A stretch of DNA of 64,000 bases from assembly GCA_049517415.1 (NCBI GenBank), contig JBEKSC010000001.1, positions 1-64,000 of the forward strand, read 5' to 3'. Made by a program: the position numbers and the translations under genes. The notes under the pieces were generated by a model that was given only the letters and a program-made list of their open reading frames with translations, ran no database searches and had not been told where the DNA came from. Numbering within the stretch: the stretch's first letter is position 1; the number at the start of each line of letters is the position of its first letter. Of this stretch, positions 1-64,000 are shown piece after piece. This stretch comes from Candidatus Bathyarchaeia archaeon (GTDB lineage: Archaea > Thermoproteota > Bathyarchaeia > 40CM-2-53-6).

Positions 1-5
1 TAGCC

Positions 6-119
6 ATGATGTCCAGGTTCGAAAAGGAAGGACAACGATTTGTGTGCGATAAGTGTGGTTTCGAAACTAACAGTTCAGAAATCTTCCCTTTACACAAGAA
101 GAATTGTCCCAGAATTTAG
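6..119 (+). CDS. 37-aa C2HC zinc-finger microprotein
   Basis: Hand translation MMSRFEKEGQRFVCDKCGFETNSSEIFPLHKKNCPRI; CxxC...HxxxC spacing; below the ORF-track cutoff. Confidence 0.55.
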   Translation: MMSRFEKEGQRFVCDKCGFETNSSEIFPLHKKNCPRI

Positions 120-811
120 TTTCCTCCGCCCGTACTATGCAAACTGCACAAAAAGAGCCATGGCTTCAGACGCCCTGACACTATGTCATCTATTACGCTC
201 AACGCCCTAGCAGTTGACTCAACAACTATTCCTGAGCGACGATAGAACGCTTTCAGCGCATTGGCGACATAGCCAAAGTCGCCACCTTCCGGTGGACGCT
301 CATAAAGAGCCATAAGGGTAGTTGGGTCTTCTCTGACCATACCTAAGACTTCGACCCGTTTGTCAAGCATTTCAGGCCAGGTCACTTCTAAGTTGCAATT
401 GCTTCTTGGCTCAATGAAAACAGCCGCCACTTTCATCGGCCCTCCATTCTTGACAACGTCAGAGTTTCCCGGCGCCACATGTGTTTTTTCTCTTGCATAC
501 TGCATGAGGGCTTGAAGCGTACCAAGGTCTCGAAAGATTGAGCTAAACGTTCTATCGAGTTTCGTACTTGAAACTCGGTTAATGGCGTTCGAAATCTTCG
601 CTTTAAGGACAGAAGCACGTGTCGACGAGTATACTTGCAGAAGAAAGTTGCCAGACCTCCTCCAATGGTACTGCGTGAAGGTGAAGTCATCGCTTGATTT
701 CTTCCGCAGTTCTTCGAAGATCATTCTAGGAGTAACATTGTTCCTGCCGTAGTTACCCAGATCGACAACGAACGCGCAATATCTTCCAGGAGACAGAAGG
801 TTCAATGCCAA
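116..811 (-). CDS. Hypothetical protein, distant DUF1697-like
   Basis: 231-aa ORF; LGNYGRNNV, SGNF and C-terminal TAR resemble DUF1697 motifs. Confidence 0.5.
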   Translation of the reverse strand: MALNLLSPGRYCAFVVDLGNYGRNNVTPRMIFEELRKKSSDDFTFTQYHWRRSGNFLLQVYSSTRASVLKAKISNAINRVSSTKLDRTFSSIFRDLGTLQALMQYAREKTHVAPGNSDVVKNGGPMKVAAVFIEPRSNCNLEVTWPEMLDKRVEVLGMVREDPTTLMALYERPPEGGDFGYVANALKAFYRRSGIVVESTARALSVIDDIVSGRLKPWLFLCSLHSTGGGN

Positions 812-979
812 ACCCAGATTACCAGTCTGCTATGGACAATGTGCAACCTAATAGCTCACAGATGGTTCAGGAGATTCTGACCCCAATTTACCGGTACATA
901 TAAGGTCGAATTGATTGGAGCTATGGCGTGAGAACTAATTTTCGCTGCAATTGCTGGAACAGTTCTGGGAGCCTCAACA

Positions 980-1121
980 TGGTGCGGGGGCGGGGATTCG
1001 AACCCCGGAACCCCTGCGGGACAGGAGCCTCTGGACACACTCGAAACGTTTAGGAGTGTTCAGTCCTGCGCCTTAGACCTGGCTTGGCTCTAGGGAGATT
1101 CATGTGGAACCCTACCCCCGC
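980..1121 (-). tRNA. tRNA-Leu(GAG) with two non-canonical introns (1090-1113, 1031-1060) and encoded CCA
   Basis: Spliced sequence GCGGGGG TA GCC AAGCCAGGTCTAA GGC G CAGGA CTGAGGC TCCTG, long variable arm, CGGGG TTCGAAT CCCCG CCCCCGC A CCA; BHB-type motifs at both junctions. Confidence 0.92.
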
Positions 1122-1247
1122 CTCCAGGCCAAACAAGTTCACCCGTAAGGGCTCACGGCGAGAGCGCGTGTGGCAAGTCTTAAAGATTATCTAGTCAACC
1201 ATCATTGAGCCCAGCCTAGATTAGTCAGGGGCGAGCCGGTGGCCTAA

Positions 1248-1538
1248 ACGAAATTCACATACGGAAAAAAACAAAAGGTCGACAGCGTTGAGCTAGACCA
1301 GCTCTTCACCGACCTACAAGGAGTCCTAGCAAAACACCCAGTGGTCCCTACCGGGAACATCGACGCCTTGGTCTCTGAATGGATTAATGACATACTCTTC
1401 GTCGCCGGCAAGATCACGGAGGAGGAGTTGCAAGAGGTTATGAAAACCTTCGAGAAAACCGAAACTTCGCAAGAAGCGGCGGTCGTAGCGAGCGAGGAAG
1501 ATTCCGACGAAGACGATGAAGACGATGATGACGAGTAA
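1248..1538 (+). CDS. Small hypothetical protein with acidic C-terminal tail (start uncertain; track start 1341)
   Basis: Frame is open from 1248 (after TAA at 1245); ends EEDSDEDDEDDDDE. Confidence 0.55.
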   Translation, partial: TKFTYGKKQKVDSVELDQLFTDLQGVLAKHPVVPTGNIDALVSEWINDILFVAGKITEEELQEVMKTFEKTETSQEAAVVASEEDSDEDDEDDDDE

Positions 1539-1729
1539 AGCCGAGAATAAGGTTCATTCCTTTCGGCCGCGGGCTTCACAGCGAATCGCTCCATAGACGA
1601 TTGGAGAATATTTGCGACGGAGTCATCGATGTCCGGGTCATGGAACGCGAAGACAAAGCCAAGAGGACTCGAACCTTCGGTTTGGACGACACATTTCACA
1701 AGCTATCCAAATGAAGCCCCGTATATCTC

Positions 1730-2284
1730 CTAGCTTATGCCTGGAGTTTGAATGCCTCCGGATAGCAGCTCGTGCAGCTTTTCAAACGAGGCATAGCTTT
1801 CTTCTTCGCCGAATTGGTCCCGTACACCTTCGACAAACGGCTTCATGGACCTCCACGCAAGCTGAGTTAGAAACATGTCTCCAATTATGTCCAGCTTCAC
1901 GATTCCCCTCTCAACAAGCACGCCCAACGATTCGAAGAGGGCCCCGATTTGATAAAACGCCACCTGTTCTTGTTTCGGCAACTTGAGAAAGGCGTCATAG
2001 GAGGCGATGTTTGAATGTGTTACAGTAAGCCACGCTGATTGAACCTCTGCGGTATTCGCGAATTCGTACAGCCGCATCACAAGATCCATGTTGGCGAGTT
2101 CATTGTTCTGTTCCATCTGCTTTGTTGTCAGCTTGGCCTGTTCTACCGCTGCCCGAGCTTGCTCAGCGGCTACCCGAATCATTCTGCTGTTCTGCCGAAT
2201 CTGGACTACGACAAAGAGCACGCCCAGTATAACTGCGATTGAAGTCAAAAGCGAGACATCGGAGGCTAAACTACCAAGGTCCAA
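1730..2284 (-). CDS. DUF4760-like membrane-anchored protein
   Basis: N-terminal TM helix; FESLGVLVERG motif. Confidence 0.65.
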   Translation of the reverse strand: MDLGSLASDVSLLTSIAVILGVLFVVVQIRQNSRMIRVAAEQARAAVEQAKLTTKQMEQNNELANMDLVMRLYEFANTAEVQSAWLTVTHSNIASYDAFLKLPKQEQVAFYQIGALFESLGVLVERGIVKLDIIGDMFLTQLAWRSMKPFVEGVRDQFGEEESYASFEKLHELLSGGIQTPGIS

Positions 2285-2475
2285 TTCGCATCGGCTGTCT
2301 AGCTGCGGGCGAGTGGTATTTTAAACCTCAACAACCAAATGAGAACCAGAGAAAAGCACGACCCAAGCGGGCGAGACCCAGGGGACCATTCTAGTGCTAC
2401 AGATTCGTAACGGTAAAGTATTTTAGAGCTTGAATGGAACACCCAACAAACAGCCAACCCAGATTGGTGGAATAA

Positions 2476-3480
2476 TTGGGTCACAGGAAAGTTCATGCCC
2501 CGAAGCGAGGTTCCCTCTCCTTTTTGCCGAAGGGACGCGCCTCACGTTGGGTTGGCAGAATAAGGTATTGGCCTGAAGTTGATGAGGGGCCGCGGCTACT
2601 TGCTTTCGCCGGCTTCAAGGCCGGCATGACCTACGCCCTGGCCGTAGACAACCGCGAGGGCTCGCTTATGTTCGGGAAGGAGATCGTAATTCCATTAACC
2701 ACTTTGGAGGCACCGCCAATGCTGGCCACTGCACTACGTGCTTACACTAAGACTTACGAGGGGCTGAAAACCTTTGGCGAGGCGTGGATGGAAACGGTGC
2801 CTAAGGATTTTGGTCGAGTTATTTCGGTTCCAGAGAAATTTTCCACCGAAGCCGGCTTGAAGAAGATTGAGGATAACTTGGATAAGATTGCTGATATACG
2901 CATGCTCATGGCCACTCAACCTCGCCTCGCAAAGCACGGCAAGAAGGCGCCGGAAATTATCGAAGTGAAAGTTGGAGGGGGCTCCCTCAAGGACCGGTTT
3001 GAGTACTGCAAGAAGATACTCGGGCAAGAGGTGAAGGCCGCCGACTTCATCAAGGAAGGGCAAGCGGTTGACACGATTGGCATTACGAAGGGCAAGGGAA
3101 TACAGGGGCCGGTTAAGCGTTGGGGAATTCGAAGGAAGTTCCACAAGGCCCGAAAAACCGTACGCCAGGTTGGTTCGATCGGAGGATGGACACCGCACTA
3201 CGTCATGTATTCCGTCCCTAGGGCTGGCCAAATGGGTTTCCACCAGCGAACCGAGTACAACAAATTGGTTATGAAAGTTGGCAATAACGGCAGCGAAATC
3301 ACGCCGAAAGGCGGCTTCCTGCGTTACGGCGTAATCAACTCGGACTACGTGACCGTGAAAGGAAGCGTCCCCGGAACTAGGAATAGAATCATACTAATGC
3401 GCGTAGCCTCTCGCCCACCGCCCGAATCACCGCCGCAAAAGCTTGAGTACATCAGCGTAGCATCACCCCAAGGCGACTAA
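2476..3480 (+). CDS. rpl3: 50S ribosomal protein L3 (archaeal)
   Basis: MGHRK..APKRGSL, GFKAGMT, TKGKG.QG.VKRWG, RAGQMGFHQRTEYNK. Confidence 0.98.
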   Translation: MGHRKVHAPKRGSLSFLPKGRASRWVGRIRYWPEVDEGPRLLAFAGFKAGMTYALAVDNREGSLMFGKEIVIPLTTLEAPPMLATALRAYTKTYEGLKTFGEAWMETVPKDFGRVISVPEKFSTEAGLKKIEDNLDKIADIRMLMATQPRLAKHGKKAPEIIEVKVGGGSLKDRFEYCKKILGQEVKAADFIKEGQAVDTIGITKGKGIQGPVKRWGIRRKFHKARKTVRQVGSIGGWTPHYVMYSVPRAGQMGFHQRTEYNKLVMKVGNNGSEITPKGGFLRYGVINSDYVTVKGSVPGTRNRIILMRVASRPPPESPPQKLEYISVASPQGD

Positions 3481-3632
3481 CAGCTCAGTAAGCTAGGCCC
3501 CCCAGTGGGGGTGGGGCAGCCAAAACTTCTCTTACGTTGTATAACATATGCTAGACATCAATTTCAAAGGACGAGGCACACGTTCCGGGTACCATTTACT
3601 CTTATGGCACGCGCTCCGGGTGCAATCTACCC

Positions 3633-4844
3633 TTATTGCCACCTGTCCCATGCTTCATGGACAAACTTGGAACTTTTCTTTGGGAGCGAGTAGATGGCTG
3701 TGGCTATGGCCAAGATGCTGGGCGCCCCAGTCGTAAGCCTCCCTTTGAGGATTGTTCGCCATGGCTCAAGTTCGCTGTCCGCGGATTTCAGCAAACTTTC
3801 CGCATCTGGCTTAGAATAAAGAAATGCCTCTCGCCTCTCCGAGTTCACAACGATCTGAGCGGCTTCTTCTTCGAGTCCCACCGTTCCCGTCAACCATTCT
3901 TTTACGCCAGCAATGCCAGCCCCGCGCGCCGACAAGGCGATGGCGACCTTGACCTTAAGCGGTAGGAGATTCCACCCGTAGCTTACTTGGTAGCCTATGT
4001 CATAGCTGAAGCCGCTTTCCAGAACGGCATTAGAAAATATGAGGGGGAGCGGCGGCGCCGGCTCCATGTTCCCCTCCTCCAGTTTCACTTTCAACCTGTT
4101 GTGTGCGCATTTCTTTCCGCAATCTGTTTCAGGGGTTAAGCCTTTGAATCCAAGTTTCTTCGCCTTCCAAATTCCCTTTATCAACTCACTATCTGGAATA
4201 AATCGGTCCTTGACGATAGAGTATTTGGCGAGCCTTGGATAGATCAGAATAGCTTCCGCGTTGCCTTGTATCGTAAACGGGGAAAACGTGCGCGCCCCGC
4301 CGTCCACCCTCTCCTCAATGAGATAGACACCGTACCGTTCAGCTATGCCGTTGTAGAACGCGGCTTGGAAGTTATCCGTTGGATTCATTCGTGTAGTGTC
4401 TTTAGTTTCAATGATGATTGGATTTTGGTTTCGCTCTTTGAAGGCAATGAAATCCGGGCGCACCTTCCCGGGAAGGTCGGGGTGGCGCCCTTCACCCTTC
4501 CCGATTATTGTCAATTCTCCATACTCCCTAGCGAGTTTTACCCGAACCTCCTCGACGCCCTTTAGGGACTGGGATGCAATCTCTTCGAGGTACTCATTGA
4601 AATTCACTTGCGGAATAGCTTGGGCGATCTGTTCCATTGCGACAGCTCTAGGTAGGCCCTGGAATCCTAGCTCTACGGCCGCTTCCCCAATCATGCCGAT
4701 TGTTGCTGGTTCCAGTGCGCGTGGCTCGCTGGGTCGTTTTTCTCGTACGCCCCTGAGTGCTCTGTAAGCTTTGATCGCTACGATCTTCGGGCACCTTCGG
4801 TAGTCGTAGAGGTCTTCACGAGTAATTGTGTAGATAGAGGTCAG
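3633..4844 (-). CDS. Solo Cas4-like / RecB-type PD-(D/E)XK nuclease (probable CTG start upstream of the track start)
   Basis: In-frame upstream extension ITREDLYDYRRCPK; RPDF, IIETK and QAAFY motifs; C-terminal CGKKCAH. Confidence 0.7.
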   Translation of the reverse strand: MTSIYTITREDLYDYRRCPKIVAIKAYRALRGVREKRPSEPRALEPATIGMIGEAAVELGFQGLPRAVAMEQIAQAIPQVNFNEYLEEIASQSLKGVEEVRVKLAREYGELTIIGKGEGRHPDLPGKVRPDFIAFKERNQNPIIIETKDTTRMNPTDNFQAAFYNGIAERYGVYLIEERVDGGARTFSPFTIQGNAEAILIYPRLAKYSIVKDRFIPDSELIKGIWKAKKLGFKGLTPETDCGKKCAHNRLKVKLEEGNMEPAPPLPLIFSNAVLESGFSYDIGYQVSYGWNLLPLKVKVAIALSARGAGIAGVKEWLTGTVGLEEEAAQIVVNSERREAFLYSKPDAESLLKSADSELEPWRTILKGRLTTGAPSILAIATAIYSLPKKSSKFVHEAWDRWQ

Positions 4845-4965
4845 TGGAACCCGAACCCTTCCTTCAACAAGGCGATTTCTCTGCGGCCTGGGCGTTAAAT
4901 GTTGAAGGGCCAGATGTGAGCCATTTGGCCCTCAATTGCTTTTGCCAAGTATAGCTTGAAGGAGC

Positions 4966-5439
4966 CTACTCGGGTGGGTAAATTTTTCTTCCGGTTTTTC
5001 TGTCGATTATTGTAATTGCTTGAGTTGGGCATGATTGCGCGGCGATTAGGAGGTTTTCGTAGTCTTTTCCCCCAGCCTCGTCCAAGACATCTAGCTTAGC
5101 ACGACTACGGAATACTCCTTGGCCGGGGCGTTCGTCGAGTCGGAAAACGTCGGGTGAGACTATGACGCAACTGCCGAAGCCGAGGCACTTGTCCGCTTCG
5201 ACTTCGACCTTTATTCCGCCCTCCCGTTCTTCGGCTGGTGCCTGCCGTTCAGAGGGTAGCTTTACTCCAAGGCCATCGAAGACTCGGGTAAGGGCGTTCT
5301 TGACGCTGATTTTGGCTACTTCCCCAGCCTTTGTGTAGGCCACGGTCACATCCTCATCCAAAACTTTGAGTGTAGTTTCCTTGTCCTCGTGAATGAGCAG
5401 TTGCAGTTCGTCGGTTTTCTTGTCGTATCTCATTCTCAT
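4966..5439 (-). CDS. DUF2283-like domain fused to a single-cluster (3Fe-4S-type) ferredoxin
   Basis: N-terminal RYDKKTDEL..L; C-terminal CLGFGSC...SCPTQAI. Confidence 0.75.
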   Translation of the reverse strand: MRMRYDKKTDELQLLIHEDKETTLKVLDEDVTVAYTKAGEVAKISVKNALTRVFDGLGVKLPSERQAPAEEREGGIKVEVEADKCLGFGSCVIVSPDVFRLDERPGQGVFRSRAKLDVLDEAGGKDYENLLIAAQSCPTQAITIIDRKTGRKIYPPE

Positions 5440-5654
5440 GCAACAAAACCTAGCTAGTTGACGTGTTGTCGGATAGGTATGCCTTTCGCTGAGCTATTGG
5501 GGCTGCAGAAAATCAAGGCTTAGATGACGTTCATTGCTGCGGGATATGTGGGTCAGCAGTTGTTGTGGCCTTGTGACCACCAATGCCTTGTGTACGCAGA
5601 ATTAAAAGTTCAAAGATTAGTGACCCACCGCTTAGCAACTGGAGGTTTGGCGCT

Positions 5655-6950
5655 TTGGCTGCAGGCAGCGGACGACATTGGGACGTGCTTGTGATAGGAG
5701 CGGGCGTCATCGGCCTATCCGCAGCTTACCACATCAAGGAAAATAATCCTCAGCTCTCAGTTTTAATGATAGACCGTAACGCCGCGACAGGTCAAGGTGA
5801 CACCGCCAAAAGCATGGCGGCATTGCGGGACACTTTCACATCAGACGTTAACCGGCAGCTCGCTAGAAGCACGATTAATTTTTACAAACACGTTCAAACC
5901 GAGATCGGATTCAATCTCAACCTCGATATGGTTGGTTACCTTTGGCTGCTGACCGAGAAGCAGTACACCGCCTACGAAAGCTTCGCGAACCAGATGCTTA
6001 CTCAAGGAATCCGGTTGAGGTTGGTTGAACGCGACGAACTGGCCTCCTTGATGCCCGACCTAGTCCTTGACCCGGCGACTGAACAGAGCAAGATACTAGG
6101 GTTGGAAAGCATTCACAAAGCCGTCTTCGGATTGGACTGTGGTATAGTTGCACCTGACTTAATTGCGAAATTCTACGAGAATGAGTTTACAAAACTTGGC
6201 GGAGAGCTTCAATTCAGTACAGATGCAAAAATCCTCCATTTAGGCGCCCGGAAACCTTTGGGGCTTCCAGGAGAACCCTTCGCGTGGCAGGATAAGGTCT
6301 TCAAGGAAGTCGAAACGAATCACGGAACAATTCTCGCTGACAAGATTGTGTTAGCCGCCGGGATTAGAACCGCGGCGCTTCTTGACCCCTTGGGTATTGA
6401 TTGCTTAACGAAACCCCAAAAGAACCAAGTTTACCAAGTTCGCGGTGAGAACGTTCAAAGATTGCTTAAGACTAAGGGCTTCAACCCGCAAGGCACGGTT
6501 CCTTTCACAATTCTTCCTAGGGGAGAAGCATACTTCCGCCCCAATCCAGGCGAACGGAGTTTCTGGTTGTCGTCAGCCGCTGGATTCGGGCAACCCTTCA
6601 AGCTTGAGGAAGAACCAATCGCAGACGAGAAGAATTACACGTACAATATTTACCCGATCTTGAGCGAGTATTTTCCTTGCTTCGCAAACTTGCGGCCTGT
6701 CAATTCGTGGGCTGGTTTCTATGACGTTAACTCCGTCGACTTCACGCCCATCGTGGCGAGAATCAGCAATTGTGTTCTAATCACGGGTATGAGTGGAAGC
6801 GGAATCATGAAGGCGGACGCCGTGGGACGGATGGCGGCCGCGATCACCGAAGGAAAGGATGAGGCTAAGCTCTTCGGCGACCAGAGAATTAGCACCCTGC
6901 GACTTGGCCTGAGAAACCGGGCTGTTCCTAAGGAAGAATTCGTGATTTAG
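5655..6950 (+). CDS. FAD-dependent oxidoreductase, DAO / sarcosine oxidase beta / proline dehydrogenase family
   Basis: GAGVIG dinucleotide motif, WAGFYD, GMSGSGIM; GGAGGT at 5641 before TTG. Confidence 0.88.
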   Translation: MAAGSGRHWDVLVIGAGVIGLSAAYHIKENNPQLSVLMIDRNAATGQGDTAKSMAALRDTFTSDVNRQLARSTINFYKHVQTEIGFNLNLDMVGYLWLLTEKQYTAYESFANQMLTQGIRLRLVERDELASLMPDLVLDPATEQSKILGLESIHKAVFGLDCGIVAPDLIAKFYENEFTKLGGELQFSTDAKILHLGARKPLGLPGEPFAWQDKVFKEVETNHGTILADKIVLAAGIRTAALLDPLGIDCLTKPQKNQVYQVRGENVQRLLKTKGFNPQGTVPFTILPRGEAYFRPNPGERSFWLSSAAGFGQPFKLEEEPIADEKNYTYNIYPILSEYFPCFANLRPVNSWAGFYDVNSVDFTPIVARISNCVLITGMSGSGIMKADAVGRMAAAITEGKDEAKLFGDQRISTLRLGLRNRAVPKEEFVI

Positions 6951-7087
6951 GAGACGAAGTGGTTCGCCGAAGGCTGTATGGGTGGCCTACGAAAGAACAA
7001 GGTCCCTAGGTGAAGGACGTGAGGTTTCGGATGAAACTGAGCGATGAATACACTTTAAGACTCGAAACTCTCTGGCTAAGGACGGAA

Positions 7088-7203
7088 GCCTCGGTGGCTC
7101 AGCCTGGTAGATTCCCGCAGCGCGGGCACTGGAGAGCGGCCGCCTCGTAACCGCTTTTCAAGAAAGCGGCAGGTCGCGGGTTCAAACCCCGCCCGAGGCT
7201 CCA
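7088..7203 (+). tRNA. tRNA-Thr(CGT) with a D-arm intron (~7110-7133) and a canonical 37/38 intron (7150-7164)
   Basis: GCCTCGG/CCGAGGC acceptor stem; GCTC/GAGC D stem; GCCGC CTCGTAA GCGGC anticodon arm after splicing; GCGGG TTCAAAC CCCGC T arm; T-CCA; TATA-like CTTTAAG about 30 nt upstream. Confidence 0.92.
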
Positions 7204-7321
7204 ACACACGAACAAGTACAGGGTATCTAAATATCGCCCGCACTCATTTTATGGCAAGCGAGTACCTAGTCACATTGGCTTGAGTTGCACGCCCAAACCC
7301 CACGCATAGTGAGGTGAAAAA

Positions 7322-8086
7322 ATGCCACGTAAAATAGCACGATACGGTTGGATTCGGGATCTTCCAGACCAAAGAGATCATTTCTATGCTGCACCACCTG
7401 AATTTCTACTCAAGCTTCCGCCGAGTGTTGACCTGCGACCGCAATGTCCCGACGTATACGACCAGGGACAACTTGGAAGTTGCACCGCCAATGCTATTGC
7501 GGCCGCATTGGAATTCGATCAAATGAAAGAGAAACAAGCGAATATCTTCGTGCCATCACGACTTTTTATCTATTATAACGAGCGTGCAATGGAAGGGACG
7601 GTAAATGAGGATTCAGGCGCCCAAATCCGAGACGGAATCAAAAGTGTTGCGAGTCTAGGAGACTGCCCCGAAGACCTATGGCCTTACGATATCACGAAAT
7701 TCGCAGTTAAACCTCCCCAACAATGTTACCAAGAAGCATTGAAGTTCGAGGCAGTGCTGTACCAGAGACTTTCGCAGATTTCTAATCAACTAAAGGGATG
7801 CTTAGCTTCTGGCTACCCGTTTGTCTTCGGCTTTGCTGTGTACGAAAGCTTCGAAAGCCAACAAGTAGCGCAGACCGGCCATGCTCCGATGCCAGCACCC
7901 ACGGAGGCATCTATTGGTGGGCATGCTGTAATGGCTGTCGGATACGATGACTCACAGAACTGGTTCATTGTAAGAAACTCTTGGGGAGTTGGCTGGGGCA
8001 TGAAAGGATACTTCACCTTACCTTACGCATACCTGCTCGAACAGAATCTCGCCAGCGACTTCTGGACAATTCGTGTAGTAAGCTGA
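7322..8086 (+). CDS. Papain-family (C1A) cysteine peptidase, no signal peptide
   Basis: DQGQLGSCTA (oxyanion Q, catalytic C), GGHAV, RNSWG. Confidence 0.95.
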   Translation: MPRKIARYGWIRDLPDQRDHFYAAPPEFLLKLPPSVDLRPQCPDVYDQGQLGSCTANAIAAALEFDQMKEKQANIFVPSRLFIYYNERAMEGTVNEDSGAQIRDGIKSVASLGDCPEDLWPYDITKFAVKPPQQCYQEALKFEAVLYQRLSQISNQLKGCLASGYPFVFGFAVYESFESQQVAQTGHAPMPAPTEASIGGHAVMAVGYDDSQNWFIVRNSWGVGWGMKGYFTLPYAYLLEQNLASDFWTIRVVS

Positions 8087-8157
8087 AAAACACGTCGGTT
8101 GAAGGATCACAAAACGCTTAGGTCCAAGAACGAAGCATAGTACCCGCCGTAACCAGA

Positions 8158-8451
8158 ATGAAAGTGCCAACACAGAAACTCAACGTGAAGCTCAGAAACG
8201 AATTCTTGATTGAATTACCGTCTAATAGAACCACGGGGCATAGGTGGGAGGCTAACTACGACAAGTTACTCCTGCAACTTTCAACCACAAATTACAAACG
8301 CATCTCAAAAAAGACAGGAGGCGGTGGAACAGAGTCCTTCGCCTTCATACCCTGCGAGAAGGGAATAACGCTGGTCCGAATGGTCTACAAACGGCCTTGG
8401 GAGAAGATAAACACGAAAGAAGTTCTGTACGAGGTCACAATAGAAGACTGA
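8158..8451 (+). CDS. Chagasin-family (I42) cysteine peptidase inhibitor
   Basis: LPSNRTTGHRW, GGGG and YKRPWE loops. Confidence 0.9.
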   Translation: MKVPTQKLNVKLRNEFLIELPSNRTTGHRWEANYDKLLLQLSTTNYKRISKKTGGGGTESFAFIPCEKGITLVRMVYKRPWEKINTKEVLYEVTIED

Positions 8452-8802
8452 AAAGCCCTCGGGCAGGCAAACTTTCATCTCCAGAGAGCGATCAACACTA
8501 TAACTTGCGAATCAGAGACAGATAGTAAAGATAAATCGGCAATATTCCCAACAACGAGTATACTGCTATGGGAACCTTGTTGACGAGCCTCCAAGGAACT
8601 TTCTGAATCCAGCTACCACAACACACACACCGAAAATGACGCCTGTGACAAGCGTCTAATTTTCCGCCTTAAGATGTAGAGCGGTACAAAAAAGACTATA
8701 GGATCGTAAATTACTCTCATCTTGTTCCGCAGTGGTTTTCCTTTCAAGGTCATGTGTGGCCGAATGTTGTTATGGGAGTTTCAGCAACAGTTTCCTAGGC
8801 AA

Positions 8803-11142
8803 TCAAGTGAAGTTTGCGGTTTCAGTTATCGCCGAGTTCGTCGTGATCGTTGGTGAACTGCTAGTCCCAGAATAGCTTCCGCTTCCGGTGCCTTTCCAGG
8901 ATTTGAATGTGTGACCGGAGCCCGCGGTGGCTGTGATTGTAAACTTCTGTCCTGCGTTATACCATCCGCTGGACGGAACTAACCCGAACCCTGACGGACT
9001 CACACTCAGAGTTAGTAGATACTGTTTCTGGAAGGTGGCTGTGTAGGTGGTTGGAGAACTTGGAACGGTTACTATATGTGATTGGGTACCTCCGCCACTC
9101 CATGCGGTGAAAACGTATTGGCAACCAGCACCGCAGGACACGGGTGAAGCCGCTGCGATTGTATGCGTCGACCCGATCACCCAAGTGAAGGTCTGCGGGG
9201 TTTTCACTGCGACGCTATCGACGACCACGTACCCTGAACCTGTTGGGTTTGAGGTAACCGTGATGATGACTCCGAGGGTTGCTGTTTCAGTAATCTGCGC
9301 GTTCATTGTGATTGTTGCTGAACTACTGGTACCCGCATAGCTGCCTGCTCCGCTTCCAGTCCATGAGAGGAATTTGTAGCCAGTTTTCGCCGCAGCCCCA
9401 ATCGTCACCTTCTGCCCTGCATTATACCAGCCGCTGCTGCTAGGCGTAGTAGACCCTGCCCCGGAGGGGATCACTTGCATCGTCAAGTAGAATTGGTGCT
9501 GATACTTGAAAGCAAGCGTGCTGCTGCCAGCTATCGTTCCACTGGTCGCCTGAGTAGTGAACCATCTCTCACCCGCACCGGAGCCTGATAGCGGATTCGG
9601 GGTAACAGACCAGCTACTTCCAAAATCGGCCGCCACGCCAACAGGTGTGGTCGTCAAGGCCAGACTTTCCGGAATGCCCCCTGCGACGTAGTTGAAGTTG
9701 GGCGCTGACGGGGTGCCTCCGCCAACAATCGCATAACTCACAGTCAAGGTTACCAGTTTCGGAATGAAAGTAGCCTTCAACGTTACCGCATTATTGGGCA
9801 TAGAAAACTTGCAAGGATTGGCTGAACATGAGATTCCCGTTTGAGTCGACCAAGTTGAGAATTGCCATCCAGAGGAGGGTGTGGCTGTAACTGTGACCGA
9901 AGAACCAACAGCCTCCGAACAACCAGAAGGACAATTAGGCGAAACAGAACCCGACCCAGAAGAAACGCCAGTCGTCAAAGTCTGCTTGTTAGTTGTTGCT
10001 CCGTTGCTCTCAGTGAAGACTATTTGGCCATTGCTGTATGAAAAGCAGGAGCCTAAATTGAGATTGTTAGTCTCCCCGGTATACCCTGTATTCACGCATG
10101 ATGGTACAATCACGTTCCCATTAGGATCGCTCAAAGTATTCGAGACATTAATCGATGTCCCGGAATTGAATTGTGCTTGTGAACCACCGCCGTAGCCGAA
10201 GACATTGAATTCAGCATCCTTCCAATTCTTGTACAGATTCAGGACCTGGTCCGTGATCGAAACACTGTAACAATTTCCCCCAGAGATACAGAGCTTGACC
10301 TCGTCATATCCTGAGTTGCCAAAATTGGCATAACCCCCTAGGCTCAGGCTAGAAAGGTTCGTAGGTGCCTCCAATGGAGTGATAGCACCAAGACTATTAG
10401 CATAACAGTCCCCCGAATATGACATCCAAGAGCTCCCGCCCGGAGGCCCAGTGCTTGGGCAACTGGATCCATAGCCGAGTAGCCAATACTGAATGAATAC
10501 TCCTGTAAAATACTGTCCACTAGGGTCAGTCACAAACACGAATTGCTCCCAACCTGTGGTTGACTTGCCCCCGGTGTAAGTTGTACTGGTGGTGAAAGTC
10601 TGAGAGTTGACTTGGAGACCAAAGGCATGGGCTCCCTGACCATGACCACACGAAGAAAAGAATGGCGCCACACATACATCAGTTTCGCTCGTCAATCCGC
10701 TAACCTGAAACGATCCAACTGAACTACTGATGAACTTGCTGGATGGCGCCTGTGCAACCTCATCATTTCCATTGCCCATTGTTGACGGTAGTGATGGTAG
10801 TAACGGCAGTAAGGGCGCGGTCCCGCACTGATTCGGTTGCCAAACGGTACTCGGATACGTGGCCTTAAAGCATCCAGCCCGCGGCGCGTGAATATGGAAC
10901 ATAGATCTTGTCCAATTGGCGAATTGCATAGGCCTGGTTGATTCGTTGAATGTTGTTGTTGATTCGTTGAAGGATGATGCATTTAGCAAGCCTGCACTTG
11001 CAGTCGGACCCGACGCCTTCGTTGGGGCCTTTATCAAGGATTGTGACGAAAGTGGCACTGATTGAATATTCTGGATCAGTAAGACTGTGCTCAATAGCAC
11101 AAGAGTAAGAAGGTGCCGTGTATTCAACCTGAACGCATGCAA
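8803..11142 (-). CDS. Secreted protein: thermopsin-like N-terminal domain plus InlB-B/Flg_new-like repeats
   Basis: Signal peptide; LQVNS, WEQF and DAEFNVFG motifs; repeated GWYNAGQK.TI.A...F.SW.G.G.GSY.GT units. Confidence 0.7.
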   Translation of the reverse strand: MHAFRLNTRHLLTLVLLSTVLLIQNIQSVPLSSQSLIKAPTKASGPTASAGLLNASSFNESTTTFNESTRPMQFANWTRSMFHIHAPRAGCFKATYPSTVWQPNQCGTAPLLPLLPSLPSTMGNGNDEVAQAPSSKFISSSVGSFQVSGLTSETDVCVAPFFSSCGHGQGAHAFGLQVNSQTFTTSTTYTGGKSTTGWEQFVFVTDPSGQYFTGVFIQYWLLGYGSSCPSTGPPGGSSWMSYSGDCYANSLGAITPLEAPTNLSSLSLGGYANFGNSGYDEVKLCISGGNCYSVSITDQVLNLYKNWKDAEFNVFGYGGGSQAQFNSGTSINVSNTLSDPNGNVIVPSCVNTGYTGETNNLNLGSCFSYSNGQIVFTESNGATTNKQTLTTGVSSGSGSVSPNCPSGCSEAVGSSVTVTATPSSGWQFSTWSTQTGISCSANPCKFSMPNNAVTLKATFIPKLVTLTVSYAIVGGGTPSAPNFNYVAGGIPESLALTTTPVGVAADFGSSWSVTPNPLSGSGAGERWFTTQATSGTIAGSSTLAFKYQHQFYLTMQVIPSGAGSTTPSSSGWYNAGQKVTIGAAAKTGYKFLSWTGSGAGSYAGTSSSATITMNAQITETATLGVIITVTSNPTGSGYVVVDSVAVKTPQTFTWVIGSTHTIAAASPVSCGAGCQYVFTAWSGGGTQSHIVTVPSSPTTYTATFQKQYLLTLSVSPSGFGLVPSSGWYNAGQKFTITATAGSGHTFKSWKGTGSGSYSGTSSSPTITTNSAITETANFT

Positions 11143-11352
11143 GTCTTTGTCTCCCCTCCTATAGCAAATTGCCTCGCGAATGAGCTCCCGTCGCTTCGGT
11201 TAGAGCTTCAATATGCTAGTGTTACTCGTATTTTAGAGTTAGAGAACTCGCATATTAGAGCTCTAGAGAAAGAAATCGCATATGGGGTTCTGTGTGTGGT
11301 TAACCAGGCTCCGAGCATAGAACTTTATGCATAGTAATGACAAGGCGATCGT

Positions 11353-11853
11353 ATGTTACACAATAACGGAAAACGGGCAACGGCCATCTTGCTGCTCGTT
11401 ATCTGTGTGGCTGGGGCCAGCGCGATAGTCACTAGCTCACTCGAAAGCCGTTTTATCGACCAACCGACCGTAACCGAAACGAGGACGATTAACCTCTCAA
11501 GCGTCCCGTTCAACTCCTCTCTATACTTAAGTTCTGAAGTAGGTTCCTGTAGAGGACCGTCAGGGTTTACGCCTTGTTTTGGTGGTAACTTCAGTCAGGC
11601 AGAAGTATTCAACTGTGTGACCGCGGCTTCGTTGCCGTCGGGGTGCACACAGCGTGTGGTGAGTTCATCAAACTCACAAAATAGTTATCAAATAACTATT
11701 TGGTATCCCTATGTCGGTCATAGCAACGAGTCGTTGTGGGCTAACTGCATTTATACGGATAGTGGCGACCCTGGACAGCATTATAGTGCATTCTGCGTCT
11801 CAATAAGCTCGACAGCATTCATCGTTAGTGAACCAGCCCCCCCGCCACTATGA
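11353..11853 (+). CDS. Exported Cys-containing hypothetical protein
   Basis: N-terminal hydrophobic helix; six Cys in the mature part. Confidence 0.65.
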   Translation: MLHNNGKRATAILLLVICVAGASAIVTSSLESRFIDQPTVTETRTINLSSVPFNSSLYLSSEVGSCRGPSGFTPCFGGNFSQAEVFNCVTAASLPSGCTQRVVSSSNSQNSYQITIWYPYVGHSNESLWANCIYTDSGDPGQHYSAFCVSISSTAFIVSEPAPPPL

Positions 11854-12182
11854 TGAGTAGGACTACGAGATTTAGTAACGGAAAAACCGGCAGTTTCGCG
11901 ACGCTCCTAGGACATTTAGAAATGGCGATTACTTACAGACCGACGACGCGAAGTTCTGCAGCTGACAGAATGTCGTTTGCGAACGCCGGTATGTGTGGGT
12001 GGGCGGCCGTTGATCTTGCGGGTGGAAGGAAATTTATTGCGATTATGCAGTGTCGGCTCTTTGCAGAGGATTCTTTCACGTTGCTGTGTGGGTTCTCGAC
12101 GTATGACGAGGTTCGGTAGATGATTCATCCATGCGGGTTATATACTGGGCTGGGTAGTTGCCTAACTACGGTGTGTAGTTAA

Positions 12183-12479
12183 TTGGTCGGTAATGATAAG
12201 CAGACGATGTATGCGTACGTAGTGACTGTGGTTGGCGTGGTTCTTGCGGCCATAACCACGGCGTACAATGCGTTTCGTTCGTACATGTTCAGCCAAATGC
12301 GCCGCGCTTCCTTCAATCCAGGAAACGTCACGGGAAGTCAGAATTTTACGAGGTTTCGCCAGTTCGGAAACGTGAACCCGTACGGCGGCATCGTTGGCGG
12401 CGTTATGATCGTGGCCGTGGTCATCGCCATCATCGGCGTGGTTTGGCTCGGTCTATGCCTTCGCAAGTCTAAGCCCTAG
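12183..12479 (+). CDS. Two-TM hypothetical membrane protein
   Basis: Two hydrophobic helices; TATA-like TTATATA upstream. Confidence 0.7.
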   Translation: MVGNDKQTMYAYVVTVVGVVLAAITTAYNAFRSYMFSQMRRASFNPGNVTGSQNFTRFRQFGNVNPYGGIVGGVMIVAVVIAIIGVVWLGLCLRKSKP

Positions 12480-12561
12480 GGCGCTTAGGCTTTTGATAGT
12501 CAGAGGATTTCTTTAAGAACTAGAAATTATATTCCGTACGGCATAGAGGTAGAGATGGAGA

Positions 12562-12705
12562 ATGCAGTCACTAATCCTTGAAGACTGCCAACACACACGC
12601 GTGCACGAGATCGGGGAAGACTTCGACAAGGAAGGAAGGCTCCTCAAGCTCGTAAGATGCGCCAAGTGCGGCCTTCTAATGCGCGAATACATCCCGAACC
12701 TCTAG
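12562..12705 (+). CDS. 47-aa zinc-ribbon microprotein
   Basis: Hand translation MQSLILEDCQHTRVHEIGEDFDKEGRLLKLVRCAKCGLLMREYIPNL; CxH...CxxC. Confidence 0.65.
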   Translation: MQSLILEDCQHTRVHEIGEDFDKEGRLLKLVRCAKCGLLMREYIPNL

Positions 12706-12713
12706 GGTAACAG

Positions 12714-12970
12714 GGCCGCAGGATTGTCCGGTGTCTGACACCCAATCATTGAATGTGTACGGCCAATACATTCGCACACGACGATGCGCATCGTTTCCAA
12801 GGTACTTGTACCCTCGCCAACCCTCCTGCAGCCATCTCCACCACCGTTAAGGACGAGTAACATAGTTTGCTCCAAAATTGGAGACACCCCCCCGGCTCGA
12901 CAAAAGCTATCGTTCGCAAGGGAGAGGGTGGATCCACCCATTGAGGGGTGGTGCCAAACGGTGCCAAACG
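12714..12970. repeat. Cluster of palindromes/hairpins and a 10-bp tandem repeat
   Basis: Closing helix 12714-23/12824-33; ACGATGCGCATCGT, GGGTGGATCCACCC, GGTGTC-T-GACACC; GTGCCAAACG x2. Confidence 0.6.
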
Positions 12971-13075
12971 AAGCTAGCCCGCGCCTCATTTTAAGCCTAG
13001 ATCCACTCATGCGGCGGGGTTTGCAGGGCCGAAGCGATCTACAATCCCAGATAACCCTAGGCGGGTCGAAGAGCC

Positions 13076-14464
13076 TTAGGCGGGTATCTTGGTTCCTGGG
13101 TTCAGTATCCCGTCAGGGTCGAATAGTTTCTTTACGTTTTTCATGAGTTCGAGCTCTTTCCTCGTCATTAGCGATTCGAGCTTCTTCGTCCTTATCTTCC
13201 CGATTCCGTGTTCACCCGTTATGACGCCCCCAGCTCTCGTCGCAATCCCGTAAATTTCGTTCCTCAGGTCCTCCACGTACTTTGTGCCCTCGCCTTCCTT
13301 CTTCATGATGTGGACGTGTAGATTACCATCCGCTGCATGGCCAAAGACTTCGAGCAGGGCCGCCCGCCTTGTCGCAACATCTTCTATCTCTCCCATCACT
13401 TGCTCTAACTCCGCAGTGGGCACTGTTATGTCCAAAAGGTCCATCGTTTCGCTCTTCAAGGCGAAGTAGATGTCACTTCTTATTCTGAGAATATTGTCTT
13501 GGTCACTCTTTGATTCTGCAACAAATGTTTCGTAAGTCGTGTTCTCTTTGCATATTTCGGCTACCTTGAGGCTTTCTGAGAGAGCTTGATCTCTATTGGG
13601 TTCAGCCATCATTATGATTAAGTGGCTTCTACCCGTCTTTACCGGCCAATTTGCGTTTAGGCGTTTTGCCGTTCTCTCCACTAAGTCTCTCTCGACATAT
13701 TCTACGGCGAGCGGAGTGCTTGAACGCAGTATCTTTGGGACGCTTGATAGTACATCGTGTCGATTGTTGTAGGGCACGATGAGGGTCAGTGTTGCTCCAG
13801 GCTTGGGGTAGAGTCGGAGGATTACTTTGGTGATTACTGCAAGGGTTCCTTCACTACCTATAATGAGCTGCATAAGGTCGTAGCCTACGTTGTTCTTATG
13901 GATCCGCCCTCCAAGGTTCAATATTTCTCCAGTCGGAAGCACGACTTCCATTCCCATAACCTGATTTCTCATCACTCCATGTCTCACGGCTCGGGATCCT
14001 CCAGCATTTGTTGCCACGAGCCCGCCCACCTGTGCGTTTTCGTCGCCCGGGTGTGGTGGAAAAGATAGGTCGACTTCTTCCGCTGCGTTCGCAAGCCCTC
14101 CGAGGGTCACGCCGGCTTCTGCAACCGTCAGGAGGTTTGCTTCGTCTATCTCGATTCTGTTCATCCTCTCCATTGAGAGAATTATCCCGTCCCTCGTCGG
14201 GACGGCGCCGCCTACGAGACCAGTGCCGCCTCCTCTAGGGAAAACCGTCACCCGGCTTTTGCTCGCAAGTCGTAGCACTGAGGAGACCTGTTGAGTATCC
14301 CCCGGTCTTATCAAGACAAGATCGCTGGCTGGCTTTGGCCTCACTGAGGGAGGAGTTTCGTCAGCTAGGTAATTTTGCATTTGTTCAATGTTGGTTGAAA
14401 TGTAGGGCTTCCCTACGACTCTCCCGAACTCCTCTACGAGAATTTCATCCATTCTCTGACCCAC
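13076..14464 (-). CDS. FAD-linked oxidase, GlcD / D-lactate dehydrogenase family
   Basis: PRGGGTGLVGG, GSEGTL, GHAADGNLH, GEHGIG. Confidence 0.92.
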   Translation of the reverse strand: MGQRMDEILVEEFGRVVGKPYISTNIEQMQNYLADETPPSVRPKPASDLVLIRPGDTQQVSSVLRLASKSRVTVFPRGGGTGLVGGAVPTRDGIILSMERMNRIEIDEANLLTVAEAGVTLGGLANAAEEVDLSFPPHPGDENAQVGGLVATNAGGSRAVRHGVMRNQVMGMEVVLPTGEILNLGGRIHKNNVGYDLMQLIIGSEGTLAVITKVILRLYPKPGATLTLIVPYNNRHDVLSSVPKILRSSTPLAVEYVERDLVERTAKRLNANWPVKTGRSHLIIMMAEPNRDQALSESLKVAEICKENTTYETFVAESKSDQDNILRIRSDIYFALKSETMDLLDITVPTAELEQVMGEIEDVATRRAALLEVFGHAADGNLHVHIMKKEGEGTKYVEDLRNEIYGIATRAGGVITGEHGIGKIRTKKLESLMTRKELELMKNVKKLFDPDGILNPGTKIPA

Positions 14465-14504
14465 ACCGCGTGCTAATACATGAATTCGGTTGAACGCCTA
14501 GGCG

Positions 14505-14981
14505 CTATTGATTTTCGTAGTTCATGACGTTGTCTTCGATCACAGCCATTTCGACACCAGCATTCTCGAAGAGCTTTCTGGTTTCTTGGGCGGCGTGGTA
14601 TCTCTTTCTAGCAACTACTCTCTTGATTCCAGCGCCTACTGTGATCATAGCGCATGCATAGCAGGGTTCGAATTTCGAGTATAGCGTTGCTCCCTCTACT
14701 GGTATTCCGAATTTTGCGGCTTGGATTAGGGCATTGGCTTCGGCGTGAATGGTTCTGACGCAATGTTGGCTTATGTTATCGTCTTCATCAACGACTCTTC
14801 TCATCATATGCCCCGCTTCGTCACAATGCGGTTGGCCTGGGGGAGACCCAGCATAGCCAGTCGACAGAATTCTTCGGTCTTTCACGATCAATGCGCCCGC
14901 TTTCCCTCTGTCACACGTTGACCTTTCAGATACGGTATCCACGATTTTTAGGAAGTATTCGTCCCAGCTCGGGCGAGTCAT
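14505..14981 (-). CDS. dCMP deaminase (ComEB family)
   Basis: RPSWDEYF, HAEANA, PCYAC. Confidence 0.92.
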   Translation of the reverse strand: MTRPSWDEYFLKIVDTVSERSTCDRGKAGALIVKDRRILSTGYAGSPPGQPHCDEAGHMMRRVVDEDDNISQHCVRTIHAEANALIQAAKFGIPVEGATLYSKFEPCYACAMITVGAGIKRVVARKRYHAAQETRKLFENAGVEMAVIEDNVMNYENQ

Positions 14982-15064
14982 AGGTTGTCAGTATGCTTAG
15001 AGGAGATTTAAGGACCCGCAAAGCTTTTTCTGGCCAGTGGCCTGCCTACCCTTGGCCCTAACCA

Positions 15065-15763
15065 TTGACGAAGAAGCTCTTCTGGGATGATGCATACCTC
15101 AAGGAATTTGATGCGAAAATCCTGTCTGTTGATGGCAATCAAGTAGTGCTCGACCAGACCGCGTTTAATCCTCGTGGAGGAGGACTGGTTGGAGATATTG
15201 GGACCTTGGGTAATGTGAAGGTCCTTGACACGGTCAAGGGAGCTAACGATTCCATTGTACACATGGTCGAATCGACCGCTGGTTTGGGTATGGGAAGTAG
15301 TGTGCATGGAAATCTTGACTGGGGCAGGCGGCATAGGATAATGAGGATGCACACTTCCGCCCACCTCCTAAGCTCTATATTCAACAAAGAAACCGGCGCC
15401 CTGATCACTGGGAACCAAATAGAACCCGACAAGTCGAGGATAGATTTCAGCCTAGAGAACTTCGATAGAGAAAAAATCCTACTGCTCTGCAAGCAGGCTA
15501 ACGAAGCTATTGCGAAGAACCCGCCGGTCAAAACGTATTTCATGCAACGGGAAGAGGCAATGAAGATTCCGGGTATCATAAAACTCGCAGCCGCTAGCCC
15601 ACCCGACGTCAAGGAACTCCGCATCGTAGAAATCGAAGGATACGATATCCAAGCCGACGGCGGTGTCCACGTGAAAGAGCTTGGGGAAATAGCTAAGATA
15701 GAACCCTTGAAATTCGAAAACAAAGGCAAAAGCAACAGAAGGCTCTACTTCACGATCCCATGA
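15065..15763 (+). CDS. alaXM: Alanyl-tRNA editing protein AlaX-M
   Basis: HTSAH, RIDF and QADGGVH Zn motifs. Confidence 0.92.
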   Translation: MTKKLFWDDAYLKEFDAKILSVDGNQVVLDQTAFNPRGGGLVGDIGTLGNVKVLDTVKGANDSIVHMVESTAGLGMGSSVHGNLDWGRRHRIMRMHTSAHLLSSIFNKETGALITGNQIEPDKSRIDFSLENFDREKILLLCKQANEAIAKNPPVKTYFMQREEAMKIPGIIKLAAASPPDVKELRIVEIEGYDIQADGGVHVKELGEIAKIEPLKFENKGKSNRRLYFTIP

Positions 15764-15807
15764 ATCAGAAAACGCTATAGAACAAACTTTCATGGGGACG
15801 AGAATCG

Positions 15808-16944
15808 ATGACGGAACCACCTCCAAAACCCGACCGAGCGATTCACCCATTTCACACTTACGACATGATCTTCGAAATACCCGAAGCCATCAGACAGACG
15901 CTTCAAACGATGAACGATAAAGCTCAGCCTATAACGAGAAAGCTCGCGGATAGGAGCCGCATCTATTTCACGGGATGTGGAACCGCCTTCTTCGCTTCAA
16001 TGCTAGGTTCACAGGTCCTCTCGCCGTCAAGAGGGGCCAGCGTCCGGTTCGCGTCGGTCCCCGCGCTCGAGCTTCAAAGCTATGGCTATCCAATCGACAA
16101 CACGTGTGCCGTAGTTGGGCTCTCCCATAGCGGTATCACGAAGACAACCGTCGATGCATTGAAGCATGCTAGGGGAAAGGGAGCGCTCACTATCGGCGTG
16201 ACACATTTCGAGGGCAGACCCATCTCAGGCGCCTCGGACGAGACACTGGTTGTGGGAAACGGACCTGACATATCACGATGCCACACGAAGTGCTATGTGG
16301 CGTCCGCCGTAGCGTGTATGCGAATTGGCATTGAATTACTGAAACGTTCCGAAGGTTGCGAACCAGATCGCTTGCATAGACTTGAAGCAGGTCTGAATCA
16401 GCTGCCCGAGATTGCGGCGCGGGTGCTCAACTCTGTGGATGGGCTTTGCAAGCGGCTGGCGGAAGGACGGCGCAGCTCTGATAGTTGTTACTTTGCAGGT
16501 ACAGGGCCTAACGTTCCCAACACGCTTGAAGCCGCCCTGAAAATTATGGAAACAAGTTTCATTTCTGCACAAGGGTTTGAAACTGAACAATTGCTGCACG
16601 GCCCCTGGGTGTCAATGGACGATAAGAGCACCCTCGTAGTCTTGGCTCCGAATGGCATGTGTCACGGGCGCAATGTAGACCTAGTGAAGGCAGCAAAGGA
16701 ATTCGGGACACCCGTCATCGGTTTGATTGATGATGAGGACACTGAGCTGCGTTCTCTCTGCGATGAGGCCGTTCAACTTCCCGCGGTAGACGAATACCTA
16801 TCGCCGTTCACCAACATTATTCCGCTCTACCTCTTTGCCTACTATTCGAGCGTGGCGCGGGGGTTCAACCCTGACCTGTTGAGATATTCGACACCGGCTT
16901 ACTGGCGTGGAAGGCAAGTAATTTTCCCGCCAGGCACCCACTAG
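15808..16944 (+). CDS. Double-SIS domain sugar-phosphate isomerase/deglycase (GlmS-C / FrlB-like)
   Basis: GCGT, SHSG.T, EAALKIME, HGP. Confidence 0.88.
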   Translation: MTEPPPKPDRAIHPFHTYDMIFEIPEAIRQTLQTMNDKAQPITRKLADRSRIYFTGCGTAFFASMLGSQVLSPSRGASVRFASVPALELQSYGYPIDNTCAVVGLSHSGITKTTVDALKHARGKGALTIGVTHFEGRPISGASDETLVVGNGPDISRCHTKCYVASAVACMRIGIELLKRSEGCEPDRLHRLEAGLNQLPEIAARVLNSVDGLCKRLAEGRRSSDSCYFAGTGPNVPNTLEAALKIMETSFISAQGFETEQLLHGPWVSMDDKSTLVVLAPNGMCHGRNVDLVKAAKEFGTPVIGLIDDEDTELRSLCDEAVQLPAVDEYLSPFTNIIPLYLFAYYSSVARGFNPDLLRYSTPAYWRGRQVIFPPGTH

Positions 16945-17016
16945 AATTAGTTAGAGGTTAATGAAAAAAGAAGTAAGAAGAAAGGAAAGGGTTTCGCGGG
17001 TTCGTTCGCCAAGAGA

Positions 17017-17223
17017 TTACTTGACGACTTCTCCAGTTGCGAAACGTGGACCAACAGTGTTGATCTTTACCTTCACCTTATCGCCAGGTTTGGTTTGTGG
17101 GACAAAGACTACGAAACCTTCGATCCTAGCAACTCCGTCACCGCGACGGCTAGTCTCTTTGATCTCAACTTCGTATTCCTTCCCTTCCTCGACTGGCTTG
17201 TTGAAGGAACGTTCAAAGCTCAT
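17017..17223 (-). CDS. Single TRAM-domain RNA chaperone
   Basis: KPVEEGKEYEVEI...GDGVARIEGFVVFVP; GAGGTG upstream. Confidence 0.93.
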   Translation of the reverse strand: MSFERSFNKPVEEGKEYEVEIKETSRRGDGVARIEGFVVFVPQTKPGDKVKVKINTVGPRFATGEVVK

Positions 17224-17398
17224 TCGTTTCACCTCGACTTTTCGTTCAGCTAGTTCGTCGGGAGAAAACTCGCGCGTCGGAACGATTGGTTACGTATAAG
17301 ACGATCGGCTTCAGCCCGTACACATAGCTTGCCCCTATAGCCTCCTCGGCACCTAATAACGCTACCTCAAAAACCGGAAATCCAGTTCGACAGCGATA

Positions 17399-17722
17399 TT
17401 ATTTGTGGCGGCGGTTTCTCCCATCCCTCGTATCAGCCCGCTGCCAGTCCCTCTTCCTTTGAGTCTCAATTCTTGTCCGACCGGATCTGAAGGATGGCTG
17501 ATCTCTGCGGTATTCCTGGATTTGACCGTAGAAATCTTGGTAACCGTCCTCATTGCCTGCGAGGGACGAAATCAATTCGTTAAGTTTCAATCGAGTGGCG
17601 TCTGAAGAATTCTCGTCCCACGTTCGGGAATAAACGCCGTAGGCGAGGTGGAATTTGAAATCATTCGGCCTGTCAATTTCCAATTTAGACGGGCTTTTCT
17701 TCTCGGGGCTGCTCTCCGCCAT
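17399..17722 (-). CDS. Hypothetical protein with basic C-terminus
   Basis: 107-aa ATG ORF with TATA-like sequence upstream. Confidence 0.6.
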   Translation of the reverse strand: MAESSPEKKSPSKLEIDRPNDFKFHLAYGVYSRTWDENSSDATRLKLNELISSLAGNEDGYQDFYGQIQEYRRDQPSFRSGRTRIETQRKRDWQRADTRDGRNRRHK

Positions 17723-17958
17723 CTGTGCTCTAGGTTTGGGAATGCATTAACATCCTATTTAATTCGCCTCGACTGCACATTCGTTCCTCCAAAACTATGA
17801 CTTCTTACTGTTCTTACGAACTGTGAGAATTGAAAAATCACTCAAGTGTTCCAAGTTTGAATCAGTCGGTTCACGCAGGAAGGCTTTTATTCGTTGGAAG
17901 TCGTGTCGCCGTTGCTACAACACTTCCAGCATACTTTCATCACGGAGGTGAACAACGC

Positions 17959-18297
17959 TTGACAGAAAAGCCAGTTACGCCAGTTGCGCCAGTTACGCAA
18001 AGAGCCCCTTCCACCAGAGGCAACATTCCAATGAATACGGTCCTAATCGGCCAGAAACCGATGATGGCTTACGCAACCGCTATTGTTATGCAAATCAACA
18101 GTGGTTCCAAGGAACTTTCCGTTAAGGCACGAGGCCGCGTCATTTCTAAAGCAGTCGACGTAGTCGAAGTCTGCCGAAGACGCTTCTTCGACGGAAAGTT
18201 GGAGATAAAGGACGTAAACATAGGAACCGAAGTGCTAGGTGAAGAGGGCCAAACGAGAAATGTTTCCACGATCGAGATTAAGCTAACAAAGAAGTAG
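17959..18297 (+). CDS. albA: DNA/RNA-binding protein Alba
   Basis: IGQKP.M.Y, KARGRVISKAVDV, NVSTIEI; GGAGGTG before TTG. Confidence 0.95.
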   Translation: MTEKPVTPVAPVTQRAPSTRGNIPMNTVLIGQKPMMAYATAIVMQINSGSKELSVKARGRVISKAVDVVEVCRRRFFDGKLEIKDVNIGTEVLGEEGQTRNVSTIEIKLTKK

Positions 18298-18333
18298 CCT
18301 AAACTCGACGGTTCGTGGATGAACCTCATCACT

Positions 18334-18356
18334 ATTTTTCTTTATTTTTTTCTTCC
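18334..18356 (+). terminator. Oligo-T terminator after alba
   Basis: T-rich tract ATTTTTCTTTATTTTTTTCTTCC downstream of the stop codon. Confidence 0.6.
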
Positions 18357-18613
18357 TGATTATCGGCGTGGGCAAGCGTGAAGGGATTTGTTCGAACATG
18401 CTTCACTTGTTACCTTTGCATCCGATCGAATCCCCAAAGCGGGTTTTCGACAGTGCGGCTTTCTCTTTCATCGCTTGTTCGTATTCGGTATTATTGACTC
18501 AAAGTTCTTCAAAACAGAGAACTTTCCTCAATTCCTTGATCGAAAACTATTCTATTCATACGGAGCCTATTCCCGGCCCTGCGAATGAAAGAACAGGCAG
18601 AGGGGCCGGGTTC

Positions 18614-19618
18614 TTAAGTTCCCTGCGGCGTCTTATATTTTGACACAATATTTTCGGCAATCACTTTTGTTTGCGCGTGAAAGTCTTCGCTTAGAATGTA
18701 GGCGACTGCTGTCGTAACGCCAGCTTTCCAAAGCTCCTCCACCCTTGTGAGAGCTTGCTGAACAGTACCAATGACGCTGAATCCATCGATCATCTCATCA
18801 GTTACAAAATCCAAATGATGAGCAGCACTACTTGCGTGTTCCCAGTAGTCGTAGGCTCCCCTCTTTTCCATTCCCGCAATCAACGATTTGGGTAGGTTTT
18901 CTTTAGGATACTTGCGGAGAAGATCAAGAACATGGTTGGAGACCATCGCTGGGAACCAACGGACTTCGGTCCTTGCCTTGGCTATGTCATTAGTTACGTA
19001 CCATGCAGCAGCGGAGATAACTTCAAAGTTGCGCAGATCTCTACCAACGCTCTGAGCACCCTTCTTTACCCAATCCAAGGACCACTTTATCACCTCTGGG
19101 TCAGCTATTTGTAGAATAACCCCGTCGGCAACCTCACCTGCAACCTGCAAGGCTTTGGGGCCATAAGCTGCAACATAGATCGGGATCTTACACTTTGCCC
19201 AAGGAAATCTTACCGTTACCCCATCCACTTCCGCCGCATCGCCCGAAGTCAAACTTCGGATAACTTTCACGGCATGTTTAAGCTCCTCTAGCGTGGCAGG
19301 TTTCTTGCCCATCGTGCGAACTGCACTGTCTCCACGACCGATACCTACGAAAGCTTTTCCACCCGTCACGTTGTACAGAGTAGCGGCCAAACTCGCGGTT
19401 ACCGTTATGTGCCTCGTAAGCGGGTTCGTCACGAACGGACCTATGTTTATTCGATTTGTATTTACTGCCCATATAGCGTAATGTATCCAAGGTTCCTGCC
19501 ATAAGAAATGAGAATCGTATGTCCCTGCTAGCTTGAATCCCGTTCTGTCGGCCAATCGAACCGATTCAAGTGTCTCAAACGGTTGCCGGGCGTTATAGAT
19601 TACTCCGAAATCCTGCAT
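18614..19618 (-). CDS. LLM-class (putatively F420-dependent) oxidoreductase resembling the TIGR03842 type
   Basis: DSHFLWQEP, GPFVTNP.TR, GIGRGDSAVR, YVAAYGPKAL, ADGVILQ. Confidence 0.88.
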   Translation of the reverse strand: MQDFGVIYNARQPFETLESVRLADRTGFKLAGTYDSHFLWQEPWIHYAIWAVNTNRINIGPFVTNPLTRHITVTASLAATLYNVTGGKAFVGIGRGDSAVRTMGKKPATLEELKHAVKVIRSLTSGDAAEVDGVTVRFPWAKCKIPIYVAAYGPKALQVAGEVADGVILQIADPEVIKWSLDWVKKGAQSVGRDLRNFEVISAAAWYVTNDIAKARTEVRWFPAMVSNHVLDLLRKYPKENLPKSLIAGMEKRGAYDYWEHASSAAHHLDFVTDEMIDGFSVIGTVQQALTRVEELWKAGVTTAVAYILSEDFHAQTKVIAENIVSKYKTPQGT

Positions 19619-19869
19619 AGTTGGCTTACGAAGCGAAAAAAGATATAAGTTTTCTTTGGCAGAGCAAACCATCCTCTACTACGTTGCAGGGACACAACAT
19701 CCAAGCATTCCACCGTGAGTTTGGCATCAGAAACTAAGCGGCATACTCTATGATTCTAACTTGCAAACAACTACTACTCTAACAATAGGCGGGCTATGCA
19801 ACTGTCCGGCCGACCATCATCTGTGTTTGTGTCCGAGCAAAAAGCCATAGTAGATGATTAGGCTACCGT

Positions 19870-20325
19870 TCAAAGCGTCATGCATTCTATCCTTGGATCT
19901 TCTTTAACGACTCTTCCAACGATTTGAGTATTTGTTCTTTCGATATCAGGCATATTGCTTATCCGTTCGAGTTTTCGCATGTAATCCTCTCTATCTGTAG
20001 CTCGGATTAAGACGGTAAAGTCATAGTCTCCCAAAACATAATAGACTGCCCAGACGCCTGGAATTTGAGAGAGCTTCGTGCCGACTTTCTTGTGATATTG
20101 TGGACCATACTTAGCCTTCACGAGCACGACCGCAAGGTAATCGTATCCTAATCTGGCTGCGTTAAGTTTCGCATAGTAACCCTCAATTATCTTATCTCGT
20201 TCGAGTCTGCCGATTCTATAATGGACTGTAGATTTCGGAATCCCTAACATCTTAGCAACCTTCTGAAGGGGAGTCCTCGAGTCTCGCTGGAGTATTCCAA
20301 GCAGAGTCTTGTCTACCTTATCCAA
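19870..20325 (-). CDS. Lrp/AsnC regulator, Grp/BarR-like
   Basis: HTH IPKSTVHYRI; VKAKYG..YH, QIPGVW.VY.VLGD.DF and ERT.TQ match my recollection of Sulfolobus Grp/BarR. Confidence 0.9.
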   Translation of the reverse strand: MDKVDKTLLGILQRDSRTPLQKVAKMLGIPKSTVHYRIGRLERDKIIEGYYAKLNAARLGYDYLAVVLVKAKYGPQYHKKVGTKLSQIPGVWAVYYVLGDYDFTVLIRATDREDYMRKLERISNMPDIERTNTQIVGRVVKEDPRIECMTL

Positions 20326-20330
20326 CCCGC

Positions 20331-20825
20331 CTACACTCCCTTGTTTGCCACATTGAGCAGCACCTTGAGAATATCAGTCCGCTTCCAATCTCTTGCGGAG
20401 CTAGTCTTATCGTATCCGACGAGATTTCGGTTCGAGTTCATCATTAAGCTACAGTAGAGTGATTTCCCGCCTTTGGGTTTTACTTCTTGGATTGAGCATA
20501 TTCCCTCATTGAGGAACGTGCATGGAGAGAGAGAAAAAGTCCAACCTGTTTCAGCGATTGTACCTGGCTCGTCATCTTTGCGAGCGGGACAAACATAGTA
20601 ATGCTTCTTGCCTGAGACCTCAACGTAATCCAGTACAAGGAAACGCGTGAATAGCTCCGTTTCAGAAAGGCCGAAATGATCTGCAATCTTGCCGAGATCA
20701 TTAGGGGCTAGAGCGCAGGGATGGGTAATGCAACAGTTAGCACATCGTGAACAAGGCTTCAGTGTGGACGCCTCAATTCTTCCCAATGGGTTGCCGTATC
20801 CTCTCTCGGGAAATGGGTGCTGCAA
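20331..20825 (-). CDS. YkgJ-family cysteine-cluster protein
   Basis: CSRCANCC; C.FL...C.I..VKP. Confidence 0.75.
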   Translation of the reverse strand: MQHPFPERGYGNPLGRIEASTLKPCSRCANCCITHPCALAPNDLGKIADHFGLSETELFTRFLVLDYVEVSGKKHYYVCPARKDDEPGTIAETGWTFSLSPCTFLNEGICSIQEVKPKGGKSLYCSLMMNSNRNLVGYDKTSSARDWKRTDILKVLLNVANKGV

Positions 20826-20826
20826 G

Positions 20827-21258
20827 TTAAGAAAAGTCTTGGAGTGAGGTCAACGCCTTAGTTCTGTCTTGTGCGTAGCGCTTGTATAGCCTGCTTACAT
20901 TTGATATGAATTTGATTTTGTCGCCCGCCTCCACATAGAATTTCTGCATCCTTTCCTCAAGGGTTTTGGCAGCCGAGATCGCATCGGTTATCGCAGCTCC
21001 ATTTGGGAGGGTGGTGTTTAGAGCGTATGTTTCCTCGAAAATGCCTGACACTGGTTCGAGTAGAGAATGATCGACGCTCTCCCGAGCGGTTCTTTCAAGA
21101 TCCTTTCGTCGCCGGTCGCTGTTATCAGCGAATTTCGTGAATAATTCTTTTGCCTGTGCGAGTTGGTTTGTAGCTGCTAGCTTTCGGTAGAATTGGGCGG
21201 TCTGGTCTTCAAGTTGTAGGGTGTACCGGAGAACCATGCTGAAGGTAGTGAGTTCCAT
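20827..21258 (-). CDS. Ferritin-like/rubrerythrin-fold protein with a degenerate metal site
   Basis: Two LE....FY helices; lacks ExxH. Confidence 0.75.
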   Translation of the reverse strand: MELTTFSMVLRYTLQLEDQTAQFYRKLAATNQLAQAKELFTKFADNSDRRRKDLERTARESVDHSLLEPVSGIFEETYALNTTLPNGAAITDAISAAKTLEERMQKFYVEAGDKIKFISNVSRLYKRYAQDRTKALTSLQDFS

Positions 21259-21298
21259 TGGTTACGCGCCTCACCTGCATTGCATGGCTCGTGTGTTT

Positions 21299-22789
21299 CT
21301 AGAACCATCGCGATATGGCGACTTTTCGTTCCGTGAAGAAGTTGATAGCATCGTAGCCCTGCCCGTGCAGGTCCCCGAAGAATGAATCCTTCCAGCCGCT
21401 GAACGGGAAGAAGGCCACTGGTGCTGCTATGCCAATGTTGATTCCAACGTCGCCTGCCTGCACGCGGTGCTTGAATTCTCTTGCCCATTTGCCGCTTGAC
21501 GTGAATATTGACGCGGCGTTTCCGTACGGGTTCTCATGTATCATTCTAAGTGCGTCGTCGAAGTCCTTGGCTCTGATCAGGCACATAACTGGCCCGAAAA
21601 TTTCCTCGGAACCAATCTTGCTTTTCGGATCGACATTGTCAAAGATTGATGGGCCGATGAAGTAACCCTTCTCGTATCCAGGCACTTTGATGTCACGACC
21701 GTCCAGGATTAGCTTGGCGCCTTCCTTCAGCCCAGTTTCAATGTAGGATAGAACCTTGTCTTTAGCTGCTTTCGATCTGAGCGGACCCATCTGGACAGTC
21801 TCGTCAAGCCCGTAGCCTGTCTTGGTGGCTTTGGCAGAATCCATAAGTTTCTTCTTTAATTGCTCATAGAAGGCATCGTCACCCACTGCCACAACATTCG
21901 CTCCTGCGAGGCATCTTTGGCCGGCACAGCCGTAAACTGAGTTCATTACTGCAGGCATTATCTTGTCGAGTGGGGCGTCGGGCATTACGAGCAGAAAATT
22001 CTTGGCGCCTCCTTGGCATTGTGCGCGTTTTCCGTGGGCTGTTGCCGTGCTGTACACGTACTTGGCGACTGGTGTGGATCCTACGAAAGACACGCCCTTC
22101 ACATCTGGGCTTTGTAACAGCGCGTCAGAAACGTCTCTCGAACCGTTGACGATGTTGATTACTCCCGGTGGAAAGCCGGCTTCGTCGGCCAGCTCCGCCA
22201 TCTTGTTCATAGTAAGAGGAACTTCGCTGGACGGTTTTACTATGTAGGTATTGCCGCATGCTACAGCGTATGGAAGGAACCAGAACGGAATCATTCCTGG
22301 AAAGTTTGATGGCGGTAGACACGCGAAGACACCAAGGGGCTGTAGGATACACTCCTCGTCTAGACCGGGGGCTATAGTCTCCAGATTGTAACCCATCATC
22401 AATGTGGGAATGCCCGCGGCGTGTTCGACGCATTCGATAGCTCTTCGAATCTCCCCACGAGACTCATCTATACTCTTCCCATGTTCTTTTGTTAAGATTT
22501 GTGAGACTTCTTCGAAGTGCTCTTCCATGATATTCTTGAGCGTGAACATGTAGCGCGCTCGCGTCAATGCTGGAGTTTCACTCCACTCCTCGTACGCCTC
22601 CTTGGCATAGCGAATAGCCTCATCCACTTCCTCTTTCGTAGACATGGGAACACGGGCCATGACTTCAGTCGTGGCAGGGTTCACGACGTCTAGGGTCTTT
22701 GTCGATTTGGATACGACCCATTCACCGTTCACATAATTTCTGATAACCGGGATTTCCTTCTTCTCAATCACTTTTGTGGCTTGTACCAT
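21299..22789 (-). CDS. mmsA: CoA-acylating (methyl)malonate-semialdehyde dehydrogenase
   Basis: SFVGSTPVA, GGAKN, AGQRCLA, EEIFGPV, FPFSGWK.SFFGDLH. Confidence 0.95.
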   Translation of the reverse strand: MVQATKVIEKKEIPVIRNYVNGEWVVSKSTKTLDVVNPATTEVMARVPMSTKEEVDEAIRYAKEAYEEWSETPALTRARYMFTLKNIMEEHFEEVSQILTKEHGKSIDESRGEIRRAIECVEHAAGIPTLMMGYNLETIAPGLDEECILQPLGVFACLPPSNFPGMIPFWFLPYAVACGNTYIVKPSSEVPLTMNKMAELADEAGFPPGVINIVNGSRDVSDALLQSPDVKGVSFVGSTPVAKYVYSTATAHGKRAQCQGGAKNFLLVMPDAPLDKIMPAVMNSVYGCAGQRCLAGANVVAVGDDAFYEQLKKKLMDSAKATKTGYGLDETVQMGPLRSKAAKDKVLSYIETGLKEGAKLILDGRDIKVPGYEKGYFIGPSIFDNVDPKSKIGSEEIFGPVMCLIRAKDFDDALRMIHENPYGNAASIFTSSGKWAREFKHRVQAGDVGINIGIAAPVAFFPFSGWKDSFFGDLHGQGYDAINFFTERKVAISRWF

Positions 22790-22804
22790 ATTTCATCGCT
22801 AGAA

Positions 22805-22819
22805 TTGGACAGGGTTCAA
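22805..22819. promoter_or_regulatory. Semi-palindromic candidate Lrp operator upstream of mmsA
   Basis: TTGGAC-AGG-GTTCAA between a TATA-like element and the start codon. Confidence 0.45.
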
Positions 22820-22986
22820 CTGGTTATATGGGTTATGGTGGACTCTCATTAAGGGCAACTAGGGCTCGCCCATTCGCACGCTCTTATCGACATACGATTA
22901 CGTTTTCGGGAAGGAGCTTACGCTATACAGGTCTGTTTGACACGTCGAGATTGGTCGACGGAGCACTTTACGCGTTTGGGCGTACG

Positions 22987-24330
22987 TTATTCGATTTCTT
23001 TGTCAGCTACGGAGAGCGATTTGTCTAGTGCCTCGATGCCTTGGTCGATCTCTTCTTTCTTGACTATGAGTGGGGGCGCAATGGTTAGGTAGTTGATCCA
23101 AGTCGATACGAATACGCCGTTGTTCATGCATTCGTTCGCGACACGGTCAACCATCAACGGTTTACCCTGAATCTTATCTTCACGCGTATTGAACCAGGCT
23201 CTTGTTTTTCTATTTCTTACTAGTTCGAGGCCCCAGAACAAGCCAATTCCACGTGCATCCCCAATCGAGGGATGCTTGTCCTTCAACGCCTTCAATCGGT
23301 TACCCATATACTCGCCAAGCTCCTTCGCGCGTTCAATGAGGCCTAATCGCTTGTATTCTTGAATCGCAGCAACTCCAGCAGAGAGAGTTAGGGGATGAGC
23401 CTCATACGTATGGCCTAGCGCAAAGTAATGCTCCTCATAGTAATCTGCAATTTCACGTGTTGTCGCCGTGACGCTGAGTGGAATATATGCCCCCGTGATG
23501 CCCTTGGCGGTGGTTAGAATGTCAGGTTTTACGTTCCAATGATTAACAGCAAACCATTCTCCAATTCTCCCCCAACCGCTCATGACCTCATCGCAAATCA
23601 GGAGAACACCATGTTTCTTCGTGATTTCACGTATGCGTGGCAGATATTCGTCGGGCGGAACGATGACCCCATTGCTGCCGACAATCGGTTCTAGGATAAC
23701 GGCGGCAACATTGGATTCATGTTCGATCATGTACTCCACGTAATCAGCGCAGGTTATACCACAGTCGGGATATTCAAGCCCGAACGGGCATTGGTAACAG
23801 TAGGCATCCGGCGCGAAAATGACCCCCTCTATCTTCCCAGCAGGCTCGATCGGATAGCGCCTAGGATCGCCAGTGGCTGCAATAGACCCCGCCGTTGAGC
23901 CATGGTATGACGTGTACCGTGAAATGATCTTGTACTTGCCAGTATACTGCCGTGCAATCTTAATCGCCGCCTCATTTGCCTCGGTCCCCGAAGTAGCGTA
24001 GAAGAACTTCTCAAGTCCCTGGGGCATCACGCCCAACAGAGACTTGGACAATTCTGCCCTAACCTCTGTACCGAACGCAGGCGCCACATACGGGAGTTTC
24101 TTGGCTTGCTCACAGATAGCTTCGATTACAGCCTTGTTCCTATGCCCAAGGTTTGAGCACATCAGTTGGGATGAGAAATCAAGAAAACGCTTCCCCGATG
24201 CATCGGTGAAATTACACCCTTCCGCATCAGTTATTATGCGCGGCACCCATCCCTTCTGCGCGCGCCACGTTCCATATGTGTGATGTTTTATGAGAGACAC
24301 GGCATCCACTTGTTCCACCATTTCAACCAT
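22987..24330 (-). CDS. Class III aminotransferase, beta-alanine/taurine:pyruvate type
   Basis: DFSSQLMCSNLGH, SYHGST, DEVMSGWGR, TAKG, GHTY. Confidence 0.92.
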   Translation of the reverse strand: MVEMVEQVDAVSLIKHHTYGTWRAQKGWVPRIITDAEGCNFTDASGKRFLDFSSQLMCSNLGHRNKAVIEAICEQAKKLPYVAPAFGTEVRAELSKSLLGVMPQGLEKFFYATSGTEANEAAIKIARQYTGKYKIISRYTSYHGSTAGSIAATGDPRRYPIEPAGKIEGVIFAPDAYCYQCPFGLEYPDCGITCADYVEYMIEHESNVAAVILEPIVGSNGVIVPPDEYLPRIREITKKHGVLLICDEVMSGWGRIGEWFAVNHWNVKPDILTTAKGITGAYIPLSVTATTREIADYYEEHYFALGHTYEAHPLTLSAGVAAIQEYKRLGLIERAKELGEYMGNRLKALKDKHPSIGDARGIGLFWGLELVRNRKTRAWFNTREDKIQGKPLMVDRVANECMNNGVFVSTWINYLTIAPPLIVKKEEIDQGIEALDKSLSVADKEIE

Positions 24331-24397
24331 TTGACATCAATTCTCCTAGGGCGTTTTGCGCTTAATATAGTTGCTATCCAATTTTCAGTAGGACATT

Positions 24398-24412
24398 TTG
24401 GACAATGTCCAG
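24398..24412. promoter_or_regulatory. Semi-palindromic candidate Lrp operator upstream of the aminotransferase
   Basis: TTGGAC-AAT-GTCCAG, just upstream of TATA-like TATATTAAG on the minus strand. Confidence 0.5.
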
Positions 24413-24596
24413 ACCATTGTGCTTGGTAAGCAGAGCTAAGGGCAACAGCGCCTTGATAGCTTCGAGTCGTCGTAACTTATCTAGCGAATTAAGGTCAAGT
24501 TTTTGGCCGAGAATCGGTGGCTGCGTCCCAAAGGCGACGCGAGCATGCGAGATCTCGATAACATCAGCAACTTGCTTTCTTATTGGACGGCGGGCC

Positions 24597-25622
24597 TCAT
24601 TTCGTTATCTGAGTGCCTGACTTACCGCCCAATGCGTCGACGGCCTTGCTAAGGGAACTTATTATTGCTCGTTCCCCGCCCCACTTCAGGAACCTTAGGC
24701 ATGCCTCCACTTTGGGGGCCATGCTGCCTGAGAGGAATTGCCCCTGGGCAAGGTACGCTTCTGCTTCTGTCACAGTCATCTTGTCTATAGGTTTCTGGTC
24801 CGGTTTACCGAAATTCAGCATCGCCTGATCAATGTCGGTGAGTACCAGGAAGTCGGTTGCATTGATGGCCTCAGCCATTCTTTCACCTGCTTTGTCTTTG
24901 TCTATCACCGCGAATACACCTTCTAGATGTCCATCCTTGTTGCGGAACACAGGGATGCCTCCACCGCCAGACGCTACAACGATAACCCCCTGATCGACAA
25001 GCTTCCTTACTGTATCTCCTTCAACATTCGCAATGGGGTCAGGCGACGGTACAACTCGGCGGTATACTTTAGCGGCCGAACCCAGAGGCTTGACTTGCTT
25101 GATGACAAACCCCTTCATTTTCTCCTGCATGTGTTCTTTGCCAGGTTTCGGATTGATGACGTACCCTTTCTCTTCTACAAGTTTGTCAGCCTCTTCTTTT
25201 GAGAAGAAGTTACCTACCGGCTTCGTGGGATCCAAGAAATCCGGATCGTCGGGGCTTACGAGAACTTGGTTCACAACCGAAATCACCTGCAGCCGCGCCA
25301 AGCTGCCCCCAGCGTCGCGAAGGACGTTTTGAAGCGTCTGCTGGAACATGTAACCAATTTGTCCTTGGGTCATAGCACCGACGACGTCCAAGGTCTGTGG
25401 AGGAACGAGCGTTTGGGCCTGCTCCTGCTGAACCAGCAGGTTACCTGCTTGCGGGCCGTTGCCGTGGGTTATTGCAATTGAATCCGCGGCTTTTCTTCGG
25501 AAGAGCGTCGCGATCTGTTCACACGTTACCGCGACATTGTGGAACTGTTCTTGGGTGGTCCCCATCTCGTTCGCTTGCTTTATGGCGTTTCCGCCTAGCG
25601 CAATCAACAATCTCTTACTCAA
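24597..25622 (-). CDS. arcC: Carbamate kinase
   Basis: ALGGNA, THGNGPQ.G, PTKPVG, RRVVPSP, GGGGIPV, IDKD, GSMAPK. Confidence 0.97.
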   Translation of the reverse strand: MSKRLLIALGGNAIKQANEMGTTQEQFHNVAVTCEQIATLFRRKAADSIAITHGNGPQAGNLLVQQEQAQTLVPPQTLDVVGAMTQGQIGYMFQQTLQNVLRDAGGSLARLQVISVVNQVLVSPDDPDFLDPTKPVGNFFSKEEADKLVEEKGYVINPKPGKEHMQEKMKGFVIKQVKPLGSAAKVYRRVVPSPDPIANVEGDTVRKLVDQGVIVVASGGGGIPVFRNKDGHLEGVFAVIDKDKAGERMAEAINATDFLVLTDIDQAMLNFGKPDQKPIDKMTVTEAEAYLAQGQFLSGSMAPKVEACLRFLKWGGERAIISSLSKAVDALGGKSGTQITK

Positions 25623-25752
25623 TCACTTACCCTCAAAACAAATTATGGTGACCCTCGGTTTCGTACGTCAACCACTTAGCTCAATGCGGCACTCTACTAG
25701 TGCCGAGTCTGAGTGCAAAGACTAATAAACGCGCCTAGCCGCGGTTCTCCGC

Positions 25753-27294
25753 TTGATTGCTTTGGCTCTGACGGAACCCCAAAAGACAATACTAACCGTT
25801 CAGAATCTCACAAAGAGATTTCCACCTAACGTCCTAGCGCTCAATGACGCAAACCTTTCCCTAGAAAAGGGAAAGATGTACGCCTTGGTGGGCGAGAACG
25901 GGGCTGGCAAGACCACTTTACTGAAGATCATCTTTGGCTTGCACAAACCGAGCTCAGGCAGGGTGTTCTTCAAGGGAGAGGAAGTGACCGGTAACTCTCC
26001 CTCCGAGAACATCGACAAACGCATGGCGATGGTAACACAAGAGCTCTCTCTTATTTCCACGTTTGATTCTGTTGAAAACACGGCCCTCCAAAGGGAATTT
26101 TCCAAGAAGTTGGTCTTGGACCTGTCCGACAGCGGTTATAAGCTAAGTCAATGGGCGGAGCAGTTAGAGTTCAAAACCGACCTCCGAAAGAAGATCGCCC
26201 AGCTTCCGCTAGAAGAGTGCCAAAAACTCGAGGTGCTAAGGCGCCTATCCTGCTTTGTCGACCTGCTAATGCTAGATGAGCCTTCGACTATGCTGACTCC
26301 CCTCGAAGAAGAGCAGCTGTTGTACGCTCTCAAGAACCTCGTCGCTAAGTTTGGGCTAACGGTGGTTATCACAACCCACAAATTTCAAAATCTCTTGAAG
26401 TACCCAGACGAAATCGTGGTAATGAGAAAAGGCACCGTTGTCCTGCACGACAAGGTCGAACATCTATCAATGACCGACGTGATAAGGGCTGTCACGGGCG
26501 AACAACCGAGAAGAAGAACGGAAGCCGACCGGCGCGTCGAAACGGCGCCTTTGTTGGAACTAAAGAATCTTAACTCTGTGGATCGCCAGAGCGGGCGTTC
26601 TTTGAAGGACATAAGCCTCACGGTTCATAGTGGCGAGTTCGTAGGAGTGGTTGGATCGGCGTTTAGCGGAAAAGACGTTCTAGCCAAGGCCATTATGGGC
26701 ATGGCTCACAATACGCAAGGGTCTGTGATATTCGACGGTGAAGACATAACAAGGCGGAAAACGAAGCAGATCTTGTCCAAGGGATTGGATTGCATCTTCA
26801 AGGACAGAGAGATGATGCAGGTCCCGACACTGAGTGTGGCTGAAAACGTAGTGCTGAATCAGTACTATGAACAACCTTTCTGTAAGAACTTCCTCATGAA
26901 TAGGAGCGCCATGGAGGCACTCGCAGAGAAAGCGGTGAGTGCATTCGCGATAAAAACCCCGAGCACGAGTACACCCGTGAAAGCTCTTTCTGGGGGGAAT
27001 CAACGCAAGGTTATGATTGCGCGTGCGTTGCTGAAGGAATCGAAACTGGTTATCGCAGAGGAGCCGGCGATCGGTCTCGACATAAGGACTAGCCAAGAGG
27101 TCATGGATTACCTAGTTCGATTGAGGAACCGGGGAGGAGGAGTTATTTTGATCAGTGAGGAGCTTGGGGACGTGATAGCATATTCCGACAATGTCTATGT
27201 GCTATATGAAGGAACAGTTAAGAACGTGCTGCCAGCTTCCGAAGCCACGATAGATAAGCTAGGGGGGTATATGCTTGGATTGGACAAAGTATAG
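25753..27294 (+). CDS. Nucleoside/sugar (CUT2) ABC transporter ATPase with two ABC domains
   Basis: GENGAGKTT; LSGGNQRK. Confidence 0.93.
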   Translation: MIALALTEPQKTILTVQNLTKRFPPNVLALNDANLSLEKGKMYALVGENGAGKTTLLKIIFGLHKPSSGRVFFKGEEVTGNSPSENIDKRMAMVTQELSLISTFDSVENTALQREFSKKLVLDLSDSGYKLSQWAEQLEFKTDLRKKIAQLPLEECQKLEVLRRLSCFVDLLMLDEPSTMLTPLEEEQLLYALKNLVAKFGLTVVITTHKFQNLLKYPDEIVVMRKGTVVLHDKVEHLSMTDVIRAVTGEQPRRRTEADRRVETAPLLELKNLNSVDRQSGRSLKDISLTVHSGEFVGVVGSAFSGKDVLAKAIMGMAHNTQGSVIFDGEDITRRKTKQILSKGLDCIFKDREMMQVPTLSVAENVVLNQYYEQPFCKNFLMNRSAMEALAEKAVSAFAIKTPSTSTPVKALSGGNQRKVMIARALLKESKLVIAEEPAIGLDIRTSQEVMDYLVRLRNRGGGVILISEELGDVIAYSDNVYVLYEGTVKNVLPASEATIDKLGGYMLGLDKV

Positions 27295-28258
27295 GAGTCG
27301 TTTGGGAGGATTAAAGACTACACTCTACATGATTTTGATAGCGTTTCTGGCTTCGTCGATAATGACTTACATAGCGGGTGCACCATTTTCCCAATTCTAC
27401 ACGACGCTAGTAAAGCAAGGTCTAGAGACGCCTTCCGGACTTGGAACCCTCGTGGCACTAACCACGGTATTCGTTCTGACGGGTTTGGCCGCTAGTATTC
27501 CCCTCAGCGCTTCTGTGGTGAACGTGGGCGGCGAGGGCCAAATTTACATGGGCGCTTTGGCTGCGACGACAGTAATCGTCGCACTCGGAACGCAGTCAAC
27601 GCTGGTAGTTGTCGCGGCCGCCTTGGTCACCGGAGGGGCATGGGGACTGATCCCCGCCATTATGAAGTTCAAATTCCGCACGAACGAGATTGTTTCAACT
27701 CTTCTACTCAATTTCGTCGCGATGTACATTGTTATTTACGCAGTGAGGGAGCCTCTCAGACTACCGGCGTCCATCACACCACAGTCTGAAATGCTGCCCC
27801 AGTTATTCTCGATTCCCAACCTACTAGCAACCATCGTGGTGGCAGTGGTTGTTACATATGTATTGACCGAGAGGACGAGACTAGGGTATGAGATTCAAGT
27901 CGTCGGCAGAAACCCTAGAGTAGCCGCGTATGCTGGCATCAACATAGCCTACACTGGGGTACTCACCATGGTCATAGGCGGAGCCCTTGCAGGACTTGGA
28001 GGAGCAATAATCGTCACCAGTAGCCTCATGGGCACTTTGATGCCGGGCATTTCTTCGAATTACGGATACGTCGGTATCGGCATCGCGTTGATGGCGAGGC
28101 TACACAGTACCGAGGTCCCACTGAGCGCGTTCATCCTGGCTCTCTTGTTCGTAACGGTCAGGCTCCTATCCACATCAGTCCCCACAATTCCGCTCTTATT
28201 ATCCACGGCCGTGGTCGGCATAATCATGATAGCTGTGGCGATCGTGAGGCGAGAGTGA
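27275..28258 (+). CDS. Nucleoside ABC transporter permease 1
   Basis: NVGGEGQ, NEIVSTLLLN. Confidence 0.92.
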   Translation: MDWTKYRSRLGGLKTTLYMILIAFLASSIMTYIAGAPFSQFYTTLVKQGLETPSGLGTLVALTTVFVLTGLAASIPLSASVVNVGGEGQIYMGALAATTVIVALGTQSTLVVVAAALVTGGAWGLIPAIMKFKFRTNEIVSTLLLNFVAMYIVIYAVREPLRLPASITPQSEMLPQLFSIPNLLATIVVAVVVTYVLTERTRLGYEIQVVGRNPRVAAYAGINIAYTGVLTMVIGGALAGLGGAIIVTSSLMGTLMPGISSNYGYVGIGIALMARLHSTEVPLSAFILALLFVTVRLLSTSVPTIPLLLSTAVVGIIMIAVAIVRRE

Positions 28259-28259
28259 C

Positions 28260-29168
28260 ATGATAGATCTACCGACGGTGATTTATGCTGCACTTCTGAC
28301 TTGCCCCCCGATCCTTCTTGCTTCGTTGGGCATGACCGTTTGCGAGAGGGCGGGCGAGTACAATATAGGAATGGAAGGCATAATGCTAGTCGCCGCGACG
28401 AGTACGTACTTAGTGGCTCTGGTCACCGGGAGCCTACCTCTGTCCATCCTCATCGGTCCACTTGTTGGACTGGCGTTCGGCGTTTCGTTAACGATCCTCC
28501 AACTGAGACTTAGGCTTGATCAAACAATCCTAGGCTTGGGCATTATCCTGTTTGGTACGGGGATGGACCCTTACCTAGCCGGATTCGTACCCGTTGCGAC
28601 GGTGGGAAACGCTGTTGCTACACTACCAAGGGTCGGAATCTTCGCAAATTCCTATTGGGCCTTCCTCGTGAATCAGAATGTCTTTGTCTACATTTCCCTG
28701 GCAGCCATTCCCGTGGCTTGGTTTTTAACGAGCCGGACATTCTTTGGATTGAAGATGACAGCGGCCGGAGAGAATCCTGCGGGTAGCGACGCCGTGGGAG
28801 TTGATGTCTTCAAGACGAAAGCGATATGCTTGATTGTTTCTTGCATGCTAGGCGGTTTTGCGGGCGGATACTTCATATACGGTATGATTGGTGGCTGGAT
28901 CGTAGGCGTTACGGGGGGTGCCGGGTTTCTGGCTATAGCCATCGTTAGAATTGGAAATTGGGATGTTCGATACGTGGGAATCTATTCCATCATTGTGTCC
29001 GCTCTATTTAGTTTCCAGTTCCTTGGACAAATCGTCTTTGGCAACATACCGAGTGAAGTTTTCCAGTCGATGAGCTACGTCATAAGCATTATAGTGGTGG
29101 TCCTGACGAACAGTATTGGTAAGAGAACAGGTCCAGCAGCATTGGGGATTCCTTACAAGAGGGGGTAG
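28260..29168 (+). CDS. Nucleoside ABC transporter permease 2
   Basis: ERAG.YNIGMEG, AGENP, PAALG.PY. Confidence 0.92.
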   Translation: MIDLPTVIYAALLTCPPILLASLGMTVCERAGEYNIGMEGIMLVAATSTYLVALVTGSLPLSILIGPLVGLAFGVSLTILQLRLRLDQTILGLGIILFGTGMDPYLAGFVPVATVGNAVATLPRVGIFANSYWAFLVNQNVFVYISLAAIPVAWFLTSRTFFGLKMTAAGENPAGSDAVGVDVFKTKAICLIVSCMLGGFAGGYFIYGMIGGWIVGVTGGAGFLAIAIVRIGNWDVRYVGIYSIIVSALFSFQFLGQIVFGNIPSEVFQSMSYVISIIVVVLTNSIGKRTGPAALGIPYKRG

Positions 29169-29605
29169 TCTGCTATCGTAGGACACAGCTCATTCGACGT
29201 GCTCGGCGATCGCCAGCCTTCCCCGCGAGCCACCCTCCGCCGCGACGGTCAACAGCCCAACCGACGTCGCGATCGACTGCTCGAATACTGTTTTCCCTAA
29301 ACGTTTTCCAAAACCCCGCCTTGTACATGTGACTAGGTCTACTTCGATCAACCTTTCGTGTCTTCTTGCCCCAAGCAGTAGGTTTGCCGGGGCTTCCGGG
29401 AGGGTTTCGGCGAAAGCTGCGCCTAACCCAGCAGACGCGCCCGTTATTGGCCGCGAATGTCACGCAAGCTCGCACTACTCAAATAGCCCGACCTTTGTCA
29501 GTGTGAAACAAATGGCGCCTCATGACGCGAATTGTAGTCAAATGAGAGCGCAACGAAAAAAAATAAAATGTAAAAAAGGGTTTGGAAACACGGCCGTGTC
29601 TCGGA

Positions 29606-30769
29606 CTACGATACTTGGAGCTGTGCCGGCCATGTTGTGTCCGTAGTAAGGTCGAATGTTCCTGCCGCGTTCCCTGCCCTCGCTGTGGCAATTGTCGAAT
29701 TCACGATATCTGGAACTGGTATAGCGGAATTGAATGGAGTCAAGCTAACGGTGTTGTCTTTGAGGAAGTATCGGAAGTGTGGGTGGGGAAGGAAATCTGG
29801 ATTGCCGGGATAATATACACGTGGCCAGTTGCCTTTCCAGATCATACTCATGATGTCGGACATGCATATGCCACAGTTCCATAATGTGCTGGCAACAACA
29901 GTATCTGGTGCAAGGGCGTATTGGTCAGAGTACACTCCCATCGCGTAGACGTGCGCAGCTTGTGCGCCCTTTATCGCGCCGGTTGTCATTCCGTCTCCTT
30001 GTCCACAAATAAAGTCACATCCGGCCGATGCTAATGCTGTAGCGGCCTTAAAACCCAGCGAGACATCATGGTAATCTCCCGTGAAAACGTAGTAGCATTC
30101 CGCTTTGGAATTAACTAATTTTGCTCCTTGCCTGTAACAATTGAAGATTAGCGCATCATATATGTCGTTGAAAGGTTGTACTGCACCCAATTTGTTTGTC
30201 TTCGTTAGTGCTCCACCAACTATTCCCTCCAGGAATGCTCCTAAGTGGGCATCCCACTCGTATGCGCCTGCATTAGGTGTGCTCGCGAGAGAGAAGGCGC
30301 TTTCGATAAAGGTGACGCCAGGATTCGCTTCTATCAGTGGTTTGTCCAGCGTTTGAGTGAAATCACTATCCCAAATCATGTTTGCGCCCTGTGATATGAA
30401 ACCAGCGTAGACGCTCGGTTTGTCTGTTGGCTTAACGCTCCAAGCCGAGAGCCACTTTGTCTTTATGTCCGGGAATGTCTTTGCAAGGATTTGATCGGCC
30501 AAAGGCTGGCCCCTTAGCATGGCGCTTCCCCACTGGGTCCCGGCCGGACCAGCATTGACAGTGGCTATAATGAAGGGGTTAGGGATTTCCATAGTCGCCG
30601 ACTGCGTTACGGTTTGTGTTACAGTTGAGGCAGTTGCGGGAGTCGAGGGCATTGAAACAGTGGAAAGCCCTCCGTAATATCCAGCAGCCGCGCCCACGGC
30701 CAGACCTACTACTCCTGTGCCGGCATACTTGAGATAATTGCGTCTACTAACTTTCTTACTTTCGCTCAT
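29606..30769 (-). CDS. BMP-family nucleoside-binding protein with a Tat signal
   Basis: SRRNYLKY twin-arginine motif plus TM helix; TKTNKLG, AMGVYSDQ..LAP. Confidence 0.9.
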   Translation of the reverse strand: MSESKKVSRRNYLKYAGTGVVGLAVGAAAGYYGGLSTVSMPSTPATASTVTQTVTQSATMEIPNPFIIATVNAGPAGTQWGSAMLRGQPLADQILAKTFPDIKTKWLSAWSVKPTDKPSVYAGFISQGANMIWDSDFTQTLDKPLIEANPGVTFIESAFSLASTPNAGAYEWDAHLGAFLEGIVGGALTKTNKLGAVQPFNDIYDALIFNCYRQGAKLVNSKAECYYVFTGDYHDVSLGFKAATALASAGCDFICGQGDGMTTGAIKGAQAAHVYAMGVYSDQYALAPDTVVASTLWNCGICMSDIMSMIWKGNWPRVYYPGNPDFLPHPHFRYFLKDNTVSLTPFNSAIPVPDIVNSTIATARAGNAAGTFDLTTDTTWPAQLQVS

Positions 30770-30912
30770 GAGAATTAACCTTACCTAATGGGATGTAGGT
30801 CTTTCATTCTTAAGACTTCTGATGTGACACTCCGCGGGTCTGAGTAACAAGGCTTATAGGCCAGCTGCACCGCTCGCGAATGTCAGGGTGCTGAAAGTTA
30901 GTAAGTACTCAG

Positions 30913-31917
30913 TTGCATGGAAGGCACTGGATTTCTCCTGAGACTGAATGGACAGATGAAGAACTCAACACAGTTCTAGACGTTGCTTTCGATCTAAAAA
31001 AGAAGAAAGCCCGCGGCGAACCTCACGAACTGCTCAGAAGCAAGACGCTCTTCATGATATGGTACAACCCCTCTACAAGGACGAGAAATTCCTTTGAAGC
31101 GGGGATGACGCAGCTGGGTGGACACGCTCACGATCTTACGACCGACAAGCTGCAAATATCTCATGGAGAAGCCGTCAAAGATACGTCGGCGGTCATTAGT
31201 AGATATGGTCACGGCATCGCTATTAGAAGATACGTGGGTGGAGTTCAGTACGGTGAGGGAAACCTGACCATGAGGGAGTATGCGAAGTATGCGACAGTCC
31301 CCGTGATAAACATGGAATGCGATGTGTGGCATCCTTGTCAAGGCGTCGCAGATTTGATGACCGTCAAAGAGAAATGGGGCGACCTGAAAGGAAAGAAATT
31401 TGTTATGAGCTGGGCTAATGGCCCTGGCGCCTGGAAGCCTCTTTCGGTCCCACAGACGAACATAGTCTTCTTTACGAGATTCGGGATGGATGTTACTCTG
31501 GCTTACCCCGAGAAATTCGATCTTGATCCCGCCGTCATAGCATACACGAAGAGCCTAGCTGACAGGTATGGGACGAAATTTGAGATTGTGCACGACATGA
31601 AGGAAGCTTTCGAAGGGGCTCATGTGGTCTATCCAAAGGGCTGGTGTAGCTGGGAGTTACTTGAGAAAGGAGGGTTCAAGGAGGGGCCTCATGAGGAGTA
31701 TAAGAAAGAGAAGTTGAAGAGTTGGAAGACCACGACTGCATTGATGGACGTTGCCGACAAGAGAGCGAACTACATGCACTGCTTGCCAGCGGACAGGGGC
31801 GACGAAGTGGATAATGACGTGATCGATGGGAAGTGGTCCGTGGTGGTCGATGAGGCTGAGAATAGGTTGCACGGTCAGAAGGCCATCATGGCTCTGACTA
31901 TGGGCGGGCTCCCATAG
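30913..31917 (+). CDS. YgeW-like (knotted-type) transcarbamylase A
   Basis: STRTR.SFE, HPCQ, HCLP; MSWA......KPLSVPQ loop as in YgeW. Confidence 0.92.
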   Translation: MHGRHWISPETEWTDEELNTVLDVAFDLKKKKARGEPHELLRSKTLFMIWYNPSTRTRNSFEAGMTQLGGHAHDLTTDKLQISHGEAVKDTSAVISRYGHGIAIRRYVGGVQYGEGNLTMREYAKYATVPVINMECDVWHPCQGVADLMTVKEKWGDLKGKKFVMSWANGPGAWKPLSVPQTNIVFFTRFGMDVTLAYPEKFDLDPAVIAYTKSLADRYGTKFEIVHDMKEAFEGAHVVYPKGWCSWELLEKGGFKEGPHEEYKKEKLKSWKTTTALMDVADKRANYMHCLPADRGDEVDNDVIDGKWSVVVDEAENRLHGQKAIMALTMGGLP

Positions 31918-31932
31918 GAAGGTGGGAAAAGT

Positions 31933-32154
31933 ATGCCTTGCTGTGTTCTATGTCCAGGCTTCTATGATTGTGACAAGATGAAAAGCAAGAATGCTCTTGG
32001 CCGAACAGCCTCGTATCGAAACAAGGTCCTAGCTCGTTGCTGCGAGACGTGCAGCTACTACGACTCCAAGTCCGGGTGGGGCAGAGCTTGGTGGTGCAAG
32101 AGACCATTCCAGTTCGAAGTTGCGCCCGCAACATGTTTTGAAGCGACGGTGTAG
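31933..32154 (+). CDS. 73-aa Cys-rich protein (two CCxxC motifs)
   Basis: Starts 15 nt after transcarbamylase A, GGAAGGTG upstream; 9 Cys. Confidence 0.6.
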   Translation: MPCCVLCPGFYDCDKMKSKNALGRTASYRNKVLARCCETCSYYDSKSGWGRAWWCKRPFQFEVAPATCFEATV

Positions 32155-32579
32155 CGGATCCCGATTCTGCTTTCCAAAAGTAGTGCTGTTTAGCTGTATT
32201 AGTGCTCTAGCTCCATTACGAAACCGAATGCACTGGCTGGCAGAACCTGCGGCCCCCCGACGTCCAAGCACGCCTTTTCAAATTCGATGTTTTCCTAGAG
32301 AAATGCGTCAAGCGAAACCAAGCGCTTCCGCATTGGAGAGTTTCTTATGGCCTGCGTGATGTCAACGCATTGCATGTGCTCCCCCCTCGCAGGCTATCTA
32401 AGATGTAGAGAAGGTTTGATGTCGGGATTGCGTGAAGTTCAAAACGGACTGGTTTCGGATGTTAAACTGGAAGTTTGAACCGGCCCGACGGGTCTGGATC
32501 CTAACACGCTCCAGTATTGGGCATTGGAAATTGGAATAGTTTCGAACGCTTAAATATTCTGAGGGCACCAACTAAACTC

Positions 32580-33947
32580 ATGAATGCTCGACGCGAAACG
32601 GTCACCGATGAGATTCTGAAGCAATATTATGCTCGATCTAAGAAGTCCCGTGCGTACTACGAACGCGCGTGCAAAGTTATTCCCAGCGGGAGCAATAGAG
32701 GCGTAATTTTCTACCGTCCATACCCGGCGTACTCGAAGCGCGCTAAAGGCAGCCACATTTGGGACCAGAACAACGTTGAACGAATAGATTACTGCTTCAA
32801 TTATAGCAGTCTTCTCCTGGGGCATTCTAACCCCGCAGTGATAAAGGCAATCAGGCAGGAGCTTGAGAATGGATTGGGAAGGGGGCAACCCACAACGGTT
32901 GAGGTTGAACTCGCCGAGCAGGTCTGCAAGATGGTGCCAACGGCTGAAATGGTGAAGTTCACAGTCACGGGGACCGAGGCCGTGATGAACGCAATCAGGT
33001 CTGCTAGAGCGCACACGCGAAGAAACAAGATAATAGCCTTCGAAGGCGCCTATCACGGGTCAGCAGACGCCGTCTCAGTAGAGGGTCTCAATTTCAAGGC
33101 TGAAGGAATTCCAGTCGACGTGCAGAAAAACACCGTGGTTGTTCCGTTCAACGACACGGAGCGTCTGGAATCGACTCTGAAAGAGCACAAGGGAGATGTG
33201 GCGGCAGTCCTTTTGGAGCCGTTCCTGGGCGCAGGTGGTACGGTAGTACCGGACGAAAACTTCTCAAAGGCAGTGCGTGAAATCACAGAATCAATGGATG
33301 TAATGCTCATCCTCGACGAGATCGTAAGTGGTTTCCGAATAGCGAAAGGAGGGTGGCAGGAGAAGTATAGAATCAAGCCTGATCTGACAACTCTTGGAAA
33401 GAATGTTACGGGTGGGATGCCCGGCGGTGCGGTTTGCGGGGCGAAAGAGATAATGGAGGATGTTTATGCCTTCCCACCCTCTGATTCACTCGAAATGAAA
33501 TCTCCGAAAACTCCTCTTTCAGGTACCTTCACTGCCTTTCCGTTGAGCATGGCCGCAGGTCTAGCTACGCTCAAGATGCTGAAATCAGCGATCTATGAAC
33601 ACGTTGATTCTTTGGCTTCCACGCTTTCGAAGGAGTTTGTGAAGATAGGGTCCGACCTTGGTTTCGATGTCAGGGCTCCCACAAGCGGTTCGGTCTTTCA
33701 GTTCTATTTCAGCGGAAAGGACATCACGGACGTATGGGCCGTCAAGTCAGCAAATTCTGAACTCAGAAGGTATCTCGACCTTGGCCTCTTGAACAACGGG
33801 GTCTATCTAGCCCCTGGGCACTTCTGCTGCACTTCCTCCGCAACTTCAAGAGCAGACATTAAGCTGACCATAGCGGCGATGGAGAAAGTGCTTCGGTCGT
33901 TGAAACCCGTCGCGAAGGAAGCTCTAACGGCTACGGTCGCTAGATAG
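32580..33947 (+). CDS. Class III aminotransferase, glutamate-semialdehyde aminomutase-like
   Basis: LLGHS, TGTEA, FEGAYHG, DEIVSGFR, LGK..TGGMPGG. Confidence 0.9.
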   Translation: MNARRETVTDEILKQYYARSKKSRAYYERACKVIPSGSNRGVIFYRPYPAYSKRAKGSHIWDQNNVERIDYCFNYSSLLLGHSNPAVIKAIRQELENGLGRGQPTTVEVELAEQVCKMVPTAEMVKFTVTGTEAVMNAIRSARAHTRRNKIIAFEGAYHGSADAVSVEGLNFKAEGIPVDVQKNTVVVPFNDTERLESTLKEHKGDVAAVLLEPFLGAGGTVVPDENFSKAVREITESMDVMLILDEIVSGFRIAKGGWQEKYRIKPDLTTLGKNVTGGMPGGAVCGAKEIMEDVYAFPPSDSLEMKSPKTPLSGTFTAFPLSMAAGLATLKMLKSAIYEHVDSLASTLSKEFVKIGSDLGFDVRAPTSGSVFQFYFSGKDITDVWAVKSANSELRRYLDLGLLNNGVYLAPGHFCCTSSATSRADIKLTIAAMEKVLRSLKPVAKEALTATVAR

Positions 33948-34125
33948 CCAAGTCAGGACAAGTCAGGCAGGACACGACGAACGTGGCGACACGTCTAGCT
34001 CTTATTTTAGACTGATGCAGACTGGAGTCCCCATATCCTCTCGAACCATCGACTGACAACCAGACTGAAGTTGCGTTCTTGGTATCATTGAGTTACTACC
34101 CGCTGAAGTTCTCTGATTTGGATTC

Positions 34126-35136
34126 CTATGTACCGAAGGTATTAATCATCTGACTCATGTTTGGTGTTATTGGCAGGATAACTGGGTAGGAGGCACCCGC
34201 CTTGACATACGCCTGCACACCAGTTTTGCAATCCTCCGGAGTTCCCGAAACCGTCAGCATGTCTACAACCTTGTCATCCACGAGCTTCATCGCCGCCTTC
34301 GGCCCGTCTTTCGTCGGAGGCCACCCACCTAATGCCTTACCGACATCCTTGATGAGTTGTTCCTTCACCCCACTTGCAAGCCCGATGTGTGGTTGTTGGC
34401 CGAGATAAAGGGTCACCAAATATCTTGCGGCCTCCTTTGCCTTTTCCGCATCTTCGTCCATTGCGACACCGATGAGCTGTGGCCTATCAATCTCCGACAC
34501 CTTCTTGCCTGCCTTTTTGGCTCCCTTGCCAAGTGCATCCAAAGAAAGCTTCAGGTATGGGACCGAGGTGAAAGCATTGAGAAATACTCCGTCGGCTATT
34601 TCTCCCGTGAGCTCCATCATCTTGAGCCCTGTTGCCCCGATGTAGATAGGGACGTTTACAGGGTTCTTGGGTCTGCCGTATCCCAAGTCCAGTGCGATAT
34701 CTCTGACCTTCATCACCTTACCTTCGTAAGTGAACCTTTCGAGGTTGAACAGCCGTCGCATAATCCCCACGAACTCCCTCATCGCAGTGAGCGGCATCTT
34801 CCGCTCGATTCCTTGTTTCCACGCGAGAGGATCCCAGTAAGCACCTACTCCCAGTATGGCCCTCCCATGAGACAGTTCATCGAGGGTCGCAAATGTCATA
34901 GCCGTCAGAGAGGGGACTCTGGTCCAGATGTTTATGACTCCAGGAGCGAGTTTGACGCGTTTGGTTATTGGGGCGAAGGCACCCAAGACGGATATAGCGT
35001 CCCGAACCAGCCTAGTTTCGCACGCCCAAATCGAGTGAAAACCCTTCTGGTCAGCCAGTTTCGCAAGTTCAAGTTGTTCGTCGGTACCTGGTCTGTCAAG
35101 AAAACAGAGGCCAACCCGTTTGTCATCGGAAGACAT
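34126..35136 (-). CDS. LLM-class (Mer-like, putatively F420-dependent) oxidoreductase
   Basis: ETRLVRDA, INIWTR, IYIGATG.KM.EL.GEIADG. Confidence 0.88.
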   Translation of the reverse strand: MSSDDKRVGLCFLDRPGTDEQLELAKLADQKGFHSIWACETRLVRDAISVLGAFAPITKRVKLAPGVINIWTRVPSLTAMTFATLDELSHGRAILGVGAYWDPLAWKQGIERKMPLTAMREFVGIMRRLFNLERFTYEGKVMKVRDIALDLGYGRPKNPVNVPIYIGATGLKMMELTGEIADGVFLNAFTSVPYLKLSLDALGKGAKKAGKKVSEIDRPQLIGVAMDEDAEKAKEAARYLVTLYLGQQPHIGLASGVKEQLIKDVGKALGGWPPTKDGPKAAMKLVDDKVVDMLTVSGTPEDCKTGVQAYVKAGASYPVILPITPNMSQMINTFGT

Positions 35137-35292
35137 GTGCTACAGGCGGCCACTCAGAAGATATAAGCGTTTAATTTCAAGCGCGCTTGAATCCTTGGCT
35201 CAAATCAAATCGTCCATCATAACATCGTGAACAAAACCTTAATAGGACTTTTCGGAACTCAGAAGAATTACGAATTTCAAAGGGCGAGAATT

Positions 35293-36270
35293 ATGGATTT
35301 GAAAGGACGAGATTACATCTCTCTGAAGGACTATAACGAAGAAGAGCTCTACATGATTTTTGACACTGCTGCGGATCTAAAGAGAAAACTCAAACGTAAT
35401 GAACCTCACGAGTTGCTCAGAGGAAAAACGATGGCGATGATTTTTGATATGCCCTCCACCCGAACAAGAATCTCGATGGAGACGCTGATGACGCAACTTG
35501 GTGGTCATGCACAAATGATCACTTCGGAGCAGTACTGGACAACAAAGAAAGAATCTTTGGCCGACTCTGCCAAAGTTTTCAGTAGATATGTGAACGGCGT
35601 CTTCATTAGGACATTCGCATACAAGGACATAAAGGAATTCGCCGACTACGCGAGCGTACCTGTCATCAATGCCTATTGTGACATGGAACATCCCTGCCAA
35701 GTCGCGGCTGACATAATGACAACCAGGGAGAAGAAGGGTACTTTGAAGGGCAGAAAGACTACCATAGCTTGGGCTTTCTCCAATTTCAACAAATCGCTTG
35801 GAATCGTGAATTCGACACTCTATACCGCTCCAAAGCTCGGTATGGACCTAACAATAGCCTGTCCTGAAGGATACGAACCAGACGCAGAAGTTGTGGAGTA
35901 TGCGAAATCAGTAGCAAAAGAAACAGGAGCGCAAGTTGAGATAACATCAGACTTGAACGAGGCCGTCCGAGACGCTGATGTGATTCATATCAAAGGCTGG
36001 GCCCCGCACGAGATAATTCGAATGGGCCCGAAAGGAATCGATGCCATGTCTCCGCACAGGCAAAACCCTGGTAAATACAAGCAATGGGTAATCAAGCAAG
36101 AACACCTGGATTTGGCAAAGAAGGGAGTCAACATACAGCATGCTCTACCTGTTGAAAGAGGCGTCGAGGCTTTGGATGAAATCATGGACGGGCCGAATTC
36201 CGTAATCTTCGACGAAGCCGAGAACAGACTGCACTCCGCGAAAGGAGTGGTAGCACTCATTCTCGAATAG
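35293..36270 (+). CDS. Transcarbamylase B (YgeW/AOTCase-like; HALP instead of HCLP)
   Basis: PSTRTR, HPCQ, IAWA....KSL, QHALP, DEAENRLH. Confidence 0.92.
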   Translation: MDLKGRDYISLKDYNEEELYMIFDTAADLKRKLKRNEPHELLRGKTMAMIFDMPSTRTRISMETLMTQLGGHAQMITSEQYWTTKKESLADSAKVFSRYVNGVFIRTFAYKDIKEFADYASVPVINAYCDMEHPCQVAADIMTTREKKGTLKGRKTTIAWAFSNFNKSLGIVNSTLYTAPKLGMDLTIACPEGYEPDAEVVEYAKSVAKETGAQVEITSDLNEAVRDADVIHIKGWAPHEIIRMGPKGIDAMSPHRQNPGKYKQWVIKQEHLDLAKKGVNIQHALPVERGVEALDEIMDGPNSVIFDEAENRLHSAKGVVALILE

Positions 36271-36806
36271 AACCCGAATCATTGCCGTCCCTGCCCCCGC
36301 GAAAGTAGTTTCCCGGGGTCCCCATTCCACATTGTTCTCTATTCCTAAATTGCCCACCTTATTCGAAGTACCTCTCTTCTTTCGAGCGAGACTAACGCTG
36401 CCGAATCAATGGACAAGACTCTGGCTGTATCGACCAAGACGAAGCGGGCTCAGGCGACAGGACGAGTCCTTAGCTGGCGACGATTCTACAAATTGTGGGT
36501 TAGCCTGAACCTTTTCGTCAGCCTCAGCAGATGCTTCGTTTGACTGGTCGTGGATCGCCTGCGCCGCTATTTGAGACAAGAGCCTCCTTGACGAAACACA
36601 CTTCATCTTACTCATTATTTTCTCATCCTCGACAGAGTATATGGCACCATCGCAGCTGTCAATGTCATTCGTTGAACAGCCCTAACAATAGAAAGTCGCC
36701 ATCATCCATAGAAAATCGCCACGTGAGAGCCCTATTGGAACGGATAGGACACTCCAAATAAGTACTCGAAGCGACCGGCGCTTCGGCGATACCCTGCTAT
36801 CGCGGT

Positions 36807-38189
36807 TTACAAGTCGGGCCGACCCGAAACAAAGGGGACGCCCTTGACGAATTGTCCCCTACCCTTCTTGCCACTGAACTGGCCGTTTTCAGCGATGACA
36901 TCACCTCGTGAGATCGTCATGACAGGATACCCGGTTACGGTGACGTCCTCGTAAATCGAGTAGTCAATATTACTGTGTAGATTGTCCGCCGAAAGTCTTA
37001 CTTTCTTTTGGGGATCGAATATTATGATGTCAGCGTCGCTGCCCACTGCGATGGTTCCTTTTCTTGGGTAAAGGCCATACATCTTTGCAGCATTAGAGGA
37101 CCCTACCTGTACCAATCGATTGAGAGAAAAGATATTCTTTCCAATGCCCTGAGAATAGAGTATGGGTAGAATCTGCTCTGTACCGGGAACACCATTCGGA
37201 ACCTTGTCGAAGCCATGCTGATTCTTCTGCTCCAAAGTGAATACCGCGTGATCACTGCCGACTGTTTGAATAGAACCATTTGCCAAACCTTGCCATAACT
37301 TTGCGCTGTCCTCTTCACTTCTAAGTGGTGGCGACATGATGTACCGATTCCCATCGGGTCTCCTTAGTGCCTCATCCGTAAAGGTAAGGTAATGCGGACA
37401 GGTTTCTGAGTAGATGGGAACGCCTCTAGTCTGAGCCTCTTTGATTTCGTTTACGGCTAGACCTGTCGATACGTGGACTATGTATAAGGGAGAATGTGCC
37501 ATCTCAGCCAGCCGGATACCTCGCTGAACCGCCTCTGCCTCAGCCAATGATGGCCTCGACTTTGCATGATACTCCGGGTCAATCTTACCTTCACTCAGAT
37601 ATCGAGCCACGAGACAATCAATGACTTCGCCGTTCTCAGCATGTAGACCAACTAAACTTCCGTTCTTTACGGCTTCTTCCATGACTCTGAATATTGATCC
37701 ATCATTCATGGAAAATGCCCCCTTATACGCCATGAAAACCTTCAAACTCACAACCCCCTCCGCTGTTAACGCGCCAACTTGGCTGAGATTAGTGGGATTG
37801 AAGTCTCTGAAAATCATATGAAGACCATAATCAATGGTTACCTTGGGATCAGCTTTCATGCGCCATGTCTTGTACGCATCCAGCAGAGTATCGCCCTTGG
37901 ATGGAGTGGCAAAATCAACGATTGTAGTTACGCCCCCACATGCAGCGGCCACCGTGCCATGATAGAAATCATCAATCGTTTCCGTTCCCATGAATGGCAT
38001 TTCCATATGTGTATGACCATCGATGAATCCCGGAAAGACCAACTTTCCTTGGGCATTTATCACCCTGCTGGCGGACTCCTTGCTCGACTTTGAGACTTCG
38101 ACTACTTTTCCATCTTTTATTCCGATTTCTCCTTCGAACGTATCTGATCCCGTAACAATCTTTCCATTTCTTATTATCAAGTCTAGCAT
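36807..38189 (-). CDS. hydA: Dihydropyrimidinase / D-hydantoinase
   Basis: DGHTHMEMPF, SLKVFMAY, HAENG, IVHVS, SPPLR, GSDH. Confidence 0.95.
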   Translation of the reverse strand: MLDLIIRNGKIVTGSDTFEGEIGIKDGKVVEVSKSSKESASRVINAQGKLVFPGFIDGHTHMEMPFMGTETIDDFYHGTVAAACGGVTTIVDFATPSKGDTLLDAYKTWRMKADPKVTIDYGLHMIFRDFNPTNLSQVGALTAEGVVSLKVFMAYKGAFSMNDGSIFRVMEEAVKNGSLVGLHAENGEVIDCLVARYLSEGKIDPEYHAKSRPSLAEAEAVQRGIRLAEMAHSPLYIVHVSTGLAVNEIKEAQTRGVPIYSETCPHYLTFTDEALRRPDGNRYIMSPPLRSEEDSAKLWQGLANGSIQTVGSDHAVFTLEQKNQHGFDKVPNGVPGTEQILPILYSQGIGKNIFSLNRLVQVGSSNAAKMYGLYPRKGTIAVGSDADIIIFDPQKKVRLSADNLHSNIDYSIYEDVTVTGYPVMTISRGDVIAENGQFSGKKGRGQFVKGVPFVSGRPDL

Positions 38190-38331
38190 TGATGACGCCG
38201 TCTCAACTTAGCAGAGTCCTTAATTATTAATGGTTTCTCGAGCGATTCTCAAGCGGCCCGCACTGTTAGCCAATAGGATGCTGACGATGGTTTTCCAAAA
38301 GCCTTCTCTGCTTACGAGAGGTTCATTTGAA

Positions 38332-38508
38332 GCCGGTATGGCTCAACTTGGCGAGGGTGCATGACGTTAAAGGCATACCCCAATGACGCGGCGGACATAA
38401 TCTTTGGCGAGGATCCAAAAGATCATGTAGTTGTCCTCTGCAGTACGGCCGACATGATTACTGCCCTGGGCAGCTAGGAGCCCCGGGTTCCTAGGCTAGG
38501 CCGCGTAA
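38332..38508 (+). ncRNA. Candidate structured RNA with a tRNA-like 5' end and a multibranch domain
   Basis: GCCGGTA TG GCTCAACTTGG start; ACGCGGC/GCCGCGT closing helix around three hairpins; G-U pairs favour the + strand. Confidence 0.45.
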
Positions 38509-38511
38509 CCC

Positions 38512-38979
38512 TCAAAATTGCTTTAGGATGTCTTCTCTTTCCATGATGTGACCGCAGAAAGAGCATCCTAATCTAATGGGTTCTCGTTGAGTCACGCCAA
38601 ACTGTGGTTGAACGGGTTCCCTCGAATTTGAGATACAAGAGGGGTTGTCGCATTTCAGAATGCCCCGAATTGTAGACGGGAGTTCAACGTTTTTCTTAGT
38701 CGTGACTTCATAGTTCCGAATTATGTTGATCGTGGCCTTTGAAGCAATTAGGGCGATCTTGTTCACTTCTGCTGGCTTAAGTTCCCTATCCTGAATCTTT
38801 ACGATGTCTTTGTGACCAAGTCCTTTGCTGTCAACATTCATTGCTGCAGTTACAGCCCCTCCTGCCTTTCCGTTGATGCCGAGAATTTTCAATACGTCAA
38901 GAGCGAAACCAGGCGTTATGTGATCGATGACTGTTCCATCCCTGATCTTGCTAACGTAAAGTTCTTGTCGTGTCTCCAA
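38512..38979 (-). CDS. pyrI: Aspartate carbamoyltransferase regulatory chain
   Basis: GTVIDHI, KDIVKI, ATINII, CDNPSC...CSFC. Confidence 0.97.
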   Translation of the reverse strand: METRQELYVSKIRDGTVIDHITPGFALDVLKILGINGKAGGAVTAAMNVDSKGLGHKDIVKIQDRELKPAEVNKIALIASKATINIIRNYEVTTKKNVELPSTIRGILKCDNPSCISNSREPVQPQFGVTQREPIRLGCSFCGHIMEREDILKQF

Positions 38980-39050
38980 AGCGGCTCAATCAAGCGATGA
39001 CGCCGACAATTATTTAAGCATGAAAATCAACAAGACGCGGGCGTATTGAA

Positions 39051-39971
39051 GTGCAGTTTGCCGGAAGAGATATCGTATCGATCAAAGATTTCTCGCGGGA
39101 AGAGATCGACCACATTCTGAAGATGACAGATGTCGTCGAGCCGATGGCGAAAACAGGTTCGCATGCGCTTGACGGCAAAATTATGGCTACGCTGTTCTTC
39201 GAGCCCAGCACTCGAACTCGTCTCAGCTTCGAATCTGCAATGTATCGTTACGGCGGCAAATGCTTAGGTTTCGCTGAACCTAAAGTTGCATCAGTTGAAA
39301 AAGGAGAGAACTTGGCGGATACCGTCCGTACCGTAGAGAGCTATGCAGATATTCTTGTCATTCGTCACCCTCTGGAAGGCGCGGCACGTCTAGCTGCCGA
39401 GTTTGCCTCCGTCCCAGTCATCAACGCCGGAACGGGAGCTGAAGAACATCCGACTCAGGCTATGCTTGACCTCTACACGATGCGAAAGGAAACGGGAAAG
39501 CTAGATGGGTTGAATGTCGCACTCGCCGGCGATCTCAGGTACGGGCGGACCGTTCACTCACTAGCATATGCGCTTTCGCTATATGACATCAACCTCTACT
39601 TGATTTCACCACCTCTGCTAAGGATGAGAAAGGAGGTGTTGGAAGAGGTCAAAGATCGAATCAAGATCCAGGAGCTTGAGGATCTATCCAAAGTAATCCC
39701 GCAAGTTGATGTTCTCTACATGACACGGATTCAGAAGGAACGTTTTGGTTCCTTGGAGGACTACGAAAAGGTTCGCGGATCCTACAAACTTGCCGCGGGC
39801 GACCTAAGCACAGCAAAGCCCGGAATGATTCTCATGCATCCGTTGCCTCGAGTTGACGAAATCGCATACGACGTCGACGCCACTCCTCACTCCAAATACT
39901 TCAAACAGGTCTTCTATGGACTTCTGGTGAGGATGGCTTTAATCGGGCTTGTTCTCGGCGCCTTGAGTTAA
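39051..39971 (+). CDS. pyrB: Aspartate carbamoyltransferase catalytic chain
   Basis: FFEPSTRTR, HPTQ, GDLRYGRTVHS, TRIQKER, HPLPR. Confidence 0.98.
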   Translation: MQFAGRDIVSIKDFSREEIDHILKMTDVVEPMAKTGSHALDGKIMATLFFEPSTRTRLSFESAMYRYGGKCLGFAEPKVASVEKGENLADTVRTVESYADILVIRHPLEGAARLAAEFASVPVINAGTGAEEHPTQAMLDLYTMRKETGKLDGLNVALAGDLRYGRTVHSLAYALSLYDINLYLISPPLLRMRKEVLEEVKDRIKIQELEDLSKVIPQVDVLYMTRIQKERFGSLEDYEKVRGSYKLAAGDLSTAKPGMILMHPLPRVDEIAYDVDATPHSKYFKQVFYGLLVRMALIGLVLGALS

Positions 39972-40142
39972 ACGGAGTCGCAACCGCGGGCACCGATTGT
40001 AATATTCGCGATCAGATTTGCAGTAATCCTTCCTTGAGGACGTAACCAGCATAGGGCTGGCGCAAAACTTGACTGCCATGTTGGAAGATGCAGAAGCCGC
40101 AAGTTATTTCTAGAAGATGCAATAATTGCTTAGGGTTCTGAA

Positions 40143-40604
40143 ATGGAGCATATCGAAGATAGGAAAGCCCATCAAGGTTTCATGAAGGTAGCCATCGAGG
40201 AAGCAAAGCTCGGAATGCATGAGGGGGGCGTTCCAATTGGGTCCGTCCTTGTACGGAACGGAAAGATCATTGGACAGGGACACAACAGACACATACAGGA
40301 GCGAGACCCAACCTCGCACGCAGAAATCGATTGTCTTCGCAAGGCAGGAAGAATAGGTAGCTATAGCGACACAACAATCTACTCCACATTGATGCCTTGC
40401 TACCTCTGTTCAGGAGCAGTCGTCCAATTTGGAATAAGCAAGGTAGTTGTGGGAGAATCGGCGACTTTTCCCGGAGGTGAGGAGTTAATGGTAAGCCATG
40501 GCGTTCAGGTAATCAACCTAAACCTCGATGAATGCAAAGAAATCATGAAGCAGTTCATAGAGAAATATCCGAAGCTATGGGATGAGGATATAGGGAAACT
40601 CTGA
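40143..40604 (+). CDS. Cytosine deaminase, Fcy1-like (nucleoside deaminase family)
   Basis: GGVPIGS, HAE, PCYLCSGA, WDEDIG. Confidence 0.9.
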   Translation: MEHIEDRKAHQGFMKVAIEEAKLGMHEGGVPIGSVLVRNGKIIGQGHNRHIQERDPTSHAEIDCLRKAGRIGSYSDTTIYSTLMPCYLCSGAVVQFGISKVVVGESATFPGGEELMVSHGVQVINLNLDECKEIMKQFIEKYPKLWDEDIGKL

Positions 40605-40641
40605 CGGCTTCGTTGCCTGGTTACTGAATCTGACATGACTT

Positions 40642-41733
40642 TTATCTCAGAGGATCCGCCTTTACTTTTTCTAATCCTTTCTCGAGTCTGAGCAGCTCAT
40701 CTGACGCTATCTTTTCCTGCCAATCCTTCAATTCTCCGATCTCTAGCAGACTTTTCATTAATCGTATACTGTTTTCTAGGTGGCCAGCTATGTCACCTTC
40801 TTCATAACCCAGGCCGTTGAAGAGTCTACTTTGACGCGCGGACCAATCACCGGGTTGATCCGACCCGGGAACAAATTCATGTAGATATTCCACAAATGTG
40901 ACTCTATCGACCAAGGCGCCGAGTTTGCTGATCGAATGATCCCTTCGCCAAAGCCATTCGTCTACCCCGTATAGTGGCATGTCGTAATTGTTGGCGCAGA
41001 GAGCGGTTAGATTGCCGATTGCAAATGCTACTAATGGAATACCGTGGCTTCGCGCAATTTTGTCGAGCAGCTTGAGTCCTTCTAGAGCGATGAATCCATA
41101 GAGAATCCACTTGGAGATATGCGAGCCGACTTCTTCGCAATGATTAATGGCGGCTCTGATGCTGACTTCGGCTGACCTACTGCTTGCCACTGTATCTTGC
41201 ATTATCAAGAAAACCTCGCTGTTTGCGGGAAGTTCCGCAAAATCTTCGTAAACTATGTCAAGTTGTCGGTGAACTATGCCGTCGTGATCTCGATAAGATG
41301 TGTGAGTGTAGCGAGGCCTAATGTTGACGGTTCTATAGTTGCCTGGTATTACTCGACTCGCTGCCTGATGCAGGTTGTACCCGGGAGCGGCTCGGAGTAT
41401 TTGTTCAAATACTATTGCGCCCTCCTTAGCGGTATTGATTTGTGATAGTTCGAGAATTGCAGGAAGACTCTGTTCTGCAGCCTCTAGTGTGAGTTTTTCA
41501 AGTTCATCCCCGACCACATGTGGGTGGCAAGCGATTCTTCGGGTCATAGGAGTGTCGATGATGAAGGCATTCAATGAGGAGCTTTGAACTTCAAAGACTC
41601 TAGTCTGCGGATTAAGATTTGTTTTAGTTAGCTTAGCGGGTCTTGTAGCGTCGACATTGACGCCGTATTCCTGAATTATGGAATCCACTAGGTTTGTTTC
41701 AAGTTCTTCCAATTGCTCCATCTCGGAAAACAA
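40642..41733 (-). CDS. Divergent type I phosphoribosyltransferase (UPRT-like)
   Basis: QILRAAPG resembles UPRT ILRAG; QDTVASSRS resembles the PRPP loop D..LATG.S; C-terminal PGDW. Confidence 0.6.
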   Translation of the reverse strand: MFSEMEQLEELETNLVDSIIQEYGVNVDATRPAKLTKTNLNPQTRVFEVQSSSLNAFIIDTPMTRRIACHPHVVGDELEKLTLEAAEQSLPAILELSQINTAKEGAIVFEQILRAAPGYNLHQAASRVIPGNYRTVNIRPRYTHTSYRDHDGIVHRQLDIVYEDFAELPANSEVFLIMQDTVASSRSAEVSIRAAINHCEEVGSHISKWILYGFIALEGLKLLDKIARSHGIPLVAFAIGNLTALCANNYDMPLYGVDEWLWRRDHSISKLGALVDRVTFVEYLHEFVPGSDQPGDWSARQSRLFNGLGYEEGDIAGHLENSIRLMKSLLEIGELKDWQEKIASDELLRLEKGLEKVKADPLR

Positions 41734-41869
41734 GGTTCCAAGATAGGCGATGGCTCATTGAAATAATTACCCACCAGCATTCAGGAACAAATCATAACGG
41801 AATTCTCAAGCCGCAGAAACTAACCTTGGCTTAATGTTAAATACTATAAGACGAGCATCATTCGAGACT

Positions 41870-43423
41870 ATGGCTTCCAAGTCGTCACCTGGGAAAGCCC
41901 CAGTCTTCGTTAGGGATGCAACCGGACTCCGGAAGAACGTCAGTCTATTGGATGCTATATCAATCAACGTAAGTGACATGTCTGCGGGCGCTGCACTTGC
42001 GAATATTGGTTTTACCACGATCCTGTTGCCCACCATGGCTGGTGTGAACCTCGTCTTAGGCTCACTCATAGCGTTCGTGCTCATCGTGCCGCAAGTCATC
42101 ATCTACACAATGATGACAAGACGGATGCCACGCACTGGGGGAGACTACGTTTGGGTCTCTAGGTCGATGGGGGGTTTTCTCGGGAATGTCTTGGCCTTGA
42201 GCGGTTACACTATGGGAAACATTCCATTCGCAGCGCTCATCGCGTTATCCGCAGTGTTCGCGATTGGATCAGTTGGCGTTTCATTAGGTTACCAGAATAT
42301 GCTTAGTTTAGCACTTCCAGGAAACATGCAAGGCGCAGCTCCGGCTTCACAGTTCCTCCTGGCCAGCGTGATTTTGATCGTACTCTTCGCGATTAACATC
42401 GTCAGACCGAAAATCGCATACAAGTTGATCTCGATCTTTACGGTGATCGGAATCGTCTCTATGTTGGTGGCCGTTTTCGTTCTCGTGTCAAGTGGGACCA
42501 ATGGCGCTGTCAACTACGTGAATTCTCTTGGCAATTCCACATTGACTTTTCAGGGCATCGCGAGGAGCTATACAGGGCCGTCTTTCGATTGGGCTGCAAC
42601 TCTCATGTTCGTGCCGTACTTTGCTTTCTTCACCTACCCATGGGTTAACGCTGCACCTGCGGTGGCCTCCGAGATCAAAGGAAAAAGCGCGTTGAAATGG
42701 AATGTCGCGGTTTCCGCGGTTGTTGTTATGCTATTGGTTACAGGAGCGTTTGGATCCATGTACTACGCAGGTGGAATGGCGTTCGTTAACGCAGCCTTGG
42801 CCAACCCAACTATGGTGTATAACTACTCGTTCAACTTTTGGACGTTCGCAATGGGTGCTACAACGAATCCGATTCTGTCATGGATAATCGGAATTGGTTG
42901 GATCCTTTGGATCATCAACATTCTCGCGTACCTTGTGGTTGTAGAAGGCAGATATCTCATGGCGCAAGCGTTTGACAGGTTTTTGCCTTCAATGGTTGCG
43001 TACGTTAGCAAGTATGGCTCGCCCGTCGTCGCCCACCTTATCGATCTGGTGATAACGATTGCACTCGTCGCGGGCGCGTCATTTCTCTACGGTACTTTTG
43101 TCTCACTATACGGAACGATAGTTGGCCCCATGATATACTTCGCCTTCGTTGGTGTTGCCGCTGTGATATTTGCGGTTAGGAATGAGAAGGGAGCTCCGAA
43201 AGTAATCCTAGCGATTGTAGGAGTTCTTTCCGCTGGGGTCTTCCTCTGGTTGACTGCGGAGTTCCTTCTCTACTGGACTATCTGGGGAGGCAACTGGCTG
43301 GCCTACGGATTTATTGCTGGAACAGCGATCGTCGGTGCCGTCATCTACGTTACATCAAAGATGTACCACGCGCGCAGAGGGCTTGACATTTCACTGGTGT
43401 ACAAGCAGTTACCGCCCGAGTAG
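41870..43423 (+). CDS. APC-family amino acid permease
   Basis: FVRDATGLRK, MPRTGGDYVW, ASEIK, AFDR.LP; multiple TM helices. Confidence 0.92.
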   Translation: MASKSSPGKAPVFVRDATGLRKNVSLLDAISINVSDMSAGAALANIGFTTILLPTMAGVNLVLGSLIAFVLIVPQVIIYTMMTRRMPRTGGDYVWVSRSMGGFLGNVLALSGYTMGNIPFAALIALSAVFAIGSVGVSLGYQNMLSLALPGNMQGAAPASQFLLASVILIVLFAINIVRPKIAYKLISIFTVIGIVSMLVAVFVLVSSGTNGAVNYVNSLGNSTLTFQGIARSYTGPSFDWAATLMFVPYFAFFTYPWVNAAPAVASEIKGKSALKWNVAVSAVVVMLLVTGAFGSMYYAGGMAFVNAALANPTMVYNYSFNFWTFAMGATTNPILSWIIGIGWILWIINILAYLVVVEGRYLMAQAFDRFLPSMVAYVSKYGSPVVAHLIDLVITIALVAGASFLYGTFVSLYGTIVGPMIYFAFVGVAAVIFAVRNEKGAPKVILAIVGVLSAGVFLWLTAEFLLYWTIWGGNWLAYGFIAGTAIVGAVIYVTSKMYHARRGLDISLVYKQLPPE

Positions 43424-43901
43424 CAGCACCTCTCCTGCTAACCAACGGTCATGTCAGGTGACGGCTTGGACCATCTTGCGCATTCGTTACTCCGACCGAA
43501 GTGCGGCAAGAAAATTCGTTAGATTACACTCTATTCAAGAGAGGAAGAACTTTCTAGCTCTCAATTACGAAGTCATTGACTTTGCGGTCCTTCCAAAATG
43601 CCCAGTGAGAAACTATTACTTTTGGACCTCGGTTGCTTGGGTGGAGACATAGGCTAGTTCTCACCGGGGTGGCTCAGGAGGTGCTGCGGCAAACAAGAAC
43701 CGAAACCCATCTGTGACTTGGATGGAGATCCCAGCTGTGGTAGAAGTATCCTAAGGCTCTAAAGACAATAGAATAGCGGCGTGCTGTGCGTGAGGATCTT
43801 CCACACCATCCAACATACATTGAGTTAGTCGTAGTCGTATGAAAGACTCACTTGGGCATGTCGACGGGACGAAACCAATGTCCCAGTTTTATTCATCGGT
43901 G

Positions 43902-44288
43902 TCAATATGGTTTCGGACCCGAAGAAGGAAATATGTTATCCACTTGAGCGTAGTAGAAAATGACGTCCACGTATCCCCCCGGATCATATTCAAAGACATG
44001 CCATTCAAGTTCCGGAGTGTGCAATGTCATACCCTTCCGAAGGGGTAGCCGCGGTCCCAACTTGTCCGGACTTGGCCCATAGCGCACATAGCCGTCCTTA
44101 GCGTCAATAACGTGGACGACTTCTTCGGCATGCTGGTGAGGCTGCATCGGTCCGCTTTCTTCACTGTAACGCGCAAATCCAGCTGTCATCTTCTCGCTTC
44201 GCGAAACACCAGTCTTGCCAACCACATGCTGGACCACTCTGCCAGGGAGCATTTCCTTCTTCAGAGTATCGCGCGGCATCAATTTCAT
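43902..44288 (-). CDS. Cupin-domain protein
   Basis: PHQHAEE...P..EWH metal motif. Confidence 0.8.
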   Translation of the reverse strand: MKLMPRDTLKKEMLPGRVVQHVVGKTGVSRSEKMTAGFARYSEESGPMQPHQHAEEVVHVIDAKDGYVRYGPSPDKLGPRLPLRKGMTLHTPELEWHVFEYDPGGYVDVIFYYAQVDNIFPSSGPKPY

Positions 44289-44538
44289 CCTAATGCGCCG
44301 TTTCGGGATGAGTCTACAAGATAAACATAAATCTTAAGCGTGATTCCCTTAAGTCGAAGAGAGCTGTCCCTTTCTACAGTCAGTCAGTGAAGCATACAAA
44401 AGAGTTTGCGAAACACGAAGCGATGCTGAGCTGCCCCCTACTCCGGAAATAGATTCTTTTCTCCAAGTTGCCTACATTTTCCAGAATTGTCAAAACTCAA
44501 ATAATCGAAACGTCCATTGATGGATATCGTGATATGTT

Positions 44539-45915
44539 ATGGGCAGTTTCTTTACAATTAACCCTGCAACAAGTGAGAGAATACGAGAATACAAAACGAT
44601 CGGAGAGGGAGAAGCTCGCGCCTTCGCAAAAGAAGCGAATCTAGCCTTTGAAAGGTGGAGGGAAACCGAGATCTCTCAGAGATCAGAGCTGTTATTGAAT
44701 CTCGCGAAAGTACTGAGAGATAACAAGACTGAGTATGCAAGAGCAATGACGGTGGAGATGGGAAAGCCGATAAAGCAGTCGCTTTCTGAGGTTGAGAAAT
44801 GCGCTTGGAGTGCTGAGGTTATAGCGAAGAATGGAGGGGAGTGGTTACGAGATGAACCCGGTGAGACTGATGCATACAGGAGCATTGTTGCGTTTGAACC
44901 ATTGGGCACGATACTCGGAGTGATGCCTTGGAATTTTCCGTTCTGGCAGGCATTAAGGTTCGCTATGCCAGCTGTCCTAGCTGGGAACACAACCATGTTG
45001 AGGCACTCAAACGTTGTTCCTCAATGCGCTCTGTTGATAGAGGAAGCATTCACGAAAGCGGGTTTTCCAGACAATGTGTTCAAGACTGTGGTAACCGAAC
45101 ATTCTGTCGTTGACTCGCTCATTGGAAGTGAGTACATAAGGGGCGTTTCATTTACGGGCAGCACAGATGCCGGACGGCATATCGCAGTGTTGGCTGCCCA
45201 GAATCTGAAGAAATGCGTCTTAGAACTCGGGGGAAGTGACCCCCTAATAGTCCTAGAAGACGCCAGACTCGATAAGGCAGCAAGCATCGCAGCTGAATCG
45301 AGGTTGGTCAACTCTGGCCAAAGCTGCATTAACGCGAAACGGTTCATAGTTGTCAAAGGAGTATACGACGAATTCAAAGAGATGCTGGTCACAAGTGTGA
45401 AGAAACTTGTCGTGGGAGACCCTCAGGATGAGAAGACAGACGTCGGCCCTCTGGTCAGAGAAGACTCTCTGAAGCTCGTCGAGTCGCAGGTTAAGGATGC
45501 GATAAAAAGAGGCGGGCGGGTTCTAATCGGCGGTAGAAGACTAGCGAGACAGGGATATTTCTACGAGCCAACTATCATCGATAACGTTGGGAGAGACGCA
45601 CGGATTGTGAAGGAAGAAGTATTCGGACCCGTTGCACCGATCATAATGGCACGTACCGAGGAAGAAGCAATCAGATTTGCGAATGAAACGGTATTTGGTT
45701 TGGCTGGAAGCCTGTGGACCGAAGACTTAGAGAGAGCTTCAAGGGCCGCCAAGAAGATCGAATCGGGAGTCGTGTTCGTTAACGGACTAGTGAAATCGGA
45801 TCCACGGATGCCGTTTGGTGGAGTAAAGCAGTCAGGCCTTGGAAGGGAACTTTCAAAATACGGGATAAGAGAATTCGTCAACACTAAAGGCATCAATGTA
45901 TACAGGACGACCTAA
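44539..45915 (+). CDS. NAD(P)-dependent succinate-semialdehyde-type dehydrogenase
   Basis: MPWNFPFWQ, FTGS, LELGGSD, GQSCI, PFGGVK.SG. Confidence 0.93.
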   Translation: MGSFFTINPATSERIREYKTIGEGEARAFAKEANLAFERWRETEISQRSELLLNLAKVLRDNKTEYARAMTVEMGKPIKQSLSEVEKCAWSAEVIAKNGGEWLRDEPGETDAYRSIVAFEPLGTILGVMPWNFPFWQALRFAMPAVLAGNTTMLRHSNVVPQCALLIEEAFTKAGFPDNVFKTVVTEHSVVDSLIGSEYIRGVSFTGSTDAGRHIAVLAAQNLKKCVLELGGSDPLIVLEDARLDKAASIAAESRLVNSGQSCINAKRFIVVKGVYDEFKEMLVTSVKKLVVGDPQDEKTDVGPLVREDSLKLVESQVKDAIKRGGRVLIGGRRLARQGYFYEPTIIDNVGRDARIVKEEVFGPVAPIIMARTEEEAIRFANETVFGLAGSLWTEDLERASRAAKKIESGVVFVNGLVKSDPRMPFGGVKQSGLGRELSKYGIREFVNTKGINVYRTT

Positions 45916-45949
45916 TTACAGAAAATAGTCAGCTAACGGTGATGAAATA

Positions 45950-46400
45950 GTACCTTGATTGCTATCGGAAAGTTGATCTCCACGAGTTGAGCGGCTTCCC
46001 TGCCTTGTGAGCAAGCTCGCATTGACCTACCTAAGCGAGTTCTTGCAAGCATGAGATATAGCCGACCAAGGCAACTATTCCGACTACAAGAATCAGGCCG
46101 AAGCGGATTCAGCTGATACCCGAGTAAGTTGTAAGCTCCATATTGCAATTCATAAGGCAAACCCACCGTCCTCAGATCACCCGTCCACGCTATCACCTCG
46201 CAATTCTCGAGCAATAGGGCGACCCCCACGTTATGAGAATTGAGTTTCGTGTCGAGAAAACTGCGTCTCTTATGGCTGGGGTAACAAGATATCGTTGAAC
46301 TACCAGCCCGATGAAGTAGAAGAGTGGAATCACGAACACCGCCGAAATGATCGGGATGATTAGGAGAATAGTACATAGTACTGAGAGAAGTTCGAGTAAG
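45950..46400 (-). pseudogene. Frameshifted remnant of a LivH-type branched-chain amino acid ABC permease
   Basis: TRLGRSMRACSQGREAAQLVEIN in one frame and hydrophobic LFYFIGLVVQRYLV...ILITWG in another. Confidence 0.7.
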
Positions 46401-46776
46401 CAGAGCGCTCGTTGATATTCGCGATGACTCAGAAAACGTACGGTTAGTCATTGGCGTGCTGGTCGACCTCAAGCGCTAGTTCCTGTACCTTTCGACTTGA
46501 CGAATGGGAGCGAGTTTTCGAACTTTGAAGAAACGGACAGGCTATTAGGGCCTTATTGGTCTCGAGCGATTAATGGTCTCAGACGCGGAATAACAGGAAA
46601 CTGGGAAGTCACAAGAGAATCATCTCTTGGCGTTCGTTCGTCAGCGTGTTTTCCGGTTTTATCGATATTCCAATGGCGCAAGAAGACCGGAGAACTTTGA
46701 GTCCCAACGCTTTCACGGAAAGAAAACGCGCATACCGTTTAGATAGAGGAAGACGGTTAGCGATCATTGACGAGCA

Positions 46777-47742
46777 TTGGAGACTGTTTCTTCTAAGGTA
46801 CTCCTTCTCAAGATGTACGAGAGCATGGTCATGCAGAGAATGTTTGAGGAAGAAGTGGCGGAACTCTACAAGAAAGGCAGAATTCCTGGGCTTGCACACC
46901 CGTATATTGGCCAAGAGGCCGTAGCAACAGGTGTATGTATGACCTTGGAAAAAAACGACCTTGTAGTTAGCAATCACAGAGGGCATGGCCACAGTCTCGC
47001 CAAAGGCGTTCCTGCTCGTTCCATCTTTAGCGAACTCATGGGCAAGGACTCCGGAATGTGCTTGGGCATCGGCGGTTCGATGCACAGCACAGATGTAGAT
47101 GCTGGATTGGTTTTCTCCACTGCAATTGTCGGTGGTGGGATACCCTTGTCCGTAGGTGTCGCTTTGGCTCTAAAGATGGGTAAGAAAGCAAATTGTGTAG
47201 TCTGTTTCTTCGGAGATGGTGCGAGCAATACAGGAGCTTTTCATGAAGCAGTGAATCTGGCAGCTGCTTGGAAACTCCCCGTGGTCTTTGTTTGTGAGAA
47301 CAACCAATACGCTATTTCAGTTCCGGTTTGCAAGTCAACATCAGCGCGCATCGCCGAAAGGGGCAAGTCGTATGGTATTCCTGGAATTCTTGTGGATGGC
47401 ATGAATGTGTTGGATGTTTACGCTGCAGCATCGGAGGTTGTTAGCGGAGCAAGGATAGGGAAAGGCCCAGCTTTGATGGAATGCGAAACCTACCGATACA
47501 AAGGTCATGGAATGTATGATACTGGATTTGACTATAGGACGAAGGAAGAAGTCGATGAGTGGATGGCACGTGATCCGATTCAAAACCTTGAACGAAAGCT
47601 GATCAGCGACAAGCTCGCTACAAATGAGGAGCTGGAAACGATTGGCCGTAGGATCAAGTCTGAGCTTGAAGAAGCTGTGAGGTTCGCCAATGAGAGACCA
47701 TATCCACCTGTCGACCTGCTGCCAAAATTCGTGTGGGGCTAG
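46777..47742 (+). CDS. TPP-dependent dehydrogenase E1 alpha (acetoin/pyruvate type)
   Basis: HPYIGQEA, HRGHGH, GDGA...ENN, TYRYKGH. Confidence 0.95.
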   Translation: METVSSKVLLLKMYESMVMQRMFEEEVAELYKKGRIPGLAHPYIGQEAVATGVCMTLEKNDLVVSNHRGHGHSLAKGVPARSIFSELMGKDSGMCLGIGGSMHSTDVDAGLVFSTAIVGGGIPLSVGVALALKMGKKANCVVCFFGDGASNTGAFHEAVNLAAAWKLPVVFVCENNQYAISVPVCKSTSARIAERGKSYGIPGILVDGMNVLDVYAAASEVVSGARIGKGPALMECETYRYKGHGMYDTGFDYRTKEEVDEWMARDPIQNLERKLISDKLATNEELETIGRRIKSELEEAVRFANERPYPPVDLLPKFVWG

Positions 47743-47759
47743 CTGGTGAGGATTTGAAG

Positions 47760-48725
47760 ATGCTAACATTTGTCGAAGCCGTCCGCGAGGCGTTGACCGA
47801 GGAAATGCGCCGTGATGAAAAAGTGTTCGTCATGGGAGAAGACGTGGGCAAGTTTGGCGGTGTTTTCAAGGTAACCAAAGGCCTGCTAGAAGAATTTGGA
47901 CCAGAACGTGTTAGAGACACACCGCTCTCTGAGAATGCGATAGTTGGCGCGGCGGTTGGGGCCGCGCTTATGGGCTATCGTCCCGTTGCAGAAGTAATGT
48001 ACATGGACTTTCTGAACGAATGCGCGGACCAGCTTGTCAATCATTTGCCGAAGCTCCACTTCATGACGGGAGGAAAACTAACGGCGCCTGTTGTCATCAG
48101 GACGCAGTATAGTCTAGGACGAAACACAGGAGCACAGCATTCTCAGTGCTTTCCAGCTTTCTACATGAATACCCCTGGGTTGATGCTGGCTATGCCCTCG
48201 ACACCCGCTGATGCGAAAGGCCTTCTCAAGACGGCCATTCGAGGAAACAATCCCGTTCTCTTCGTGGAATCTGCCATTCTGTATAGCAGCAAAGGAGAAG
48301 TCCCCGAAGACGAGTTTCTAATTCCGTTCGGGTGTGCAGATATCAAGCGACAAGGAGAAGATGTAACCCTAGTTGCAATATCCAGGTTGGTGGGAGAGGC
48401 CTTGGCGGCTGCCGATGCTCTGGCATCCGAAGGAATTAGTGTCGAAGTCGTTGATCCGCGGACGCTTGTTCCTCTCGACGCTAACACCATCATATCTTCT
48501 GTGAGGAAGACCGGACGCCTAGTTACCGCGGAAGATAGTTGCAGGACATCCGGAGTGGGCGCTGAGATCTTAGCCCGGGTTATGGAAAACGCCATGGATT
48601 ACCTAGAGGGAGTAGGACGTGTAGCATGCCCTGACATACCAGCACCATTCAGTCCACCTCTTCAGAGCGCCTACATGCCGACAAGAAACACGATAATTAG
48701 CACGATAAAGAGCATTATGTCATGA
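47760..48725 (+). CDS. TPP-dependent dehydrogenase E1 beta
   Basis: GEDVG..GGVF, DTPLSE, AQHSQ, EVVDPRTL. Confidence 0.95.
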   Translation: MLTFVEAVREALTEEMRRDEKVFVMGEDVGKFGGVFKVTKGLLEEFGPERVRDTPLSENAIVGAAVGAALMGYRPVAEVMYMDFLNECADQLVNHLPKLHFMTGGKLTAPVVIRTQYSLGRNTGAQHSQCFPAFYMNTPGLMLAMPSTPADAKGLLKTAIRGNNPVLFVESAILYSSKGEVPEDEFLIPFGCADIKRQGEDVTLVAISRLVGEALAAADALASEGISVEVVDPRTLVPLDANTIISSVRKTGRLVTAEDSCRTSGVGAEILARVMENAMDYLEGVGRVACPDIPAPFSPPLQSAYMPTRNTIISTIKSIMS

Positions 48726-48739
48726 ACATACGATCTAAT

Positions 48740-49927
48740 TCATCCAGATTGCTCCATCAGCGATCGCGGATTCTCAAGAAGCCCTCTAACATTATTGAGA
48801 AACTTCGCTGCTGGAACACCGTCTATAATTCTGTGGTCGAATATCAGTGACAGAATAGCGCGAGGTCTAATCTTGATCGATTCACCCAACGCAACTGGTT
48901 TCCTGATAGTCTGTCCTACTGCGAGGATCGCAGCTTGTGGAGGATTGATTATCGGAGCAAAGAGCTCAACGCCCTCACTGCCCAAATTTGTAACAGTGAA
49001 CGTCCCTCCAGTCAGTTCATGGATACTTAACGTGCCAGAGATCGCCATTTCCCGGAGGTCTGAAATTCTTTTCGAGATCGCGGCTAGACTTAACTTTTCC
49101 GGACCGAAAATTACCGGCGCCGTCAGTCCTCTTGGAGTATCTATCGCCACAGCGATGTTAATGTCGTCGTAGACCTTGATACTGTCATCCTCAAGAGAGG
49201 AATTCAATATCGCGTGTTGCCGGAGGGCAAGGGCAACTGCCTTTACCACGAAAGTAGTCACTGAAACAGTCTCTCCAGTCTTGTCGCGAGCCTCCTTGAG
49301 AGCTTCCATATCCGCTTCCATGGTCACCATCACAGGGACGGTTGAACGGAAACTATAGGCCAAGCGTTCTGCCACTGTCTTTCGTATTCCCTCGAGCGGA
49401 ATAGTTTCTTTGACTTTCAAGCCGACTGCAGCCCGCATTTGGGGAACGGTTTTTTTGCGTTCGACGACCTTCAGCACATCTTCAGTCTGAACTCTTCCAT
49501 GTGGACCCGTACCGATTACCTCGGCAAGGTCAATTCCGTGTTGCCGTGCCAACGCCCTTGCTGCTGGCGAGGCTCGAATCTCACGCGATTGTAACTCTGG
49601 TTGTCTCGCCGGTGAGGAAGTCTCCTGCGAAGGACTGGGCTGCAATGGGTGTATCTGCACTCCAATTTGATCGGGTATCTTTTCACCCGCCTCTCCAAGG
49701 ATTCCCACGATCTCGCCAACAGGTATGTCTGAGCCTGACTGGCCGATTATCTTCAACAGTATCCCTGAGCCAGGGGCTTCGATCTCGAAAGTTGTTTTCT
49801 CTCCTTCTACCAGAACGATTGGTTCTCCCTTAACGACAGCGTCGTTCTCCTTTCTTAGCCATTCAAGAATCCTTCCTGATTGCATTGCAGCGTCTATGCG
49901 TGGCATTACTATTTCATTCACAATCAC
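48740..49927 (-). CDS. Dihydrolipoamide acyltransferase E2
   Basis: Lipoyl domain (EGEK), ASPAAR...GTGPHGR, DHRIIDG. Confidence 0.95.
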   Translation of the reverse strand: MIVNEIVMPRIDAAMQSGRILEWLRKENDAVVKGEPIVLVEGEKTTFEIEAPGSGILLKIIGQSGSDIPVGEIVGILGEAGEKIPDQIGVQIHPLQPSPSQETSSPARQPELQSREIRASPAARALARQHGIDLAEVIGTGPHGRVQTEDVLKVVERKKTVPQMRAAVGLKVKETIPLEGIRKTVAERLAYSFRSTVPVMVTMEADMEALKEARDKTGETVSVTTFVVKAVALALRQHAILNSSLEDDSIKVYDDINIAVAIDTPRGLTAPVIFGPEKLSLAAISKRISDLREMAISGTLSIHELTGGTFTVTNLGSEGVELFAPIINPPQAAILAVGQTIRKPVALGESIKIRPRAILSLIFDHRIIDGVPAAKFLNNVRGLLENPRSLMEQSG

Positions 49928-49965
49928 TCCCTCCCCATCAATAGTGCGACGGCAATAGTCGGAAT

Positions 49966-50490
49966 TTAATGTATTGTACTATACGCCACATTCGAGAAGA
50001 GCGACGACTGGACAACGGCACCATATCTAAATTTCGACCCATGAAATCTCGCTGAAAACAAAGCCGGCACAAATGAATTGAGGCAGGAAAATGACCAATA
50101 GCCGGTTGTTACTTCAAGCATCTCAGAAGAATGAGTAAGGGATTCGATCGTTGTCTCCGCTAGGTGAGACGTAAAAATCACATTGTATAATTTGGTCAAA
50201 ATGCGGTTCTTGTCTAATGGTCCATCCCAGAAGCAATCAAGGACCGCACCGGAAATTCTCTCTTCTCTAAGGGCTTTGCAAAGAGCATTCTCGTCGATTA
50301 GTCCTGCTTTCGCCGCGTCGATCAGGTAGCTGGTCAGCTTCATTAGGGAGATTAGCTTCTCTCCGATGATGCCTTCTGTTTCCTTGGTCAACCCGGAATG
50401 AATGCAGACGTAAACTGACTCTTGGAAGAGCCCTTCGATGGACGTTGGTTCAGCCTTGATCATTCCGTCTCCAATTATCGCAATCTTCAC
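49966..50490 (-). pseudogene. Internally deleted D-2-hydroxyacid dehydrogenase remnant
   Basis: Degenerate H..LT.ET, LID.AKAGLIDE.AL, GAVLD.F, TSHLA; most of the substrate and Rossmann region is missing. Confidence 0.75.
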
Positions 50491-50589
50491 CAGCTTCTCC
50501 TATTCGAAATAGTAAGGCAACACAAACAGAGATCGATGTGCCTCGGAGTTCGTCAATGTTGATTCCCCTTGTTGGAAGGGTCTGGTCCC

Positions 50590-52590
50590 TTACATGGTCT
50601 GTTTCATTTTTGGAGATTGATTGCTTTGAATTTCTGGCAGTATTTTCTTAAAATACTCTAGCGATTGTGGATTGGCTAATGCGTCTCTGTTTGTTACGGG
50701 TTTGTCGTTTATTATGTTCCTGACAGCACTCTCAACTTTCTTCATGTTGAAGGTGTAAGGGATGCTTGGGGTATCGAGGATTAGTGCAGGGACGTGTCTC
50801 GGTGAAGCGCCTTCGCGAAGCGCTTTTCTAATTTTGTTTTTTAGCTCTTCGGTTAGGCTGAATCCGGGTGTAAGTTGAACGAAGAGGATTACGCGCTGGT
50901 CACCTTTCCAATCCTGTCCCACAACAAGGCTGTCAGCTATTTCTTGGAATTGCTCTACTATGTTGTAGATTTCAGAAGTACCTATGCGCACTCCGGATGG
51001 TTTCAGGACGTTGTCCGAACGGCCTAGGAAGGTTATTCCGCCCGTATCGCGGTGGACAATAATGTAGTCCCCGTGCCGCCACACGTTCTTCCCGAAAGCT
51101 CGGTAGAAGTTGAAGTACGCCTCATTGTACTTGTCACCCTTCGGATCATTCCAAAAGTAAAGCGGCATAGAGGGAGACGGTCTTTCGCAGACGAGTTCTC
51201 CCTCCTGATCAACCACTGAGTTGCCTTTTTCATCGTATGCTTTCACCCTCATTGCCAATGCGGGCGCTTGCAATTCACCAGCATACACAGGCAGGATAGG
51301 GTTTCCGACAGCAAATAGACTATTGATATCAGTCCCTCCCGTAATCGAATTGAAATGGAGATCCTGTTTGATTTCTCGGTAGATCCACTCACATCCTTCA
51401 GCCGAAAGAACTGAGCCGGTCTGTGATATTTCTCGTAATGATGACAGGTCGAAGGACTTGCCTGGTTTGGCTCCGACCGTTCTGAGATAGTTGATATATG
51501 TTGCACTGCAGCCGAAGATGGTTATCATCTCATCCTGAACGAGCTTCCACATCGTCCCCCAGTCTGGATAGTTGGGGTTACCGTCGTAGAGTAGTACGGT
51601 GGCTCCAACAGCCAATGAGCTCATCAGCCAGTTCCACATCATCCAGCTCGCAGTAGTAATGTAAGTAATCTTGTCTTGCCGTTTCAGATCGGTGTGGAGT
51701 AAGAGATCCCTCAGATGGCTTAGGAGTACACCGCCGGCTCCTTGTACCATGCACTTTGGCTTGCCAGTTGTTCCCGAGGAGAACATGATGTAGACGGGAT
51801 GGTCGAAAGGCAGCTGCTGGAAGTGGATGTCGGACACGTCCTCGGATGAGATGATATTGTTGTAGAGCACACAGTTTGGTATGTTGGCGGTATCAGGTTT
51901 CTCGTTTAGATACGGAATAGCGATCACATGTTCTAACGAAGGAATTCCCCGGGCAACCCTTTCGGCGTAAGCTAACCTGTCGAAAACTTTGTTTCCATAA
52001 AAGTATCCGTCGGCCGTAAAGAGGACCTTAGGCTCGACCTGACAGAAACGATCCAAAACAGCTGTCGGCCCAAGTTCAGTCCCACAGGAAGCCCAAACAG
52101 CTCCAATACTTGTAGCGGCAAGCATGGCGACAACCGTTTCGATCATGTTTGGAACGTAGGCACACACCCTATCCCCCGGTGCAACTCCCTGCCGGACCAG
52201 CCACTTTGCCAGCACTGCAACTTGAGCATACAATTCTCCGTAGGTCATCTGGGCTGTCTTCTGCGTCTCGCCTCTGAACAAAAACGCAAAATGATCGTCC
52301 CTATGCCTCAATAGGTTCTGAGCGAAATTCAGTTTTGTACCTGGAAACCATTTTGCACCGGGAAATGTGGTTAGGTCGTCAACCACTTTTTCATAACTGC
52401 GACTAGAGACTATGCCCCCAAATTCCCACATGGCCGCCCAGAAGTCAGGAATTTTCTCAACAGACCACTCCTGCAGCTGCCAATAGTTCTGAATCGTAAG
52501 TCCGTACTTCCTGTTGACGAACTCGACAAAACGGGTAATGTTGGCCTGCCTCACCTGTTCCTTTGAAGGTGTCCAAAGCAATTCTCCCAA
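50590..52590 (-). CDS. Acetoacetate-CoA ligase
   Basis: IMFSSGTTGKPKC, WMMWNW, GGTDI, GRSD. Confidence 0.95.
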   Translation of the reverse strand: MGELLWTPSKEQVRQANITRFVEFVNRKYGLTIQNYWQLQEWSVEKIPDFWAAMWEFGGIVSSRSYEKVVDDLTTFPGAKWFPGTKLNFAQNLLRHRDDHFAFLFRGETQKTAQMTYGELYAQVAVLAKWLVRQGVAPGDRVCAYVPNMIETVVAMLAATSIGAVWASCGTELGPTAVLDRFCQVEPKVLFTADGYFYGNKVFDRLAYAERVARGIPSLEHVIAIPYLNEKPDTANIPNCVLYNNIISSEDVSDIHFQQLPFDHPVYIMFSSGTTGKPKCMVQGAGGVLLSHLRDLLLHTDLKRQDKITYITTASWMMWNWLMSSLAVGATVLLYDGNPNYPDWGTMWKLVQDEMITIFGCSATYINYLRTVGAKPGKSFDLSSLREISQTGSVLSAEGCEWIYREIKQDLHFNSITGGTDINSLFAVGNPILPVYAGELQAPALAMRVKAYDEKGNSVVDQEGELVCERPSPSMPLYFWNDPKGDKYNEAYFNFYRAFGKNVWRHGDYIIVHRDTGGITFLGRSDNVLKPSGVRIGTSEIYNIVEQFQEIADSLVVGQDWKGDQRVILFVQLTPGFSLTEELKNKIRKALREGASPRHVPALILDTPSIPYTFNMKKVESAVRNIINDKPVTNRDALANPQSLEYFKKILPEIQSNQSPKMKQTM

Positions 52591-52710
52591 GAACCTGCCC
52601 CCGTTTCAACTATCGGCGACTACGATTCATCTTGCTATTGAAGAGCTCATTACTCTGTCAGTTTCAACTAACGTTTAAATGATAGTGTTGCTTTGCTTAG
52701 TTTCAACGAA

Positions 52711-52830
52711 GACCGCGTGCGGATACAGTGAAGTTCTGCACAGCGAAACTGGAACGCGGTTTGCCCGTAAACGCGGAAGCTTAGCCGTTCGGTTTTCTAA
52801 AAGCGGTTTACGTAGGAAAGTGTAAACTAG
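52711..52830 (+). promoter_or_regulatory. Structured 5' leader of the DEAD-box helicase
   Basis: TTTAAAT at ~52674; helices GACCGCGT/ACGCGGTT and CGTAAAC/GTTTACG, each with an alternative partner. Confidence 0.5.
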
Positions 52831-52832
52831 GA

Positions 52833-54020
52833 ATGCAAAGTTTCGAAGAACTCCCGATAAAGGGAGAGATACTCCGCAGCCTCAGGGAACTCGGTTTTGA
52901 AGAGATGTTCCCAATTCAGGCTGCAGCAATTGGCCCTCTGCTTGATGGCAGAGATGTAATAGGCCAAGCGAAAACTGGTACAGGTAAGACTGCCGCTTTC
53001 GGCGTACCTATGATTCAGAGAATTGATGGGTCCGTGGATGCGGTGCAAGCGCTTATTCTTGTCCCGACCCGTGAACTAGCCGTTCAAGTCGCATCAGACC
53101 TGAACAGATATGGGAAATACCTCTCAGTACGAACGCTCGCAGTTTATGGTGGCCAACCAATCTACAGCCAGATGGAAGCACTTCAAAGCACCGTGCACAT
53201 CGTGGTTGGGACACCGGGTAGAATCATCGACCACCTCCGAAGAGGCACTCTACTAATCGACCAAGCAACGTTTGTCGTCCTCGACGAAGCCGACCGCATG
53301 CTCGACATGGGTTTCATCGACGACATAGAGTTCATACTCCGAAGGACAGCCAACGAAAAGCAGACGGCAATGTTCTCCGCTACCATGCCCGACGAAATCC
53401 TCGAATTGGCGTCGAGGCACATGTACAATGCTGAGAAAATACTGGTCAGCAGAGACGAGATAGCGGTTGAAGAAATAGACCAACTCTACCGCGTAGTAGA
53501 CCCAGAACGTAAGTTCCAAGCACTCTGCGACATAATGGACGACAAAACAGTTCAGCGTGCTTTGATTTTCTGCTCCACCAAGATAGGCGCGGATCGGATT
53601 GGATATAGACTGAGCCGAAACCGGCGTGACGTCGCTGTAATACACGGTGATCTGACGCAGGCGCAACGCGAACGAGCGTTGGAGGATTTCCGAAGAGGCC
53701 GTGCGCGATTCCTGGTGGCAACGGATGTTGCCTCACGGGGCTTGGATATTGAAGGCATCACGCATGTCGTGAATTATGACCTACCCAACGACCCTCTGCT
53801 TTACTTCCATAGAATTGGCAGGACCGGCAGGGCTGGAGCCAGCGGAATTGCGGTGACGCTCGTTTCTCGACGGGAAATGACTGATTTGAAACGCATTCAA
53901 GGCATGACAGGTACCCGAATGCACGAGATAGGGGAACGACTGAGACCGCAGAGCGTTAGAACCATCCAACCAAGCTTGCATCAACCTTCATGGTCGGACG
54001 GCTTCAAAAGCCAACGTTGA
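52833..54020 (+). CDS. DEAD-box RNA helicase
   Basis: TGTGKT, PTRELA, DEAD, SAT, HRIGRTGR. Confidence 0.97.
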   Translation: MQSFEELPIKGEILRSLRELGFEEMFPIQAAAIGPLLDGRDVIGQAKTGTGKTAAFGVPMIQRIDGSVDAVQALILVPTRELAVQVASDLNRYGKYLSVRTLAVYGGQPIYSQMEALQSTVHIVVGTPGRIIDHLRRGTLLIDQATFVVLDEADRMLDMGFIDDIEFILRRTANEKQTAMFSATMPDEILELASRHMYNAEKILVSRDEIAVEEIDQLYRVVDPERKFQALCDIMDDKTVQRALIFCSTKIGADRIGYRLSRNRRDVAVIHGDLTQAQRERALEDFRRGRARFLVATDVASRGLDIEGITHVVNYDLPNDPLLYFHRIGRTGRAGASGIAVTLVSRREMTDLKRIQGMTGTRMHEIGERLRPQSVRTIQPSLHQPSWSDGFKSQR

Positions 54021-54101
54021 ATAACAACGGGGCAAATTGCAATCACGAGAGTGAAATAGACGGGCCGTCGACAATTCCGTAATAGAAACGTACGCACCGA
54101 G

Positions 54102-54245
54102 ATGAAGACGCTCGAATGTCTTCGATGCCATCGACAAATCAGGCTCGACGAATACAAAACGCACATCACAAAGTGCGGACTGGCAGAACAGCCCATCCCA
54201 GCGGCCGAGGTGGCGACGCAAGCGCCTTCCGCTCAACAACCCTGA
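54102..54245 (+). CDS. 47-aa C2HC zinc-finger microprotein
   Basis: Hand translation MKTLECLRCHRQIRLDEYKTHITKCGLAEQPIPAAEVATQAPSAQQP. Confidence 0.6.
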   Translation: MKTLECLRCHRQIRLDEYKTHITKCGLAEQPIPAAEVATQAPSAQQP

Positions 54246-54309
54246 AAGGCGCCAAACCAAATCCTTTCTTTTCCGTTTTGAAATCTACTACTCAACGATT
54301 CGTTGAACG

Positions 54310-55308
54310 TCAGCGAAGGTACTCAGCCTCACCTTTTTGAGATTCAAGAAAAGTCCGTAACGCATCCATACTCGGTATGTTCTCATAATCGCCTCTGACG
54401 CCTACAACCAACGCTGCCGTCGCCAAAGCTGCCCGCAAACTGTCCTGCAGCATCCAACCTTTCAACTGGGTTGATAGAAATGTTGCCGCGAAAGAATCGC
54501 CCGCACCTGTTGGATCCTCAACGCTCGCATGGATCATGGGTTGAGTCACGGTCTCGCCTTTAGAGCTAGCAAACGCCCCCTTGTCTCCGAGCTTGATTAC
54601 TACAGTCTTGACGCCGCTTTTGTGTAGAGCTTTAGCTATTTCTGCAGGTTCGTCGAGGCCTAGGATTATCCTTGCGTCCGGTAGGCTCGTGAAGAGTATA
54701 TCCGCCATATTGCATACCGGGAGTAGGGTAGTTCTTGCCACTGCCTCGGTCCAAAGTTTAATGCGAATGTTTGTATCCAGTGAGACCATCACCTTGTTTT
54801 CTTTCGCGAGTTTCACAGCCGCTGTTGTTGCCTCTTTGGCGCTGTCGCTAAGTGCAGGAGTTATTCCGGAAACATGAAGGATCTTTGCTGAACCAATGTA
54901 TTTCGTGTCTAGATCTTTGGAACTGAGTTTGCTTCCAGCTGAATTGTGGCGGTAATAGTATGCCTCACTTCTGTCAGGAATCGGAAAACCACGTTGAATG
55001 AAGAAGATTCCAGTCGGAAAATCCTTGTCGACGGAGACATGAGACGTGTCCACGTTTTCTCCCTTAAGCGTCGCCATGAGGAAGAGGCCGAATTCATCAT
55101 CACCAACCCTCGTGATTATCCCGGAAGTGCAGCCGAGCCTTGAGGCCCCGATCGCTACGTTCCCCTCGGCGCCTGCCGCATGTTTTTCGAAGAGACACAC
55201 ACTCCTCAATGGGCCACGGTTAACAGCGTTGAGTTCAACCATAACTTCACCTATACAGACAATGTCGAGCAACTTCCCCCCTCCATACATCCCATCTCGC
55301 TGAGGCAA
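54310..55308 (-). CDS. PfkB-family sugar kinase (KDG kinase-like)
   Basis: AGAEGNVA, DTNIR..LW, DPTGAGDSF. Confidence 0.93.
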   Translation of the reverse strand: MPQRDGMYGGGKLLDIVCIGEVMVELNAVNRGPLRSVCLFEKHAAGAEGNVAIGASRLGCTSGIITRVGDDEFGLFLMATLKGENVDTSHVSVDKDFPTGIFFIQRGFPIPDRSEAYYYRHNSAGSKLSSKDLDTKYIGSAKILHVSGITPALSDSAKEATTAAVKLAKENKVMVSLDTNIRIKLWTEAVARTTLLPVCNMADILFTSLPDARIILGLDEPAEIAKALHKSGVKTVVIKLGDKGAFASSKGETVTQPMIHASVEDPTGAGDSFAATFLSTQLKGWMLQDSLRAALATAALVVGVRGDYENIPSMDALRTFLESQKGEAEYLR

Positions 55309-55345
55309 ATCGAACTATTCAAAATATGCGTAGGATAAGATAGAC

Positions 55346-56356
55346 ATGTGGAAAGCGGTGGCGCGGGGAGAGTTGACTTCACTTAGAGATCTGGGTGAGC
55401 TAGGCATAATTCGTATCATGGAACGTTCACTCGGCACTAATCGGAATACCGTTGTCGGTTTCGGCGATGATGTTTCCGCAGTGAAACTGGCAAACGGAAA
55501 AGTTGCGATTCTGAAAACAGACATGCTCGTCGGCAGCACCGATATCCCGCCGGGTATGACAATGCGCCAGGTAGCTCGCAAAGCGGTTGTGGCAAACGTT
55601 AGCGACCTCGCAGCCAAAGGAGTCCGGCCTCTGGCGGGGCTCGTCGCGCTAGGGTTACCAGCCACTCTAAGAAGAAAAGATGTTCAGGAAATTGCTGCCG
55701 GACTAAGTTTCGCTGCGATGCAGTACCAGTTCCCACTCGTGGGTGGAGACACCAATGAATCAAATGACCTGACAATATCGATAGCCCTATTCGCGATCGC
55801 CCGCAAAGAACAGCTCATTCTTCGTTCCGGTGCACGAGTTGGTGATATCGTTGCGGTTAGCGGCGAATTTGGGTCTGCCTCGGCGGGACTGAAGGCACTG
55901 CTCCAGTACGGGATCCGCCCCGCTAAATTACCGCGCCCGATGTATCAAGCTGTTTACAACCCTCGCGCCGAACTAGACCTCGGGCTTAGGTTAGGCGCCT
56001 CAGGAGCCCTGACTGCGTCTATCGATTCAAGTGATGGGTTGGCTTGGAGCCTTCACGAGTTGTCGAGAGCTAGCGGCGTCGGAATCAGGATTGATGATGT
56101 TCCCGTAAGCAAGGCTGCGGAGCAGTTTGCGGCTCTTCATCGCTACAGGGCGAGAGACCTCGCCCTCTACGGTGGAGAGGAATATTGCCTTGTGGTCACA
56201 GTGAAACCTGAGAGGTTCAGGCCTGCACAAAAGGCTGCGCGCGGAAAATTGAGGGAAATCGGCGTCGTAACAAGGAAATCTGTTGGAGTACGTTTACGGC
56301 TGGCCGGGGGAGATGTGAAAGTAGCGATGAAGGGCTGGGAACATTTCAGGCGTTAA
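55346..56356 (+). CDS. thiL: Thiamine-monophosphate kinase
   Basis: GFGDD, NVSDLAAKG, GGDT, DSSDGL, GGEEY. Confidence 0.95.
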   Translation: MWKAVARGELTSLRDLGELGIIRIMERSLGTNRNTVVGFGDDVSAVKLANGKVAILKTDMLVGSTDIPPGMTMRQVARKAVVANVSDLAAKGVRPLAGLVALGLPATLRRKDVQEIAAGLSFAAMQYQFPLVGGDTNESNDLTISIALFAIARKEQLILRSGARVGDIVAVSGEFGSASAGLKALLQYGIRPAKLPRPMYQAVYNPRAELDLGLRLGASGALTASIDSSDGLAWSLHELSRASGVGIRIDDVPVSKAAEQFAALHRYRARDLALYGGEEYCLVVTVKPERFRPAQKAARGKLREIGVVTRKSVGVRLRLAGGDVKVAMKGWEHFRR

Positions 56357-56401
56357 AGATATAGTCAATGACTTAGATTCGCATCCTCTAGAGATAGAAA
56401 C

Positions 56402-57037
56402 ATGAAGTTCAACGTGCCTTACTATGCGCAGAGCTCGGATTTCACTTGCGGCCCCGCCTGCGTGTTAATGGTAATGAAACATTTCGAACGGGACCTTGAA
56501 ATCGGCCGCGAACTTGAATTTGAGGTGTGGCGCCAATGCAACATGATTGGCATAAAGGGTGCTGACCCGTTCGGACTCTCTGTGCCGTTAATCGACTCAG
56601 GCTACGACGTGCGGCTGATAACGCAGCGCAGTAGGACAGTTAACTACGATGCATGGAAACGGAGGTTGCTCAGGATTTTCTCGTCCGAAGAGATCGAACT
56701 CAGTATATTCGGTATGAAGGAAAACCGACAGAGAGCCCTCAGGAGGAGATTGCCGGTCACGTACAAACGGCCCGTCGTTGCGGATATCTTGCGAGGAGTT
56801 CGTGGTAATCAAGTTCCTATAGCCCTTGTGCATATGGGGGTCATACACTCGCTCAATATTCCCCATTGGGTCGTTGTAACCGACGCTGATGAAGAGTTCG
56901 TCGTTTTCAACGACCCCTACCCACCAAAGGGGCGAAAAGGACTCAGGCTCTCCCACGTTAAATTCCAGAAAATTCTCGACGACATTGGGACGAGGATAGG
57001 GCTAAGCCCGTCGATTCTGTTCGTTAAGAAACGGTAG
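56402..57037 (+). CDS. Peptidase C39-like protein
   Basis: YYAQSSDFTCGPA, PHWVV, NDP. Confidence 0.85.
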   Translation: MKFNVPYYAQSSDFTCGPACVLMVMKHFERDLEIGRELEFEVWRQCNMIGIKGADPFGLSVPLIDSGYDVRLITQRSRTVNYDAWKRRLLRIFSSEEIELSIFGMKENRQRALRRRLPVTYKRPVVADILRGVRGNQVPIALVHMGVIHSLNIPHWVVVTDADEEFVVFNDPYPPKGRKGLRLSHVKFQKILDDIGTRIGLSPSILFVKKR

Positions 57038-57120
57038 CCTTGGTCGACGGAAATTCAGTCCCGAGAACCAGCAGCGAGCCTAAAACCTCTGCGAGACATG
57101 CTCGCCCACGATGATACAGT

Positions 57121-58824
57121 ATGGACTTGACGATTCGGCTAGCAGGAGAATCAGGCGACGGCGTCATACTTGCGGGCGAAGTCCTAACATACGCTGTCTC
57201 ACGGATGGGACTGAAAATATTCACTTTTCGAACATATCCTTCATCGGTTCGCGGCGGCCCATGCATGTATCAGCTGAGGGTCAGCGACTGGCATGCTTAC
57301 TCTCAAGGTGACATGCTTGATCTTCTCGTGGCATTCGACACCGAAGCCATTTCCACTCATCTAAAAGACATGAAGCCTGCCGGGGAACTCATCTTCGACG
57401 CAGATCGAACCCCGAAGACTTATTCATCATTACCTAAGCATTCGTTCGGTGTTCCCTTCACGTCCCTCGCCAAAAACCAGGTTGCTTTTCCAAAAGCCAA
57501 GAACATGATCGTGGCAGGATACACGGCCAGCCACGTAGGCATCTCGAAAACCATCTTGGAGGAGGTTGTGAAAGGGAAGCTTGGTTCGCGAGGAGAGGAA
57601 CTTCTCCAAAGAAACCTTACAGCAGTGAACTTGGGATTTGGCCTAGCGCCAAAAGGGAGAGTTCAGAGCTTTCCAAGGGCAATTGCTAACAAGATCGTTC
57701 TTTCAGGCAATCAGGCGATAGTGTTAGGCGCGATTGCGGTCGGTTGCCGTTTCTACGCGGGCTACCCCATCACCCCTGCGAGCGACATTCTTGAGGGCAT
57801 GTCGAAATTCCTTCCAGATTTCGGAGGTATAGCATTCCAAGGAGAAGATGAGATGGCTTCCCTCGGGGCAGCAATAGGCGCGTCGTTTGCGGGAACAAAG
57901 TCGATGACTGCAACATCAGGTCCAGGCCTTTCGCTCATGACAGAAATGATCGGCATGGCCTCGATGGCTGAAGTGCCTGTAGTGATTGTCGACGCGCAAA
58001 GAGGTGGCCCATCAACGGGTTTGCCCACCAAGACCGAGCAGTCGGACCTTGACCATGCGTTGTATGCTGGCCATGGCGACGTGCCCAGAATAGTTATAGC
58101 TCCCGGAAATGTCGAAGACTGCTTCTATCAAACCGTAAGAGCATTCAACCTAGCTGAGCGATACCAGCTCCCAGTTCTTCTCCTTACAGATCAATCACTA
58201 GCTCAACTCACCGAGGGCATGCCTATGCCCGACCTGAAGGCGATAAAAACAATTGACCGAGAAAGAGCGGAAATCGTTGGCAACCGTTTCCGAAGATACG
58301 CGGTCACACACGATGGAATATCACCTATGTCGATACCGGGACAGGCCAACGGGGAATATATTGCTGAAAGTGTTGAGCATGATGAAGATAGTCGACCGAG
58401 CTACCGGCCGCAGGTGCATTCTGAAATGACAGCAAAACGTTTTCGAAAACTTGAAACCGCAGCTATTGAACTTGCGAACGACCCACTAAACGTGAAGGAA
58501 TTACCAGACTCCAAAGCTAAGATTGGTGTAATTGGTTGGGGTTCGACCCAAGGTGCAATCCATGACGCCGTCTTGCGCGCCAGAAGGAACATGATACAGG
58601 TGCGCTGGTTGCAATGCAAGCTCCTAAACCCACTACCCAAAGAACAAATCTCCACCTTCCTCAAAGGCCTCAAGAAAGTCTTGGTTCCGGAACTGAATTA
58701 CTCCGCGCAATTTGCGAAATTGCTCCGACTTAACTTTGCCATCGAGCTAGTTTCCATCAACAAATCCGAAGGGCTACCGTTCACACCAAACGAGATTCTG
58801 CGCAAAATCGAGGAGGTGGCATAA
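57121..58824 (+). CDS. 2-oxoacid:acceptor oxidoreductase alpha subunit (fused gamma-alpha)
   Basis: AGESGDG, YPITPAS, ATSGPG, QRGGPSTGLPTK. Confidence 0.95.
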   Translation: MDLTIRLAGESGDGVILAGEVLTYAVSRMGLKIFTFRTYPSSVRGGPCMYQLRVSDWHAYSQGDMLDLLVAFDTEAISTHLKDMKPAGELIFDADRTPKTYSSLPKHSFGVPFTSLAKNQVAFPKAKNMIVAGYTASHVGISKTILEEVVKGKLGSRGEELLQRNLTAVNLGFGLAPKGRVQSFPRAIANKIVLSGNQAIVLGAIAVGCRFYAGYPITPASDILEGMSKFLPDFGGIAFQGEDEMASLGAAIGASFAGTKSMTATSGPGLSLMTEMIGMASMAEVPVVIVDAQRGGPSTGLPTKTEQSDLDHALYAGHGDVPRIVIAPGNVEDCFYQTVRAFNLAERYQLPVLLLTDQSLAQLTEGMPMPDLKAIKTIDRERAEIVGNRFRRYAVTHDGISPMSIPGQANGEYIAESVEHDEDSRPSYRPQVHSEMTAKRFRKLETAAIELANDPLNVKELPDSKAKIGVIGWGSTQGAIHDAVLRARRNMIQVRWLQCKLLNPLPKEQISTFLKGLKKVLVPELNYSAQFAKLLRLNFAIELVSINKSEGLPFTPNEILRKIEEVA

Positions 58825-58825
58825 G

Positions 58826-59656
58826 TTGGCCGCCATGGTTAGCGATTATCGAAGCAGTTACACTTCATCGTGGTGCCCAGGTTGCGGAGACTATGGTGTC
58901 CTGAAGTCTGTTGACATGGCTTTTCACGAGCTTGGTTTGAAAAACGAGGATATCATCATAGTCTCAGGAATTGGATGTAATGGCCGCTTCCCGCATAACT
59001 TCAGAACCTATGGCTTCCACACACTTCACGGCCGAGTATTACCAATCGCACAAGGCATCAACATGACCAGGCCCAGCCTTTGTGTCGTTGGGATTGCTGG
59101 CGACGGCGACGCCTTTGCTATCGGAGGAGGCCATGTTCCGCATGCGGCCAGAAGAAACCCCGACATAGCATACATCGTCCTCGACAATGGCATATATGGG
59201 CAAACCAAAGGCCAACCTTCGCCCACAACACCGCTTGGATACAAGACTAAGGTGACACCTGAAGGAAATCAAGAGGACCCAATTGACATAAGTCAATTGG
59301 CCTTGGCATATGGCGTTTCATTCTTGGCGCGAGGATTCCCAGGAAAGCCCACCCACCTCGCACACCTGATAGCCCAAGGTATAACACACAAGGGTTTCGC
59401 GTTGATACATGTGCTTAACCCCTGCCCTACCTTCCACGACACATGGCAAGAGCTGGCACCTAAAGTCATCGAGACGGGCTCGGAGCATGACTCGGCTGAC
59501 TTGGATGCGGCTTGGAAACTTGTCAGAAGACGTGACAAGATTCCAGTAGGTGTAATATTCAAACAGAATCGCTCCACTCTAGCGGAGCGCGTCAAAGCCT
59601 CGGCCCGGACTCCTGCGGAACTGGAATTGAAGGAATTGCTCAAATCCTTTAGGTAG
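58826..59656 (+). CDS. 2-oxoacid:ferredoxin oxidoreductase beta subunit
   Basis: WCPGCG, SGIGC, GDGD, PCPTF. Confidence 0.95.
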   Translation: MAAMVSDYRSSYTSSWCPGCGDYGVLKSVDMAFHELGLKNEDIIIVSGIGCNGRFPHNFRTYGFHTLHGRVLPIAQGINMTRPSLCVVGIAGDGDAFAIGGGHVPHAARRNPDIAYIVLDNGIYGQTKGQPSPTTPLGYKTKVTPEGNQEDPIDISQLALAYGVSFLARGFPGKPTHLAHLIAQGITHKGFALIHVLNPCPTFHDTWQELAPKVIETGSEHDSADLDAAWKLVRRRDKIPVGVIFKQNRSTLAERVKASARTPAELELKELLKSFR

Positions 59657-59770
59657 GTCCAACTCGGAGAAGATGCAAGTATCCTCCCGATCCCGAGAAA
59701 TGTCTAACGCATCATGAACAGGACACTGCATATTGACCTTCATCTCATCAGACATCGTTACCGAGAAGGA

Positions 59771-59911
59771 TCAACCACCCATCGTCGGGCTAGGTGGGCA
59801 ATGCGTACATACCTCAAGGGGACCAGACCCGCAGATCGTACATACCTCGCACTCATCATCACCGTACGTGCTTTTGCATTCCGCGCATCTCCCAATCGTG
59901 TTTTCCGCCAA
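59771..59911 (-). CDS. 46-aa Cys-rich microprotein ending in GG
   Basis: Hand translation from TTG: MAENTIGRCAECKSTYGDDECEVCTICGSGPLEVCTHCPPSPTMGG; GGGGTGG upstream. Confidence 0.6.
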   Translation of the reverse strand: MAENTIGRCAECKSTYGDDECEVCTICGSGPLEVCTHCPPSPTMGG

Positions 59912-60184
59912 ACTATTCCACCCCCACTCTCCTTTTGATCATTAATTCGGTCGTCCGTGCGAACGTCTCAGGCCAAGATCGCAGTGCAGGCATGGCGTGA
60001 ACTTGGTTGTTCCGCAACGCGAGCATTGATCACACTTTTGATTCCAATATTCGTAGCAGTTTTCACAACGACTTAGGACTGATGGGGCGCGCACAGGTCC
60101 AATCCGATCATCAGCGCCCGGTTCACGGGTTTCGAATTGGAGAGCCCCTTCAGTGCGCCTAGAGTCTATGCTCGTTCACCTCCT

Positions 60185-60748
60185 TCATCTATCAGCTATT
60201 AGCTCCAAAACTTCCGCTGTGTCTGATGCGAGTTCGACGCCCCTCTGGAAGGCTCTGCAGTTCAGGTCGGCTGCCTTGGCGTACCTGGCCAGAATTGCTG
60301 CTTGCAGGGACTCAATGCTCACGACATGGGTTCTCGCTGCCAGAAAGCCTAGAATAACTATGTTCGCGACGACACGCTTTCCCAGTTCTTCAGCGATGCT
60401 GAGTGCGGGGACTGAAAATAATTTACGCTCTTGCACTGGACAGGTGTCAATCATTCCCTTTTCAACGATTATCGTGGCATCTGGTTGTGTGCTCTTCCAG
60501 TTGTCGTTAAATCCGTCTTGCGACATAGCCACTAGGATGTTCGGGCGTATGACGAGTGGGTAGTCGATGGGTTCGTCTGATATGATGAGGTCTGCTCTGG
60601 ACCATCCGCCGGTTATGTATGGGCTGTAATCCTCAGTCATCACGACTTCTTTTCGTTCGCGAATAGATGCAGCTTCCCCAATGAGGCGGCCAGCGGAGAT
60701 TATGCCTTGACCTCCCAGCCCGTGCAGCCGGACCTCACATCTCGTCAT
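60185..60748 (-). CDS. 2-oxoacid:ferredoxin oxidoreductase gamma subunit
   Basis: GLGGQG, GG.SRADL.ISD. Confidence 0.93.
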   Translation of the reverse strand: MTRCEVRLHGLGGQGIISAGRLIGEAASIRERKEVVMTEDYSPYITGGWSRADLIISDEPIDYPLVIRPNILVAMSQDGFNDNWKSTQPDATIIVEKGMIDTCPVQERKLFSVPALSIAEELGKRVVANIVILGFLAARTHVVSIESLQAAILARYAKAADLNCRAFQRGVELASDTAEVLELIADR

Positions 60749-61617
60749 TTCGACCGGCTCACCGCCTTTTCGATCGCTTCACGTTCAACTTCGTGATACG
60801 TAGGTTTCTTGATATCGACGAAGTTACCTACGACAATTGGGTCGGGGGGCTTCATTGTAAGGGCGATCTTGCTGAGGTCTGCCTTATCGTCCACTCGTGA
60901 GCAGGTCCTGAAGTATTGCATCATGGCTAGGGCATCCTCGAAGTTGTTCAAGTCTCCAAAGGTGGGAGGGCACGGAGAGACAATTTCCACGAATGCTAAA
61001 CCCTGAACTTGAAATGCCCTCAACATAGCTTTCAGTAATTGCCTTACGTGTAGCGCAGTCCATCTGGCCACGAATGGCGCTCCAGCTGCGGCAACCATGT
61101 ACGGTATGTTGAAGGAAGCTTCGAAATTGCCGTAGGGAGTTGTAGCTGTCTTCGCCCCCGTCGGCGTAGTCGCGCCGAACTGCCCGCCTGTCATCCCGTA
61201 ATTGAAATTGTTCACACAGAAGATATTCAGGTCGACGTTTCGTCGAATGGCATGTATTAGGTGATTGCCACCTATGTTAAACAGGTCCCCGTCTCCCGAG
61301 ATGACTGTTACCTCAAGTTCGGGATTCGCAACCTTCATGCCCGTGGCAACCGCAATAGCTCTTCCATGGGTCGTGTGATAGGTGTCCAAGTTCAAGTAGC
61401 CGGGAATCCTAGATGTACAGCCAATTCCTGAAACGACCACATGTCTGTCCTGCGGAATTCCCGAACTTCTAATAGCCTCAACTAGACAGCCAGTTACAAT
61501 TCCCAGGCCGCATCCTGGGCACCAGATGTGTGGTAACCTGTCAGCTCGCAACATTTCGTCTCTAGGGTTGGTGAGTTTCACCGTTTCGAATTCGCTGTTG
61601 GCCTCAAGTTGAGCCAT
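60745..61617 (-). CDS. 2-oxoacid:ferredoxin oxidoreductase beta subunit (second copy)
   Basis: WCPGCG, GIGC, GDGD, YGMTGGQ. Confidence 0.95.
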   Translation of the reverse strand: MAQLEANSEFETVKLTNPRDEMLRADRLPHIWCPGCGLGIVTGCLVEAIRSSGIPQDRHVVVSGIGCTSRIPGYLNLDTYHTTHGRAIAVATGMKVANPELEVTVISGDGDLFNIGGNHLIHAIRRNVDLNIFCVNNFNYGMTGGQFGATTPTGAKTATTPYGNFEASFNIPYMVAAAGAPFVARWTALHVRQLLKAMLRAFQVQGLAFVEIVSPCPPTFGDLNNFEDALAMMQYFRTCSRVDDKADLSKIALTMKPPDPIVVGNFVDIKKPTYHEVEREAIEKAVSRSK

Positions 61618-61621
61618 TCCT

Positions 61622-62845
61622 CTATACCTCCAAAGCCGCGTAGATTTTCTCGGGAGGAATTAAAGCCCCAACAGGATAGTGGACGCCTACCACGGGACAT
61701 TCCGCGAATTCTCTAACCAGATGTTCCATCTGGCCGTAGTTGACCTCGGGGACAATCATTCTCTTAGATTTCGCGCTGAGTTTTTCAATTTCCCTATGTG
61801 GAAAAGGCCATGGCGTAATCAACCTAAGAAGTCCAACCTTCTTGCCCCGCTGTCTAGCCTCATTGACGGCGCGGAGCGCCGACCTAGACGTTGAACCATA
61901 GGCTACAATGACTACTTCCGCATCATCGGTCAGGTAATGTTCGACTTCTACTATGTCGTCTAGGTGATTCAGGATTTTCCCGATTAAATGATTCAGCATT
62001 CTTTCAGAAACAGCGTTGTCCAAGGATGGATATCCGCGTTCATCATGTGTGAGACTATCAACATTGACGTGAAAGCCCTCACCAGCCACAGCCATGGGTG
62101 GGTAATCTTGGGCGAAATCGAAGGGTATGAAATTCGGCTCAGACTTGGATAGTTTCTTCCGATTGACCACCTCTATGTCTTCTGGGGGAGGTATCACAAG
62201 CTTGCTTGTCATGTGGCCTACCACTTGGTCGGCCATCAGGAAAGTCGGGGTCCTATATTTTTCGGCCATGTTGAAGGTTTTGATCGTAAGGTCAAACATC
62301 TCTTGGACGCTGTTTGGTGAATAAGCAATAATCTCGTAGTCTCCGTGAGATCCCCATCGAGCTTGCATCATGTCTCCTTGTCCAATGAGAGTTGGAATTC
62401 CCGTGCTTGGGCCCGCTCTTTGAACATTAACGATGACGCATGGGGTTTCGGTGATTACGCCTAATCCTATGTTCTCCATCATCAGGGAGAATCCCGGCCC
62501 TGATGTTGCCGTCATGCTCTTGACGCCTGCATTCGACGCCCCGATGACTGCAGCTATGCTGCCGATTTCGTCTTCCATCTGAAGGTAGTGCCCTCCGACC
62601 TGCGGCAAACGTTTGCTCATGTATTCTGCTATCTCTGAAGACGGAGTGATCGGATACCCTCCGAAGAATCGACAGCCCGCGGCGATAGCCCCCTCTGCGC
62701 AGGCCAGGTTTCCGGACATGAAGAATTCGCGACTTTGCCCTCGCATAGTCACAGGTCTCACCTTGCCTCCAGATGACAAATGGTGTTTTACAGACGAACC
62801 GGATTTCTGTAAATACGTACCTTCGTTTGTGCGTTTAATATGCAT
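61622..62845 (-). CDS. 2-oxoacid:ferredoxin oxidoreductase alpha subunit (second copy; start uncertain)
   Basis: GYPITPSSE, ATSGPGFSLM, QRAGPSTG. Confidence 0.95.
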   Translation of the reverse strand: MHIKRTNEGTYLQKSGSSVKHHLSSGGKVRPVTMRGQSREFFMSGNLACAEGAIAAGCRFFGGYPITPSSEIAEYMSKRLPQVGGHYLQMEDEIGSIAAVIGASNAGVKSMTATSGPGFSLMMENIGLGVITETPCVIVNVQRAGPSTGIPTLIGQGDMMQARWGSHGDYEIIAYSPNSVQEMFDLTIKTFNMAEKYRTPTFLMADQVVGHMTSKLVIPPPEDIEVVNRKKLSKSEPNFIPFDFAQDYPPMAVAGEGFHVNVDSLTHDERGYPSLDNAVSERMLNHLIGKILNHLDDIVEVEHYLTDDAEVVIVAYGSTSRSALRAVNEARQRGKKVGLLRLITPWPFPHREIEKLSAKSKRMIVPEVNYGQMEHLVREFAECPVVGVHYPVGALIPPEKIYAALEV

Positions 62846-62899
62846 AGTATTTACTCAAAGAACTATCTCTATATTTAGAATAAAACGGAGAACGTCGAA

Positions 62900-63304
62900 G
62901 TGAGGCTTCCCCCATTGAGCAACATCGCTCAGCAGGTAGACCGCACACTTGAGCGGGTTACAGCGGGGACTGTTACGACGGGATTTGTGAGGGAATGGAG
63001 CCCTCCTAGACCATCTAGGATACCTCTCTCACCCCAACAGAAGTTGAAGCTCCGAGACGTCGACGTTATCCTAATCGACGACAGATGCAAGGGATGCACT
63101 TACTGCATAGAGTTTTGCCCACGAAAGGTGTTCGAGCAAGGCAAGAAGCTCAACCAGATTGGAATCCATCCGCCCCGGATCAAGGACAGCTCATTGTGTG
63201 TCGGATGTGGCGTCTGCGAAGAGATCTGCCCTGATTTCGCCATTTTCTTAGTGGATAAGGGAAGCTCACTGAAAAATAGGAAGATTATATCAGAGGAAAA
63301 ATGA
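62900..63304 (+). CDS. 2x[4Fe-4S] ferredoxin (KorD/delta-like; start uncertain)
   Basis: CKGCTYCIEFCP and CVGCGVCEEICPDFAI. Confidence 0.9.
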   Translation: MRLPPLSNIAQQVDRTLERVTAGTVTTGFVREWSPPRPSRIPLSPQQKLKLRDVDVILIDDRCKGCTYCIEFCPRKVFEQGKKLNQIGIHPPRIKDSSLCVGCGVCEEICPDFAIFLVDKGSSLKNRKIISEEK

Positions 63305-64000
63305 ATGGACGCTGAAAAACCGAACTCGAATTTAGCAGTCTACGTCTTTGGTAAGCAGTACCGCGTTCCAGAAAACCTGACTATCCTAACCGCCATGGAA
63401 TCTCTGGGTTACCGGTTACTAAGGGGGTGCGGTTGTCGCAGTGGCTTCTGCGGCGCTTGCGCAACCGTGTATAGAATTCAAGGAGATTACAGGCTGCGAA
63501 CAGGACTCGCATGCCAAACGCCCGTCAAAGACGGAATGGTCTTTTCGATGCTTCCATTCCATCCCGCAACTAAAGCCAAATACAATTTGAAGGAACTACC
63601 GGCAGACCTGTCCTCAATTGTCCGTTTCTATCCTGAGGTGATGAGATGCTTACAGTGCAACACTTGTAGCCGCGCCTGCCCACAGGAACTGCCTGTCATA
63701 GATGTTATCGGGGCCGCGATGCGCGGCGACATCAGCACTGCGGCCGACCTTTCATTCGACTGCATAATGTGCGGCCTCTGCGCCACAAGATGCCCGGCGG
63801 AAATAGTTCAGTACTACGTTGCCATTCTCGCAAGAAGACTGTACGCAGCGCACTTAGCTCCCAAGTCGAAGCACCTTCAAGAACGGCTTCAGCAGATCAG
63901 GAGCGGATTTTTCGACGAGGACCTCGAGCACCTCACCCACCTAAGCACAGCAGAGTTAGCGAAGATGTACAACGCTAGGGAAATCGAAAAGGAGGCAGCA
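63305..64000 (+). CDS. SdhB/FrdB-like [2Fe-2S] + 2x[4Fe-4S] protein (runs off the window end)
   Basis: Hand translation: GCGCRSGFCGAC, LACQ, CLQCNTCSRACP, CIMCGLCATRCP. Confidence 0.88.
   Translation, partial: MDAEKPNSNLAVYVFGKQYRVPENLTILTAMESLGYRLLRGCGCRSGFCGACATVYRIQGDYRLRTGLACQTPVKDGMVFSMLPFHPATKAKYNLKELPADLSSIVRFYPEVMRCLQCNTCSRACPQELPVIDVIGAAMRGDISTAADLSFDCIMCGLCATRCPAEIVQYYVAILARRLYAAHLAPKSKHLQERLQQIRSGFFDEDLEHLTHLSTAELAKMYNAREIEKEAA

Follow-up and report, generated by a model that had tools for sequence, protein, structure and literature searches.

The standard reductive route of pyrimidine catabolism comprises PreT-PreA or PydA, PydB, PydC, a beta-alanine aminotransferase and malonate-semialdehyde dehydrogenase. 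The locus presented here combines a dihydropyrimidinase and the downstream enzymes with transcarbamylases, a carbamate kinase and luciferase-like oxidoreductases (LLMs), and it raises the question of which proteins would reduce the pyrimidine ring and remove its ureido group. On balance we favor the reading that the island encodes a variant of the reductive pathway with two non-orthologous replacements. Gene identities and synteny were observed; all of the substrates, and the use of F420, we infer from them.

Gene content and layout of the island

The window, by which we mean the entire 64,000-nt stretch analyzed (C1:1-64000), was examined by ORF listing and then by Pfam and NCBIfam profile scans, with bit scores compared with the curated cut-offs (Table 1). 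All of the items that a sequence-only reading had listed for positions 18614-41733 were recovered. However, its label of cytosine deaminase is unproven; the best NCBIfam match of this CDA-fold protein is TadA, with 90.8 bits against a cut-off of 150. That reading had also reported no ureidopropionase or PreTA gene in view, and whole-genome family searches confirmed that C1:1-64000 contains no match to CN-hydrolase, M20 "hydantase" or DHO_dh/PreA.

Table 1. Features of the island. Scores are in bits, with the model cut-off after "vs".
Feature	Position	Strand	Evidence
LLM1, luciferase-like oxidoreductase	18614-19672	-	TIGR03842 347.7 vs 295.45
Lrp/AsnC-type regulator	19870-20325	-	PF01037, PF13404
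Two small ORFs, weak family matches	20331-21258	-	CxxCxxCC domain; rubrerythrin-like (PF03692 24.5 vs 23; PF02915 22.5 vs 22.8)
CoA-acylating (methyl)malonate-semialdehyde dehydrogenase (MMSDH)	21299-22789	-	TIGR01722 555.8 vs 448.5
Class-III (omega/beta-alanine-type) aminotransferase	22987-24330	-	PF00202 303.6
Carbamate kinase	24597-25622	-	NF009007 277.6 vs 266; TIGR00746 349.9 vs 358.25
ABC importer, fused double ATPase and two permeases	25753-29168	+	PF00005, PF02653
BMP/PnrA-type substrate-binding protein	29606-30769	-	PF02608 80.7
TC-A, non-canonical transcarbamylase, 334 aa	30913-31917	+	Under every NCBIfam cut-off
hemL-like class-III PLP enzyme	32517-33947	+	NF000818 370 vs 398; absent from the earlier gene list
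LLM2, Mer-like LLM	34126-35136	-	Best TIGR03555, 193.9 vs 348.7; divergent from TC-B
TC-B, non-canonical transcarbamylase	35227-36270	+	Likely start 35293, giving 325 aa
Dihydropyrimidinase/D-hydantoinase (PydB)	36807-38189	-	TIGR02033 529.8 vs 393.25
Transcarbamylase N-terminal remnant, 38 residues, one TGA stop	38251-38364	+	PF02729 27.7
PyrI	38512-38979		Beside PyrB
Third transcarbamylase, true PyrB	39051-39971		TIGR00670 389.5 vs 236.95; RxQxER motif
CDA-fold nucleobase/nucleoside deaminase	40143-40604	+	PF00383 85.8

The GC content of the island is 0.47-0.52, a base composition that does not set it apart from the remainder of the window. The genes are scattered over both strands. LLM1 lies 11 kb from TC-A, which is 4.9 kb from the dihydropyrimidinase gene, and the gaps between the genes for carbamate kinase, aminotransferase and MMSDH measure 197-266 bp; a single operon is therefore not implied. 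The small ORFs are separated from their neighbors by 1-40 bp, and the gene for the BMP/PnrA-type protein is divergent from that of TC-A, with 143 bp between them. Conservation of the island had been suggested as a test; in the search of relatives, no genome but this one was found to have the whole island. LLM1 was found in 1/61 relatives and in one genome of each of the class and phylum samples (1/401 in both cases), and TC-B in 2/401 sampled genomes.

LLM1 as a candidate pyrimidine reductase

In the whole genome PreA/PydA was not found, and the sole DHO_dh protein above the cut-off is a type-2 (quinone) PyrD. The context of the LLM1 family provides a candidate for the reductase. Of 301 Actinomycetes genomes sampled, 74 have TIGR03842 proteins above the cut-off, and 20 of the loci were fetched and scored for gene content. 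In all 20, a CN-hydrolase (aguB-like, carbamoylase- or PydC-like, about 246 bits), a dihydropyrimidinase (about 540 bits) and the TIGR03842 LLM follow one another contiguously on a single strand; a class-III aminotransferase is nearby in 9/20 and an MMSDH in 3/20. When the proteins of one such actinobacterial pyrimidine cluster were compared with this genome, the best match of all four was an island gene: LLM1 for the LLM (43% identity, second match 24%), and the island dihydropyrimidinase for PydB (40%, runner-up 29%), aminotransferase for the one adjoining the LLM (35%, runner-up 31%) and MMSDH for its counterpart (41%, runner-up 30%). Family membership together with the invariant trio therefore makes LLM1 a candidate F420H2-dependent uracil/thymine reductase that would replace PreTA/PydA. 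Of the two LLMs of the island, LLM1 alone has this pyrimidine-context synteny. As for the cofactor, the genome contains CofD, CofE and an FrhB-like gene, but CofH was not found (best score 20.7 bits), so that F420 would require scavenged Fo or an unrecognised synthase.

Hydantoins might be the substrates instead, or N-carbamoyl amino acids of another kind, such as ureides derived from creatinine or hydantoin. The description of TIGR02033 takes in HyuA-type hydantoinases and states that members are often promiscuous D-hydantoinases, and the ligand of the ABC importer leaves room for substrates other than pyrimidines. We judge this very unlikely, given the recurrence of the PydC-like/PydB/LLM trio, the PreA proteins that neighbor the TC-A orthologues described below and the beta-amino acid products, which suit MMSDH and a beta-alanine-type aminotransferase.

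A transcarbamylase in the position of ureidopropionase

TC-A and TC-B had both been described as YgeW-like. In a transcarbamylase tree of 136 rows they fall, together with two further proteins of this genome (TC-C and TC-D), within a YgeW-containing superclade of 83 rows, which also includes all 10 urate-context bacterial enzymes and a long YgeW-like group; neither, however, meets the cut-off of a YgeW model. TC-A scores 189.5-202.6 bits against cut-offs of 500 and 453 and, with its 334 residues, is shorter than these models (about 391-396). Its subclade is distinct (SH-aLRT 100) and lies outside the urate-context clade, from which it differs at 14 subclade-invariant positions, mostly in acceptor-side loops.

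It is hardly credible that TC-A and TC-B serve arginine or polyamine metabolism as ordinary transcarbamylases of ornithine, acetylornithine or putrescine, although TC-B exceeds the cut-off of TIGR00658 (293.3 vs 280.85) and homologues are named ornithine or N-acetylornithine carbamoyltransferase in their sources. Both proteins lack DxxxSMG and the motif Lys, no arg genes adjoin them, TC-A is below all model cut-offs and a canonical OTC (427 bits) is encoded elsewhere, on contig C42. The superclade that contains them is separate from the canonical OTCs (SH-aLRT 100). The 120s loop of TC-A is extended, and a Pro-rich loop is present as well; of the two proteins, only TC-A shows sequence marks of the knotted type. 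TC-B belongs to a small family, is without the extended 120s loop and has HALP where HCLP is expected.

The context of TC-A orthologues points to another substrate. In a phylum sample of 151 other genomes, 15 of them from the archaeal family f44, orthologues occur in five, all of f44 (5/15); their identity to TC-A is about 65-70% (67-70% by genome search, 65-68% by tblastn). At all five loci the order is aminotransferase, a HAD gene on the opposite strand, PreT-like, PreA (NF006183, 532 bits vs 335), dihydropyrimidinase (521-540 bits) and TC-A. The transcarbamylase thus directly follows the dihydropyrimidinase, the usual position of beta-ureidopropionase (PydC), and PreT-PreA-dihydropyrimidinase operons are the only known contexts of its subclade. 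The f44 dihydropyrimidinase finds the island enzyme as its best match in this genome (46%, runner-up 33%). At one f44 locus a carbamate kinase, 56% identical to that of the island, lies 1.8 kb from the operon, and the remaining 4/4 genomes with TC-A have one above the cut-off, so that 5/5 encode this enzyme; the carbamate kinase of the island is the only one in its genome. The remnant that abuts the island dihydropyrimidinase gene is nearest to TC-A (57% over 30 residues). We propose that TC-A would be a beta-alanine carbamoyltransferase working in the direction of phosphorolysis, on N-carbamoyl-beta-alanine and also on N-carbamoyl-beta-aminoisobutyrate. Of the two non-canonical transcarbamylases, TC-A alone has such synteny.

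A conventional hydrolase might nevertheless complete the pathway. The genome contains no M20 carbamoylase (best 28.1 bits vs 204), but it does encode a Nit-family CN-hydrolase at C1:124754-125515 that could act as a ureidopropionase, with LLM1 and the dihydropyrimidinase supplying its substrate and with the transcarbamylases and carbamate kinase serving an unrelated ureide and co-located by chance. This protein is 35% identical to an actinobacterial PydC-like enzyme, the Actinomycetes LLM is always accompanied by a hydrolase while transcarbamylase and carbamate kinase are found at 0/20 of those loci, and the island genes are spread across both strands. Yet the model that it matches best is a generic nitrilase model for archaea (316 bits vs 500), its aguB score is 124 bits vs 246 in the actinobacterial PydC-like enzymes, and its gene lies 85 kb away from the island, next to PEP synthase. 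With TC-A exactly at the PydC slot of the f44 operons, we hold this hydrolytic arrangement to be decidedly unlikely.

TC-B, LLM2 and a possible relation to uric-acid catabolism

The island could also duplicate or extend the reductive uric-acid (2,8-dioxopurine) pathway of archaea, with the dihydropyrimidinase as HyuA, LLM2 as ring reductase, TC-A and TC-B removing both ureido groups of 2,3-diureidopropionate, and LLM1, aminotransferase and MMSDH as bystanders. The shared superclade, which otherwise goes with urate clusters, is consistent with this, as are the bacterial relatives (45-54% identity) beside YgeY (TIGR03526, 467-582 bits), SsnA, XDH, carbamate kinase and sometimes an LLM; carbamate kinase adjoins a superclade transcarbamylase in 19/34 bacterial loci. 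A sister subclade of TC-B has SsnA and a UacX-like gene alongside (L117), and another relative occurs with carbamate kinase, LLM, SsnA and HyuA (L118). LLM2 shares 45% identity with the LLM encoded in a urate-type cluster (L033), and Chloroflexota LLM variants are mentioned in PMC12507026. The nearest same-genus dihydropyrimidinase (54%) adjoins adenine deaminase, an XdhB-like gene and an SsnA-like amidohydrolase, a purine context.

Several observations count against this. The TC-A subclade lies elsewhere in the tree and has its own contexts, no SsnA or XDH gene was detected in the window by the Pfam and NCBIfam scans, and LLM1, aminotransferase, MMSDH and dihydropyrimidinase mirror the actinobacterial pyrimidine set. 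Further, the genome already has a genus-conserved second cluster (TC-C/TC-D, ThrC-like, CysK-like, amidohydrolase), with XDH sets and a closer LLM orthologue (56%) farther along its contig. A uric-acid role for the whole island thus seems unlikely, though it deserves serious consideration. The second cluster holds a paralogue of the hemL-like gene, and LLM2 is 53% identical to a same-genus LLM near that cluster. We propose that TC-B and LLM2, which have relatives in anaerobic urate clusters, make up a second module together with the hemL-like gene; its ureide might belong to the thymine branch or be a diureide derived from purines.

Proposed route and comparison with known systems

In the favored pyrimidine scheme, the BMP-type ABC system would import uracil or thymine as base or nucleoside, LLM1 would reduce it with F420H2, and the dihydropyrimidinase would open the ring to N-carbamoyl-beta-alanine or N-carbamoyl-beta-aminoisobutyrate. 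TC-A, with phosphate rather than water as the cleaving agent, would yield the beta-amino acid and carbamoyl phosphate, from which carbamate kinase and ADP would form ATP, CO2 and NH3, drawing the unfavorable phosphorolysis forward. The aminotransferase and MMSDH would then take the beta-amino acid on to acetyl-CoA or propionyl-CoA. The phosphorolytic, ATP-yielding scheme of the sequence-only reading thus gains comparative support for each core step, with one LLM and one transcarbamylase only, and is partly supported overall; two independent synteny patterns, the Actinomycetes LLM trio and the f44 TC-A operon, speak for its core.

The island shares with reductive pyrimidine catabolism its overall chemistry, dihydropyrimidinase and downstream enzymes, and its f44 relatives additionally have PreT and PreA; it differs in its TIGR03842 LLM and in its transcarbamylase and carbamate kinase, which would stand in for ureidopropionase. 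In the urate pathway, YgeW removes a ureido group by phosphorolysis and carbamate kinase then makes ATP (PMC12507026, 2025). TC-A would likewise act with phosphate on the ureide that a HyuA-type ring opening yields, and LLM ring-reductase variants are described there too; but TC-A is linked to PreT-PreA-PydB rather than to SsnA-XdhD-YgeY, and its proposed substrate is a 3-ureido monocarboxylate. With the arginine and agmatine deiminase pathways (OTCase or PTCase) the scheme has in common an unfavorable ureido phosphorolysis, the pull of carbamate kinase and one ATP; in contrast to them, the acceptor-binding loops differ in that DxxxSMG is absent, and the ureide comes from a cyclic amidohydrolase, not a deiminase. 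The ureidoglycine carbamoyltransferase of Rubrobacter xylanophilus, proposed in PMC4016543 as an amidohydrolase substitute in N-heterocycle catabolism, also has a cyclic amidohydrolase and carbamate kinase in its vicinity, but it belongs to the ATCase branch, not the OTC/YgeW branch of TC-A, and acts on allantoate.

A literature search for a transcarbamylase in the ureidopropionase role returned only a 2015 review, which postulates a "catabolic beta-alanine transcarbamylase", names no gene and says that its existence "remain[s] to be proven" (PMC4581275). The activity proposed for TC-A is exactly the one postulated there, and candidate genes are named here. With transcarbamylase and carbamate kinase replacing ureidopropionase, CO2 and NH3 would leave only after one ATP had been made, and the urea-like group of the ring would, if this is true, be captured as ATP instead of being discarded as waste.

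Gene content of the island

An ORF listing together with Pfam and NCBIfam profile scans confirmed the gene set that the sequence-only reading had named between 18.6 and 41.7 kb. One assignment had to be narrowed: the supposed cytosine deaminase is present as a CDA-fold enzyme, with cytosine as its substrate not established. The ORF at 40642-41733 and the small ORFs at 20331-21258 gave weak or no matches in the family scans. The GC content of the island shows no contrast with the rest of the window, and the genome carries Alba and TBP genes, as in archaea.

Genes of the island, with window coordinates and profile scores in bits against the curated cut-off
Feature	Position	Strand	Evidence
LLM1, luciferase-like oxidoreductase	18614-19672	-	TIGR03842, 347.7 vs 295.45
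Lrp/AsnC regulator	19870-20325	-	Pfam
Two small ORFs	20331-21258	-	Weak family matches only
CoA-acylating (methyl)malonate-semialdehyde dehydrogenase (MMSDH)	21299-22789	-	555.8 vs 448.5
Class-III aminotransferase	22987-24330	-	Pfam
Carbamate kinase	24597-25622	-	NF009007, 277.6 vs 266
ABC ATPase and two permeases	25753-29168	+	Pfam
BMP-type binding protein	29606-30769	-	Pfam
TC-A, non-canonical transcarbamylase	30913-31917	+	
hemL-like PLP enzyme	32517-33947	+	NF000818, 370 vs 398
LLM2, Mer-like	34126-35136	-	TIGR03555, 193.9 vs 348.7
TC-B	35227-36270	+	Probable start 35293, after the 325-aa database form P0121
Dihydropyrimidinase	36807-38189	-	TIGR02033, 529.8 vs 393.25
PyrI	38512-38979	-	TIGR00240, 176.3 vs 148.55
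PyrB	39051-39971	+	TIGR00670, 389.5 vs 236.95; RxQxER motif seen
CDA-fold deaminase (putative)	40143-40604	+	

The genome's only ATCase gene (pyrB) and the divergent pyrI (38512-39971) lie inside this catabolic island, beside enzymes predicted to generate carbamoyl phosphate. Between pyrI and the dihydropyrimidinase gene, which it adjoins, is a remnant of a transcarbamylase N-domain (38251-38364, forward strand; about 30 residues, with an in-frame TGA) whose nearest relative is TC-A and which looks like the trace of a rearrangement. At the island edge is a transporter of the amino-acid-permease family (41834-43423). Its 56%-identical orthologue in a same-genus genome (L258:6014-7561) adjoins the dihydropyrimidinase orthologue, and it may be a second importer tied to the hydrolase.

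Class of the transcarbamylases

A whole-genome search of the 2.65-Mb assembly (59 contigs), in which the window is C1:1-64000, yielded six transcarbamylase genes and one fragment. The genes encode a canonical OTC on contig C42, PyrB, TC-A, TC-B and a divergent pair, TC-C/TC-D, at C1:161154-163482. According to a 2015 review, OTCases are marked by DxxxSMG in the 240s loop and by Lys at the third position of Fx(K)xSxRT (PMC4581275). In our alignment the loop reads YPKGWCSWELL in TC-A and HIKGWAPHEII in TC-B as against DVWVSMG in the canonical OTC, so that DxxxSMG is missing from both. At the second site the canonical enzyme has FEKPSTRTR; TC-A has WYNPSTRTR (Asn) and TC-B has FDMPSTRTR (Met), and neither possesses the motif Lys. 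The OTCase model TIGR00658 (cut-off 280.85) scored 253.0 for TC-A, 293.3 for TC-B, which is slightly over, and 427.1 for the canonical OTC. Judged by the missing loop and the missing Lys, TC-A and TC-B are probably not OTCases.

The same review describes a proline-rich loop and an extended 120s loop in the knotted transcarbamylases AOTCase, SOTCase and YTCase (PMC4581275). Both sequence marks are present in TC-A, as GPGAWKPLSVPQ and a 120s loop longer by 12 residues; in the alignment the 120s loop of TC-B is not extended and its insert is without prolines, so that TC-B lacks the knotted-type marks. The best solved relative of both proteins is the Pyrococcus OTCase, joined in the case of TC-A by YgeW, and the nearest named homologue of TC-B comes from a Bathyarchaeia MAG. 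As to the description of the pair as YgeW-like, both fall into one 83-row superclade with the long YgeW-like group, but neither protein reaches the cut-offs of the YgeW models TIGR03316 and NF005538 (TC-A, 189.5 vs 500 and 202.6 vs 453; TC-B, 105.9 and 110.7). These models span 391-396 positions and include extra N- and C-terminal helices, whereas TC-A has only 334 residues.

These relationships come from a tree of 136 transcarbamylases, obtained by a quick IQ-TREE search under LG+G4 with SH-aLRT as the sole support measure. Canonical OTCs are separate, and TC-A, TC-B, TC-C and TC-D share the 83-row clade (support 100). TC-A belongs to a subclade of its own (support 100), outside a 43-row clade in which all ten enzymes of urate context are placed. 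The long YgeW-like group, nested in a sister clade, is part of those 43 rows as well. The nine sequences of the TC-A subclade have 14 invariant positions unlike the urate-type consensus, mostly in acceptor-side loops.

Genomic contexts of TC-A and LLM1

Orthologues of TC-A (67-70% identity) were found in five of about 150 other genomes of the phylum sample, all of them in one other archaeal family, f44 (5 of 15 sampled genomes). In all five loci the gene order is aminotransferase, HAD phosphatase (on the opposite strand), PreT-like, PreA, dihydropyrimidinase, TC-A. By this order, TC-A stands where a canonical operon would have its beta-ureidopropionase. The f44 PreA scores 532 vs 335 on NF006183, and the f44 dihydropyrimidinases are 46-53% identical to the window's enzyme. 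Carbamate kinase lies 1.8 kb away in one locus (L324) and is over its cut-off in the other four of four genomes. The window itself holds transcarbamylase, carbamate kinase and ureide-forming hydrolase together within 24597-38189, the same pattern as in L324.

LLM1 exceeds the TIGR03842 cut-off, and LLM2, at 72.5 bits, is a non-member. Among 301 Actinomycetes genomes sampled, 74 carry a TIGR03842 match over cut-off, and 20 of the 30 best loci were fetched. A contiguous same-strand trio of CN-hydrolase, dihydropyrimidinase and LLM is present in 20/20. Family scans of three of these loci gave scores of about 246 bits for the CN-hydrolase, on the N-carbamoylputrescine amidase model, and of about 540 bits for the dihydropyrimidinase. 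Near the trio are a class-III aminotransferase (9/20) and MMSDH (3/20); no transcarbamylase or carbamate kinase was found in any of the 20 loci. Judged from its gene content, the trio is a predicted pyrimidine operon with the LLM in place of PydA. For four proteins of one such actinobacterial cluster (L296), the best matches in our genome all lie within the island, with every paralogue far behind, and the window's dihydropyrimidinase is the best match in the genome of PydB from both PydC/PydB/LLM and PreTA/PydB operons.

Pyrimidine-degrading and F420 genes elsewhere in the genome

Family searches bore out the absence from the window of PreT/PreA and of any beta-ureidopropionase, whether of the CN-hydrolase (nitrilase) or the M20 type. 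Genome-wide, there is no PreT-PreA/PydA: the DHO_dh search gave a single match above its cut-off, a PyrD of the quinone type (NF003652, 275.6 vs 267) adjoining an FrhB-like gene, and the closest PreT-like match shares 25% identity. Nor did any match in the genome exceed the M20 carbamoylase cut-offs, the best hydantase score being 28.1 vs 204. The case is less clear for PydC. Three CN-hydrolases are encoded in the genome, all outside the window and none in a pathway context, and one of them, a Nit hydrolase at C1:124754-125515 beside PEP synthase, shares 35% identity with a PydC-like actinobacterial protein (archaeal nitrilase model, 316 vs 500) and could serve as a distal ureidopropionase. 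The window's carbamate kinase is the only one in the genome. For F420 synthesis (CofG/H, CofC, CofD, CofE) the genome was searched for CofD, CofE and CofH: CofD (339.8 vs 257.45) and CofE (295.2 and 241.0 vs 180.65) are over cut-off, but CofH was not found in the genome, with a best score of 20.7 vs 374.1. The organism may rely on scavenged Fo, despite its many LLM-type genes.

A urate reading and its reach

TC-A has thousands of database homologues, and another reading of the island, as an archaeal reductive-urate cluster, arises from some of these. Of 80 homologue loci fetched from genome contigs, 34 (L007-L040) encode proteins that share 45-54% identity with TC-A; next to these lies carbamate kinase in 19/34 and a second, ATCase-like transcarbamylase in 10/34. 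In the 13 loci scanned we found YgeY, SsnA, D-hydantoinase, XDH-type molybdoenzymes, 8-oxoguanine deaminase and ThrC-like and CysK-like PLP enzymes, and L033 also holds an LLM. By gene content these scanned loci match the reductive uric-acid pathway described in 2025; there the HyuA product undergoes phosphorolysis of its 2-ureido group by YgeW, and LLM-bearing variants were noted in Chloroflexota (PMC12507026). MMSDH, the aminotransferase and LLM1 are found in 0/34. Because of the contexts of TIGR03842 and of the f44 TC-A, we dropped urate as the whole answer and keep it as a rival reading of the island.

For TC-B and LLM2 the urate reading is the likeliest. Among relatives of TC-B at 45-48% identity, one has SsnA and a flavoenzyme of UacX-like type as neighbors (L117) and another carbamate kinase, LLM, SsnA and HyuA (L118). 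The window's dihydropyrimidinase, too, has a urate-type relative, a same-genus orthologue (54%, G002) that neighbors adenine deaminase. It is possible that TC-B, LLM2 and the hemL-like gene constitute a thymine branch or act on a purine-derived diureide. A metagenome scan with the TC-B alignment, using very general peptide patterns, gave 80 loci, almost all canonical OTCs at <=44%, and tblastn on these loci gave no informative context.

Several features of the urate-type loci may be recorded here. In bacterial loci L007, L010, L018 and L019 an M20 gene lies beside the YgeW-like gene without a second transcarbamylase (the YgeY model scored in two); L024, L033 and L039 have the ATCase-like second transcarbamylase without M20; L026 combines an M20 gene, which scores under the YgeY cut-off, with the second transcarbamylase; and two other scanned two-transcarbamylase loci are ambiguous. 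The SsnA-like gene beside the TC-B-like gene in L118:3881-5073 (G039:C41) is split into two ORFs of 176 and 211 aa, which may reflect a frameshift or an assembly error. Our genome also contains three XDH-family sets, an LLM 56% identical to that of a urate-type cluster, and an SsnA-like/HyuA-like pair (C1:89938-93636, C1:179125-180228, C1:190068-197935 and C30:7012-10496), which probably form a separate purine-degrading system.

A second transcarbamylase cluster and the history of the island

A second cluster, at C1:156800-169700 (L004:6803-19703), surrounds the divergent TC-C/TC-D. It comprises an Ord-like dehydrogenase, a hemL-like enzyme, TrxR, ThrC-like and CysK-like PLP enzymes, an ATZ/TRZ-SsnA-like amidohydrolase and a BMP binding protein, and resembles variant bacterial urate clusters with two transcarbamylases. 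The triple of TC-C-like, TC-D-like and carbamate kinase genes, with the kinase flanked or adjoined, occurs also in a Thermotogae MAG (L011) and an unclassified bacterial MAG (L012); the paired module would thus be old and widely spread. In same-genus genomes the kinase lies between the TC-D and TC-C orthologues (e.g. G002:C1:111450-114618, L243), and at the corresponding place our genome has a 227-bp gap (C1:162227-162454). The island kinase shares 60-63% identity with kinases of other families, as against 44-51% with those of the same genus. Together, the missing kinase and this affinity suggest that this genome acquired the island and lost its native carbamate kinase.

The island is patchy among relatives, and the conservation looked for in the sequence-only reading was not found. 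LLM1 is present in 1/61 relatives, 1/401 class genomes and 1/401 phylum genomes, the latter two counts being based on five first-look candidates scored per genome, so that misses are possible in LLM-rich genomes. TC-B is present in 2/401 class and 2/105 order genomes. The closest relatives of TC-B (72-50%, P0122-P0142) and the archaeal LLM1 subclade (66-97%, P0241-P0257) are absent from the order, class and phylum samples.

A proposed route and its implications

To our knowledge, every textbook route of pyrimidine breakdown loses the ureido carbon and nitrogen through hydrolysis. In the proposed route LLM1 would reduce the pyrimidine with F420H2 and dihydropyrimidinase would then open the ring. 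TC-A would cleave the ureide with phosphate, carbamate kinase would make ATP, and the aminotransferase and MMSDH would use up the beta-amino acid. Gene identity and synteny underlie this scheme, and its substrates and cofactor are predictions from them. Since transcarbamylase equilibria favour carbamoylation (PMC4016543; PMC12507026), carbamate kinase and the downstream enzymes would be needed as a pull. The ATP-yielding phosphorolytic pyrimidine route first suggested for the island is supported by pyrimidine-specific synteny for LLM1 (20/20 loci) and TC-A (5/5), but not for TC-B and LLM2.

Taken as a whole, the results lead us to a tentative proposal, to which we give somewhat less than an even chance, that two anaerobic archaeal lineages ferment pyrimidines for substrate-level ATP. 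The TC-A subclade, so far without an assigned function, would be the beta-alanine carbamoyltransferase postulated long ago, acting in the place of ureidopropionase after PreTA (in f44) or a new F420-dependent LLM dihydropyrimidine reductase (in this genome). TC-B and LLM2 would serve a second ureide by the same logic, and four transcarbamylases of the YgeW superclade would feed a single carbamate kinase. In the 2015 review, the existence of a catabolic transcarbamylase for beta-alanine "remain[s] to be proven" (PMC4581275). Beyond that remark we found no phosphorolytic ureidopropionate step or F420 dihydropyrimidine reductase in the literature outside subscription journals. The type of pathway and the logic of transcarbamylase with carbamate kinase are known; both replacements, by LLM and by transcarbamylase, would be new.

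If this is true, abundant sediment archaea would be able to ferment uracil and thymine with a gain of ATP. The beta-alanine carbamoyltransferase, a new enzyme activity, would gain candidate genes, and the TIGR03842 family a candidate role in the F420-dependent reduction of uracil/thymine. Many database entries now called ornithine carbamoyltransferase would need new names.
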